NCBI RefSeq assembly: GCF_024521635.1
Contig: NW_026250412.1
Coordinates: 1,116,001-1,180,000, forward strand
Direction of reading: 5' to 3'
DNA from: Tricharina praecox
Lineage: Eukaryota
DNA: 64,000 bases
Of the stretch, positions 1-64,000 are shown piece after piece. The position numbers were made by a program, and so were the translations under genes. Under the pieces are notes generated by a model. It had not been told where the DNA came from. It was given only the letters and a program-made list of their open reading frames with translations, and made no database searches. Positions within the stretch are counted from its first letter, which is position 1. Each line of letters begins with the position of its first letter.

Positions 1-980
1 CTGGCCACGATGCAAAGAGCATATCCGCAGACGTGGCGCGGAACAGAGCCGTGGAACGCAAGTGGAGGTGGAGGGAGGAGGACGACAGAGCTTGTGGTAA
101 GAGGGACTAGCTACTCGGCGTCCCGGGAGAGAGTGGTGGACCATGGGAAGGTATGGCCCATGGGCTACTGGAGGGTGAAGAGGGGAGGCGCAGCGGAATG
201 CAGTGAACACTCGCTGTGGAACAGAGTGAGCAACTTCAAACCCGTCGTCTTCTTGCAAATGGGTCTACCGGCCAATGGCATGAACTTCGCGTTGCTGATG
301 AGTGATTGCCTAAAGTGAGACACGGCCATGACAAGTGGCTCCAGATCTCGATGCCGATTCGTCAAGTTTCGTATTCCGCCTCTCCGGCGAATAGACAGTA
401 TGTGCACTATGAACGCAGTCAGGACATCTAGGTCGAGCTGGAACACACGTGGCGACAAAAGACAAAATTGCAGATTCACGATATCACACGCGTTATCACC
501 CATCTACACGTCCAAACCGCCACCAACCTTTGTAGGAATCATTCTACCACTCCAAGCCGCACCCGATATATCGACTTTTCGAATATTCGAAATACTCGGG
601 AAACCTCTGCACGCGCAACAGTTCCGCTAGCTCTCGTACACAACTTGCTCCGAATACTTGTGGTGACAGCGTTCAGCGGCGATAAAAGGACTACCAACCG
701 CTTGTCCTTCTACACGGCATCGTGGGTTTAACTTTACTATCTGGGACTGGGACTGTGGGAACGTGGATTGATGGTTGTTAGATTGCCTGTCCTCTGCCGA
801 GATACCCGAACAGAAAGCGAAGTCAGCGAGGGCTGGATATCTTGATACCTTATTCACCTTGTGTCTGCGTGGTATCGAAAGTGGCGATTGCCGAAGCCAC
901 GAGGCGCGGTACGGCGTCAAGCTTTGCGGTTCTTTCTACCTAGATGCGGCCCGAGGAGCTGTAGGAACTAGTGAGTTCCA

Positions 981-1280
981 GTGAGTAACCCACTAGCCGG
1001 TCGGTGGACTTGTGGTGGAAGGCTCTGGCGACATTTGGTCGGTAGCGGGTCGAAGCTCTGTATTTATGTCTCTCTTCCTCCTTCTCTCGTAGCTAGAGCT
1101 CCTAGACACAAACACACCACTTCTCTCATCCTTCCACCCCGTGATCTCCACCACCATCGATCCGTTCATTAGGAGCAAGACAACGCGAAAAGTGCTCCAG
1201 GAATTATCCGAGGCACGGCTTTCGATTTACTCCTCAGTCCATACCCTTCACGGGTGATCCACGACGAATGGCTATTGACC
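981..1280 (+). repeat. Dispersed repeat family C, copy 1 (similar to 14479-14770)
   Basis: gtgagtaacccactagccg...ggtagcgggtcgaag...CT-rich tract...cacggcttt...aatggcta is colinear with gtgagtagtccactagccg...ggtagcgggtccaag...cacggcttt...aatgggcta at 14479 onward. Confidence 0.55.
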
Positions 1281-1492
1281 GACCACTCGCGGGATACCCA
1301 CGTCTTGAGGATATGGATAGAGGAAGATGCTGTAAGCATTTCGCGCAAAAATTCCTTGATTCCCTTTTGCTAACTCGAGGGATAGGCGTCGACGACGCGA
1401 AAAGGATTTCCGTTTCGACGTTTCAGCCTCGGCCCCGGCCATCTTCCACCCCCACTTCGCCTAAGGGCCACCTACAAACCATTATCATAGTG

Positions 1493-3200
1493 ATGATGTT
1501 TGCCGTCGGACATGTCAGTGCTGTCGGATGGGATGACTTCGCCAACAACCTCGGCATCGACTTGGCACCGTTAATCATGCTGTTCGGGGAGCAGGTGACC
1601 AAGCAGTATCTGGGAGACTCGTTTGGCTGGATCGACAACCTGATATTCGCACTGGCGCCTCTGGGCATCATCACCGCGATGGTGGGGGCCGTCCGAGTGG
1701 GAGGGAGGGCCCAAAGTTGCGGTCACTTATCGGTCGAGCGAAAGAAAGTCGTGGTACTGTGGAAGCCGACTTGATGTCCTCTGTATCAACGGACGTGTGC
1801 GAGTTGTGGAACGGTGAAGGCGTTGTCAGGGTTCTTGGGAAACCGGCCCTGCTCCAGCTCATTTATTTTCCGGAAACACATACGCCAACCAGCAAGGCCG
1901 AGCTCTATACATTACCGGAAGCGATTGAAAAGGGCATTTACATCCGTAAATCCCCGGAAGACGACAATCTCCTCGAGTTTGCGCTTGGGCCAACCGCGAA
2001 CGATGCTCCAAACCTCGGGTTAAATGTTAGTCTGAAACGTCTCGACCAATCCATCCTGTGGGGGCTTGCGATCATCGGAATTGTCCTACAATTAGGGGTC
2101 TTGATATATTCCAAAGTCGTCCAGGGCCGATTTCCAGTATCAGCGACAAACCAGAAAACCGCAGACCACGCTTTCCCTCTCTATGTCGTTGGAACGGTAT
2201 CCCTTGCAGTAGGCTAGCCGCGCACGAGTTTTCATGACATTCGTTGCTGTGCTCGACGACGTTTCGGAGAACCGAGGGGCTTGTGGTGCGGCCGGAGGAG
2301 CTTCCAGTGGGGACGGAGGAGCTTGCAGTGCGGCCAGAGGAGCGAAATAGCTATCCTTGCTCAGACCAGTCGACACGGTCCAGCTATCGCAGTTTCCAAG
2401 CCTCTTCGCGAGCCAATCCAACTCTTTTCCAGTCTCTCGTTTGGTATTTTTGATTTCGTTGGATCTGTCCCGCCGAATATGTGCGCATGCGCGGACAGCA
2501 GTCACGATCAACGTGGCTCCTAGCTGTGCCACGATAACTGATGGATGCAATGCACGCAGCCCCACGAATTGAAGGACAAATCCAAAAAATGCAGTTCCAA
2601 CGGCAACGTTCACCAGATATGTTAGCGGTTTTTCCAATTTTCGCGACGTCGTGATATCGGCGCTCTCCCGAATTCGTGCGAATGGCTCGAACAGCTGATC
2701 GGCGACTGTTTGCCCGCCCTGTTGAAGCCAGATGACACTGGCAACCTGGGAACTTGTGAGGCCCCATGTGGCTTCGGTGGTGCTCGTTTCGATGACATAG
2801 GCGCATAGGAACATGCCAAGCTTGCTCGCGATTGGAACCTTGAGATCCGAGGCGTGGTCCATCAATTGAAGGAGGCAACTGAAAGGACGATGCAAGAGGT
2901 TCATAATACGATGACCCGGGACCATGATCTACAAGAGTCCCCAAAGTTCGACTGGGTGTTGAAAGTTCTAGTGGGCACCAAAGAGCCGAGCGAGGAATTA
3001 ACCAGCCTTCAACTCTCCCGGACGAAAGACGAAGATGGTGATTGGAGCGCCTGGTGAATCGAGGAAAGCGAGTTGGAAGCTATTCTTTGTTTTTGGAGTT
3101 CTTCTGTCACCGATGACACTCCCACCGAGAAACATACACGGTTATTAGGACGGGCTACTCCTAGCGCAAAACTGATGTATGTGAGGAAGGAGGAGCGAAT
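1493..3200 (+). pseudogene. Disrupted multi-pass membrane protein of the fungal 'DDF.NNL..DLAPL..LFGE' family (usually fused to ankyrin repeats); paralogue of 37163-41156
   Basis: Motifs GWDDFANNLGIDLAPLIMLFGEQVTKQ and SSVSTDVCELWNGEGVVRVLG align with the 37 kb paralogue. Lesions: frameshift at ~1703-1710, inversion of 2215-2814, in-frame TGA at 3055-3057, truncation before any ankyrin repeats. Confidence 0.85.
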
Positions 3201-3574
3201 GCAGGCGCAGGTCCCAGGGAAGGCCGTTGACGAGGGGGTTATTTCCGAACGGGGATGTTAGCATAGAATTATCTTGTGGCGTTTCCTTATCTTTTGTTGT
3301 GTGGCAATGCGAGTGCGTGGGTTTCTTTCTTTGTCCGGGTTTTGCGATACGGGCTTCCACATCGTTTATCGCAATGAATTCATGATGGGTCTACGTACGG
3401 CTCTTGCTGTGGGTTTTTGTTCTTTTGGGATGTGGCATTACATTTGTGTAGGTATCGCCATGCTTCCGTCAGAGATATTTGGACCGGTAATTTGCGTTCC
3501 GTGATGTTCTGCTGGCCCTCTGTCGACAGGATGGCCGATTGGGGCATTACCTTATTGTATCTGTGGAACAGAGA

Positions 3575-3919
3575 CCGTGAGATGGAAGAATCATCAAAAC
3601 GCTCCAATCTGGCTGGCGACACTTCGTCGTAGCTGTTCTTGTCCAGCGCGGAGCACCCACCACTTTATGTTTTTCGAAGTGAAGTATCCAGCACGAAAAA
3701 ACCCCCGCGTGGTCTAGTGGTCAACTACCTAGGCCATGCAATCGGCGAGAGGAGTCGAGGAAAGCTCTGGGCTCAACCCAGGGTGAAAGCCTCTGCTCTT
3801 GGGGTTTCCAAACCACCCACCGGGGTGGTGATGGTTTTGTTTTTGTTTTTGGCATGAGGTGAGAGCACAAGATATCACTCGGGTAGTATCACGTGACACC
3901 CCTTGCCCCTTCTGCTGGC
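3575..3919 (+). mobile_element. Repeat family A copy 1 (tRNA-like/SINE-like element)
   Basis: Box-A-like TGGTCTAGTGG at 3710-3720, CCACCC-N4-GGGTGG hairpin, T-rich run and ATCACTCGG...CACGTGAC end. Colinear with the other copies in the window. Confidence 0.8.
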
Positions 3920-6900
3920 TGTGGAGAAGAGAAGAGAAAGTACGAGTACTGACCGCCACAATATCTTCTGTTTGAAGTACCATAGCTTGCGGATTAGCCC
4001 CTGCCACCAGGCGGTACGTCGCTGGCAGCTGAATTTGCTGGCAGAGCAAATGTATTCTCGTTCATCACTTGCACCTCCACTTTCACCACTCACACCCGAG
4101 CCGGTATCTAGTCCTGTTTCTTTTACGTTGCCGCCGTACATCGCACACGGCTACGAATTACATTCTCATGTACATACCTACCTACGCCAGCGTTCTCGGA
4201 ACTTCATTGGATTTTTCCCATGCGCCGAAGGCTTAGCTCTTCGCGTCGTCGATCGAGGATACCTACCCGTCCACTGTCGACTGCCAGTCTCGAAAAAACA
4301 CGGTCCCTGTGTACAGAAGCACTATATACTAGGGGCGCAACTCGCCATGCTCAGACTGGACTATGGGTGCATATGTACATACTCACAGACTCACAGTACT
4401 CTAGTGACAGCCCTTAGCCTGGCAGCCGGGCTCAGCCTTCAGGGTAATCCCCGACCGTTCCTTCCGTGCGTTCCTTCCGTGTAGAGGCAAACGCTACCTG
4501 TTATATACTACATAGGGAGCTACCGGTCGGCGCAGGTGTCGTGTACATAAGTACAGGGCGGGAAGGGTTAACAACTTGGCATGGTGGATGCCGGACGGGA
4601 GTTAAAAGTTTGCGAATTGCTGGTCGGGCCCTCGGGGTGCTCTGTACAGTGCATGTGTTACTACTGATACATGGCAAGACCGGAGGTAACCTATGCTCCG
4701 CGAAGCCATTTCCCATTCTCATTCCCATTCTCAACTCCACCGCGACGTGCCGTGACGTCTGCATGCAAATCGATTGAGAGTTCAAAGCCGTTTTTTCCCG
4801 AGCTCTCAGCTCACCCTTCAAACTCCCATGTACTTCCAGCACGTCGATATAGGTATGTTCGTACTCTACATAACATACCTGGCATGGGATTCTAGTCAAC
4901 ACCGTGAGCAAGCACGCACCCTCACTCGCCCGACCGCGCCGCGTGGCGTCGCGTCCGAAAATCGGCGAGCACGCAACTGGCCAGCTGGCACGGACTTCAG
5001 GGTCCGCCCGGCCCCGGCCCCTATCCCTACCCCGAGCCCGAGCCCGGACTGCGGGGCGGGGATTAGTCCGTGTCCGGTGCCCCAGCCCCAGCGCGGCCCA
5101 CCCCAGCCCCAGCCCCAGCACCAGCGGCCCAGCCCCAGCCTCGAAGGTTCGAAGTTCGAAGTCCGAGTTTCGAAGTTGGAACTTCGAACCAAGAAATCTC
5201 TGCTAGGCTGGATGCTAGACCGACGCCAGAACGATGCTAGACCGCTGCTAGACCGCTGCTAACGACGGTAGCTGGGGGATCGACATCCAAGCGCGCCCAC
5301 GGGCCTGTTCCGTTCCGTGGACTAACATAAGCTACGATATCCACTGGTGCAAGTGATAGGCACGATAGAGAGCAGCAGAGAAGGCTGGTTTTCGCGCGCG
5401 TGCTATGTAAAGCTAAAGGACGGGAGGGAGGGAGGGAGGCTGGCCGCAGATGTTGGCCGCAGATGTTGGGGCGGACGGGTCTCGTCCCGTCTCTCGTGTT
5501 GTCTCGTCTTCTTTGTCGCTGCATAGCCGAGACGTCCACGTCGACGCGAAAGGAATGCAAGAGAGCATGAATGCAGGAGGAGCAGGAGGGTGGTTCGCGG
5601 TGGTTGGTGGTGCGAGGAAAAGGGGTCCGCCCATCTCCCCCGCCCCCCCGTCCGCCCGTCCCCCCGTGCCCCGTCCCCCGTCCCCCGTCCCCGCTCGCCG
5701 CGAGCGAGCGGCGGCTCGCATGGAACCCACTGAACCCACTCACTGTGACGGCGCATGCAGGCTCCAGAGTGACAGCTCGTGCTTCCGACAAGGCTAGCGG
5801 CCGAATGCGCTGCATGGACGTGTGCGATGCACATCACGGTGCGAGGTATGCATCCACCATGTGATAATCGCAGGGCGGATGCGAGTCTCGTTCAACAACG
5901 ACGGCGAAAACAACGATGCTGCCTGTCCGCCGTGATCATCTAGCAGACTGGCACGGCCAACGAGATCGAATGGAATCGGCCGATGGTAGCCGCGAAACCA
6001 TGAAACCTCCGCGACCAATACGGTAGATAGGTGCTCTGCCTGGGGTAAGTACAGCCTTTGACAGTGCGCACTGCGGGGCAAGGCACAGGTGACATGCAAA
6101 CAATAGGCCCACACTCGCCGCGTTGGAAGTTGCAACTCCTCTCCCCTCCTCTCCTCTCGTGAGTCTCCTCTCGTGATACCAGTTTACCCGCCCCAATTAC
6201 CCGCCCCCTGAGGGGAGCCCTGGCGCCGTGCGCCTCTGCGGAGTCCTGTACGCCGCCGCAGGCCCCGGCAGGCCCCGCAGCCCCCTTCTCCCGTTCTCTT
6301 CTCGGTAGCGACTGGGTGATGCTGGGTGCCTGCCTGCCTGCCTTACCCGTGCTCGACCTTCGATCGAAGTCATCCAATCCTGTCGCCGGCGTACCTTAAC
6401 TCTCATATGTAACTGCCTTGCAGATGGATGTGTTCAGATGCGTACTCTAGATGTGTCAGCTCGTTCGGGCGCGGGCAACCGACGCCGAACACGACGCCGG
6501 ATCACACGATGTTGTGTTTTGTTCCACAGTAACTACCGGTACCCAGAGTACATAACTTTTGTTTTCGCAGCCGGCGGGCTGAGCAATAGAGTTTCGGAGG
6601 TTTTACTTCCGTCACGGTGGGTGGGGATGAGCGGTTATTCCCGAGCGTGAAGAAAAATGAGAAAAATTTCTCGGTCGCTCGTTTGCTTCCGCGCGCCGCC
6701 ACCGACGAAAACCTCCAGCGTCTGAGGAAATATCTATGCAGATTGAAGTCAAGTAAAGTATCTAGAGTACCAACTAGCAGAAAGTAGGCAGTGGGGTAAA
6801 ATTTTCGATGCTTCTCGCCTTCTTGGGTTTCCATTCTTCGTCATCTAGAGTATCAAGAGCAGCAGTAGTCCGCATGCGCGCATGACGGTATCGCCGCCAC

Positions 6901-7010
6901 TGACGAAGCCATCCACCGAGACCAGCGACGGACGGGAAAGATACGGGGAAAGGAGCGGAGCGAAGTGAAGTGAAGTGAAGTAGCGAGGTGGAGTCGCACA
7001 ACGGCCGTTC

Positions 7011-7095
7011 CTTCTCTGCTTCTCTGCTTCTCTGCTTCTCTGCTTCTCTGCTTCCTTTTTTCTTTTCTTTTGTTCTTCTTCTGCTTCTTCTTCAT
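7011..7095. repeat. (CTTCTCTG)n and CT-rich microsatellite
   Basis: Direct inspection. Confidence 0.85.
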
Positions 7096-7268
7096 CTATC
7101 CCGCATGCGCGCATGAAGATATCGGGCATGAAGATATCGAGCATGGAGATACATACCGTAGATACCATACAGTCCCTATCGGCGGTTGACGCTGTGTCCC
7201 CACCTGCAATCCCGACGACGGAAATACCCTCTCCGCCTCGTTCGTTCGTTCCGGTTCCTGCGCTGTAT

Positions 7269-7361
7269 CACCACCACCACCACCAGCACCACCACCACCA
7301 CCACCAGCAGCACCACCACCACCACCAGCAGCACCACCACCACCACCACCACCACCAGCAC
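7269..7361. repeat. (CAC)n/(CAG) trinucleotide microsatellite
   Basis: Direct inspection; it produces spurious poly-H/T/G/V ORFs. Confidence 0.9.
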
Positions 7362-8409
7362 TAGATACATCGAATATAGTACCACGAAACAAAAAAAGAA
7401 GTCCAGAGTCGTCGGTACATGCTCTCGTTTCCTAGTGGCTGAGTTGTCACTCTCAAGTAGTTTCGAGCATCTTCCTTAGCATGGAATGCCGGTACAGAGC
7501 GCGCCGCATAGTTCGCACAGTTCGCATACATAGCATTATCGTCGTCGCCGCTGATATGTGCTCATGTGCTCAAAGTTCGAGAAGGAAGGAAGCTGAGCTC
7601 CGTCTGATGTGTGTACTACATATGGAGAGAGGGGAGGGGCAAAATAGAAAGAGAAAGTGTCGCCTCCGTCATCCCGCATCTCTTTCTAGATGTGTGTGTG
7701 TGTGTGTGGTGGGCGCCTGTGTGCGTGGTGGGCGCCTGTGTGTGTGGTGTGAATGTGTTTTCGACATCGACCCGACGCAGCGGGACTAGGGACTCATGTA
7801 TGTAGAGTAGGGATGATCGATCGGCAGGGGACGGAGACGGGGAATGGGACGGGGACCGGGACGGGGAACAACAAAAGACGAGACAGACGAGACGAACGCG
7901 CACGACAACAGCTGTCGCGAGCGGACATCGTGACATTCCCGGAATCGGAAAACCTCACGAGACGCGACGGGTCTGGGGGATTTCCACGATAGGGGCCGTG
8001 GTGGGGGCGGTAAGGCACGGACAGGATCTGGCCCTCGCCGTTCGCCATTCGGCTCAACGGCTGCGCACGCGGCAAAATTCTAAAACTGACACCTGGCCCG
8101 TCCGTGACCCCCCGAGACGTGAAGATACATATGCATATCTCATGACGACACGGTCAACGCCGGAACGACCACGCTGCTCGTAGGCAACTGCCTGTCGCGA
8201 GTGAGTGCATAACCGCCACCTGCTCGGCGATAACTGACCGACCGGCCTCGAAAAACACGAGAGTCTCGTTCCGCCGGCTCCAGCACTTGCCTTGTCTAGC
8301 TCCTCCTCGCGGACCAGACGAGGGCAGGCTTCGGATTGCGGCCGCCCGGTGCTACGGAGTAGACTAGTGGCAGATTCATAGGCGATTCCTTTAGTCCCTG
8401 CGCAAACCC

Positions 8410-8458
8410 GGGGGGAGGGGGGGGGGAGGGGGGAGGGGGGAGGGGGGGGGGGGAGGGG
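8410..8458 (+). repeat. Poly-G tract with single A interruptions (G-quadruplex-capable)
   Basis: Multiple runs of 4 or more G, ~450 bp upstream of the F-box/ankyrin gene. Confidence 0.8.
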
Positions 8459-8908
8459 TCCAAACATCCGTGCCCTTCCTTCCGTTGAAGCTTCCTTTTT
8501 TTCTTTCTTTCTTTCTTCCACCTTGAGATGGCGCCAGATCTGGGCCGGCCGAAACGGTGCCGCCTCGCCTCTCGATTTTTTTCTCGGCAGGGCACGACAG
8601 GGCTCGACGGAGTATGGGGATGCGGAGGTGGTTGGTGGTGGTGGTTGGTGAGCTCGACATGTCGTGGCCTGTGCTTTGCTGAGGTCTGAACGTTTATAAC
8701 GGCGGGGCGCCGTCCACCTCGGAATGCACATTCACTTCCATCACGCCGCACATCTTTCGCACTTCAACGACAAAGAGTCCAACATCAATACTATTACTAC
8801 ACAGCACTCCGCAGTATCTACAAAGCTGCACGGACAATCAACAAGACTCGATACGCAACAAAGAACAAGACACTACACCACATACACAAACACACAAACA
8901 ACATCGCC

Positions 8909-9838
8909 ATGCTCCTCTCCCTCCCCCTCGAGCTCGTGCTTCTGGTGCTGGAGAACCTCGACCTCCCCTCCCTCGCCGACTTCCTCTCGATCTCCCCCAG
9001 CCTGACCGCCTCCATCACCGCCATCGCACCCAGCCTAGTGACCAAGCAGCCGACACTGCTACACCTCGCCGCCTCCCGCAACCACCCCGCGCTCCTCTCG
9101 CACCTCCTCACCTTGCTCCCGGCAACCACCCTAGACAGCCGCAAGCACACGCCCCTCTACCGCGCGGCCGAATCCGGCGCGCTGGCGACCCTCCAGCTGC
9201 TCCTCTCCCGGGGCACTGTCGAGCCCGTCCGCCGCTTCGCCTCAGAGACTCCCCTGACCGTCGCCGCGCGACGCGGACACCTCAGTGCCGTCTCTTTGCT
9301 CCTGCCCACCTCCGCGGCCTCCATCGGCAAAGCGCTCATCGCGGCCTCCGGCGCAGGACAGACCTCCGTCGCCTCGCTCCTGCTGTCTCCCACGCCCCCT
9401 CACAGCGTCCTCAGCAGCGCCCTGTGCGCCGCGGCGGCCGCAGGCTCACACGAGATCCTATCACTCCTCCAGTCCGCGGGCGCGAAGCCGGGGACTGCGG
9501 ACGCAGACGGCAGCACGCCGCTGCACCATGCGGCGCGCGCGGGGCGCACGGAGATTGTCGCCCTGCTGCTGTGGGGGCAGAATGTTAAGCTCGATGCGCA
9601 GGACGCGCATGGCTGGACGCCGCTGCATTGGGCCACTTTTGCGGGGTTTGAGGACGTGAAGGAGATGCTGGTCGTCGCGGGCGCGGATGTGGAGGTGGTT
9701 AATGATGATGGTGTGCCCGCGGGGGGGTGGCCGGTTGAGCAGCAGGTGGAGGTGGTGGAGGGGAATGTGGGCACGGAGGCGGTGGTGACGGAGGGGCGCG
9801 CGGTCGAGCAGGCGTGGGTGGTTGCGGTTTCGGCATAA
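8909..9838 (+). CDS. F-box-like N-terminus plus ankyrin repeat protein (309 aa)
   Basis: Starts with LLSLPLELVLLVLENLDLPSLADF (F-box pattern), followed by TLLHLAA, TPLYRAAESG, TPLTVAARRGH, TPLHHAARAG and TPLHWATFAG ankyrin motifs. Intronless, with GC3-biased codons. Confidence 0.9.
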   Translation: MLLSLPLELVLLVLENLDLPSLADFLSISPSLTASITAIAPSLVTKQPTLLHLAASRNHPALLSHLLTLLPATTLDSRKHTPLYRAAESGALATLQLLLSRGTVEPVRRFASETPLTVAARRGHLSAVSLLLPTSAASIGKALIAASGAGQTSVASLLLSPTPPHSVLSSALCAAAAAGSHEILSLLQSAGAKPGTADADGSTPLHHAARAGRTEIVALLLWGQNVKLDAQDAHGWTPLHWATFAGFEDVKEMLVVAGADVEVVNDDGVPAGGWPVEQQVEVVEGNVGTEAVVTEGRAVEQAWVVAVSA

Positions 9839-10140
9839 TGGCTTAGAGATGGGTTTTGTTTTTCGTACTTTGTGCTAGATATTCCTTTTGCTTGTTTCAC
9901 CGCGGGAGTTGGGGCGCGATCCGATCGATAGATAGATAGACAGATGCTTTGTCTGAGCGATGATGCCTTGGTTCATCCACGATAGTTACTACATAACACC
10001 TAGAATACTGAGAATACCGAGGGTACCAATCTTGAGTGCATACTGCTTCACAGTACAAACTATCCGATAATAGTTCCACCTATTGGTAACTTGCAACTTG
10101 CGACATCGCAATTCAATGCCTCGCAACGTCATCTGTGACA

Positions 10141-10217
10141 CCACTCCACTCCTCTCCACTCCTCTCCACTCCTCTCCACTCCTCTCCACTCCTCTCCACC
10201 CACCTCCACCACCACCA
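10141..10217. repeat. (CCTCTCCACT)n minisatellite
   Basis: Direct inspection. Confidence 0.85.
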
Positions 10218-12021
10218 CTGTCAACTCTGCTGTGCAGCGGCTGTACGCGCATGTATGCAGATCTGTATCCACCCACCCAACCCCCCCACCGATGCGCCGT
10301 TGCGACGGTTGCGCACCTACCGATCCAATGATTTCCAATGGTTCCAGGGACCAGATTCCACGCGTCGAGCAGTCGCATCGCGCAGCTTCGCATCGCGTGC
10401 CTACATAGGTAGCAGATACCAGAACTGCCAACGTCAACGTCAACGTCAACGTCAACGGATAGTTAGAGTACCCGCAGGCGATGGCGATGGCGATGGCGAC
10501 CGGTCGGTCGACGAGTGTCGTACCGGAATAGCAGTTGGTGGGCACAAGTTACAAGTCACAAGTCTCGCCACACAAGTCTCGCGAGTCGTGAGCAAAGTCG
10601 TGAGTCGCCGGCAAAGTCGCGAGTCGCGAGCAAAGTCGTGAGTCGCGTCGCCACTCACGTCGCGCCAGCAAAGCCGTGAGTCGCCACCGACGTCGCGAAG
10701 TCGCGCAGTCGCGACTCGCGAGAACACACAACAAAAAAAAGAAATGAAAAAAAAAGAGAAACCCTGAAAGATCCAAGGGGAAAAAGAAGAAAAAAAAGGA
10801 AAGGAAAAAAAAAGAAAGAAAGAAGAGGAAAGAACAGGTGGTCTCCGTGCCGACGCCGGCGCCGGCCCGGTCTGACGGCCGGGCGGGCGGGTGGGCTGGC
10901 CCGGTTAAATCCTCGAAAGTTGAGATTAGCCGGCGCCGGCTGACATCCGAGTGAGATCTGTGAGATCTGTGAGATCTGCGAGGTTTGTGGGATCTGTGAG
11001 TGAGATCTGCGAGTGTGAGGTGATACGGGCACCTGATTAATACTCTGCTGAATGGGTAATCGGCTGGGTGATCGGCTTGCGGGAGTGGAGCTTTTCTGTT
11101 TTACTGCTGGTGAGGGACAGGTGCTTTCGCCGGTGTGCGGCGGACCGTGTAGAGTAACGCAGTGACAACTCCTACATCGCGTCGCGGGAGTGAGCGCGGC
11201 GGAAGGGAATTGGAGTGGGAATGGGAGTGTCCAATGTTGAGAACGTTGGCGGCGAGCGAGGGGAGGGCGTATGTATCAGTACTCTGCGTTTCAACCAGAG
11301 GCTGTGGCTCTGTGCGCCGTCGGGACGTTGGGCGTGGATTGAAAACTGGAACTGGAATCTTGCTTCCCGTATGGCGTCACTGGCGCAACTGGCGTTCTGG
11401 CTTTTTTGCGAACTCGGGAGATGTGGGTTCTCCCGCTGTCACGGTTTGAATCAATCGGTATGGCTGCAAGAAGCGCGATTCCTTCCTCGTTCGTGGGTCG
11501 TGGGTCGTGGGTCGGGGAAACGCGTCTTGGATCTTGGATCTGGGGGGTGGAGCTCGCACGGCGGATAGATGCGCACGAGAAGCATAAGCCCCGATTCGGG
11601 GGATGAGGGATCTTTTTTTTTGCGAGTGATAGATAACTTATAACTCGCGCTTGAACCGCTGGTGCTGGTGGATGAGCGTGATTACTTATGATTGCAGCTC
11701 AGTCGATTCGATAACTACCGTAATGCTCTTTGGAGTTTGGGCTGGAAAACCGTCCGTTGCGCAAGCTGAGTGATCACTTTCATCTAGCCATGAGCGAGCG
11801 GAATATCTGCTGGCTTGACACCGGAAGCATTGGCTGCCGCGTAGCCCAGGAATTTCCGCCTTGACAAGGGTAGGGTGTCAAGAGCCAGTATGTCGCCGGA
11901 AGTGTATCCCTATTTGGCGGCGAGTCGCGTAGGGACTTGTGGCAGTGACCAATCGACATACTACTCCACCGATCACTGAGGATATCATGGCCGGGTCTCT
12001 CCTCTTCTTTTCCCACGAGGT

Positions 12022-12720
12022 TCTTTTTTTTGGTTCATTCATTGATTGCGTGCGACCTATCTAGATCAAGGCAATATCATCTACACGTGCCCCCCCCGTG
12101 CACCCCGCACCCGTACTCGCTCTCGCTCCCGCGCCCTCGAGTCGTCCCACCTCCACCGCAACTTTCTAGTCCGCTATTCTGCGTCGCTGAGCTCCTCAGC
12201 TTCGGCACCCCCTCCTCCTCCTCGAGTCGCCTCAGCTCCGCTCTCTCTTCCCGCTCCCTGAGCTCCCACTCGGATTCCTCACTTACTGCATCTTCCTCAT
12301 CGGCTTCTGGCATTCGTCTGCCCACATCGGTGGTGGAGAGGAACTCTAGAATGGCCTTGCTGCATCGCTCGTCTGCGAAGAGGTCCCGGAGTTTGAAGCG
12401 GTCTTTGCCCCTCCTTGTCTGCTTCCGGACTTCTGCCCAGAGAGTCTTTTGCTGACTTTTCCATTCAGGGGAATTTCTGAAGAGGTGCTCCCGAGTCTGT
12501 GTCTTGTAGCGGCACCAGCCGCAGCGGGCATCCGGGCGGCTCTTGGTCCACTGGAGGTACTGGTCGGCGAGGCAGTGTCCTGTCTTGAGTTGGTAAACTC
12601 TCGAGGCGAGGCGCTTGGGGGCCATCTCCGGATTTGGGTCAGGACGCTGGCCGGATTTCCGACTGTACCGGTACTTCTTATGAGTGATTCGGTTGTCCGC
12701 CCATATTTTCCCACGAGGAG
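12022..12720 (-). mobile_element. 5'-truncated non-LTR retrotransposon (LINE, Tad1-like) 3' end: ORF2 C-terminal zinc-binding region, 3' UTR and A tail
   Basis: YQLKTGHCL...CGWCRYKTQTREHLFRNSPEW...LFADERCSKAILEFLSTTDVGR. Ends tctagataggtcgcacgcaatcaatgaatgaaccaaaaaaaa. Confidence 0.85.
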
Positions 12721-12990
12721 CAGAAAAGCGTGTCACGTGGTATTTGTTACCGAGTGACACCGTGCTCGACCCATCCCTCCAAAAAACAAAAACCTTCACC
12801 ACCCATGTGGGTGGATTGGAAACCCCAATAGCAGAGGCTTTCACCTTGGGATTTGGATTCGAAAAATATGAAGTGGTGGGTACCCCGCAATAGACATTAA
12901 CAACCACCGAGCGCATGCATGTTTCCTCCATCTTACGCTGCGGCATCGTCTGTTTCGATGCCGAGGTGCTGGCTTCCATGCTACCAGGAG
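12721..12990 (-). mobile_element. Repeat family A copy 2 (tRNA-like part deleted)
   Basis: Reverse complement carries the GGGGTTTCCAA..CCACCC/GGGTGG hairpin, T-run and GTCACTCGG...CACGTGACAC end. Confidence 0.8.
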
Positions 12991-13482
12991 ATAATACTCT
13001 GCTCGAGGCTACCACCAGCCGGTCCAGCAACTTATCTCTATATATCTTCCCTCGGGTTCGCCACTTCCTGATCCTTCTCTTCATCCTTACTATCTCCCAA
13101 TATATTATCGAGGAAGAGATCATGGCCTAGTAAAGAAACAGCGGAAGACTCTCCTCCCTATTTCACTCCCTTTCTGCTGCCCTTTCCGTGGCCGCCGTTC
13201 AACCTCACCCCTGACCTCTCTGACCCGGTGATCGGATTATTTTGTTGATCCACCGCCGTCGCCCTAATGGTCGAGGTCCTGCTAAATTTTCACGCCTAGG
13301 GAAAGAATCTTGGGCCTAGGTACTTCCGTTTGCCTCAGCTCCGCGGATAGCCTGTTTTTCGCCTTGAACCTGTCTCTTGTATCGTCTTACCTCGATAGGA
13401 TTATTTGGACTCCTTGTCATACGTTTTGCTTCATCCATTCCCTCAATGATGAAGTTCATCGTAGGGATTCTGGCCTGTACAG

Positions 13483-13806
13483 CCGGCAGTGCAGGAGTGG
13501 AGAGAGTGATACCGCGTGCCCCGCTCGTCACAACAAAAACAAAAACCATCACCACCCATGTGGGTAGCTTGGAAACCCCAAGAGCAGAGGCTTTCACCCT
13601 GGGCTGAACTCAGAGGTTTCCTCGACTCCCCTCGCCGATTGCATGGCCTAGGTAGTTGACAACTAGACCACGCGGGGGTTTTTTGGTGATGGAAACTTGA
13701 ATTCGAAAAATATAAAGTGGTGGGTACCACCCCGCGACGGATAAGAACAGCGACGAGTTGCTGCCCGCCATCGAAGCATCTAGGTGACTCTTCCATCTCA
13801 CGCTGT
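13483..13806 (-). mobile_element. Repeat family A copy 3
   Basis: Near-identical to copy 1 over ~300 bp, including ccccgcgtggtctagttgtcaactacctaggccatgcaatcggcg. Confidence 0.85.
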
Positions 13807-13809
13807 GGG

Positions 13810-14030
13810 TTTACAGACGGCTTTTGTGCCAACACCGCTCCAGGCCGGAGGTGAGATCGAGAGAGAGCACACATAGAAGAAAGAGGAGATATGAGGGTTG
13901 GTGGTCTTTTCAGTAGATGATGAGCGAGAAAAAAGAAGGAGAAGAAGAAAGAAGACGACCCCGCTGGACCCACTCGGTCGACCCCGCCATATGTGGCCGC
14001 CAACGTTGATTCCCACCACTGTTGTTGCCC
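13810..14030 (-). repeat. Repeat family B copy 1 (probable retroposon 3' UTR/SINE)
   Basis: Matches 19395-19593 (inverted) and 20187-20400 (direct): agcacacatagaagaaagaggagatatgagggttgg...ccaacgttgattcccaccact. Confidence 0.75.
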
Positions 14031-14478
14031 ACGAGTCTGCCATGCGAGCGATCACACGACATAGAGAAGTATTCTCGCCGGCACTAATCTATTTAGGTAC
14101 TCTTGCTCTACGTCGAGGATCTAGATTACCAGTTTTCTTGTCAGCACCATTCTGCCGAATGCCGAGGGAAATGCTTTCGTTACAACTTACCAGCATCAAA
14201 CAGAGCCGGTGGCTTCCATATGTGGACTCGGTGAATGGGATTGCTCAAGGAACAACCCCATGCGTGAGGCGTGATGTGGGTACTAGTAAACAATGGGCAG
14301 AGTTGTTCTTGATGAGTCTACGATTGTTAGGACGAATTTTATCTTGGATGCAATGTCGTCTACTTTTCAGCCCGTAATTGCTGGAATGTCCCACTTTTGT
14401 TTGTTATCTCGTAACGTACATAGTCCACATTAGGCGCCAGTTTTGCAGACGGTTCTTGTGGGAGCGCATGTGTTTCTG

Positions 14479-14770
14479 GTGAGTAGTCCACTAGCCGTTC
14501 GAAGGACCGGTGGTGAGTGCTGGAATATTCGGTGCGGTAGCGGGTCCAAGTTTGTTTTTCCTTGTCCCTCTCTCTCTCTATCTCTCTCTCTTACATACCA
14601 CTTCACTTCTTTCCAACTTCATCGCACTAGCGAATCAACTCCACGAGTCCTTCCAACAGGATATGAGCCCGTCACCCAACACGCGCATCCAACCTTTTCT
14701 ACCGGGACACGGCTTTCCCCAACCCCTACGACCCGGAGATCGATGGCGAGCCGTCTAATGGGCTAATTAT
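14479..14770 (+). repeat. Dispersed repeat family C, copy 2
   Basis: Colinear with 981-1280. Confidence 0.55.
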
Positions 14771-14849
14771 CATCCGTACCCATTACACTCAGAGGAACTA
14801 CCTGCTCGAACTCGACATCTGTTATTACACGCATCTGCTGTGTCACAAG

Positions 14850-15368
14850 ATGAGCCTCGCCGAATACCGAGAGTATTGCTTGGATATCTACAAAGACATC
14901 CACCTCGGACGCGGCGCAATTGCTGAAGAGAGCTCCAGGCGTTCAACCGGTGCAGACGAGAGCGCCAGACAAGATCGCAAGGTTGCTGACGAGTTCGCTG
15001 CGTTGAAGCGATGGCTTGCTGAGTCAGAGCTCCTCAACAAACACCATGTTGATGCCCAGAAGCGTTTTTTGTCATCCGATGATGCAAAGGGGGGCACTAC
15101 CTCCGAGCAGACGATCAACGCCTCACTTGAGAGCTACGACGTGCAACCCTCCCACACCCAACACTCTCCCAATCACCCAACATCCTCGCCGAATACCTCG
15201 CCGAATATCTCAACGAACACCCTTGCCCAACTACCACATCTGCGCACAACACCTGCGCCCAACTCCCATGCCCCCGCCCCGCTGCAGCATGGTAGTAATA
15301 ACGATGACATCTTCCGTTGGGTTAGCAATCTCCGACTTTTCAAGCCTACAAAAGGTCGCATGTACTAA
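14850..15368 (+). CDS. Hypothetical protein (possibly spliced at its 3' end, or decayed)
   Basis: 172-codon ATG ORF with protein-like composition and a possible GTTAGC..TACTAAT..CAG intron at ~15321-15385. No recognised domain. Confidence 0.3.
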   Translation: MSLAEYREYCLDIYKDIHLGRGAIAEESSRRSTGADESARQDRKVADEFAALKRWLAESELLNKHHVDAQKRFLSSDDAKGGTTSEQTINASLESYDVQPSHTQHSPNHPTSSPNTSPNISTNTLAQLPHLRTTPAPNSHAPAPLQHGSNNDDIFRWVSNLRLFKPTKGRMY

Positions 15369-15499
15369 TGTGATTGATGGCACAGAAGCGTCTCGCAAAT
15401 GCAGAAGCACCACATGTCTTTCCTGAGTCCTCGGGGAGAGCCCCAAGATCATGGCGGTCCACAAAATAACATGAGTTGTTACTCAGATGTCCGATCAGC

Positions 15500-16330
15500 A
15501 ACAGTTGTTGTCGGATTCGACATAGCGTACTTGTACCTGTGTCCGCCCGGCGCCGGCAAGATGCTGGTGTTCCTTATGGCCACGCTGTAGCTGCTATGAA
15601 CGCCAGCGCCGCCAAGGTTCCGATCGATTTCGGGCCTGATTACGTGTCACGGCATAGCTGGATCGCAGCATACAATGCTGCAATGTCGTCAATCGCGACA
15701 GGTACGGCGAATTCGACACAGCGTACATGGATATGGGTTTGCCGGAAAGATACCGGCGGTCCTTGCGGCCACGCCGCACTGGCGGGAATCAACGCCGTCA
15801 AGAAGGTTCAGATCGATTTCGGGCCTGATTACAACAGCGTACTTGTACCTGTACTCAGCGTTCGCCGGCAAGATACCGGTGCTACATGCGGCCACACCGT
15901 GACAGTTACCCAAGCTGTCAAGAAGATTCCAATAGCTTTCCGTCAGTGATCTAGTTTAATGTCCTCGGGCATCAATAGACCGAGTTGGGAACGGACGGAT
16001 AGGATGGGACGGACGGATATTGTGGGACGGACGGATATCTTGGGACGGACGGATATCTTGGTATGTGTTTTTTGCTCCTATGTATCTCTTTAAATACTCT
16101 CTCCGTTGTCTGCTCTTTTTTGTTCTATATCTTCAAATCACATCTCCATCTTTCTCTCACTCGTTCGCTCAGATCCGCTTGACAAAACTTTCATGCCTGA
16201 TTACATGTCACGGCATAGCTGGAGCACAGCATACAATGCTGCAATGCCACCACTCCCCCGTGTTCCCAAACGTCCACCCCCGAGAGCAAGGGTGGATTAA
16301 GAAGAAAGTACGGACAACCGCCTAGGGGGG
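15500..16330 (+). mobile_element. Degenerate Mutator-like (MULE) transposase C-terminal region; SWIM zinc-finger segment present three times
   Basis: Across frames: RTCTC..RRQDAGVPYGHAVAA..PIDFGPDYVSRHSWIAAYN; CRKDTGGPCGHA; RRQDTGATCGHT; and at 16190 FMPDYMSRHSWSTAYNAAMPPLPRVPK. This fits the CxC..G.PC.H SWIM motif and the downstream motif of MULE transposases. Confidence 0.65.
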
Positions 16331-16679
16331 GATTTCCGGATATCGGATATCCCAGATCGCGCCCCACCGGACCGCTACTCAACATGTGATGGCATAGGCC
16401 ATTACGTTTCCACGTCCTGAAAGGCGCATACATCATGTACTTAGGCATTACTCTTAGTAAAAGAAGTTCTCAAGTAAAACGGAAGCGTGCTACTCTTGTA
16501 TTCTTTTGTGTAAACGGAGTGTGTGGGTGTGTATATTGCAATGATTTCGCTAGGTTGCATGAAATTAATGATCAAATAAATATAGAACGTGGAGGCGAGA
16601 AGAGAAGAGAGGAGACCCCACCGTGATATCCAGTCGGTGAGAAGCGGTTGGCCAGTCAGTTTGCCATCAAGACGTACGT

Positions 16680-17121
16680 GACTCGCAGCTGAGTATTTCT
16701 GGCATACCTAGCCTCATATTTATTCTCGTTCAAAACTCCTGTCGGCGGAAACATCGAAACCAATGGCTCCGCATCGAAATGGCAGGCGCCACCGCAGTGA
16801 GAGATGGAAGAATCCTCCAGGCGCTCTGATGGCGGGTGGCAGTTCGTCGGTGCTCATGTGTATCGCGGGGTGGCACCAACCACTTTATATTTTCGAATCG
16901 AAGTACCCAGCACGAAAAAACCCCCGCGTGGTCTAGTGGTCTAGGCCATGCAAACGGCGAGGGGAGCTGAGGGAAAGCTCTAGGTTCAAAGCTCGGCTCT
17001 TGGGGTTTCCAAACTACCCACCGGGGTGGTAAAGGTTTTTGTTTTTATTTTTTTGGCATCACGGGTGGAGCATGCTATATCACTCGGTGGAAACGACCAC
17101 GTGACATGCTTTGCGCTGCCG
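16680..17121 (+). mobile_element. Repeat family A copy 4 (long)
   Basis: Includes the 5' extension (gagtatttctggcata...), box A tggtctagtgg, ggttcaaa, the hairpin, T-run and CACGTGAC end. Confidence 0.85.
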
Positions 17122-17565
17122 AAGTGTGGAAGTAACTTCTTCAAAACCTGCTCACGGTGGAGAAGTCAACAGAAAGCCTTGTGGGTAAAGGCCGGGAAGG
17201 AGACAGAGAGAAGAAAAGAGAGGTGGTCGATAGCGGAGCTGTTCGCCGACGAGCGCAGCGAGGCAATCCAAGAGTTTCTAGGAACGACGGATGTGGGAAG
17301 GATACGCGGTGATAGGTTTTTTTTTGGAGCGGAAGCGGAAGACGAGGGAGAGAGGCGAGCGGGCAGCAGGAGGAGCGGTTATGTTGGCCCATATCGGTCT
17401 TTACTTGTCAATTTAATTTCTACTTTTTTCTTGTGTCAGCCCGAGGCGGATGGGCAGGGGAAGTGGGGCGCAGCATCGGACTGGCCGGTACCGGCCAGGG
17501 CGGGTAGGAAAAGGAGTTCGTCGGTTCGCCATAGTCTAGATAGGCTGCATGCGAAATAAAACAGG
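17122..17565 (+). mobile_element. LINE 3' fragment (same family as 12022-12720)
   Basis: FFKTCSRWRSQQKALW...ELFADERSEAIQEFLGTTDVGR; terminal tctagataggctgcatgcgaaataaaa. Confidence 0.85.
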
Positions 17566-17949
17566 AAGATCTCTCTCTCTCTAAATACCGAGGCTTTCAA
17601 CTCTCCACTCTGGTTTGACTGCACAACCTTTCTCCGAAGTTGCTGTTCACAGTCCAGACTCCAGGCAGCAGGCTCGGTGTGGACTTAAGCCCCGTACGTC
17701 TCCCGCGGCGCCCTAGGCCTGGGCCCTGGGCACAGAGAAGTGATGAACGCACCAAGCAGACGCAGAGAACAGGTGAAGAACAAAGTGTAGTGTCTGGAGC
17801 AATTTTGCAGTGGGCTACTGGTATCTTTGAGTCGGCCTAGGTTTCCACGTATCCTAGTATGTGCCAGTTTCTGACCCGGTCCCTCATAGGGCCGGGCACC
17901 TACCTGTTTCCACGCGCTCGCCACAACAGTGGCATCCCTCCGACGGAGG

Positions 17950-18436
17950 AGATATCGAGAGTACATACTTCGCTTCTTCGAGGGTACATCTCCTGTGCGG
18001 AGGCGTCGTCTAAGGAGCCGAAGCAGGTGACATATATTGCAGCGTGAGATGGAAGAAACATCCAGACGCTCAACTGCGGGGCACTCAGGTGGGGGGGTAT
18101 CGGGGAAGCAGAATACGCACCGAATTGATGGGCGTCACTTCATCGTTGTTGTTCTTGTCTATCGCGGGGTGGCACGCACCACTTCATATTTTCGAATTCA
18201 TGTCTCTGGTACGGAAAAAACCCCGCCTAGTCCAGTGGTCTAGGGCCACGCAATCGGCGAGGGAGCTGAGGGAAGTTCCCCGGTTCAAAACCGGGTGAAT
18301 GCCTATGTATTCAGCTCTTGGGGTTTCCACGCCACCCACCGGGGGTGGTGATGGTTTTTGTTTTTGGCATCACGGGTGGAGCACGCAATATCACTCGGTA
18401 GCATGGCATGACGTGACACGCCTTGTGATGCCGGCT
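17950..18436 (+). mobile_element. Repeat family A copy 5
   Basis: Contains a perfect T-arm CCCGG-TTCAAAA-CCGGG at 18279-18295, plus the hairpin, T-run and ATCACTCGG end. Confidence 0.8.
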
Positions 18437-18545
18437 CCTTTTTATAGTTTAATCAGCATTGCATTCGACCTTGGTAGATCATGGTAGATTATATCCGTTT
18501 CCACCCAGCCGTCACCGACAGCTGGCCGCGAGCTCGATACCGGTG
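18437..18545 (-). mobile_element. Short LINE 3'-terminal stub, antisense to the adjacent A copy
   Basis: Reverse complement ccatgatctaccaaggtcgaatgcaatgctgattaaactataaaaa matches the LINE termini at ~12030 and ~43450. Confidence 0.65.
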
Positions 18546-19394
18546 TGGCGGAGCGATGGAGAAGGGACCTGTGGGCTGACGAAAACGAATGTGGTTAGTA
18601 GTTTGATTGATTGATTGATTGATTATTCATACAGCATGGAACCCTAAAGTTATGGCCGGTAGAGGTATCTACAATACAACATTTTGACAAAGAAATTCCG
18701 CAACCAACTCCATGTAGAAGTGACAGCAAATCCCCTCGTCCTCGCAATATTTTAAAAGTGAGCCTCCAAAGAGGCTCGGGTTGTCGGCTTTGCGCTGTAG
18801 CGGCGCGTGGTAGCCCCCGGCTTCTCCAAAAGGTACCTCCACTCGGTACTACCCTCAACATAACTAGTCTAGCGCACACGGCATGGTGCTCGAAAGGAAT
18901 CGTCGTCTCGGGGTTTGCGTAGCTGTCAAGGCCGGGGCCCGATGAATAGCAGAGAAGATATTTGGATCGAAGGCGGGTTGGCAAAATGCCAGTCGTCGTG
19001 GTCAACGTTGTCCTGGGCCAAGCCCTGAGCTGCCCCCCTGGAGTTCACTCTCCTCCCCGCCGTCGCCATATCGCCTGCTGAACAGGCTCTCCTGGAGTGA
19101 TGAAATCGATGGTGATGTGCGGGGAAGCGATGGTGAGACTTCTTCTGAGGTTCGGATGTAGCACCCGTAGTGGTGCAGTTCTCCGGTCAGGGACCGAGGC
19201 TCGATTGATCTCTATCGCTTCATGCTCATCGTCGTCGAATTCGTCGGTCGGGGCACCTAATCCGCGGTCGGAAAGAGTGGACACACACGCCACATGAATC
19301 CTGAAGCCAAAGGGAGCGGGGCATTTGGTGTGCCAACGCATAGTCTTGGCATTTTTGGAAGGTTGGTGTGGTTCTCGGAGGTGTGTGTTGTGGT

Positions 19395-19593
19395 TAGTAG
19401 TGGGAATCAACGTTGGTGGGCATGGTGGGGTCGACCGAGTGGATCCAGTGGGGCGTCTTGTTGTTCTTCTCTCTTGATCATCATCTACCGAATAGACGAC
19501 CATCCTCCATATCACCTCTTTCTTCTGTGTTTGCTCTCCTCTGGATCCCGCCTCCAGCCTAGAGGGGTGTTGGTAAAAGAGCCGTCTGCAAAA
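19395..19593 (+). repeat. Repeat family B copy 2
   Basis: Inverted relative to 13810-14030 and 20187-20400; ends gccgtctgcaaaa. Confidence 0.75.
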
Positions 19594-19619
19594 CTGGAGT
19601 GGAACCGAACATGTAACAT

Positions 19620-20115
19620 CTAGTACTTGACTCGTATCTGAGTATTGCTGGCATAGAATAGGTATTGATTCTCGTCCACATCGCCTGCTAGAAGCATCGA
19701 AGCCAGTGCCTCAGCATCGAAATGGTACGCGATACCACAGCGTGAGATGAAAGAATTACGGTTTACCCAGGTGCCCTCAGGATGGCGGACGAAACCGCAG
19801 CGACAGATGAAGAATCCCCCAGACAATCCGATCTGGCGTTTGGCACTCCGTCGTTGTTCCTGTGCATCGCGGGGTGGCACCTACCAGTTTATGATTTTCG
19901 AATTCATATCTCTAGTACGAAAAACCCCCGCCTGGTCTAGTGGTCTAGGCTATGCAATCAGCGAGAGGAGTTGAGGAAAGCTCTGGGTTCAACCCAGGGT
20001 GAAAACCTCTCTCTTGGGGGTTTCCAAGCTAGCCACATGGGTGGTGATGGTTTTTGTTTTTGTCGTGACGGGTGGTGCACGCCATATCACTCGGATGTGA
20101 CTATCACGTGATTTA
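19620..20115 (+). mobile_element. Repeat family A copy 6 (long)
   Basis: Box A TGGTCTAGTGG at 19933-19943 and box-B-like GGTTCAACCC at 19986-19995 within a CTGGG/CCCAG stem. Confidence 0.85.
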
Positions 20116-20186
20116 CGTTTTTTTTTTGCGTTACTGGCTGCGTACTCTAGAATACATAGGCGAGGAAGAGGTTGAGGAGCTGGGTG

Positions 20187-20400
20187 TTGCAAACGGCTCC
20201 TTTGCCAACATCCCTCTAGGCCGATGGCGGGATCGAGAGCAGAGCACACACAGAAGAAAGAGTAGATATGAGGGTTGGTCGTCTACCTATTCGGTATATG
20301 ATCGAGAAAGAAGAAGGAGAAGAAGAAGAAGGAAACCTCGCTACAACCACTCAGACCCGGTTATGGCCACCAACGTTGATTCTCATCAACGTTGTTGCCG
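20187..20400 (-). repeat. Repeat family B copy 3
   Basis: Same orientation as 13810-14030. Confidence 0.75.
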
Positions 20401-20789
20401 ACTACCGTAGTACTAACCACAGTCATTTTAGCCCGCCGACAGGTCCTCTTCTCGCTCCCTCCTCTCGCTCCGTCACACTAGCGTGCCAGAGAAGACTAGC
20501 GTGTTCCATCCCAATCACGTCGTTGTTCCTGTAATGTTGGCGGTTCGGATATGACGGAGGACCGCGCGGGTATCCGAGGGCCGGAGAGAACTACGTAGAG
20601 TACCTTCCGAAGGGATCGTGTCTGGATACCCTGGTTCGTGAAGCTTGTACATAGAGAGATCTCGCTGCTCCCGATATTGTTGCTGTAGATGCCGAGTTGA
20701 TTAAATTCTTCTATATAGTTACCACGTTATTCATAACATCGCAAGGCCCCCACCACTTTAGTAGCGTCGAATTCAAGTTCTTAGCACGG

Positions 20790-21056
20790 AAGATTTCGAG
20801 AATATGTACTTATTCACTTCTTCGAGAGCATATCTCCTGCCAGGAGCATCGAAACCAGTCTCAACATCGAAATGACGGGTGGCACCGCAGCGAGGGACGG
20901 GTCATCACCTAGACGGTCCGATGTGGCGGGTGGAACCCCGGATATCACTCGGGTAGGCTCACATGACATGCTTTTGCGCTGCCGGCCTTTTTAGTTTGAT
21001 CTTCATCCGTTTCCACCAGGCTGTAACCCACAGATAACCGTGAGCTGGATACCGGC
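20790..21056 (+). mobile_element. Repeat family A copy 7 (large internal deletion) plus antisense LINE stub
   Basis: The 5' part matches 17950-18000 and 19690-19745. The end gatatcactcggg..tcacatgacatgcttttgcgctgccggc followed by tttttagtttgatc..catccgtttccacc matches copy 5. Confidence 0.7.
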
Positions 21057-21468
21057 TCGTAGTTATCGTATTCTAGCAATTACGGGCTCAAAAGTTGAAT
21101 GTCCTACCTACCTAGATAAAACCCGTTGTCGAGAACTGCGTACGTCCAAGTGGTTCCAAAAAACTGACCTCCTATCGAAGCGACCGAAACTTTGAGCTGT
21201 CCATGCATGTGAGAGAGAACATCAATTGCCATCCCGCATGATGGTTGCTCGATGCATTGATTAAAAGCGTACAAGGCCTCGGCTGAATTCTTGATTCCTT
21301 GTGGCTGTGCACACTAAGCAAACGAGGCGCACGTCAGAACCTAGAGTATGTAGCCTTGCAGCACGCGCCTTATCGATAGCCCGCCAAACCTTTTCTCAAC
21401 CTCACCTCGCGTCACGGTCGCGTCTTCCCCCACCACAGGTCCACAGCCCGCCACCACAGCCCGCCACC

Positions 21469-24400
21469 ATGCAACTCTCAAAAAACATCCAGAACCAGCA
21501 GACGATGGTCTCCGACGATGACGACGTGTTCTCCGACCACGATGAGTAACTACTCTCCACCCCCGTCTCGTCGCTCTTTCACTCGCACACTTACTTATCT
21601 CGCGCGTGCGCGCGCACCCCACACAGCGATGAGTTCGACGACGACGACGAGCTCGCCGCGTACGCTGCCGACGACACCGACGACGATCCGGACTACTTCG
21701 ACGACGGCGAGGACGGCGATGCCCCGACCGCCGCGAATCCTGCCGCTGCCGCCGCAGCCCCAAAAGACGACTTCTTTGATGCGCCCAGCGAGTCGGAGGA
21801 CGAGGGCGACGGCGATGGCCCAGGCGCCGCGGTCATCAATGACGACGAGATGGAGGAGTTCCACCACAACTTGAAGGCGGCACATGGGTTCAAGAAGGGG
21901 CAGCGGCCGCGGGGGAGTAAAGGCGGTGGGCGCCGGGCCGTCGGCGAGGAGAACTTGTCGTTCGAGGTGAAGTCGCTGATGGGCGAGGCGAACCAGGCGT
22001 TCGCCTTCAGCCAGCTGGATAAGGCTATGGGACTGGTCAAGAAAGTGATCCAGATCGAGGCGGGCGTGTATTCGGCGTGGAAGATCCTGGGAGAGATCTT
22101 TAAGGAGAAGGGCGAAGACCACAAGTGTCTGCTGGCGTGGTTGACGGCCGCCCATGCGAAACCGAAGGATTGGGAGCTGTGGCTCATGTGTGCCAAGATG
22201 AGTCTGGATCAGTATGGGCCCGATAAGCATAATTACCGCGACCAGGCTATCTACTGCTATAACCGCGCGATCAGAGCGAACCCGGACAATATCGACGCCG
22301 TCTACGACCGCGCGCTATTGTTGAAGGAGACGGGCCAACTCCACAAGGCGGCAGAGGGATTCGGAATGCTGAACAAATTGCTGCCGAACGACATGTCAAT
22401 TCTGAGGGAGATTGCCGCCTTATATATTGAGCTGAAGAAGATCCCGCTGGCGATCGAGTATTATACGCGGAGTATCGAGTTTTTCAAGACCACCGGCAAC
22501 ACGGATAGAACCTTTGGCTGGTCGGAATTAAATATCCTCGTCGAGCTGTACATGATGTCGAAACGGTGGGACGACGCGATCAAGGTGTTGAAGACGAATG
22601 CCCGATGGCTGTACGGAAGGGCGGAGGAGAAGTATTGGGAAAAGCTGAACGACGACCGAGAGTGGGATAAGACGGATGCGCGACGGAAGTCGATCCGAGA
22701 ATACGTGCGGGCACGGTTCGATGAGGAGACGTACTCGCTCCCCCTTGAGTTGCGAGTAAAGCTGGGAGTTTGTCGGGTGTACCAATCCAATGAGAAGGAA
22801 GCCCTCGTACACTTTGAGTTCCTAAACGAGGAGGATCCGGTCGAGTATTACGATGTGTTCCAGGAAGCGGGTGATGCCCTCTTCGCAGCTAAGGCCTACG
22901 AAGAGGCCATCCACTACTACTCGTCGGTGGTGGAGGGGACACAATTCCTCGACAAGAAGCTGTGGTTCAACATGGCCACCTGCTACAAGGCCCTCAACCA
23001 GGTTGAAGATGCCGAGGACTGCTACGCCACCGTGCTGGAAGCATACAGTAAGGACACCGACGCCATGATGGAGCTCGCCAGTATCTACGAAGTGTCGAAC
23101 CGGAAGGCGGAGGCGTTGGAACTCGTCAACGAGGTTATCGCACTCCGGCGGGAAAGGGAAACCGCAGACAAGAACACTGCATCGGAGAAACGTGCCGCCG
23201 CCGAGCCGATTGCGCAGCCCGGAAACGATCCCATGGCATTCTTCCCCAACCAGCCCGCGCCGCGTCGAGTTCGGAAGCGCCGGCCAGGTGCGATCACCAA
23301 CGAAGAGCGAGCTGAGATGAACGCGAGGAAAACGGAACAGACGGCGGTCAAATACAGGAAGCTCGAGTATCTCCGTGCGAAAATGGAGGAGGGCGATACA
23401 GCAACCATCAAGGACTGGCTCGACACGGCCGGCGATCTGGTCGACGACTTCCGCAATACGAAGGCGCTGTTTCCGTCGGAGAAGGGCAAGGCGTTCAAGG
23501 GATTCATTTCCACCGCGCAGCGGCGTGAAAAGGCAAAGGGAGATGCAGAACAACTGGAGAGGATGCAGCACCGTCTGGAGGAATCGCTTACTTTCCAGGA
23601 CGACCAGATCGACACCATCGCCAAAGACGCCACCACATTCCGCGGCCTCGACTTTGATACCTGGCTGTACATCTTCATGCAGTACGCGCTATGTCTCGCC
23701 AAGTACGACAACTACCAGGACGCGTACGACGTGTGCAGCGTCGCCAAGGAAGCAAACGTCTTCTACCTCGACAAGAGCAAAGTCTTCACGATCTGGACGA
23801 CATGGCTCGCGTGCGCGATCTGGGTTCACGATTCGGAGTCGTGCAGTACGATCTCCCGATGGTTCATGACCACGTACCAGTTCCAGACCGAAGCATACTC
23901 GCTGTTCGTCGGATCGCTGACGATGTCGCGTAACGGAATGGAAGTGTTCCACAACAATGCGAATCAGAAGTTCTTGCTGAGGCAGATCAAAATCATGGAT
24001 GAGAGCATCGAGGGGAAGAAGCGCACCAATGCCGCAAGTCTTACAAATATCGATGAGGAGGGTAGGGAGTACAAGCCCGAGCGGTTGGACACCAATTTGT
24101 TGATGCTGTACGGACATATTCTTGCTAGCGGGAAGAGTTATATCTCCGCACTGAGTACACATTCTCCTCCCTCCTCCTCCTCCCACATCTTACTGACTCA
24201 CGCATAGACTATTACACGCGTGTCTTCACCGTCGCCCCTAAGAACCCCATGGTCCTCCTCTCGATATCCCTCGCCTACCTCCACCGCAGCATGCAGCGGC
24301 AATCCGAAAACCGGCACATGCAAGCGCTGCAAGCCATAACCTTCCTCTACGAATACACCGACACGCGCACTAACCCGCCGACACCTCTACCAGCGGCGGA

Positions 24401-24644
24401 GCAAGCAGCACTCGAGCAAGAAGTCTCCTTCAACGCGGCGCGCTCCTTCCACCACCTGGGCCTAACCCACCTAGCAATACCTTACTACCACCGCTGCCTC
24501 GAGATCTCAGACACATGGGCGGCGCAGGGCGGCGTAGCGGGCGATCTCAAGTGGGAGTCCGCATACATGCTGCAGATGATCTATGTCACGAGCGGGAACA
24601 TGACGGAGGCACGGCGCGTTACGGAGCAATGGCTAGTCGTGTAG
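21469..24644 (+). CDS. TFC4: RNA polymerase III transcription factor TFIIIC TPR subunit (Tfc4/Sfc4/GTF3C3). Exons 21469-21545, 21627-24154, 24208-24644
   Basis: Acidic N-terminus and TPR array (LMGEANQAFAF..AWKILGEIF..AAHAKPKDWELW), LPLELRVKLG, and C-terminal YLHRSMQRQSENRH..FNAARSFHHLGLTHLAIPYY. Two canonical GT-AG introns restore the frame. Confidence 0.93.
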
Positions 24645-24704
24645 GTAGATTATTTCGTATGTAGAGGTACATCCATGCATGCAATGCAATCAATGAAATG
24701 AAAA

Positions 24705-25224
24705 TCAATGCTCGAAATCGAGAACGGTCGCACCGTCAACCCCGCCCTCAATCGAGCCAATCAGCCGTCCCGCGAACTCCGCGTGCGCGCTGTCCCGACG
24801 CACGTAGTAGTTGCGGTCCTCGACGCTCGCGAATTGCACTACGTACACGTGCGTGAAGCCTTTCTGTAGTGCCCGGGGTATTAGCTCGGGTATCCTCCGC
24901 ACCACCACCGCGAAGAGTCGGAGGGGAGGGGAATGGAATGGAATGGAATGGAATACACACCTGCAGTCCCTCAATCGAAATGTCTGGCCCCCCAGTGATC
25001 GAGAGGATGTACTCGCTGCCGTCCTCCTTCTGGCATTTCTGCTGAAGCGCGAGGAAGTCCGTGGTGATCTAACCACGGTCGGTCAGTCTCAGTCCTAGAG
25101 CTGGCGGTGGGCTGGAGGGGTAGGGCTTGGGAAGGGAGACGGGGGGACGGGGGACTACCTGCGTCGCCAGGGTCGCTGGGGTGCTGGGGAGCTTGACGCT
25201 CACGATGTGCGTGACTTTACCCAT
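24705..25224 (-). CDS. Stress-responsive A/B barrel (Dabb) domain protein, ~110 aa. Exons 25224-25159, 25068-24961, 24863-24705
   Basis: Spliced translation MGKVTHIVSVKL...FLALQQKC..YILSITGGPDISIEGLQKGFTHVYVVQFASVEDRNYYVRRDSAH..VLDF matches the Dabb pattern; canonical introns. Confidence 0.9.
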
Positions 25225-26371
25225 GGTGGTTGATTGACGGTTGGTGTTGTTGTTGTGGTGGTGGTTGTGGTGGTGGTGGTGGTGGTGGAAGGTTGACGGA
25301 CGATGGTTGATGGGGAAGGATGGGACACAGTCGGGTGAGTTACGGGATAGATAACCAGTTCTCGGGAAGATGGGGGAGGTAGTAGGTACTAGCAGTGCGG
25401 ATTACGTTTCCGCATGCGCTTCCGTCATGAGCGCCCAGAGCGCACAGCGACGATCGGTTCCACGTGCGGAGTCTCGGACGGACTACCTAACCAAGCACTT
25501 GGTACCTCCTGCTACTCCGTTTGTGCAGCGCACTGCACGGCGTGGACTCAATCCCGTATCGAGGTACGTAAAAGCAAAAACGTGCTTCTATTTCGAGATC
25601 ATCGCAGCAGAATGATTGCCCGCGAGGCTGGGAAAAGCATTATCACCGCTATGGTATTGCTGCTTCGCTGTCCAGGCCGATGGATGCGCTTTCTTTCGCC
25701 TCCTCACCGTTGGTATTCATCATTGGCATACCTATTCCGTCCGCATCCCACTCACTCAATCCGGCATTCAGAACTAGTACGGCCGAGGTCTACCTATACG
25801 GTAGTGGGGCGGCTGTTCACGGCGGAGTGGGAGTGCGGAGTGCCGACATCTACCAATCGAGGTGTCGCTTCTACGAGGAATACGAGCGCAAGCACGGCGC
25901 GATGAGTTTGAGGCGCGGCGGGAAAGAGCGTAGGTGGTTAGAGCGATGGCTCTGGAGGGCGTTGAGATGCGGGGGAGGGGCATGACCGATGTGTATTTCT
26001 CTCAGCTACATACGGCACAGATCCAACTCAGAGAGAGCGACGCAGTGACTGACAAGCCATCGTCACGTGAGATTGCGCAGTTTCTTGTACGAGCCACAAT
26101 GGACCCCATACTGTGGCTGCATACGCCACGGGCATCTCTCTGTTGCACTTTATTAAGGTTTTCTGACTCAGTCACTTCATGAGTCATGGCAGTTTCGCCT
26201 CTATTTTTAGCGAACGAGCGTCTGTGGCGGTGCTTAACCCTGTGTCGCTCTTGCAGCCACCCCTGCCACGTCACTAGCCACAGAACGCATCCAATCGAGT
26301 TTTCTCGCGAAACATTGCGACTCACCTCAACTCTCCTACCGACACCAACTCCCCCGCAGCCCACACACACG

Positions 26372-27880
26372 ATGACCACCGCCGAGTCAACCGCCGCCCC
26401 ACCGGGAATTGTCTCCACCTTCCTCACCGTCCCCTCCACCATTGTTGCCTCCTCCGCACCGACAATAATCCACCTCAAGCGCGACAACAACCAAGCACTC
26501 GCGCTCTCCCCCACCTCGACCCTGCAAACCCGCTTCGGCACCTTCCCGCACACGTCCTTCCTCTCGCTGTCACCCGGCTCCCAAGTCCGCGCCTCAGCCA
26601 CGCACCCCAATCCCCGCGACCAACGCAAACGCAAACGCGCTTCGCCCGAGGAGATCTCCGACGCCGCTGCGGCCGCTCCCAGCGCCTCAGGCTTCGTACA
26701 CGTCCTCGCGCCCACCGCCGAGCTCTGGACCGCTAGTCTCCCGCACAGAACGCAAGTCGTCTACACCCCCGACTCGTCGTACATCCTCCACCGCCTCAAC
26801 GTCGGCCCCGGCAGCCGCGTGATCGAGGCCGGCGCCGGCTCCGGCTCCTTCACCCATGCCGCTGTCCGCGCGGTGTATAGCGGCTACCCCGACGGGCGCG
26901 ATGGCATCGCGCCGACACAGGTGCAGCGCAAGGGGAAGGTGTGGAGCTTCGAGTTCCACGAGGAGCGTGCGGGGAAGCTGCGCGAGGAGATAGCGAACCA
27001 CAACCTCGACGGGCTCGTGCAGATTACACATAAGGACGTCTGCGCGGAGGGGTTCCTGGTTCCCTCATCGCAGCTGCAACCAGCCTTGGAGAGAAGCAGC
27101 AGCAGCAGCAGCAGCGAGGCCGTGATCTCACCCCTGGGCACAGCGGTATTCCTGGACCTCCCCGCGCCCTGGCTCGCAATCCCGCACCTATCGCGCACCG
27201 CCGCCTCCCCGCTCGACCCCGCCGAGGAAGTCCGCATCTGCACGTTCTCCCCCTGCATCGAGCAAGTGACACGCACGTGCGCCGCTCTCCGCACGCACGG
27301 CTGGGTGGACGTGCAGACCGTGGAGCTATCGCACCAGCGGCTGGAAGTGCGGCGGCAGCTTCCGCGCGGCTACGACGACGGCGCGGGCCCGCGCTCCATC
27401 TCTGAAGCCCTGACGCGGCTCCGCGGCGTCAACAACTTCCGCGAGCAGCGCAAGGACCTGCAGGTCTCGCATGCGGCCGGAGAGAAGCCGAGCTTTGAGG
27501 CCCTCGGGTTCAAGAAGGCGTCCGGGCGCAAGAATTGGGGCACCGGCGAGGAGGGCCGCGTCGTCTCCCGCTGCGAACCGGAGATCAAGACGCATACTAG
27601 CTTCTTGACGTTCGCGACGCTGCCCAGGGAGTGGACGGACGAGATGGAGGCGCAGGCGGCCGCGTGGGTCGCCGCGAATGAGACCAGGGGCGTCATCAGG
27701 GGCGTCGTCGGCGAGAAGGAGAAGAAGTGGCAGGGAGAGAGGGCGGAGAGTAATAGGTCCAAGAAGAGGAAGGAGAGGGAGGCGAGGAAGATGGCGGGCG
27801 GCGAGGGCGACAGCGTTAATGGCGATAGCGAGGCGGCGACGGCGGCGGCTAAGAATGAGGATATGGAAATCGATGGATAG
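26372..27880 (+). CDS. TRM61: tRNA (adenine58-N1)-methyltransferase catalytic subunit
   Basis: PTAELWTASLPHRTQVVYTPDSSYI, VIEAGAGSGSFTH, FEFHEER, AVFLDLPAPW, CTFSPCIEQV and HTSFLTFA are Gcd14/Trm61 signature motifs. Confidence 0.95.
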   Translation: MTTAESTAAPPGIVSTFLTVPSTIVASSAPTIIHLKRDNNQALALSPTSTLQTRFGTFPHTSFLSLSPGSQVRASATHPNPRDQRKRKRASPEEISDAAAAAPSASGFVHVLAPTAELWTASLPHRTQVVYTPDSSYILHRLNVGPGSRVIEAGAGSGSFTHAAVRAVYSGYPDGRDGIAPTQVQRKGKVWSFEFHEERAGKLREEIANHNLDGLVQITHKDVCAEGFLVPSSQLQPALERSSSSSSSEAVISPLGTAVFLDLPAPWLAIPHLSRTAASPLDPAEEVRICTFSPCIEQVTRTCAALRTHGWVDVQTVELSHQRLEVRRQLPRGYDDGAGPRSISEALTRLRGVNNFREQRKDLQVSHAAGEKPSFEALGFKKASGRKNWGTGEEGRVVSRCEPEIKTHTSFLTFATLPREWTDEMEAQAAAWVAANETRGVIRGVVGEKEKKWQGERAESNRSKKRKEREARKMAGGEGDSVNGDSEAATAAAKNEDMEIDG

Positions 27881-30800
27881 GCGAGCGCTATCAGAAGGAA
27901 GAGCTACACTTGTACTATAGATTGCGTGGCTACGATTGCAGATTAGACCATAGAGGATATCCTTATCAGTTCTGACACACAGGCACTGAAAGAATGTTTT
28001 GTAACTTTCTCCCTGCTTCTAAACCTAGGATAGTGACTTGAGTCTATACTGTGCTGGAGCATCACTCGCTCGTCGCCTAGGTAGGTATCCTCCGTGGTGC
28101 ATCTCATTGATATCGCAGCGGGACCCGAAAATGCAGACTCATGGTTTGTCACTCTGCCGCCCGTCGCCCCGATGGATTAATCCTCGATGCTATACAAGAG
28201 AGTAGGTAGGTACATGCATTGCGCTTGACCAGTGAATGTCTCCGAGATACATACTAAGTACATATCTACAAGACGAAGGGGTGTATGCAACACAGTAATG
28301 AATGTCTGTCAGTCTGAAGATGACGATGTCGAATCGGCGGCAGCAGGTATCTAGATACCGAGTTATCTGACTGCGGGACTATCATTGATGATTCACGACC
28401 GCCGCACACCTACTCTAATGATATTTAACGAAGCATACGGGTGTGCCGCGCGCGTGGTATGGTAATTCCTGTGTATGTATCCACGTGAATTAGCTAGCAG
28501 ATGCCACGAACTTGAAGGTACTTACTCTTCATAGCTACCCATTCGTACTGTATTCCTTGGCTGGGGGCCTGGGGCTGAGAGTGAGAGCCCGGCTTAGCGG
28601 GACTGGTACATTGATACATCATGTATTTATGGCGACAAAAAGCAAATACCCATCCAGCCACACAGACTGCCAAGAAGCATATGTGCTTGGGCGCAAGCTG
28701 CATGCACATCCAACAGTTGGGCCTATAATCACGCGAAAGTAATCATTCGCGCGTGCGCAGGTATGGGACGGGATTGGGTACTACACATGTATATCCATTT
28801 GCAGTGGAGTCACGGATAGGTAGGTAGGTAGGTAGGTAGGTAGGTAGGTAAGGCATAGGTAAGGCCACAGCCACAACTGTGTGCTGGAGCTTGGAGCTGC
28901 GCCATTGATTCTTCGAATGGGTGTAAGAAGTAGGTAGACCGTTCCGCCGAAGGTCTCTGTAGCAATAGGTACCTCCACCGCTCCTCAATCCTCGATCCCC
29001 TTACTCACTCACTCCTCGCCACCCGCCACCCGCCACCCGCCATCCCCTCCATCCCCGCCGATCGAGCAGCGATGAATCTCTCTTCCCTCCTCTTCGTCCT
29101 CGCAACCACAACCACCGCCCCCGCCGCCCCCGCCCCCGCCAAAGGCGACAAAATCACCTCCGGCGCAAAAATCATCGTCAAAGCGACGGATGTGATATTC
29201 AAGGGTGCGGACTTATTCGGCGCGAGCAACGCGGCTACTACGGATATGCAGTACTCTGGGGTTGTTGTGGGTGTGGGTGTGGTTGTGGTGGTGGGGCTCG
29301 GGCACGGGGATGGTGGTAGGCTTGGGTGAACTCAAGGAGTTGTTGCGTGGAAACGTGGGCTGTTTATACGGTATTTGGTTACCGATGCCCATGAGGATCA
29401 ACGGTGGTGGGATCGCGGTAGGCGCGGAGATGCGACTGTACCATGGACAATGGTTGCTGTGTATGAAGGAGGAATTGTACAAGTACACAATGGCTTCCTG
29501 GGAGTCGGGACCGTACGACGAGCTTACCTATATCTGCTCAGCACAGAAGTCGTGCGGTGGGGATCGATTATTTCGTGGGACGGCCGGGGTTGGAATTGGA
29601 TGTTGGTCGATAGGGAGATAGGAAGATAGAGAGATGGGGATATGTGGATATGTGGAGATGGGGGTATGTGTACTGGTATTTCACAATCACCGGCGTGGAG
29701 GAAGGAGGCTTATGTACATACCTACATAGACCTACATAGAAATAGAAGCATTGATTGTCCGTACGCTCAATCCATCCCTCCATCACGAGAGCTTACCACC
29801 TTGGCAACCTCAGGTTTTACGTACTGCCATAGCATCCCCAGACGATGGAACGGGTTGTCACGAAACTTGTGCGGGGGACAAGTTCGCTAGGCCAATGCAA
29901 AGGACTCATGGCCCAGCATCTGGACTACATACACCGGTAACCGGTATGCGCCCCGCTGAAGAGCTTGAGAGCAGTTACTGCGACCTGATAGGCTGATACC
30001 TCCAGCCATCCATCCACCAGTATAATGAAAACTTTTATTGTTTTTGCGGAGGATGGGTACTGAGCACGCTAGTTTTTTACATGTCACCAGGCATTCGCGT
30101 GAGTTATGATGATTCTTGCAACTCTTCTGTATCATACTTGCTACTGTGCTTGTCTGTCTGCCTTTCTGCACGGTATTGTGGTCAGCAGAGATCAATAACT
30201 AGCTTCGGTTCAGGTTCGGATTCGGGTTCATTGTGATGGTTGACCGTACCGTATCGTACTGGTGCGGTGGGAGTGCAATCAAGCAACGGAAAATGGGGGC
30301 TAGCTCAACGCTATAGCAGTAGACGAGATCTACCCGAGGAGGTAGACTATGCGAGAAGCGAGCTCATGAAGGGCCGAGTGACAATCGCGACCCACGCAAT
30401 GCTGAATAAACGCCAGTAATGTATGTATATCCGTCAAACAACTCGCGGTTACTGCGCATTGTGCGAGCCTCAGCTATTGATGTTGGAGTACCACGAGACA
30501 CAAGCGCACCGCAGTGGGCACGCCTAGACCTTCACGGCTCTCACCAGAGTTTGCTGTGGCCTAAACATGCATTTAGGTAATTGGCCACTCGCAGGCCTAT
30601 CGAAAAAGCCTTCTCCTGAGCGTGCATCAATAGCTAACCCCAACGCGAACGCGCAGCATTGCTTTTTGACTGGATGTTTGCTTTTACAGCTCGCCAGCAT
30701 GCATAAGTACTCGCCACTGAGCCGCTCCTTCGCTCGTTCTTTCGGTCAGTCGGTCAGTCAGCCTCAGCTGAAAAAGCGAGACCATTTCCCTGCAACGTAC

Positions 30801-30889
30801 CTACATACATAAATACATACATACCCCTCGCCTGAGTCGTCCGCCCGTACCTACCTAAAGTTCTTCCGCCGCGATCACGCCTCATAAAA

Positions 30890-31549
30890 ATGAAGTCCTT
30901 CGTCCTCGTCGTCGTCTTCGCCATCTTCGCTGTGGTCCTCGGCCAGTTTCCAGAGCCACCAACATCCACCCCGACCACGAGTGGCAACTCGTCGAACACG
31001 ACAAATCCCTTCACGAAACACACCATTGTCACCATTGTCCCCGAACTCCCCCCGCAGAAAGCTTCTTCGCCAACCATCCCGATCGCTGGCGCGGTGGTCG
31101 GTGTGCTCGTTCTCGTCGCCGCCGGAGGCGGCGTGTTTCTATGGCGGAGACGGCGACAGCAACACCAACAGCAACCTCAGCTGGCGGTAGCTGGTGGCGT
31201 TAGCGGCAGCGGCTGCAGCGGCGGCGTCGTGCCCGAGCTAGAGAGTGGAGGAGGAGGAGGAGGAGGAGGAGGAGGAGGTTCTGCTGCAGCGTACACATCG
31301 GAGTTGTACGGCGGCGACGGCGTGCAAGCGGCTGCAATGTACGGGCTGTCCGAGAAGGAGGAGGAAACTGCATACGTGCAACCGCCGATGGAGCTCATGA
31401 CGGCGTACGAGCCGGACCGCGTAAACTACCTGCCCGACGACGCAGACAGAGATATGTGTGTTTCGCCGATTCCCGATGTCGGCGCGCCCATGTACGTTCC
31501 CGGTCCGAACCCCGAGGCATATCGGTACCACACGCCAGCGCCATATTAA
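30890..31549 (+). CDS. Single-pass type I membrane protein, paralogue 1
   Basis: Signal peptide, S/T/P-rich stalk, TM IAGAVVGVLVLVAAGGGVFLW, RRRR stop-transfer, and VPELE/TSELY/PMELM motifs. Confidence 0.8.
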   Translation: MKSFVLVVVFAIFAVVLGQFPEPPTSTPTTSGNSSNTTNPFTKHTIVTIVPELPPQKASSPTIPIAGAVVGVLVLVAAGGGVFLWRRRRQQHQQQPQLAVAGGVSGSGCSGGVVPELESGGGGGGGGGGGSAAAYTSELYGGDGVQAAAMYGLSEKEEETAYVQPPMELMTAYEPDRVNYLPDDADRDMCVSPIPDVGAPMYVPGPNPEAYRYHTPAPY

Positions 31550-32452
31550 GAGAGTTTCCATCCGCCGGCGCTAGCAGGTGGGGCGGTCGGTCCGGCGTGG
31601 TTGAGGATGAGGAGAAGGAGCTACATGAGAGGGCGATTATGTTGAGGGAGCAGCAGAGAGGGGTGTAGGAACAGTTAAGGAATCTGTAGGCAGATTGATG
31701 GGCTGTGCTAGGCCCCCGGAAGAGGGCCCGGTTGTCGTGTAATCGACCGTAAGCAAAGCGGAGAGGAAGGGGCGGAATTGCGATGTGATCGATTCTTTCC
31801 ATGATTTGAATAGCTACACTTTCGGCTGTGCTGGTAGTGTAGAATAGCGCGCCTTTAAAAGGCCCTCCTGTATTTTGTCCAACAGATATACATCTGATCC
31901 TACGGTCAAACAGTAATGCATTTTTTACTCAGCCTCGAGCTTGGCCATCCAGTATATAGAGTACTCTGCTCTACACCTAAACATGAGCGTGTGATCACCA
32001 GTTTCGCTAAATCCCACCCCCCCCCCCCCCCCCCCCCCCCACCACCAATAGGTTGCATTTTACCTATAATAACCCAGTAGAAATTATGGTTCGTACCTAA
32101 GCAAGTAAAGTACTCTACTTGCTTCAGCACTCTACCGGTATTTTGGGTGTTCCTAGCATTGGAATAGTTACAGCTATTGAGCCACTTCCTTGAGTTGCCC
32201 AGCTCGATACCTACCGTAGCGAACTCACCTCGCCACCGTGCTTGTTGCAATCATTCATATAGAGTATGTAGCTGCATCTTCTGGTTGGCTGCGGACTTAC
32301 TTTTTCCGCCGCAGCACTGCGCACACAAGATCAAAAACCGGACCAGCCCCCTCTGCTCCCGAGCGGCTGAAGTCCAGACCCGATAGATACCTCTGGAGTC
32401 TGAACGGTCCCTTTTTCGATCACGAAAACCCGACACACCACTCACGGCAACG

Positions 32453-33418
32453 ATGAAGACGAAGCTTGTTGTTCGCATTATTCTAGTCCACGGATTGGTC
32501 TTCGCCGAGAGGGCGTTCGGCCAGGCGCCGGTGTTTGTCGGCGTTCCAGGAACGAGCTCCACCCCCTTCCTGCAAACATTCATGTCTTCAATCCTCGAAA
32601 CTGTATTAGCAACGCCAACGCCAGAACCCCCCATCCCTAGCACAGTCTCCACCGAGGAGCCCCCGATGGATACGATCATGACCGTGGAGGTGGTGACGCT
32701 GTTCACAGCAGAGATCCCGGGGGCCAGCACCACGTCTGCAGCATCCGGTCCCCGCACTAGCGAAAGCAGCAACCCTCCTGCTCCTCCACCACCACCTACT
32801 CCTCCACCAGCAACTACTCCTCCACCACCACCACCTACTCCTCCACCCGCAATACCAGATACACCCGCAACAAAGTCCTCCGCGCTACCAAAGATAGCCG
32901 GCGGCGTCGTCGTCTGCCTGCTCGTCATCGTAGCTATAGCCGTCGTATTCTTCTGCCGGCGGAGACGAAAGCTAGCGCGGATACGCGCGTATGCGTGCGC
33001 CCAGGTGCCGGAGCTCGATGGGAATCCGCGATCGGAGCTGGAAGGGCGCGGGATCGAGGAGACGCAGAAGTTGCCGGAATCCGTGGCGGCGATGCAGATG
33101 CACGAGGGTCGGGGATCGGTCGTCCCGGTGGAGTTGGGTGGGACTGGTGTGCTCGAGATGCCGGCGGGGGATGGTGGCGAACAGGTGGAGGGGCAGGATG
33201 AGCCCGGGTGGCGGGGTGCGGCCGATGTGCGAGAGATGGAGGCAAGAGATGGCAATGAGGCGGCGGAGGAGCAGGAAGACTCCGAGTGGCTGGCGGAGGA
33301 GGAGAGAAAAGTCCAGGAGAGGGCTAGGGCGTTGCAGGAGCTCAGACGGTTACAGGATGATGAGAAGAGGCTGCGGGAACAGAAGAGAGAGGTTAAGGAT
33401 CGATTGAGAGATCTTTAG
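32453..33418 (+). CDS. Single-pass type I membrane protein, paralogue 2
   Basis: Signal-like N-terminus, P/T stalk, TM followed by FCRRRRK, repeated xEL motifs, and C-terminal WLAEEERKVQERARALQELRRLQ coiled coil. Confidence 0.85.
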   Translation: MKTKLVVRIILVHGLVFAERAFGQAPVFVGVPGTSSTPFLQTFMSSILETVLATPTPEPPIPSTVSTEEPPMDTIMTVEVVTLFTAEIPGASTTSAASGPRTSESSNPPAPPPPPTPPPATTPPPPPPTPPPAIPDTPATKSSALPKIAGGVVVCLLVIVAIAVVFFCRRRRKLARIRAYACAQVPELDGNPRSELEGRGIEETQKLPESVAAMQMHEGRGSVVPVELGGTGVLEMPAGDGGEQVEGQDEPGWRGAADVREMEARDGNEAAEEQEDSEWLAEEERKVQERARALQELRRLQDDEKRLREQKREVKDRLRDL

Positions 33419-35557
33419 GCTTGTATGGGCCTATGGGGTTCACCGGATAGGAGGACGGATAGTGGACCTGGGATGAATCGGTTACATGATGTAAATAATG
33501 TTGGTAGTCCGTTGTTAGACGAGGCGCATATAGGACGGAATGTGCTCTGTCTTTTGGATTTACACTGTTCGTGAAGAAATACATCACTGTTGGGACCAGG
33601 GAGACGCGTTATACATGCTAACCGATCGTGCAGATCACTCACCGCTAGTTAGTCCAAGCTAACCATCATATGTAGCTACGGGAACGGGAGAACTATCATT
33701 AGTGGACGTGTTTAGCTAGATTTACCACTATATACATCGTGGGACGGGACGAATAACCGAGTCCCGACAGACCCAAACGAGACGACACGCCGGGCAGAAC
33801 TGAAAAACCCAGCTCGGCTCGCCTTGTTATGTAACCTCTCAACACACCGCCAATCTCAAAGATCAATAACTACTATGTAGGCGATTTGTTAGTAGTTAGT
33901 GATAGGTATTGTCCTTGTAGATAATCCTTATTAGGAAATTAATCGATGCGTTAGGCATAAAAACCCCGGTAGATGGGTCCTCTAGGGATAGTGGTACCTC
34001 AGTAGCTGTACTGACGAGCATCTGCCACTTGAGTTGATAAATCTCGCCAGATCTTACGGTGTATCATGTCCCAAACGAATTGTATGGAACACCTTTCGAG
34101 GCGCGGATGTCCGGGACTCCGGGGCCACTAGTTGGCAGCATGCCGCAATGCCAGGGATGGGTTGTAGATGGATGCATGGGCGCGTCAGTTGCAAACAGCA
34201 TCTCTCGTATTTGCTAGTGGATACGCTGTTAGTTTGGTTTGTATCCACTGTTTTTTTTTTAGGAGGGGGGTACGGCAGGCAGATATTCACACGTTATTTA
34301 GTGATTAGTAACTATCGTAATGAGCGTTCGCCAATAGGTGTTCATGTTCCGTAGCGGGATCCGTCATCCATATACAGTAGTATACCAAGTTCTAGCCACG
34401 GAGGACGAACGTATGTAGTCCTAGGCTGAAGAAGGCAGAGTACCTATGTAGTAGGCTCGAGATTGGGGCTGTTTCCTCAGAAGTTTCCTCAGCAGTTTCC
34501 ATTATGACATCGGGTGCTGATTTCCCAGACGGCGGGCGGCGGGTGAGGGGGAACCGGTCTCGGGATCTCGGCCCAGTGGTGGATGGGATACCAGTACCAG
34601 CCCACCAGGGCTGAGTGTACAATATACATCCTTGATCTACCTACTAGGTAGCTCGGTTGTGTGCAATCCATCATCCATGATGAAAGGAAAGGAGAAGGAA
34701 AACTCTAAGGGAATAAAGAAAACGACATTCACTTCGCCCGGCCGAACCCACAAGGGTTCGGGCCATATCGCCGACTGACGACGGACACATTTCCGACGCT
34801 GTCAAGACTCGGAAGCAGGTCGGCATTGATGGTATAGTACATACGGATGGGCCGTGGAAACCAGCTCAGGCTGCGGAATCCGCTGCAGGATGATGAGGCA
34901 TGGTTCAGGGAGCGGTGGAAAGGGATCAGGGGCGGTTAGCTGGGATCTTGGGACAGAGGCTACTGAGGAAACGGAGGGAACAACCCTCGAGAGTGCGGAG
35001 TATACTCTACTAGTATGTAATGGATGGTGATCTACCCTTTAGCGTACAACTCATCCAGTCCGTGATGATAATCTACATGTAGTACCTAGAGTAGAGTACC
35101 AGGGATAGCCAATAAGACGTGCCTCACCACCATTACGAATTGTAAGCCCAAGGTGAGGCAACACTTACCGTTACACCCAAGAACTCTACCGTTATTATTT
35201 AGATATCTGGCCTTGCTAACCACCCCCCGGCGATAGGTAAGGTTTTGCCTGTGGAAGCTGTTTGGTTTTCCCGACGGACAAGCCGCCTCCCCCAGGGCCC
35301 CGGTGAGTCCAACCAGCGAACCCACCAAGCCCGCCTGTCTCACTCGTCTATGCATCATACACCTGCTGGTTCGTTAGAGTAGTTGGCTGCGTGCCGGTAC
35401 TTTCTTTTCCCGCCGTAACTGACTAGCACTCGCTGGTCATCATAAAACCGACCAACCCCCCGAACGCGCATGACCGGCTGAAATCCGGAAGATGCGACAC
35501 TTCTGAACTTGCCCCTTTTCCATCACGAAAACATAATCACTGCGAACGACGATAGCG

Positions 35558-36424
35558 ATGAAGATGAAGATAAAGATTGCCACTCTCACCCTGGTCGACG
35601 GACTGGTTTTCGCCGCCGCCGCCGGTGTAGCGCTTGCCCAGTCGACTGGCCCTACAAGTAGTAGACCCCTGCCACCAACATCTTCCGCCCTCGACGGCCC
35701 ACGGTTTACCCCCACCGCCGGCGGAAACGTGTTAACAGCTTCAATCGTTGGCTCGGCGCGCTCCAACACAATCGATGGAGCGATCCTCAAAACTATCGTC
35801 GACGACGGCGCGGCGCAGACGACAGTAGTTCCCGCGGCGACGGTAGTGGTGCCAAGCGAGAATAGTCGCTCGGCGCGCCTCACCACGCGTGCGTTGGACG
35901 CTCCAGAGCACAGCGGCGAAGCCACTACCATCTTCAATACGGTCCCGGAACATTCCAAACGCAAATTGCCGCCGGTTGCACAGATACTTGGCTGCACTTT
36001 CGCCGGCCTGGCGGTCGTCACGGCCGTCTACTGCGTTTCATTCTGCCGGAAACGAAAGAAACTTGGGCGTCTGCGGACAATCACACAGGATCCATTACCG
36101 GGGCCGGATGAAAATCCTAGGCGGGGCGAAGAGACCGAGAAGCTGCCGGAGGGGGTGGAGTCGATGCCGCTGGAAAAGTGCGGGGAAACTGACCTCCCTG
36201 TGGCTGTGCATTCGGTGGAGCTGGGTGGCATAGATGTGACCGCGGTTGTGACAAGAGTTAGCAATGCTTCGGCGACGGATCAGGAAGCCTTTCAGTGGCA
36301 GGCGGAGGAGAGAAACTTTGAAGTCCAGGAGAGGGCTAGGTCACTGCAGGAGCTGAAGAGGTTGCGGGATGATGACAAGATGCGGAAGCAGAGTGAGGTT
36401 GACGATCGGTTGAAGAGTCTTTAG
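35558..36424 (+). CDS. Single-pass type I membrane protein, paralogue 3
   Basis: Aligns with paralogue 2 (GLVFA, FCRKRKKL, ETEKLPE, VELGG, WQAEER..VQERARSLQELKRL). The ~200 bp upstream is also similar to 32280-32452. Confidence 0.85.
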   Translation: MKMKIKIATLTLVDGLVFAAAAGVALAQSTGPTSSRPLPPTSSALDGPRFTPTAGGNVLTASIVGSARSNTIDGAILKTIVDDGAAQTTVVPAATVVVPSENSRSARLTTRALDAPEHSGEATTIFNTVPEHSKRKLPPVAQILGCTFAGLAVVTAVYCVSFCRKRKKLGRLRTITQDPLPGPDENPRRGEETEKLPEGVESMPLEKCGETDLPVAVHSVELGGIDVTAVVTRVSNASATDQEAFQWQAEERNFEVQERARSLQELKRLRDDDKMRKQSEVDDRLKSL

Positions 36425-37162
36425 GCTGGAGTCAGGTTTATAAAGGCAAGATGGTCGTGTAATAGATCAGGAAGTATGGACAGTCGTGGATATGCAACGA
36501 AATGCGACGAAGTCTTCTACCCTCGCCGCTAGATACTCCCGCCCCTACTGCCGATAGCTATAAGAGATGATTCCACGGAGTAGAAATGGTACTGGGCGAA
36601 GGAAGAAGTGGGAATATCGAGTAATGTGTATCGACCCTTAGAATAGAATAAGAAGGAGCAAAGGTACAGAATGCCCGCGGTGGAGCTAAAACGTTACCCA
36701 GTTATGCGATGCCCATACCAGTCACAGCGATGCTGCAGAAGAAATAGGTAGTCCATCTTACGCGTCGGCACAACGAAGACAATGTGAGATGAAGTATTGT
36801 AGCATTTTTATCGAGGTAACTCACGTACATAGCCACTCAAGAGCCTGGATACCATGCTAGAGGCATCAACCACCTGCGGCTTCACCTCTGAATTTGACCT
36901 ATTATTTCGAGTATCTGAAGCTTACGGGGAGCCGCACCTACTCTAAATACGGTGTGCCTGCTCCAGTACGCAAAAATCCCAAGTCCATTCGACAGCTTGT
37001 GCCACCCATCCACAGTACAGACGAGTATCGCACCGAGGCCCCGGACAACTACACACAAAAGCCAGCCTTTACTATCAAGCGACTGACCAAGAAACAACCA
37101 ATATAGCGCTGATAAATTCACCAGGATTTCGGCGCAAGATCGTCTTTGCTTTCCTGGCGACA

Positions 37163-40100
37163 ATGTCTTTCGCTGCCCGCTCGGCGAGGGCCGACGATGC
37201 CGGGGATAGCTTTACGAACAACCTACTGACTGACTTTGCGCCGGTTCTGGCATTGTTCGGTGAACAGGTATTTCTGTCGCATCCCAATCCTATCAAGGGC
37301 CTATCTTTGACTAAGTGCAATCCCTCAGGTTACCAAGCAGTTCTTAAGCCAAACCTTCACCTAGCACGATTGCGTGATCTTCGCCATATTCCCACTTGGA
37401 ATCATCACCGCCATCGTGAGCACGATCAGAGTTGCTGCACCGAACTCCTGGAAAGCCCTGGTCGGAAGGGCCAGGGAAAGCCGTGCCACGGCCGAGCTGG
37501 AGCTGCTCTCGTCCACAAGCCAGGAGGTTTGCGAGATGTGGGACGGTCAAGCCATCGTGAGGGTCATGGGATCTCCGCAGATCCCAGAGCTGGTGTACAT
37601 CCTTGAGCGAAAGGGCGAGAAGCAGCGTGAGCTATACAGGCTGCAAGGGGAGAGTCGAAAGGAGTCGAAAGACAGAGTGCTGGAGTTGAAAGGTTAGAAA
37701 TCCATCTTGAAGCCATTCGATCGGTACCGTGCTAACTTCCCTGGACTACCAGCCCATACCGGGAGTCTCAAGGATGAGGAACAACAGAAAAACCTCTACT
37801 CATCGCCTGAAGACACGGAAAGCTCTGCCGGATTATCGGCTCCCAACATTTCTCTAAATCTTGCACCTTCACCGGATCAGAGAAAGCAATCATTGTTATG
37901 GTTCTTAGTGTTCGCAGTGGCCCTCCAGCTCGGTGTGCTCGTCTTCTGTGCTATAGCCATATATCATCCTCCGTGGAAAGCTCGCTTCGGTAAAAATGGT
38001 CTCCCTGTTGTGGGCGCGGCGTATCCGGTAGCAGCTGCGGGAGTCCTGACAACGACTATTGGCATGTTCTTGTGTGCTTGGATCATCGAACAAAGCACCA
38101 AGGAGGAAGTCTGGAAAATAAAGGTGGCGGCTACTCCTTCCACGGAAGGAGACCACCATCATACCCTGCAGGCACCTTCAGGACGACAGGTTCTCATTTT
38201 TTGGTTACAAAAACGCAAAATCGTCAACGATCAAACATTCGATTCATACGTAATCTTTACTTCGGGACCTCGCAATTCTGTTCTGACCTCGAGACGAAAC
38301 GGGAATGTTGCCAGTCCCAGTAGGACCACACAACTCCCTGGCGGTTCCCAAACCGTGGAGACCGGCTTACCGCATCAGAAACTGGCCATATTCGGGGCGA
38401 CCATTTTCATTATCGGATTCATACTGAATTTCTCCGGCTTACGACTGATGCACTGGTCAGCGACCATTGCGCAGTTTGTTGGAACTGCGATCATGACCTC
38501 TGTGAGAATCTGGCTGTGTCGCGATTTAGCTGGGCGCCCCGATGCGCAACAGATCCTCGATGGCTACGAAATGGATTGGCTTGCGCTACTGCTTGCGGCA
38601 AATGGAGAAAGTCTTTCGCTAGGCCGCAATGAAAGATTGAAGCAGGCTTCCGCCATAGAAAAGAACGAATCGAGCGCCTTTTCGACTTGGGCCGTCGTTG
38701 TTGGCAATAAAGTTCATGACGATAAAGAGAGGGATGAGAAGAAAGGAGATGATGATGATGAGACTGATGAGGAGAGCGACCAGGAAGGCGACCAGGAAGG
38801 CGACCAGGAAGGCGACCACGTGGGTGACCAGGAAGGCGACAAAGCCATTGAGGGTAATCTTAACTTGGCATCAAGGGCGCTCCGCATCCGGGAACGTCTA
38901 GGGTAACTCAGCAAGTGGACAGGACGAGCTTCTGAACCAGCGATATCGGTTGCAACTGCAATCGAAGCAGTGATGAATGCGCTCTACCCACAGAAACTGC
39001 CAGAACCCTTCGAATTTCCTTTCTAAGCACAAGCGGCGATATCAGGAAGGCCAGACACCTCCGCAGAGGTCGTCTCCATTACCGTACAATGGGACGACGA
39101 CACCAACAGGTGGACGACCAGCACTTCCATAATCGAGGCAGTGCTATCTCTTTGGCTGTTCACGGAAACACAAAACTCTAGGAACAGAAGTCACGGTTTT
39201 CGGGACACCTCGCATGACTGGCTAAGGCATAGCGGTACGAGTACAAGAGCGAAATGTCTACGCTTCTTGGGCCCAGACGATCTCCCGACCCATCGGGATT
39301 TGGTATGGTGGGGCGGTAGCGCAGCAAGCAGTATTCTTATTCTCGCTCTCGACGGGACCGCTGCGACGGAGGACGTTGATTCCGAGCCTAACGCAAACGG
39401 CACCGATACGACTACAAATACGGCTAAAACGGCTTTCATCGAGGTACCGGAGGATTACGTGCTGGGGCTCGTGCCCTGAACTCAGCCAGGTTCAAACCAG
39501 AAGCCCGCCTCAACGGAGAATCTATCTTTCAATGTGCGATATCGGCTGGCGGGTGATCTCAGCGATCTTCAACAGGATCCACGCGGCAATTCATACCGGC
39601 TGGCTTCAACATCGAATGGTCCGATTGAGGTATATGCCCAGGAACTATTTTCGTTCTTCATGCAGGCTGTTGCACAGAAGCTGAGTGGTCCTATCGAGGG
39701 GCTGACTGCTGCTCAGAAAACAGTGTCTGCAATTGATGGAGGTAATATATCTTGGAAATTGTTTCGTCTAGAGAATTCCATCCTGCGAAAGATGGTTCAA
39801 GGGGTTCAGAGTGCCGGACTTGCAACCACGGAGGAGGCTTACGTGCTGCTGATCCCACCGTTAAGTGCAAAAGCCAGGCTTCCGGTCCAGTGGCAGATTA
39901 TGGATCTGGTACGAAATGAAACGAGGAACTCTGAATCATCAGTCTCGGAATGGAGCGAAGTAGAAGCACTGTATTTCGGACTTTGGGGGATCTGCAAGCC
40001 GTTTGGGCGCAAGCATAGAATTTTTCACAAAGGTGCTGCGATCCTGATGGACTTTCTCCGTTCAGTTATGACAGTATTGTGTTTATCGAAACAACAACTG

Positions 40101-41156
40101 CGACAAGGAAGTGCTGTTCAAAGTTTGAAGGCGCTGGAGACGAAGATTTTTAACGAATTGAAATCACTACGGGGAGGTGTTGTCTCTGATCTATTGGATG
40201 TGTACGACCTTCAGGACCGTTATGTCGCGCAAGATATCCTGGAAAAGATGAGAAAAAGGTTCAAAGAACAGCCAAACACGATAGCTTCACACATCCGCCG
40301 CACCCGCCGGACCGAACCATGGTACCTGCTGTCCCCGCGGAGATTCCATTCAATGGTTATAGGTGAAGGCCCTACACCGAGCCGAGATACCGCTGGAACC
40401 GATATCTTTGATGCTACGGTATTTCATTATGCTGTCGGCAATAAACACCAGCAGAATCCCTTGAACAACACCAGACTCACGCCTCCCGCTATCACGATTT
40501 TTCTTCCCTGTGTCTCAGACATAAACGTTGTAGACATCACCGGGCATACACCCTTGCACTGGGCCAGCAACGGCGGGTTTGAAGAAAGCATTTCGACTCT
40601 TTTGCAGCGCGGTGCGGATATGATGATTCGAGGTAGTGACGGAGTAGGACCATTACATTGTGCAGCGAGGTCTGGTAAAGCTACGGTCGTCGAACAGTTG
40701 CTGGACGCAGGAGCCAGCCAGGCAATCTATGATCATTTGCGACAAACACCACTGCATTGGGCAGCTTACTATGGGAATGAGGAGGCGGTGGGTCTACTTC
40801 TGCACAGAGTGGCATCCATCGACGTAAGAGACGACTATGAAAGAACTCCTTTACACCTTGCAGCGATCACGGGTTCTCTTGGAGTTGTCCAGAGGCTAGT
40901 AAAAGACTCCGATATGAGTCTTGAAGATCAAGATGAAAAGTCAGCGCTGCATTTGGCGGCCCGTGAGGGCCACGAGGCGGTTTTTCGCCTCCTACTCGAA
41001 TATCATGTGGACAAAGACGCGAAATATCACATCGGGCGGACAGCGCTGCATTTGGCGGCGCATGAGGGCCACGAAGCGGTTGTTCGCCTCCTACTTGATC
41101 ATAGTGCCGGCGAGAATGACGCGGAGGACTATGAGGGACAGTCGATTATGGACTGA
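37163..41156 (+). pseudogene. Multi-pass membrane plus C-terminal ankyrin repeat protein with four in-frame stops. Introns 37268-37328 and 37693-37752
   Basis: A single reading frame after splicing, with stops TAG 37362, TAA 38904, TAA 39024 and TGA 39477. Six ankyrin motifs (TPLHWASNGG, GPLHCAARSG, TPLHWAAYYG, TPLHLAAITG, SALHLAAREGH, TALHLAAHEGH). Confidence 0.85.
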
Positions 41157-42471
41157 GCGGATTTTTCCTTTTTCATTTTTTTTATTAGGACTGGCAAAGA
41201 AGGACTTACCGCAGCCCATATCTAGTACGTTGAAAAATAAAAGGCTCACATTGAAATTGAAACCCCGAATGGGCTCGAAACCACTACCGTATATAGTACC
41301 GTCTAGGTGGTATGAAATGAGTGATGCCGGTGCACGACACATCAAACATCCCAAATCAGCATGAGCCGTCAACCCAGAGATTGCAGAGACTTGTTCTGGT
41401 TTGAAGGCCGGCTCCTGAGATCTAAGACCTCTCACAGCTCCCTGCGGGTCGATACAGTGCTGCTGATGCTAATTTAGCCGACTTGCTGTCAGATTCTATC
41501 ACTCTATCTCGTGACTTTATTGCCGAATTCCAAACCTTGAGAGAACCAACTTGCGTGCACTACCGGTACCATACTGCGCAAGTAACATATGAGCCAACCG
41601 CGATTGACCGCCTTGCTGTTAAATCCGCATCATGATGCAGCAGTCGCTCGCTCTCTGCTCCTCCGAGTTTGCCATATGATCCCTGAGATGGCATCTGTTC
41701 CGGCTAGAACGTAGAAGCCCTTCGTAGTGAGGCAGTCTACCGGATCTCCTCCATCGCGTGAAGTTTGCGGTAGAGCCAACTATCGATTCAAGCTCTATCA
41801 GGATTCAGTATATAGTAGTACATACTACGCAATGCAAATTGAGGCCTCAACGTCATCCGCAACATCATGCCGTTGTGGAAACAGATGAGATTCCGAAATG
41901 GAACCACTGTCTTTTCAATATCGTAAGCCTTCATCAACCATACAAACCGTAATGCATGCACGAACATGATATCTTCACTCTATGGCTTCTACCTTAGCTG
42001 CCTGAAATCACATGAACCAAATTTTAGCAGTAGACGGGTTCAAACGGTTAGCCCAGATGGCAGGCATAGCTTGCGTAGGAAAGAACTGAAGACGGATTGC
42101 TTACCCTGATGCTAGGAAATCAGCGTAGAGCACCGGTGCAGAGCGATAACATCTGACTACACATCCGGATTCCCGAGCCGCTGCGTTAAGATGGACCGCA
42201 CAGTAACTACCGACCTACACGCTGGAACTGTACCTGCACTCCGACAGCCGTCTACAAACTATCTGTATGGCACACAGGGCCGTCAACCGTCCTTCCGGAC
42301 TACAGTCCACTAGTGGACTGTAGTCCCGTCCCGTCCCGGGCAGGCTTTCCAGAGGACTGATCCATTCCGTCCGGAGGATTAAACGCCCAGATACCCGCTA
42401 GGTACCTATATATAGGTACCTGATAGCACTAGCGTTCTATGCTGACTACTAGTTTGCGGAGTAGTAGTACA

Positions 42472-42931
42472 TATGGTTGGGGACGGCTATACCCGATGGA
42501 AAAACACCCCTAACTTTGACACCTATCTCCGCCACCAAATATTTTTTTTTGAACAAAAACTCTCTATTAATCGATAGAGAATCTCATGGCCGTAATTTTA
42601 ATAACGTCCGATTAATTTAAGACACGTGGTTGTGGAGAAGAAGAATCTAGAAAATAAATCATTTTGTATGGAGGCCAACCCAATGCCCCTCCCCTGGATC
42701 ACCCAATTCACCCATGCTTGCACTGAATTTGCTCATTCTTGGCCCATGAGCGGGTAAGCCAAGAACCATTTTAAGCTAGTATCTGGACTAAATAGGCCAA
42801 AAATGGAATTAAAAATGCCTATTTTTGCTAAAAAAAAAAACTCAAAAAACTCAATTTATTACCCGTTTTGTAATTAATTCGACTTTTCTACGAATGTCCC
42901 ATTCCATCGGCTCTAGGAGTCCCCAACCATA
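42472..42931. mobile_element. MITE / non-autonomous DNA transposon, 460 bp
   Basis: Left end TATGGTTGGGGACggCTAtAcCCGATGGAA; reverse complement of right end TATGGTTGGGGACtcCTAgAgCCGATGGAA. TA at both outer ends and an AT-rich non-coding interior. Confidence 0.85.
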
Positions 42932-43448
42932 GCGCGGTGGCTACCATCAGAGTTTTCAGAGTCGTCAACCAGGTTCAGGGGATAGACACGTGCCAGAAGT
43001 AGGAACGGGGATGATGTAAACGTTCAATACCGTGAGAGACACTGTGAAATACAGCTGCACAGCCACACATCCGCACACCGGTGCCGCTGTGTGGTGCCAC
43101 GCCGCTTGCATTGTCCCAGTGTTCCAGTCAATTCCGGGCCCTGTAGGGTATCCGTCCTCATTTCTCCAGCCCGGAAGACTGGAGTCCTTGGTCTCCTCAG
43201 TCCGACTAATTTCGTCCCGGGCCAGGCAACCCCAAAAACGGATGGGACGGACGCTTGACAGCCCTGACTGCGACTCAAAAATGCCACGGCACGGATACGC
43301 AGTGAGGTGAAGCGGTGGACATTTCGACGGTACGGATACTTTATTTCTTTTTTCTCTATAAACAAACACTCCCTTAGCTAATCACGAGACTGATCGTGAC
43401 AGCTTCGGCTGCTGGTATCTAACTTGATGGATGTGTGGCTCTGAACAG

Positions 43449-44335
43449 TTTTTTGTTTCATCATCGTAGCATTCGACCTTTGCAGATCATGGCTGTGTAC
43501 ACGACCAGTTCCACCCCAGTGTCTCCGACCGCTGGCCGCGAGCCCGATGTGGGTTCCCTATTGCCCTCCGCCCGGCCCATCCGCGCATAACAAAGGGAAA
43601 GATAGAAAGAAGTAACAAATCAGATGACAAAAAAGGAAAGGAAAGGAAACATGTCAGTATTCTCTCCAAACCTGCCTCAAAGCCTCCTAGCCAACTCCTC
43701 TAGCCTTTCTAATGCCTCATCTCTTCCTGCGTATGCCGGAATCTCCGGCCGACTAGCCCGTACACTTTCCTCCGCTCTTGCTCTCACCGCGTCCCAGTCT
43801 ATCACTTTGCCCGGGGCCGGAGTTGGTGTTGGTGTTGGGGTGTCCGGTGCCGGCGGTGCGAGATTCGGGGGGGGGGGGGGGGGGGGGGGGGGGTGGGGAG
43901 AAAGAGAAATTCCCCAGCCCGTCGCCTCTCTTCTGCTGCCACTACTCTTTCTGCCGCCACCGCTCTCGCTCCTTCTCTCACTTCTCCTGCTATGGGGTAG
44001 GTGGGATCCGCCGCTGCCGCTGCCAAGTCAGAAGTCTGGCTCAGGAATTCTTGTTACTCTTACCCGAAAGGGGATACTTGTGGGCCCACATCACTGGTGG
44101 TGTGGAAGCAGAGGATGGCCTTGCTGCACTCTTGGTTGGCAAAGAGGTCCCTGATCTTAAACCTATCCTTCTCTGGGCCAGTCTTCTTTCGCACCTCCGT
44201 CCACAAGATCTTCTGTTGCTCCCTCCACTGCGTGCAGTTCTTGAACAGGTGTTACCGGGGTTGGGTCTTGTACCCGCATGGCTCTGAATCGTATCGCTCC
44301 ACACATTGTCACTCCACACATTATAACTTACCAGC
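43449..44335 (-). mobile_element. Degenerate LINE 3' fragment
   Basis: YKTQPR*HLFKNCTQWREQQKILWTEVRKKTG..DRFKIRDLFANQECSKAIL..TSDVG and FLFLPTP. 3' terminus gccatgatctgcaaaggtcgaatgctacgatgatgaaacaaaaaa. Confidence 0.8.
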
Positions 44336-44791
44336 GAGTGACACCACGTGCAGCACTTTACTTTGTTTTAACTTCAGATAGATATCCTTGGCTGCGATTA
44401 CGAATCACGATGGATACCCAGAGCGTTTGCCGTGCGAGGTAACTATTGGTCAATCGTGAGATGGTATCATCAGCACACTGTCGCGGTGTTCGCCGAAGGA
44501 GTCGATTCTACACAGCCTCACAGGTAGAACTGCGCAGGCAAGACTTTTATAACGCCCACCTTCTTTCCTAGGTACTGGTACTTTTCACCGCACACATGAA
44601 GGGCACTCGGCAGACTCGCAAACCAGACCTAATGATAACAGGGAACCGAACAAACACACAAAGACTACCGAAACCGAAAGACGTAGATGATGACATATCG
44701 TCGTGAAACCCCCCAGCCAAATAAAGAAACAAATAAATCTTTTCTCGAGAGGAAAATGACATAAAAAACACAAACCCGCGCCCCACCACGA

Positions 44792-46462
44792 TCATCCAAG
44801 ATTGAGTTTAGCCGCGGCCTGGAGGAGAGTGGAAGTAACACGCAAGGAGCGGCTTCTCGAGGGTGCGTATCGGCGATCGTACGCGGTCTCGAGCAGGTCG
44901 TGAATGAGCTGTTCCTCGTCGATGTATTTATCCGTGAGCCTTCCGCCCTTCTTTTCCTCCTTGGGGATGATAGTTTTATTGCGTTTCTCCCAGCGCTGTT
45001 CCTCGAGGTGGAGGGTATGGTCGAGCACGCACTCGCGACTGACGATGTAGACGCGCGGCGGGGGTTCGAGGTCGCCGGGCTTGCAGAGCCCGGATTTTTC
45101 GAGGTTCTCTTGCAGGTTCTTGCGTGTCGTCGTGACGAAGAGCGTGCGTGCCTCAGGGGTCGAGCATTGCTCGTCGTCGGCGAGATTGCGGATCTGCATG
45201 TTCGCCTTGGACCGCACGATAAACACGGGGATCTTGAACCGCCGACAGTTGTCGAGGACATCGGCGTCGATCTGAGTGAAGCGCTGTGGTAACCGGTTAG
45301 GAAGAGACGCCAGCTGTTTGGTTGCCCGGCAGTAGAGAGAGAGGTATGTTAAGGGCAAGACGGGACATGAAGGAAGGGTGGAAACTCATACATTATCATA
45401 AACCAGAACGATAAAGTCGAATATGAACAGCCCTTGTTGATTGAAGTACTGCCATGCGGGAATGTTAAAGGTACCGGCGCCCGGAACATCGAACCAGATG
45501 AAACGCGGATATGGCATTTCCTTGCGGGGGTCTGGATACCTCGTCACTTCGAGCGTCGTCTCGACGATTCCAACATCCGCGGCTCCACCATCGCCCTTTT
45601 TCAGACCGCGGAAGGAATTGATCAGCGACGACTTGCCGCTTCCACTGGGGCCGCAGACGGCGAAATGCAACCGCTCAATGTCGTACTGGACCTTTGCTTC
45701 GGCGGCGTCATACTCTTCCTGCGTGGGCAGCACGACCGGCTGGATTCCTTTGGCGAGCTTCCTGTTGGTCTCTTCGAGCTCGCGCTGGAAGGCGGCATGT
45801 TCCTCTTCGGCTAGGCGCTGGCGCTCCTCCGCCTCCTTCCTGGCTTGCTCCTCTCGACGTGCCGCTTCTTCCTCCCGACGCTTACTTTCGAGCTTCTGCT
45901 TCTCCATCTCGCGCAGGAAGTTGGCCCTGTCTTCGTCCGCGCGGCGCTGTCGCTCCTCGGCCTCCTTCCTGAGCTGTTCCTCTCGAGCGCGGGCCTCCGC
46001 CGCCTCCTGTTGGCGTTTCTTGGTCTGCGCCGCCTGCTCATCGATGCGGCGCTGGTGAGCCGCCCTCTCTTCGGAGCTCTTCTGCAGCTGCGCGGCCATC
46101 TCTTTCCTCAGCTTCTCCTCTCTCTCCTTCGCCTGCCTAGCCTCCTCCTCGCGTTTCTTCGCCTGCACCTCCTGCTCCTCGAGCCTCTTCAACGCCGCAT
46201 CCATCTTTGCCTTTTCCTCCTTCCTCTTCCGCTCCTCTTCCTCCAACCTCTTTCTCAGCCGCTCCGCCTCCTCTTTCCGTATACGCTCGTCGTTCTCCCT
46301 CCTCTTCCTGTCCGCCTCGTCGCGGTTCCAGCAGTCTTCGTCCTGCTTCCTCTGCCACTCCGCGTGCTCCCGCTGCTGCTTTGCTTGCTGCTCAAGGTCA
46401 CGGCGCAGCGCCTCGACCGTCTTGTTGTGATTTTCCGGTGGCTTGCAGTGTCCTCCTCCCAT
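44792..46462 (-). CDS. Interferon-inducible (IRG/IIGP-like) P-loop GTPase with a long N-terminal charged coiled coil, ~520 aa. Exons 46462-45392 and 45283-44792
   Basis: G1 AVCGPSGSGKSSLINSFRGL, G2 AADVGIVETT, G3 WFDVPGAG and G4 IVRSKAN; canonical 108-nt intron GTATGA..CTAAC..CAG. Confidence 0.88.
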
Positions 46463-47154
46463 AATTTGGTTTTCTGCGGGGCGGGGGCAGGTTGGTGGCT
46501 ACGTGAGGGCCTCAGCCTTGGACGAGGGCTTTAGCCGGATAGGCAAAGGAGTGACTTATAGACGGAGGGGTATATCCTTCGACCGAAGGCGAAGACTTGG
46601 GAAGAAAAGTGGGGGCGCGGAGAGGCGTGGGGGAGCGGAGACTGGCGGGAGGAGGGCCCGGGGTTATATACATGATGAGAACAAATACAAACACACTCCT
46701 CCCTATAGCAGGCGGGCCATCGGCGGACCCTGCGCGGTGTGTTTGAATCCCACCGTTGTTACCGATACAATCGCCCCGCCCCGCACTGCGCAGGCAGCAG
46801 CGGGAAGACGGATAGACACCGACGATCAAACTTCACTCCATTGGCTCCCGCGTGTTCTATCGGACGAAGCAAATTTCGCCTGGAATGCACCGTGCGTGGC
46901 CGGTCGCTAAAAGCGGGCCGCTGAGGCCCGCGGGGGCTCTTGGCTTCTTTAGTTATTGTTGATCGTGCCGAAAAACAAAACAAAAACAAACTTCGATGGG
47001 CGTGGAGGATCAATGGGGAGGGGCAACTGCAGATGTTGTGTTACTTGAGCTTCATATCCTCGCTGGTGACTGGCGAGGCCAAGACGAGGCTGCGCTGCGC
47101 ATCAGCAGCTCCGTTGCTGATGGAGGAGTACATACCCGATCGCCGCTGAGTGGA

Positions 47155-47475
47155 AATGTAAAACAACATATCCTGTTTTACTGACGTTGATCCAGTAACA
47201 GTTTGCAATCAGATGGCTGCCTAAGTACGTGGCCACCCGCTTGCTCGCTCGCGGCTCGGCCGATCGAAGGCGGCGACGTGATTGGAAGGTTTGGCTTCCC
47301 CCGCCGTCCGCCCTAGCCTGTCCCATCGACACATGGAGGTAGATCGCACCAAGGAAATAATACCAATAAAAAGCAGCTTCACTCTTCGCATCTTCTGCAG
47401 CATATGCAATGGCAGAGGATGTGGAGAGAAACAGCGGGAGCGACCCCAGCACCTCAACCTCTTCCTCGCGTGCAC
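47155..47475 (-). mobile_element. LINE extreme 3' fragment
   Basis: EEEVEVLGSLPLFLSTSSA resembles the ORF2 C-terminus (FLFLPTP in the 43.9 kb copy), followed by a UTR with gggacaggctagggcggacggc. Confidence 0.55.
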
Positions 47476-47850
47476 GGCCGGCAGTGCAACGAGATGTCAC
47501 GTGATTTGGCCAAGTGATATCTGGTGCTCCATCCGTCACGTCAAAAACAAAAACCATCACCACCCCCGGTGGGTGGCTCGGAAACCCCTCTTCTCCAGGG
47601 AGTCGAACCGCGAAATCTTCGCGCAGGGTGGTGGCCTAGCCGACAAGACCACGCGGAGGTTTTTTCCGTGCTGGAAACGTGAATTCAAAAGCTATAAAGT
47701 GGTAGGTTCCACCCCACGATGAACAGGAACGACGACGAAGTTATTCTTCCGTCGCTCGCTGGTCGTTACTGGGGCATTGGCTTCGATGCTTTGAGGAGAT
47801 GTAAACCAGAATAAATACAGTGCTACGCCAGAAATACTCAGCCAACTGCT
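47476..47850 (-). mobile_element. Repeat family A copy with the most tRNA-like head
   Basis: Minus strand CTCCGCGTGGTCTTGTCGGCTAGG...GGTTCGACTCCCTGGAG, with box A at 47651-47640 and a consensus box B at 47609-47599. Confidence 0.8.
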
Positions 47851-47973
47851 TCTGTTCTCACTGAGGATGTCATGGTAAGGTCACTTCTCTTCTCGCCTCG
47901 ACCTTTCGATTCTGTTCAATCATCAAAGGATTTGACCTTACTATGTACCCAGATCAAGGCTGTATCACGCCTC

Positions 47974-48237
47974 TTAGTCATCCTCAGAGTCCCACCCCCG
48001 ACTAGCACACAACATAAACAGCTCCCTGGGAAACCCGCCAGACGGCCAACATCCACACGGCAGAGTATTGACCTGCCAGGCGAGCGGCGCGGGACCGATG
48101 GTGCGCGCCCACTTGCGACGGCACTTCTCGTGCACCCAGTGCTTGCACGGCGTCATCTGCCGGAAGTCGCTGTAGTTCGGTCCGTGACGCCGACGCACGC
48201 GGCAGCGCTGGCTGGTCGTGCAGATACAGTATGGCAT
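47974..48237 (-). CDS. Small Cys/His-rich protein (87 aa), RING-H2-like
   Basis: MPYCIC...TPCKHWVHEKCRRKW...LPCGC; ATG preceded by a C/A-rich leader. Confidence 0.5.
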   Translation of the reverse strand: MPYCICTTSQRCRVRRRHGPNYSDFRQMTPCKHWVHEKCRRKWARTIGPAPLAWQVNTLPCGCWPSGGFPRELFMLCASRGWDSEDD

Positions 48238-48890
48238 TTGGTCTGTGTTGGTTGGTTGGTGGATGGGTGGTTGGTTGGCACGGTTGTTCGTGGCGAGTCG
48301 GAGTGCGGGTACGGGTGCAGTCGGCGGCCGGTTAGTGGGGGAGGTGGGGGAGATGGCCGTGAGCTGGGAATATAAGACGGCGAGAGGTCGTTTGGAGCTC
48401 CGGTCGGGTTGTATGAAGTTGGAGATGCTTGAGGCGATGCAGGATGAATGTGAACACTGCAGCATCTTGGACATCCACGATCTGTCGCAGGTCAAGATTC
48501 GATGGCAGTAAACGTCAGGTTTATCGTGGGTGGCTGCTAGCTACTTACCTATCTGGAACGGAAGGAACACATGATCCCTCGAGTCATTATGCCCCAGTCA
48601 TTGAAGTTGCAGAACTTACTGAGTTTTTCCTCAATATTCATTTGAACCGATTGAGAGTCCGGCTTGATGAACCAGACGCAGTACGCATTTTGTATCCAAC
48701 TCGTACCCCATCTACCTCCTTACTTCAAAACCGTTTCTTCTGCCTTTGCGTCCCACGAACGGTTTCGGGAACGGTCATCGCTTGCCTCCGAATGAATCCG
48801 AGCTTTCGAGTTGAAGGTGTGAAGAGTGAGTCCCTCTACTCTGCCGACGTTGAACCCAGATACCGGTAATCTCAACGACATCGAAACCAC

Positions 48891-49032
48891 CGACAACGAC
48901 GTGAGAGGCGTGGCTTCAATCTCGAACCTCCAGAACGACAACGACGTGAGAGGCGTGGCTTCAATCTCGAACCTCCAGAACGACAACGACGTGAGAGGCG
49001 TGGCTTCAATCTCGAACCTCCAGAACGACAAC
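48891..49032. repeat. Perfect 45-bp tandem repeat, three copies
   Basis: Unit cgacaacgacgtgagaggcgtggcttcaatctcgaacctccagaa at 48891, 48936 and 48981. Confidence 0.95.
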
Positions 49033-49995
49033 ATCTGTGCCTAGAGTTCCTACCGAAGGTACGGTGTATCGAGATCACCAGCCGTTTTTGTTTTTTGGCA
49101 TGGTGGGCCAACCAGACGAAAGGTACTCTACTCTACGAAGCGAACGAGAATCTGACGTCTATGATTGGCTGGACAACGGCCCCTGTTCGGCAACGGCCGA
49201 GCATCCCGCCGCCAGGCCCACCACCAGCCTCCAGGCTCCACCACCGGCGGGCGACATGGCAATTCCACACATCCTGTGGTCCTAAAGTAGAGTACAGACA
49301 CCCAGCCAGATCCCCATCTGCGCCGGGCCAGTCCTCGTCCCGATGGAGTTTCTTGATGTGCACCGTTCTTTGCCACTCTATGTTGTGACGATGAGGGTTC
49401 TTGATTGGTGGGCGTGGCTGGTGAACCGGCCTGCAGTCTGTCCACTGTCACGTCCTCTTATTTGTCGGATCGTCAACTCTAGTTCTCCACTCTAGTACCG
49501 ATAGGTACACCACGACCGACCACCTCTTTGATGTGCATATTCCATACTACTTTGCATCATACTTGTTGGATTTTACATAACCGAAAAACCTTCACCGCGT
49601 AGCTCTCGATTCGCAGCTGGCCAAGTAACTATCTCGCCTACGGTAAAACAGTTGTGTCTCACAATTGCCATGTCTCGCCCGCCCGGCGCCGAGTCCCAAA
49701 CCGGCGCTGGGGTTGCCTTCTCGGGCAGTCGCGTATACCCCACCCCGCTCGGAGAGGTGCGAAACTATCTCCCGAGTGAGTTAACTAACTCACTGGTATC
49801 TATACCAACTGTTGGATACATAACATGGTGGGTATGCAATGCATCAGTTGTCTTGCATGATTTGTTTTTGCCAACGACACTTGGACGGACGGACATAAAG
49901 CCCACCAGCCCCCGATCGCACGGCTACACCTCTCATCTCGTCTCGCAAACGGCATCATTCTCGAGCGCGACACCTACTATTATAGACTATAGTAC

Positions 49996-50088
49996 GCATC
50001 CCACCGACGCATCCCACCGACGCATCCCTCCGACGAATCCCTCCGACGAATCCCTCCGACGAATCCCTCCGACGCATCCCTCCGACGA
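49996..50088. repeat. 13-bp tandem repeat (cg(c/a)atccc(a/t)ccga)n in the leader of paralogue 4
   Basis: Direct inspection; about 7 units. Confidence 0.85.
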
Positions 50089-50099
50089 GAACGGCGAGC

Positions 50100-50708
50100 A
50101 TGGTGATGGACACAACTCATCGCAGCGTGATCTACCACAGCCTGCTTCTGCTTCTGGCCGATGTGGCGCTGGCCCAGGGCGGCGACAGTGCGATTACGCG
50201 CCGAGCCGCCACCACCCCTTTGCCGGCCGGCGAAATCGCGGGTATCGCGGTGACCGCCGTGGTCGCGTACGCGCTGTATGGCTACCTGATCTTCCACTGC
50301 CGGCAGAAGCGGAAGCGGATGCGTTTGCGCGCGCAGGAGGCAGGGGGGCACGAGGTCGAGATGGGACGGCTCGTGCTCGTGCCGGAGCTGGGTGGTCCTC
50401 CTGTGGTTGGTCGGGGTCGGGGCGGGGTTGGTGGGGTGGGAGTGCCGGCGGGGAAGAGGGTGGAGCATGGGGATGGTGAGAGGATTAGGGATGTGTCTGG
50501 TGGGCCGTATGCGCAGATGGTGGGACAGGATATAGGATGGCTGGCGGAGGAGGAGAGGAGGGTTGCCGAGGAGCAGAGGAACGTCCAGGAGAGGGTTCGG
50601 GCGCTGCAGGAGTTGAGGAGGTTGCAGGGGGAGCAGGCGAGGGCGAAGGATGATGACTTGAGGATAAGGGAGCAGCAGAGGGAGATTGGTAGAGGGAGGT
50701 TGGGGTGA
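50100..50708 (+). CDS. Single-pass type I membrane protein, paralogue 4 (minimal ectodomain)
   Basis: Signal peptide ending LLLLLADVALAQ, TM followed by HCRQKRKR, VPELGG, and WLAEEERRVAEEQRNVQERVRALQELRRLQ. Confidence 0.82.
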   Translation: MVMDTTHRSVIYHSLLLLLADVALAQGGDSAITRRAATTPLPAGEIAGIAVTAVVAYALYGYLIFHCRQKRKRMRLRAQEAGGHEVEMGRLVLVPELGGPPVVGRGRGGVGGVGVPAGKRVEHGDGERIRDVSGGPYAQMVGQDIGWLAEEERRVAEEQRNVQERVRALQELRRLQGEQARAKDDDLRIREQQREIGRGRLG

Positions 50709-51381
50709 CGGAGGGATGAATGGGTGGAGGGAGGTACAAGTCTTCGATCACGTTTAATGTTTAATACGTCTTGTAATAACTAGAGTAAATTGACTCTACG
50801 AGCTACGAATTCGCTCTTTCCAATTGTCCGAAAACCAAATCGCTAGATGAAGTGAATTCGTGACGAAGTGAAGAACCATGATTACCGGTAGAGGGTTATC
50901 GGGTAGTCACATTTGACAGCATCGTGAGAAATCTACGGGAGATGCTGTTTCGTTCTCTTTCCTTTTTCCTCCCAAAGCGGATACTGGATGAAAGGGTACC
51001 GGCGTACTGGTACGTCGGTTGATATTTACCGTATCGTGGGGTTTTGTTCTCGTTTATCAGAGCCATGCGTGTCCATTCAAAGCCTTAGCTTGGGACATGG
51101 GGCCATGCCCAAACCCAGCATCACCATCCGCCGTCATGCAACACTGATCGGGGTCAGGGTTGGATAGCACACCAGTGATCAGTTGGCAAATTGCGATGCC
51201 GATTCTGCTCAGCCTTTCAAAGTTCTAGTATACTGTATGCCGCTGGGACTTCCGCGATCGCAACGATGGATATCATTATCGTCTAGGTAGCTATCACCAC
51301 CGATACTATGGGTACAATAAATTATGTATAATATCGCCCCCTTCCTCCTCCTTCCTCCTCCCTCCAGCTATGCCCGCAATC

Positions 51382-54300
51382 CTATACACCGCGGAACTAC
51401 GCCTCCGTTAGCAACTGCATCCCCAAACCCGCGCATCACGGAATAGAATGGACCCACCAATCTCAACACCAAAAACCACGTCGCGCCCAAAAACCTCACC
51501 AAGCTCAGCACGGCCACGCTCCACAGCACAACAGCCATATAAATCGTGCTCCTAGTATTCTGCACCTCCTCCCTATTACTACTGACGAGCCTACTCAGTC
51601 CGCCCGAGTTCATAATCGTCGCCGCCAGCGCAAAATTAGTACTACACCACGCGAGGACGACCCAGCACCTGATCTGGGCGTGATCATACGACTCCTGCAG
51701 CGTGCGCTCAGCAGCCTGTTCCATCGGCGTAGGCTCGGGCTTCTTCTTCGGCGACAAGCCCGCCAGGTTCTGCAGCTCCTCGGCATAGTTAGTATCTCTG
51801 TCGCGCGCGTTCTGCTTGACGGAGGAGCCGTCGCCCGCCTTGCCGCCCTTGAACTCGTCTTTCTTGTCGACGTGCTGAGTACCGTCGAGGCCTTTCGTCC
51901 CCCACGAGATGTCGTGCACGTTGCAGAACGCGTAGATGTTCAGGACGTTGATGTAGCTCGGTGAGAGGAGGAGGTATTGGATGAACGATGTGAACATGTG
52001 GAAGGGCTCGAAGTACATGAATGATGCGACTAGGTAGAGAACGTACGTGGACGCGAGTGATACGATCAGGTCCCGGAATATCTGGTTCGCGAAGATCTCC
52101 CCCGCGCTGATGCCGTCGCCGTCGGCGAGCTCCGCGTTGATCGAGCGCACGGTGATGAAGACCGCGGCGAACATCAGGTAGCTGTTTATCATCATCCCCA
52201 TCAGCACCCCCCTTCTCTCCGCTGCACATCCGGAGAGTAGATACCTACCTCATAATCACAGACCAAATGCACATCATCCCGAAATACACCTTCTTCGACC
52301 CCTCAGGCTTGTTCCCGAGCGCGAGAATGAAGCACGTGAACAGCGTGCCGAAGTACACCCACTCGAAGATGACGCTCAGGATCGCGCCAGGGCGGAAGTT
52401 CATCTCCGGCTCTGCCAGACTGGCGGCTAGGATGCGGAAGACGAGGAAGAAATTCGCCTTCACTCCGGGTCGGGGTCAGCTCAGCGCGCATCGGCGAGAA
52501 GGTGCAACTCACCAGCGCGAACCACGAAAACAGCAGCGAAATGGTCTGGTAGAAGAACTCGAGCAGAAACACCATTTTCCGGAGAAAAGAGTGATTGCTC
52601 CTCCAGATATCCTTGGTATGGGCGAGGGCAAAGATCGCGGCAAAGAACGACCCATTCAGCCACCTTCTCCGCTGCTTCACGAGCTCTACGACGGTGGCTG
52701 GCACATCCGTCTCGGCCTTCGCGGACTTGACATACTGCAGCGTCCAGTCGGCGCCCTTCTTCGTGACCAGCTCGAAGCACAGAATCCGGTCCTCGGCGAG
52801 ATACATGTTCTTCTGCCATATACTCGCGTTGAGCGTGCCCTTGTGCATCGCCTCGCCCTTGAAGTACATCTGCAGCGGCCCCGAGCCGTTGACGTCGTTC
52901 TGCAGCGCGCTGTACCGGTACGCGCTGAACGCCCCCGGCAATACGCTAATGAAGCCGAACGCGCTCTCGAGCGGCTTGTCGAGTATGTTGGACATCTGGC
53001 GCACGCACAGTCAGCCTCCACCTCCCCCTGGGCCTGCGAATGCAACCAACCTTATACTCAAAGTTCTGCGTCGCAACGAGCGGGTTCTTCCAGACATCCC
53101 ACCCCTTCAGCTCAGCCTTGATCTCCCCACACGCTCCAGCACACTGCTGGTTCAGTTGAAACGCCTCCCACAGCTTGTAGATGCTGTCCTTCCCCGGCTT
53201 GGTCCCCGCATCGATCAGCACGCAGATGTTGGGCTCCAGTGCCGGCCCGAATGCTTCAAAGAACCACCGGTGAGAGTTGATCTTTTGCGCGTTGCTCTCT
53301 TTAAGGCAGAACAGCATTTGCACGGGAACGGCGGTGCCGTTGGGCACCGCTTTTACCTTGTCACCGTCGAATTGGAGGCCGACTTGCGTCGTGTGCTAGG
53401 GAGGGGTGGGGTGTAAGCGGTGCGCAACTCTGGGGGGGGATGCGTGCTCTCACCTCGTACAGATGCGCCTCAACGGGTAGATCGTTGACCCTCAACTTCG
53501 CGATCCCCTCCTGGTAGCATCCCATCGCCGCGAGCAAACTCCTCGTCTTGGGATCAATCTTCTGCCTTCCATCACTAACCACACACACAACAATCTTCTT
53601 CCACCCCTCCTCGCCCCAGATCTTCTCCTTGGCCTTGGTGCAAATATACTCGATATTCTGAAAGACGCCAATCATCGTCTTGGCGAACAATATCTCATCC
53701 TCGGCATACATAGTCACGACAATAAACAGCTCCGTTCTTCTCTGCTGCTGAAAAAGCTGCTGCCTGAGGGCGAACCTATTCGCCGTGAACTGCAGCGGAT
53801 CGCACGTGACCGCCGAGTAGCGCATGCACCCGAACTCGTGCACCTTCTTTGGCACGGCGGCGAGCAGCGCCGACGGCAGCGGACAGTTCAGCACCAAGTT
53901 CCCCTTGTTCAGCCGCACGTCCTCGATGTCGCCCCACTGCACGGGCTTTGATGGAGTCGGCGACAGCGGCCCCCCGTCGCTGCCCACAGTCGACCGCGAC
54001 GACTGCGACTGCAGGATCGGCCGTCGGTCCTCGTAGGACCCGTAGCTCTGCTGGCGCCCGTGCGGGCGCGTGTAGCCGTAGTCGGCCATGTCCTCCTCAT
54101 CGGGCTCATACGGCTTCGGCGGTGGGGGCGGCGGCGGCGGCCGCCAGCCCTGCTGCGGCTCCTAGTCTTTTACTCAGCGTCCCGTTCGCGCGAGGGGGGC
54201 CGCAAGGCACTTACAGGACCAACGGCGGACGCCGGCGTGCCCAGCCGGTAAATATCGTCCTCGGGCCACTGCGGCATCACGTAGTCCTGGCGGGGGTACT

Positions 54301-54823
54301 CGTGCATTGGGACGGCATCGTCGCCCGCCGCCGCTGTGCGCGAGGAGCTGGTGCGTGAGAAGCCGGGATGCGACTTCTCGTCCTCTGTGGCGGTGGGGGC
54401 GCGGTAGGCGCGGTTGTAGGGCGGAACCTGCGGGCTCGTGGGACCGGCGTATGAGGACTGTGTGCGGTATGAGTCCGCGCGGTCGAAGCCTGCGTGGCGG
54501 TCTGGCTCATCTTCTACTGTGGGCGGGTGATACGGGTTGCGCGGGACCTGCGGGCTCATGGGCGGATCGTAGGTGTGCGCGCGGTAGGGGTTGGTGCGCT
54601 CGAAGCCTGCGTGCTGGGGATGCTGCTGCTGGTCATCGCCGACGGATGGGGCGTGGTAGTGCGTCTGGTGTGGGCTCATGGGCGGATCGTAGAAGTGGTC
54701 GTTCATGTCGTGGACATCGGGCATCGGGACGTGCACCTCGCCGTCATCCTGAGGGGTTTGGTCGACGCCGACGTATTTTGGTCTGTGCATCCTGTTGGAT
54801 TCCGCCCTGGGAGGAATACTCAA
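51382..54823 (-). CDS. chs: Chitin synthase, division 1 (class I-like). Introns 54214-54162, 53453-53396, 53050-52996, 52512-52458, 52248-52182, 51457-51397
   Basis: [86 protein letters not shown] and [12 protein letters not shown]. Spliced C-terminus LVLRLFRGV. Confidence 0.96.
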
Positions 54824-56026
54824 GTGAGTGTCGGATTTCGACGACGACGATGATGGTGGTGATGGTGGGCGGTGGATTTTTCGCGGCAGGATCGATCGTC
54901 AGGAACAAAGGGCCAGGGCTTCAGGTCGTGCCGCTGCGGGGTTGCACCGGGGTTTTATCCCACAGCGCGCAATGGGGCTGGCCAGCTCGCAGTTCGCAGT
55001 TCGCGCTCGCAGTTCGCGCTCGCAGGTCCCAGCTCCCAGGTCGCAGTGCACACTACCGTACTACATACGCCATAGAGAACACTCGCCAAACCAAACCAGT
55101 GGCAATGCACTGCGCACTGGCGGGTGGAGTCGTGTCGTCGCCCGTGGAGTACTTAGTCCAACGCCTACTTGCGGCTGAGGACTCGGGGGCTGAGGCAGGG
55201 AGATGCACCGCTCAAAATGGAGTCAAGCTGCGCGTGTTGTTGCAGGTGGCACGCTCCCATTTGATCGGGGTAAGCGAATTTACTGCTAGCAATGTATGTA
55301 GCACGGAATGGGGGCGGGGGGCAAATGAGAGATAACTATGGTGGGCGATACATAGCAGAGAGGATGCGGCGATGTCGGGAGCGGCGGTGGGGGAAGAGAG
55401 AGTCGAGACGCCTTGTGGTGCCCCTACATGCGGATCCTGGAACGAGCGCCATCGGAGTCGGTTGCAGCGTCGCACGCGCAGTCGCTAAACATAGCGAGGA
55501 GAAGCCATTCCCGAAGGCGCAGGCGCGCTGCCGATCACAGTGGCCCCTGCGAAGTTGACGGGTCCGAGTGCAGCATGGTCCGAGATTTTTGTCATTGTGT
55601 TTGGAATTGTATCTCGAGGAGTAGCCACGGCAATAGCATCGCAGCACGGCGGAGAGTCGAGTCGAGACTCCTGATTCCTGGCCCGATATGTAGACTGCCT
55701 CCGTCACTTTATTCCGAGTCCACTGTCCTGTCCACCTTGAGGCTTATCGTGCGCATGAGTATGTACTACGGAGAAACCGTGCATGCAATTACTTAACAAA
55801 CTTCGAAAAGTGCTTCCTATAAATAGCCTTCAACCGCCAGAGAACTCAGGAGGCAAGCCCCACTGCCTCGGGAGTCAGAACTTAGAATTGGAAGCGTCAC
55901 AGACGGTTACACGGCAGAGTGGACGACAAGCGAACAAGCCAGACACGAATAGCCAAGGAGGGGCCGGCCTCCTCCGATAATGTCCGATCGCTCGCGGGCC
56001 GGAGTGCGTGAAGGTATGGCAGAGCT

Positions 56027-56507
56027 GAGGAGAGGAGAGGAGAGGAGACGAGACGAGAGGAGACGAGAGGAGACGAGAGGAGACGAGACGAGAGGAGACG
56101 AGAGGAGACGAGAGGAGACGAGACGAGAGGAGACGAGAGGAGACGAGAGGAGACGAGAGGAGACGAGACGAGAGGAGACGAGAGGAGACGAGACGAGAAG
56201 AGACGAGAGGAGACGAGAGGAGAGGAGACGAGAGGAGAGGAGACGAGAGGAGACGAGAGGAGACGAGACGAGAGGAGAGGAGACGAGAGGAGACGAGAGG
56301 AGACGAGACGAGAAGAGACGAGAGGAGAGGAGAGGAGAGGAGACGAGAGGAGACGAGACGAGAGGAGACGAGAGGAGAGGAGACGAGACGAGACGAGAGG
56401 AGACGAGAGGAGAGGAGACGAGAGGAGACGAGAGGAGACGAGACGAGAAGAGACGAGAGGAGAGGAGAGGAGAGGAGAGGAGACGAGAGGAGACGAGAGG
56501 AGACGAG
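56027..56507. repeat. Pentamer satellite of mixed GAGAG/GAGAC units (~480 bp)
   Basis: Direct inspection; no T on the plus strand. Confidence 0.95.
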
Positions 56508-56879
56508 CAGAACGAGGAGTCGGGGACTCCTCTTCTTCGTCGGGTTTGCTTCAACGTTCAAATATCCCCCTTCCGGGCCATTCGAACAGTGGCGCTGGAT
56601 GCGAAACGAAACGTGCACATAAAATGCAAGCACCTGCATACGACGATACACCGCCCACGTTTCCAACGACGCCACACCCCTCGAACCTCACACAACCACT
56701 TCTGACTGCTGAGGCGCCCGTGAGGCTGTGACGCCAATCGGGCTGCGCTTCAACCTTCCCTTGCGCTCGTGCGGCGCGTTCACCGGCTCACCTGCGTCCC
56801 CGTGCACAAGAACTGAAATTGTATCCTAACTGTACAAACAAAACCCCAAACATGCGCCGCTTAACCACAATGTGCGTGA

Positions 56880-59800
56880 CTACAACCCGCCCCCGCCCCC
56901 CGCCGCCGCGCCGCCAACCAACGGTTCCGTGGCGATACCCACATGTCTAGCCCCATCGCCGCCCACGAACCACCCATACCCATACCTCGCACCCCCAGTA
57001 CCACCATCCACACCCCTCACCATCGCCTTCGTCGCATCCACATCGCTCGCGTAAATCGCAGCATACACGCCCGCGAGCGTCGTCGGCTGGTGCGCAAGGA
57101 ATCCCTGGTACAGACTGGCGTACGTCCAGATGACGCCGGGGATGAACAGCAGCAGCAGCACGATCGAGACGTAGAACGCCGAGGGGTACATCTGGACGCG
57201 GTTCACGCTTCTGAAGCGGGTTCCCTGCTGCTGCTGGGTTGCAGCTGCAGCGGGGGTCGTGGTGGTGTTGGGAAAGATCTCGTCGGCGTTCAGCTGCAGG
57301 TAGATAGCGAAAGTGCGCATGAAGACAGCCTCGAGCGCGCGCGCGGACTCGGCGGGGTACGAGTACAGGTCGAACGCCGGGTTGCGCTTGCGCGCCTCGC
57401 CGTGCATCAGGAACGTGATCCAGTTTGTGGGGCCGGGGTCGGGCGACTGCGCCACTGGGTCGATGAGCCCGCCCTGCTTCTTCGCGACCCGCAGGATCAC
57501 CTTGCGCGAGAACGTGTTGACGAGCCCCACGATTCCCGTGCCGGTCTGGTTCGCGGCGGCGATCATCGCCGCCGACAGCGGCAGCTCGACGTCCGTGTGG
57601 CTGATGATGTGCCCTGCGAGGTTCGAGACGAGTTTGGAGCGCACGAGACGCGGTGATGCTTGGCACCGCAGGCCGACCCGCGACCGGATGAACATCGACG
57701 GGCCCGAGATCGTCTTGCCAAGGTACTGGATGTCGCTGTCGTAGACGCTGTCGCTGCCGGTGTAGTTCTCTTTGAAGAAGGAGCGGTTGATGGTGACGCG
57801 GCGGTCCGGGTCGTACCCGTATCGGTGCCACGAGCCGAAGAACCCCCAGTCCTTCTTGTCCGCAAGCTCGTCTGGGTATGTGGTGGGCACGTACTCGTAA
57901 AATACGTCCTTTGTAGTCTGATTGTCGCTGAAGAATATTCCGGTAAGGTCTTCGCGAGGGTCGTCGCCCCGCCAAAATCGGTTGTTGTCACGTTGCGACT
58001 TCAAGAGCAGCGGCACATCGTCGGCAGTGTTGGCGAACGTCGTGAACTCGAAGTTCCGGTGCTTGCCGGCGAAGTCCGTGTCGTTTTTGGCGAGGTCGAG
58101 GGCGTACCAGGTGCTGACCATGTCCTGCGGGATCTCCTCGCACTTGAGAGTTGCACCCAGCCCATACGTCTCGGTGGTGTAATTGTCGCTCTGGTCGCCC
58201 TGGCCAGTAGTACTAGCCGTGAATGGAATATAAAACAACTCGTCGGTAGTCCACGGCCGCCGCTCAAAGCCCATCGCATCTCCCGCGCCCACATAGAATG
58301 CGTCGTACGGAACATCGTACTCGCCCCTGATCAGCGAGGACGCATTGTACGCCTCGAGGCGCTCCAGCGATCCCGACAGGGCGAGCGTGATCGGAACCGG
58401 AAACTCCATCGCGCTCTTGTAGAACAGTCCACCGACGGCGACAGCCAGTACATTAGCGAGCAGGATACTGACGCTCAAGACGACAAGCAGCGGATTCCTT
58501 GTGCGCACGCCGTTGAACACCTGCAAATGCGGCGGGCGCCGGTCGTAGTTGACGGCGATGGTGCTCTTGGCACTGGCGTTGCCCTGCGTCAGGTGTTTGA
58601 ACGGGAACAGCAGAGTGATCTGGTAGGTCAGCAGCACCAGGAACGATTCGAACGAGGTCGCCGCGATGGTCGGCGCATACGACGCGTACAGGTCGTACAC
58701 GAAGGTGTTGGATGGAACGGCGAAGCCGCTCTGGTCCTTGGCGCGAAGAAACAGCGTGACGAGGAGGGCGACCCAGCCCACGAGAATCACTACCGCCGCG
58801 GAGCCGAGGAATCCGTTCAGCTCCCACGACTTGGAGAGTGTGACCTGGTCTCGGTTGATGGTCGGATGGGCGCTGGCGTTGATGCCCCCGTCGTTCACCC
58901 CCCGGTGAGCGAACAGCTTGTGCCCCCTTAGCGAGTAGCGGTGCCCTCGCGAATGCAGCATCTTCTCCAGCTGGGAAGGACTCATGAACTCAGAGTTGTG
59001 GAAGTCCTGGAGCACACTGTTGGCATCCCCCGTGTCGAGCAGTGTCATCGCGTCGGCGATGGTGCCCGGCTCCCTGACGAGTTCGCACTTCCGGTTCCAG
59101 ACGAGGCCGGCAAGCGTGATGCTGAGTGCGAGCACGGTCGCGAGCGCACCCTGGAGGATCCTCGTCCAGCGCTCGTTGACCACGTAGCCATCCTCGCGGA
59201 ACTCTCTTTGCGCCGCGGTCTCGAGCCCGTCGGCGAGCACGAGAGTACTACTACCACCATCGGCCGCCGCTTCGCTGGGATACCTGGTGAAGCCCGAGGC
59301 CATGGCCATGGCGAAAATGTAGCGGTAGGCATCGCTGTACATATCCCCCAGCGCCTTTCCGGACCCGTCGAACAACGCCTCGAGGTCCTGCTGCTTCGCG
59401 AGACCGAACGGCGTCAGGGTTTGCCGGAGGTCGAAGAATACGTTGATGGGCTGGGCTCGGTTGCCCGAGAAGTCCTGGCCCACGCTCGTCAACCACGTGT
59501 TCGCGGGATATAGCTCCATGAGAGTCAGGAACTGCGGCCGCCGGATGAACTGCGAGATGTGATCGGCAAGGCCCCATCCCGGTCCCAGTACCGGCGTTAA
59601 AAGCGTGACGTTGAAATCCGCGGTCGAGGCGGAAGATACCTGGCCCGTCAGCATGGCAGCCCAGTGGGTGCCGTTGATGCCGGTAAACGGAGTCTTCTCG
59701 CCCTTCCTGGTGTAGTTCCGCAAGCTCAGATCGTTGGCATCCACGACGATGTCGACCTGCTGTTGTTCGTGTACGGGCTTGCAGTAGACGGCGCTGGTCT

Positions 59801-61402
59801 CGAGCCATTTCATCTTTTTATAACTGCCGAAGGTGTCGACCGGGATAACGTTGCGTCCAAAGAAGCCAATCAACATATCCTCGTTGTTTGGACCGGTACA
59901 GCTACCAGTATCGTACTTGGAGTACCTCTCCAGCTTCCACTCGAAGCTGGCCCTGCTATACAGCATGCTGAAGTAAGGATTGGATCCAGCATCTATGTGC
60001 CAGGTTGCGGGTATGAACCGACAGTTCCGTCCGGGAAAGTCGAACTCGGTCTCGTTATCCGGCAGCGTTCGGATTACACCCTGGGTGCAGTCTAGCCGCG
60101 CCTCGTAGAGGATCGAGCTGCCGCGCCAGGTCTCTCCGACTCTGGGCGTGTGAGCCGACGCCGCCCCGCTCCCGTTCATCGCCTTGAACGGCAGAATCGC
60201 AATGCCCTCGTTCGAGAACGGCGGCAGCGTCCCGTTGAGATACTGGTTCGAAAACGCGATGTACGAGAACGCCGTCGAGAGCGTGTCCGGCTGCGATTCG
60301 GGTGTATAGATGCCCGCCCGCTCGATCGCGAAGGATCCGGTCCGGTTGACTGGGCGACGAGAGAGGATTGTGCTCATCACGGGCGTCACCCCGTAGAGGA
60401 TCGTGATGAGTATGAACGACGAAGATAGCACTACCCAGTGCCTACTTCTGTCAGTCGAGGATTCCGCCACCGAGAGAGAGGGAGAGTACATACCGCTTGC
60501 GTAGAGCGATGAACGGAGCGAATGCGGCGAAGCAGTACGGGTACTCGAGCAATAGTGAGTGCTCTGCCGTGACACCCCCGGGCTTCGATAACTGGAAGTA
60601 TGGTTCGAGCCTGGCAGCCACATCAGCACTGAACGATGAAGCGATCCCTTGAGTCCGACGTCTCTTGCAATCTCGTCTCCGTCTTCCGCAATCGCATATT
60701 GCAAAGACAATAAACAAATAGCTTTAGGCGCCCCAGCGACTACTCTAGCGGGGCAATGGTGGCCACCCCCCGCGTACCATGCCTATGAGCGAGTCGCCAA
60801 ACCCAACCCACGATCGATAGATCACTGAGTGGAAGTTTTAAATTGGATTGTGTGTGCGAAATGAAGCCACGCCCAGAATCGCAGCTCATGCGACAGACGG
60901 AGAAAGCCGGGACGTCCGGGAGAAAGATACGGCGTGATAAATACCTTTTAACATCGTGATCGATACTCGCCCAGAGCAGACCAAACAGGACCGCCACGAC
61001 CATAGGTCCATAATCGAGGAGATACGACGACTCTGAGAAGAGCAGTGCGCCGTCTCTCTTCGACCGCTGCAAAATGTACTCGAGCGCGCACAGCAGGCCG
61101 ACGGTGACGAGCGCGAAAAACAGTATGAACGGCGGCTTGATCGTGAACGGCCTCCAGCCGACCCTCGAAGCTTTCTTCTTCTTCTTCTTCCGCCCGCCAT
61201 CGTCCGTAGTCGATATCGACACCGGACTCGCCACTCGCGCGGATTTGTATTCGAACCCCTCATTCAGCAATGGATTCTGCGCCGCATCCGCAGGATGGAG
61301 CTGTGTCGTCGTCGTGGTCGCGTGACCGCTATTGTGGAAGTACTCGCCGTACGGCGCCGTCGCCGGCGGCGGCGTTGATGACTGCTGCACTGGTCGATAC
61401 AT
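56880..61402 (-). CDS. Large polytopic membrane protein with two DUF3433-like domains, ~1378 aa. Exons 61402-60945, 60610-60494, 60441-56880
   Basis: GWRPFTIK..YGPMVVAVLFGLLWASIDHDVKR|LEPYFQLSKPGGVTAEHSLLLEY and a second copy YAPTIAAT..LLFPFKHLTQGNASAKSTIAVNY. Exon lengths sum to 4137 nt, which is in frame. Confidence 0.85.
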
Positions 61403-63688
61403 GGTGGAACCGTGGAATTGAAGGTCCGAAGAACAATCGGGTCGCGAACTGCTGTCTTATAATCACCCGTGCGGAACACTGCGCATGGCTAATTTAAGCG
61501 CCTACCCACCCCTGCATTGGCAGGATCGGCGGAATCCCGCTTCTCGTCTCGCCTCACTACGGCTGCCTAATAATCTACTATATCTAAATACCTTTCAGGC
61601 CACGGGTTGAGCAACGCCTTATTGCCTAGGATGAAGGCCCGAAGCGTCAGATTAAGTGCTTTGACTTTGGCGTGGCGGTGCTTCCGGAGCTGCGTGGCGG
61701 CATTGCAAGCAGTGGTACCGTACATAGGTGGAATATGTAGAATAAGGCTCCCCTGCCCACCGGACAGTGATACCCATCGTTGCGGATCTTTTTTTCCCGG
61801 TCTTACATATCTCCATACCTACATACATACCGGTACTCGTACATAGGCCGCCTGAAAATCAAACCCCGCAGTGTGGATCACGAAATACTTGGCGTTCGAT
61901 GTGGAGCGATTCTATTCGTGGATGGCATTCTTCGTTGCGGCCCAGTCCTGGACCAGTCCATAGTGGGAATAGATTAGTTATTAAGGGTGGTAATTCGCTT
62001 GCCATACTTGATCCACAAGTTGTCACTCTCCGAAACACTGGTTAAAGTAGTCCCAGATAGGCCAGATATGTAGGTCAGGCATACCGATGCACGTCTAGCG
62101 AGCTATGAGACGTCGGAAATAACGGCACTGGAGTCGCGGCGGGATGTAGTCGGCCTGACGTGAATCACTGACACCAAATCAGACCTGTCCTCACCACAAA
62201 TACTACCGTAGTGAGGAGAGAGAGAGAGAGAGAGATCTTCAGTTTATTTCGTATAGTACAGTAGGGAGGATTTGGAGTGGCCCGCTGGTTGTTATTGCCG
62301 ACCGATTTGCGTACCTCGTATGTGGCTGATGTGGGCTGTGGCGCTCAGCTGTTTACATCACCGAATGTTACGATGGGTGAAACAACAGCCACGCACACAG
62401 TGTTGCGGAGGAAATCGGTACCTATACATACATTTGGGTGTGAGCCGTGGCGGAGAGTCGGGGGCTGTGTGCTCACTTCATACGCACCGTCGGGAAAGCC
62501 GTGGACACCGGGCGGAAGCTGGCTACTGCGGCAACCGTTCTATTAGACGACGAACCATCCCTCGGACCGATGCCGCGGGCGCAACCACAAAACCCAGACC
62601 CGCAAATAACTCTTCAAGGCTCAAGCAAGGAGGGAACCCTATGCGGCAAAGATAGCACCAGCACCCGTATCAGCATAAGCATAAGCATTAGTTAGTAAGC
62701 ACTTAGCGGACGATCGCTGCAGTCAAGCCTCCATCCTGGTCTGTCTATGTATATATCTAGCAACGACAGCTGTCGGCGGATGATATGTCGGACAGCGAAG
62801 AGTCGGGGATCCGAAACACAATTAGATAGCACGGATGAGAAAATGAAAGGCCACTGGCAGCGGACTAGGAAGGGGACCAGGAAGCGGAGAAGAGCAGGAA
62901 ACTCGAGAGAATCTCCTGCATTGAGAGCGATGGCCTGATGGGGGATACGGCATACCGGCGTCTCGGCGTCTCGCAAAGTCGCAACGCGTAGCGGATGGTC
63001 TGAACCTCGCTTAGTCTTTCTAGCTATGCTAGGGAAACGGTAGCATGATAACTTCCTGCAAATACATATGACCGTGAGTATGTAGCACATCCTTTATACG
63101 TCTCACCAGGTACACGGACAATTGACTGATGCGTACCTGAGGCTTCGCGACCTGAAACTCGGCAGGCACAACCCTGCATCCTACTCTACCGGCACCCCTG
63201 GTTTGACCGCAATTCTGTCGCCTTCCACAGTATCCAATATGAGGTGTACGGGTTGCTTTGCTATGGTTATTGAACGATTATGTAGAATGGTTGGGCACTC
63301 CGACACACAACCACCAGTACCTACAGTATGAAACGGAGGGATTACTGGTCGTTATCTGTAGACCCTTGTCTCGGTTGATCGAGTGAAGCTTACTCGTCTT
63401 TACATAAGCTTAAGAGCTCAATTGCTGATCCTAGCTAGCGACACCGTACCAAGACTCGAGCCTTCGAACTCAGAGTTCATCACTCGGCGATCAATATATT
63501 TTCTGTACACCATCGCGAACATTCTCCATTGTCATCCGCCGTCGCTTTTTAACCGTCTTTCAAGTTCGAGTTGAGTCCTGGAATTTATATCCGCAACCGT
63601 TTCTACAACTTTATATGACTCCACTTTCAGGCCGCAAACTTTACGGTAATTTCACATTCCTAGGGCCGTTACCTAGTATTCGGGATCC

Positions 63689-63759
63689 GTGGCTGCAGTT
63701 GGTCAGCACTCGTCTAGGTATCTGTGGCTGCAGTTGGTCAGCACTCGTCTAGGTATCTG
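63689..63759. repeat. 35-bp perfect tandem duplication
   Basis: gtggctgcagttggtcagcactcgtctaggtatct occurs twice. Confidence 0.9.
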
Positions 63760-64000
63760 GCCTCTGATCATTTCTTTTCGGAGATTGTCGCATCAGAACT
63801 CAGGTGCGGCTCAAGGTACCTACAATGTATGTAGGTAGCCTGGTAGGCTGCTTAAAATTTCCCGAACTCACCGGTATGTATCAGTAGGGTGTCACTCCGC
63901 TGTGTCGGGTTGCGGAGAGTTTTCCCGTGTTACTTGATTTGTGCTACATAACCAAAGTGCTCATTTCCAAACTCCATGCGGTGGTAGCGTGGGAGCACGA

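Follow-up and report, generated by a model that had tools for sequence, protein, structure and literature searches.

Probable nesting of truncated LINE copies in the spacer of a repeated unit in Tricharina praecox

Results

The window (the whole 64-kb stretch of DNA analysed here) holds a real repeat, element A, with eight copies identified by profile search (nhmmer). The profile was made from six copies and recovered all of these together with two more, at 12717-12994 (-) (E 4e-31) and 20744-20988 (+) (E 4e-13); the copies share 68-85% identity in pairwise BLAST alignments. One unit, at 3497-4075 (+), is uninterrupted (nhmmer 3497-3946, E 1.3e-119; BLAST to the other copies from 3576; alignments). 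Its A body runs to ..CTGCTGGC at 3905 and is followed by the spacer, X (TGTGGAGAAGAGAAG..), and by about 150 nt that open the next unit; a run contig spans 3782-4491 of this copy with one letter different. A sequence-only reading of this DNA had placed the 3' end of A at ...CTGCCGGC, but in the intact copy A crosses GCTGG C at 3905 directly into the purine-rich spacer and from there into the 5' region of the next unit. Judged from these alignments, A makes up the body of a larger unit, about 560 bp in length, and is not a free-standing head ending in ..CTGCCGGC. The body (about 465 bp) contains a tRNA-like A-box/B-box segment and a conserved T5GT5 run about 90 nt upstream of the supposed A/LINE fusion point; neither ARAGORN nor Rfam found a tRNA in A. 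It is followed by the spacer of about 95 nt, where ..CACGTGACAYGCTTTGCGCTGCCGGC meets a TGTGGAGG-purine-rich tract. The element may be a tandem SINE-like unit or a TRIM/Helenus-like LTR element.

The units stand head-to-tail, four serially at 16.6-21.0 kb and two at 12.7-13.9 kb. In the larger cluster, a unit at 16589-17121 (+) comprises spacer X and then an A body ending ..GCGCTGCCG (nhmmer 16702-17121, E 1.9e-122; alignments), and is followed by copies at 17947-18440 (+), ending ..GATGCCGGC (nhmmer 18102-18440, 3e-98; 17947-18072, 3e-16), and 19655-20183 (+), with its spacer X (..GGCGAGGAAGAGGTTGAGGAGCTGGG; nhmmer E 9.8e-131; spacer alignment). The fourth, at 20744-20988 (+), is rearranged and ends ..GCTGCCGGCC (nhmmer 20813-20940, 4e-13, with 20744-20791 and 20941-20988), and this copy, like that at 12717-12994 (-), lay outside the model-building set. 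The latter has an internally deleted core (nhmmer 12850-12717, 4e-31; 12994-12847, 2.5e-21), and its neighbour at 13457-13884 (-) (nhmmer E 1.5e-118; BLAST 13504-13811 versus 20092-19792) has another repeat, B, in place of its 5' part from profile position ~103. A further copy lies at 47457-47825 (-) (nhmmer E 4.4e-91), with spacer X continuing to ~47400 by spacer alignment. Repeat B occurs at 20181-20402 (+) (BLAST, 77-79% identity), 13806-14032 (+) and 19396-19594 (-), with the same 5' boundary in all copies; the boundary at 19389 is common to 17 contigs of run X1, and the B/A breakpoint is identical in the A copies at 3576 and 13811.

The sequence described as a LINE is, on the evidence of its predicted protein, the 3' end of an APE-RT-RNase H non-LTR retrotransposon. 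Of 673 candidates, 93 proteins matched a 167-aa frame at 12221-12721 (-) at E<=1e-3; most of the 93 have RNase H and/or RVT_1 domains, and one, a 1302-aa ORF2, combines Exo_endo_phos with RVT_1 and RNase_H. Three pieces retain coding sequence. L1, at 12021-12705 (-), comprises the ORF2 C-terminus, 3' UTR and a tail, A8GAA (tblastn with P0011, aa 1118-1256, E 4e-46; C-terminal profile E 2e-75). L2, at 17122-17582 (+), matches the ORF2 profile at 17137-17310 (E 5e-20) and the tail profile to 17566, and ends in ..AACAGGAAGA(TC)n; the letters at 17122-17136 could belong to either spacer or LINE, and in run contigs its tail has loose ends at 17560 and 17582. L3, at 43446-44278 (-), runs likewise from the ORF2 C-terminus through the 3' UTR into a tail (tblastn aa 1179-1243, E 9e-20; profile E 9e-29).

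The remaining LINE sequences are tails. L4, at 16476-16588 (+), is matched by the leave-out tail profile at 16528-16576 (E 2e-3) and passes at once into the following A unit's spacer X, and BLAST aligns 16533-16631 with 12077-11980, where the A continuation beyond L1 meets the end of L1, at 72% identity. L5, at 47906-47998 (-), likewise passes at once into spacer X (47905-47855) and an A copy (leave-out tail profile 47910-47969, E 1e-3; alignment). Two tails are antisense to A: L6, at 18441-18572 (-), abuts GCCGGC (tail profile E 2.6e-30; 18441-18538 is 75% identical to 43449-43548 by BLAST), and L7, at 20989-21069 (-), abuts GCCGGC(C) (leave-out tail profile 21002-21062, E 3.6e-4; BLAST 18493-18543 versus 21005-21055, 80%). 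Repeated sequence beyond L6 extends to ~19596, LINE identity covering the tail at 18441-18572 only. The sole LINE 3' end in the window without an adjoining A unit, at 34537-34700 (+) (leave-out tail profile E 1e-3), also runs into a purine-rich stretch.

Seven A/LINE junctions had been read from the letters, and four of them hold: the sense junctions at 12720 (L1, ORF2 aa ~1118-1256) and 17122 (L2), and the antisense tails at 18437 (L6) and 20987 (L7). The sense LINE proposed at 47475 has no ORF2 or tail match and aligns with the purine-rich spacer X of A; the true LINE tail at that locus, L5, sits on the opposite side of the A copy. The other two are weak A remnants only. At 44335, nhmmer finds no A fragment, although ~25 nt resemble the end of the A body by eye, as part of a weak, degenerate remnant of body end and spacer (..GCACGTGGTGTCACTCG..) recognised by eye and alignment at 44289-44360 (-), upstream of L3, that gives no nhmmer match to the A profile. 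At 43449 there is a motif-level resemblance to the A end, 33 nt off. The LINE was also said to start at a different position each time, which holds only in part: the starts fall at ORF2 profile positions 21, 84 and 94 of 204, the last two only ~10 aa apart.

Two pieces carry target-site duplications. That of L1 is an exact 13-bp direct repeat (TTTTCCCACGAGG, plus-strand letters) at 12008-12020 and 12706-12718, a length reached in none of 500 shuffles (null maximum 8); that of L3 is 10 bp (TGGCTCTGAA) at 43436-43445 and 44279-44288, also reached in 0 of 500. The duplication around L3 makes both of its flanks a single interrupted site, so the 'inward-facing A ends' thought to bracket the LINE at 43.4-44.36 kb do not exist. 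For L2, L6 and the B piece no duplication was found, the best repeat being equalled in 416, 489 and 333 of 500 shuffles. The A unit continues beyond L1 at 11850-12007 (-), where what remains of spacer X, followed by the opening of the next unit, is colinear with 3905-4075 of the intact copy; when L1 is taken out the 12.7-kb copy aligns colinearly with the intact one. One run contig bridges the L1/A junction (12641-13082). The LINE pieces are real, A goes on beyond them, and the two duplications enclose LINE sequence alone and not a whole A+LINE unit. Thus, the A/LINE junctions probably arose as LINE copies entered A by ordinary target priming, in either orientation, rather than as template-switch chimeras, and for L1 and L3 template switching is already contradicted.

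The leave-out tail profile finds eight LINE 3' ends in the 64-kb window, and seven of these pieces have at least one end in the A-unit spacer; conversely, by our own count, a LINE piece occupies seven of the 11 spacers that can be recognised. In A units, LINE-like insertions are confined to the ~95-nt spacer, the ~465-nt body holding only repeat B. The sense tails L1, L4 and L5 each lead into the start of X, and the antisense tails L6 and L7 abut GCCGGC, so that one boundary receives LINE ends in both orientations. A local LINE insertion hot spot in the A spacer is therefore supported, within this one 64-kb window of the genome. The suggestion of a preferred LINE target survives to that extent, but the target is the internal spacer and not the 3' end of A. 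In run contigs, the abundant L2-type tail ends in (TC)n followed by differing flanks (agreement 0.41-0.68), so this LINE subfamily is clearly not restricted to A units; summed depth is far higher in LINE bins than in A bins, depth not being copy number.

Related metagenome loci contain 28 relatives, every one single-copy. In one homologous element (L002), 17 nt of LINE tail, inserted with a 13-bp duplication, lie ~25-40 nt past the same GAATATCA motif, and three loci (L017, L019, L030) provide empty sites for comparison. One subfamily (L007, L023/L028, L031, L036) has an A core, ~90 nt of LINE tail and (A)n, with a constant junction.

Discussion

We consider it likely that 5'-truncated copies of an APE-RT-RNase H LINE repeatedly entered the spacer of A units, in either orientation, by target-primed reverse transcription. 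Most would have landed within a few bases of the GCCGGC/TGTGGAG boundary, which would produce the recurring 'A end + LINE' junctions. The clustering may reflect a preference of the LINE endonuclease, or of the priming step, for this boundary, which has a GC palindrome on one side and a polypurine/polypyrimidine tract on the other. The two nick positions are at odds with a simple palindromic recognition model. The insertions would be mostly independent events, the most conservative tally being about five.

The proposal that makes A a Pol III-driven head, joined to the LINE when reverse transcriptase switched templates from LINE RNA to an A transcript's 3' end so that A+LINE integrated whole (MINE or U6-L1 type), appears very improbable. 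At 12720 and 17122, A is indeed followed in sense by 5'-truncated LINE 3' parts with varying truncation points (profile positions 21, 84 and 94), L2 shows no LINE-only duplication, so that this one junction may still be such a chimera, and the metagenome subfamily has its constant junction. However, a T5GT5-type run is expected to stop Pol III, and would end the transcript ~90 nt short of the junction. Furthermore, as template-switch chimeras are characterised in PMC2104539, the partner is a whole RNA ending at its own 3' end, whereas A extends past the junction; duplications surround the whole chimera, whereas those of L1 and L3 do not; and both parts share one orientation, whereas the tails at 18441 and 20989 are antisense. 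Nor did A prove to be the 5' UTR of internally deleted LINEs, an outcome that the sequence-only reading had itself named as fatal to its proposal.

A more serious, though still unlikely, alternative dispenses with a hot spot: one or two ancestral spacer insertions in an old transposon graveyard would have been multiplied along with the growing A array, through unequal crossing-over or segmental duplication. The two clusters of head-to-tail units, the roughly equal divergence of A copies and LINE tails (68-85%) and the B/A breakpoint common to 3576 and 13811, which implies that composite pieces were copied, all favour this, and the junctions could be duplication copies of two types, one shared by L1, L4 and L5 (tail/X) and an antisense one by L6 and L7. 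However, orientation, LINE start and spacer position (0, +24 and ~+45 nt) differ in a way that requires at least five distinct events; L3, 30 kb distant, has a duplication of its own, and the L002 micro-insertion is independent and in a different organism. The perfect 13-bp duplication of L1, set against ~20% divergence among A copies, makes L1 look younger than they are; the chance of it would be ~0.04 if they were equally old. Least probable, by a little, is that both the spacer and the 3' portion of A derive from old LINE sequence (a SINE with a LINE tail), the junctions having formed through homology, whether by recombination, by gene conversion or by joining at microhomologies. Of 29 nt in the intact spacer CTGCTGGCTGTGGAGAAGAGAAGAGAAAG, 23 agree with L2 ORF2 sequence (a score reached in 0 of 300 shuffles), and the TGTGGA opening X corresponds to Cys-Gly codons where L2 and L3 start. 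Against this, an ORF2 C-terminal profile of 95 sequences matches no spacer even when run unfiltered with E allowed up to 1000, seven of nine spacer-versus-LINE alignments are no better than shuffles, the matched stretch is low-complexity and GA-rich, and homology leaves the antisense tails unexplained.

If spacer-nested insertion is correct, the recurring A/LINE fusions come from ordinary nesting at a favoured spot and do not represent a novel hybrid parasite. Target-specific LINEs (Tx1L in the Tx1D transposon, R1/R2 in rDNA) similarly land at a defined site within another repeated sequence, but they use one nucleotide and one orientation for nearly all copies; here there are both orientations, a spread of ~50 nt and, for the abundant subfamily, varied flanks. 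The resemblance to MINE (WEIRD-MGL) and U6-L1 (Gogvadze et al., 2007; PMC2104539) lies in non-LINE sequence followed by sense, 5'-truncated LINE 3' parts of varying length; in the chimeras treated there, the 5' partner stops at its natural 3' end and duplications surround the whole unit, unlike the continuing A, the duplications around LINE alone and the antisense cases seen here. The same paper treats Mg-SINE, with MGL, as a classical SINE whose 3' tail derives from a LINE, and the metagenome subfamily (A core, ~90 nt LINE 3' tail, (A)n) is similar; the window, however, lacks a constant A/LINE-tail junction, and the tRNA-like part of A is not 5'-terminal and contains a T-run.

Helenus elements, TRIMs with a tRNA-like sequence in the LTR that is mostly rejected by tRNA finders, occur in fungi (Kojima, 2024; PMC10886601), and share with A units direct repeats with A-box/B-box-like motifs, between which lies a short spacer containing a purine tract. 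They differ in that the purine tract of A units lies 8-9 nt from the next repeat, the A repeat (~465 bp) exceeds the reported LTR lengths (up to 323 bp) and the 28 metagenome relatives are all single copies; neither a 5-bp duplication nor a demonstrable PBS was found at A. Finally, hot spots of nested transposable elements are already known as a kind, having been described in human transposable elements (Levy, Schwartz and Ast, 2010; PMC2836564). The present case differs from those treated there in its host (a fungus), its RNase H-bearing LINE, its uncharacterised ~560-bp target and its scale, one window as against a genome-wide statistic. In both, retroelements sit at set positions and orientations in an older repeat, a pattern attributed to target choice by the inserting machinery and, for A, probably so; in both, the hot spots are recognised through nested copies and target-site duplications.

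Results

Continuity of element A through its supposed 3' end

Self-BLAST of the window defines element A as a repeat of ~300-450 bp with copies that are 68-85% identical. A profile was built from six copies, and a search with it recovered those six and two further, rearranged copies; together they occupy 3497-3946, 16702-17121, 17947-18440, 19655-20161 and 20744-20988 on the forward strand and 12717-12994, 13457-13884 and 47457-47825 on the reverse strand. The A fragments proposed near 43.4 and 44.3 kb matched this profile at neither place. The DNA is fungal-looking. Among its Pfam matches are chitin synthase, GCD14, DUF3433 and ankyrin/TPR proteins; of the 145 ORFs in the window that reach 125 aa, none matched a reverse-transcriptase domain. 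Parts of the region are present in four soil-metagenome runs.

The sequence-only reading had A fused repeatedly, at one 3' point, to LINE fragments. That point is not an end. In the single uninterrupted copy, ..CACGTGACACCCCTTGCCCCTTCTGCTGGC (3905) runs unbroken into a purine-rich stretch, X (TGTGGAGAAGAGAAGAG..), and beyond X lies the sequence that stands upstream of A in other copies. As a run contig spans 3782-4491 with one differing letter, this continuity is no artefact of the window assembly. When the inserted LINE piece is taken out of the 12.7-kb copy, that copy too is colinear with the intact one across the A end, X and the start of the next unit, and its junction is bridged by a run contig (12641-13082). 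X also stands ahead of A at 16589 and 47905, and therefore A is part of a ~560-bp unit, comprising the body and a ~95-nt spacer (X), with units arranged head to tail. Four units in + orientation lie within 16.6-21.0 kb and two in - orientation within 12.7-13.9 kb. The LINE reported at 47475 proved to be spacer X (..GCGAGGAAGAGGTTGAGG..): it aligned to the 19655 copy's spacer and gave no LINE match.

Elsewhere in the window, short tandem repeats form a long array at 56021-56519 (~90% identity, many registers), sitting within overlapping long ORFs in several frames, and perfect 45-bp tandem repeats lie at 48891-49032 (100% identity over 97 nt). Between the 43.4-kb LINE site and the 47.5-kb A copy is a gene (44795-46498, reverse strand) in which a long, repetitive stretch resembling a coiled coil comes before an interferon-inducible-GTPase-like (IIGP) domain.

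Identity and 3' ends of the LINE

A search of 673 candidates with the reverse-strand frame 12221-12721 matched 93 proteins (E<=1e-3), mostly with RNase H and/or RVT_1; one of them, the 1302-aa ORF2 protein P0011, carries PF03372, PF14529, PF00078 and PF00075 (endonuclease, reverse transcriptase and RNase H). Homology of the ORF2 C-terminus to Exo_endo_phos/RVT_1/RNase_H proteins identifies the LINE as a non-LTR retrotransposon of the kind with APE, RT and RNase H, putatively of a Tad1/I-like clade. Relative to P0011, the window holds C-terminal pieces only (tblastn): aa 1118-1256 at 12703-12281 (-, E 4e-46), aa 1179-1243 at 44278-44084 (-, E 9e-20) and aa 1179-1245 at 17107-17304 (+, E 2e-13). 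These pieces start at positions 21, 84 and 94 of 204 in a C-terminal profile of 95 sequences.

The LINE 3' ends have in common the motif ..GATCT..GGTCGAATGC..GATGAAAC, followed by an A-rich run and then GRA. A tail profile built from the four long LINE pieces only matched further tails independently, at 21002-21062 (piece L7, antisense to A; E 3.6e-4), 47910-47969 (L5, -; E 1e-3) and 16528-16576 (L4, +; E 2e-3), and also an additional LINE end away from A at 34537-34667 (+). Neither a supposed tail at 20612-20707 nor repeat B matched this leave-out profile, and both were set aside as LINE candidates. Repeat B is ~220 bp long, starts with TGTTGCAAACGG and occurs at 13806-14032 (+), 19396-19594 (-) and 20181-20402 (+); the three copies have one 5' boundary in common and adjoin A units at three different places, and the other boundary, at 19389, is common to 17 contigs of run X1 among the rows listed. 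Right after the GCCGGC of the 13.5-kb A copy, 13380-13450 (-) reads ..CCCTACGATGAAC..GGATGAAGCAAAAC, by eye like the LINE tail motif; it gave no profile match.

An abundant LINE subfamily, seen in the window (17555-17582) and in run contigs, has GAAGA(TC)n at its end instead of an A-run. This end is common to 19-23 contigs of run X1 among the rows listed, after which the sequences diverge; the (TC)n may be the element's own or a microsatellite target. In P0001, a predicted metagenome protein of 351 aa, a C-terminal fragment of LINE ORF2 is followed without a break by an RNase H and C-terminus fragment, and the protein would thus represent two 5'-truncated LINE pieces head to tail in one frame.

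Insertions into the spacer

The 685-bp LINE piece at 12021-12705 (L1) lies within a perfect 13-bp direct repeat, TTTTCCCACGAGG (12008-12020 and 12706-12718), and the 833-bp piece at 43446-44278 (L3) within a 10-bp repeat, TGGCTCTGAA; in each case the observed length was reached by none of 500 shuffles. Both pieces display the 5' truncation, A-rich 3' tail and variable duplication of 7-20 bp that characterize target-primed insertion. Thus, 5'-truncated LINE copies have entered the spacer by target-primed insertion. The pieces at 17122 (L2), 18441 (L6) and 20184 showed no such duplication.

Junctions were placed in A-sense coordinates, with GCCGGC|TGTGGAG as position 0 (the context of the GCCGGC|TG boundary is ..GCGCTGCCGGCTGTGGAGGCGAGAAGAG..). 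Among the pieces in sense, L1 occupies -2 to +11 (its own duplication), the tails of L4 and L5 stand immediately before X at about +1, the 5' junction of L2 falls between 0 and +15, and L3 falls within a degenerate spacer, at about +24 to +33. The antisense tails of L6 (18441-18572) and L7 (20989-21069) are at 0 and at 0 or +1, respectively.

A comparable event is seen in L002, a metagenome locus with a relative of the A core. Here (985-1035) a minimal 17-nt LINE insertion, ATGAAAC(A)10, lies ~25-40 nt past a conserved GAATATCA motif and has duplicated 13 bp of its target, CATTATCACTAGA; three other loci (L017, L019 and L030) have the empty form. This is an independent LINE insertion into the corresponding part of a related element, and it shows that the LINE ends in ..ATGAAAC(A)n. 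The L1 13-bp duplication and the L002 micro-insertion rule out both X, which follows the LINE A-run, as part of the LINE and A as its 3' module. An origin of the spacer from the LINE was also rejected: the protein profile found no match, and the nucleotide similarity is marginal and GA-rich. A 12-bp repeat in L002, GTCCGTGAAGAT, was discarded as the target-site duplication of a 660-bp insert; both copies encode a conserved IFTD, in two different LINE fragments.

Relatives of A in metagenome and run contigs

A motif scan of metagenome contigs gave 36 loci, 28 of which have a homologue of the central ~200 bp of A only (profile positions 172-416). These homologues form at least three subfamilies with different tails, and the common part always ends at the T-run. 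One subfamily consists of the core, ~90 nt of LINE 3' tail and (A)n, and only there is the junction constant. LINE ORF2 fragments lie within 2 kb in 10 of the 28 loci; the tail profile gave four matches in the metagenome loci, too few to inform.

A ~140-nt core module (window 16915-17054; L002:812-953 and 17 other loci) is common to the A copies and at least three metagenome subfamilies, which diverge immediately past its T-run. Its order is A6C5, an A-box/B-box-like segment, a CTGGG/CCCAG hairpin, GGGGTTTCC, a CCACC/GGTGG hairpin and T5GT5, and it has the look of a Pol III-type unit complete in itself, which different elements may have reused. The repeat, with its ~200-bp core common to several element subfamilies in another fungal metagenome, is uncharacterised.

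The run-contig tables consist of the best-supported rows, with 1580 loose ends and 124 joints beyond those listed. Among the rows listed, many contigs have an L2-type tail that is alike up to GAAGA(TC)n and then divergent (agreement 0.41-0.68), so that the abundant subfamily inserts in many places and the LINE is not strictly A-specific; A-end junctions were absent from the same rows. Summed depth was far greater in LINE bins than in A bins, a measure that does not equal copy number.

Discussion

Of the eight LINE 3' pieces found in the 64 kb, seven reach into the spacer of an A unit with at least one end, and, by hand count, LINE sequence occupies seven of the 11 recognisable spacers. Spacers make up roughly 1-1.5% of the window. 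By hand arithmetic that assumes five independent events and a target of ~15 kb of repeat-rich sequence, the chance probability is <1e-5; within A units, where the spacer takes up 17% of the length, the probability that five of six fall in it rather than in the body is ~7e-4, again by hand and with independence assumed. Independence is the weak point of these figures: the units lie in arrays, and composite pieces were copied, as a B|A breakpoint that recurs at 3576 and 13811 illustrates. The LINE junctions could, on that account, descend from one ancestral event copied along with the arrays. However, orientations, LINE start points and spacer positions are not the same between pieces, the duplication of L1 is perfect while the units are ~20% diverged, and L3 is 30 kb distant. 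If the clustering is true genome-wide, this fungal LINE would have a preference, open to measurement, for a target inside another repeat, useful for understanding how nests of transposable elements grow and how LINE endonucleases pick sites.

What, then, is the A unit? Two readings remain: a TRIM/Helenus-like (TRIMp3) element, non-autonomous and with LTRs that carry a tRNA-like promoter, or a SINE-like or other unit amplified in tandem. Helenus is a TRIM with a tRNA-like sequence in its LTR, and elements of this kind are present in fungi according to PMC10886601. The head-to-tail direct repeats, with a purine tract in the ~95-nt spacer between them, agree with such an element, as do the body ends, TGATATCC..GGATATCA (compare TG..CA LTR ends). 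However, GATATC is a palindrome, the body is also flanked by direct similarity (GATATC..TCGGTG), and by our own estimate such ends have a chance probability of roughly 0.15. A TRIM has a PBS complementary to a host tRNA and a PPT beside its 3' LTR; the purine tract here is 8-9 nt away from the next body. The metagenome relatives are single copies in 28 of 28 cases, with the start motif missing in 26 of these loci and a second copy within 2 kb in none. None of the A copies in the window is intact at its two outer ends, where the 5-bp duplication of a TRIM would lie. A direct similarity of ~16 nt flanks the body (16623-16640 and 17076-17092, TGATATCCAGTCGGTG and TATATCAC-TCGGTG, with the same places in other units); it may represent LTR ends or a target-site duplication left long ago by the body.

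Every A copy has a tRNA-like stretch, then a conserved hairpin and then a T5GT5 run, the last ~90 nt ahead of the supposed A end. Motifs like an A-box (GTGGTCTAGTGG) and a B-box (GGTTCAACCC), recognised by eye only against the Pol III consensus, lie >200 nt inside the unit. ARAGORN predicted no tRNA gene in A, and Rfam gave no gathering match and no tRNA match at E<=10 in 16560-17140; A does not have the 5' tRNA-related head with Pol III promoter of a tRNA-derived SINE. Nor was the other mark of such a SINE found, a constant LINE-derived 3' tail with target-site duplications around the unit, the window having no constant A junction. Compensatory change was seen in none of the 34 predicted pairs of the A core, which thus gives no such support for a functional RNA.

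The boundary between the GC palindrome and the polypurine-polypyrimidine tract is probably a favoured nick site of the LINE's APE-type endonuclease, with the bottom-strand nick coming after a pyrimidine run. The nick of the LINE-1 endonuclease follows a pyrimidine run, and the LINE end at 34.6 kb also has a purine run behind it. This proposal does not explain antisense nicks at the same phosphodiester position. We regard as unlikely the fuller reading in which the spacer would be a semi-specific landing pad for an RNase H-bearing fungal LINE on either strand, conserved in at least two fungi, and the A unit a Helenus-like, tRNA-promoter-bearing TRIM in whose PBS-PPT linker the LINE habitually nests. 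If true, it would be a 'safe-haven' tie of two retroelement classes, not described for Tad1-like LINEs. A literature search of limited coverage, made without a repeat sequence database, turned up no account of element A, nor of a preference of this kind in a Tad1-like LINE.

Comparison with known systems

By the description in PMC2104539, a template-switch chimera has a 5' part that is a complete RNA copy to its own 3' end, a 3' part that is a 5'-truncated LINE, one transcriptional orientation for both and short direct repeats around the whole. In contrast to the 5' part of MINE and U6-L1 chimeras, A passes the junction and runs on through X to the unit beyond, and the duplications, of 13 bp and 10 bp, enclose L1 and L3 alone rather than an A+LINE unit (none was found for L2). 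Orientation is mixed: at 12705 and 17122 a truncated LINE piece lies in A sense, as in such chimeras, and at 18441 and 20989 the tails are antisense. A template-switch chimera with A as its head is not supported, and no new chimeric retroposon system is revealed. The locus is instead a worked example of how repeated 'fusion' to a single point in a repeat can come about by nested insertion, which is betrayed by the target-site duplications that enclose the inner element.

The LINE also lacks the strict target specificity of R1, R2 and Tx1L. Nearly all copies of those LINEs are at one nucleotide, in one orientation and in one target, whereas here both orientations occur, positions extend over ~50 nt, one LINE end (34.6 kb) is outside A, and among the run-contig rows listed an abundant subfamily has differing flanks. 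The closest known phenomenon is the position-specific nesting of retroelements in older repeats, reported genome-wide in human (PMC2836564), and the nesting in the A spacer is a new example of it in a fungus, not a new kind of system.
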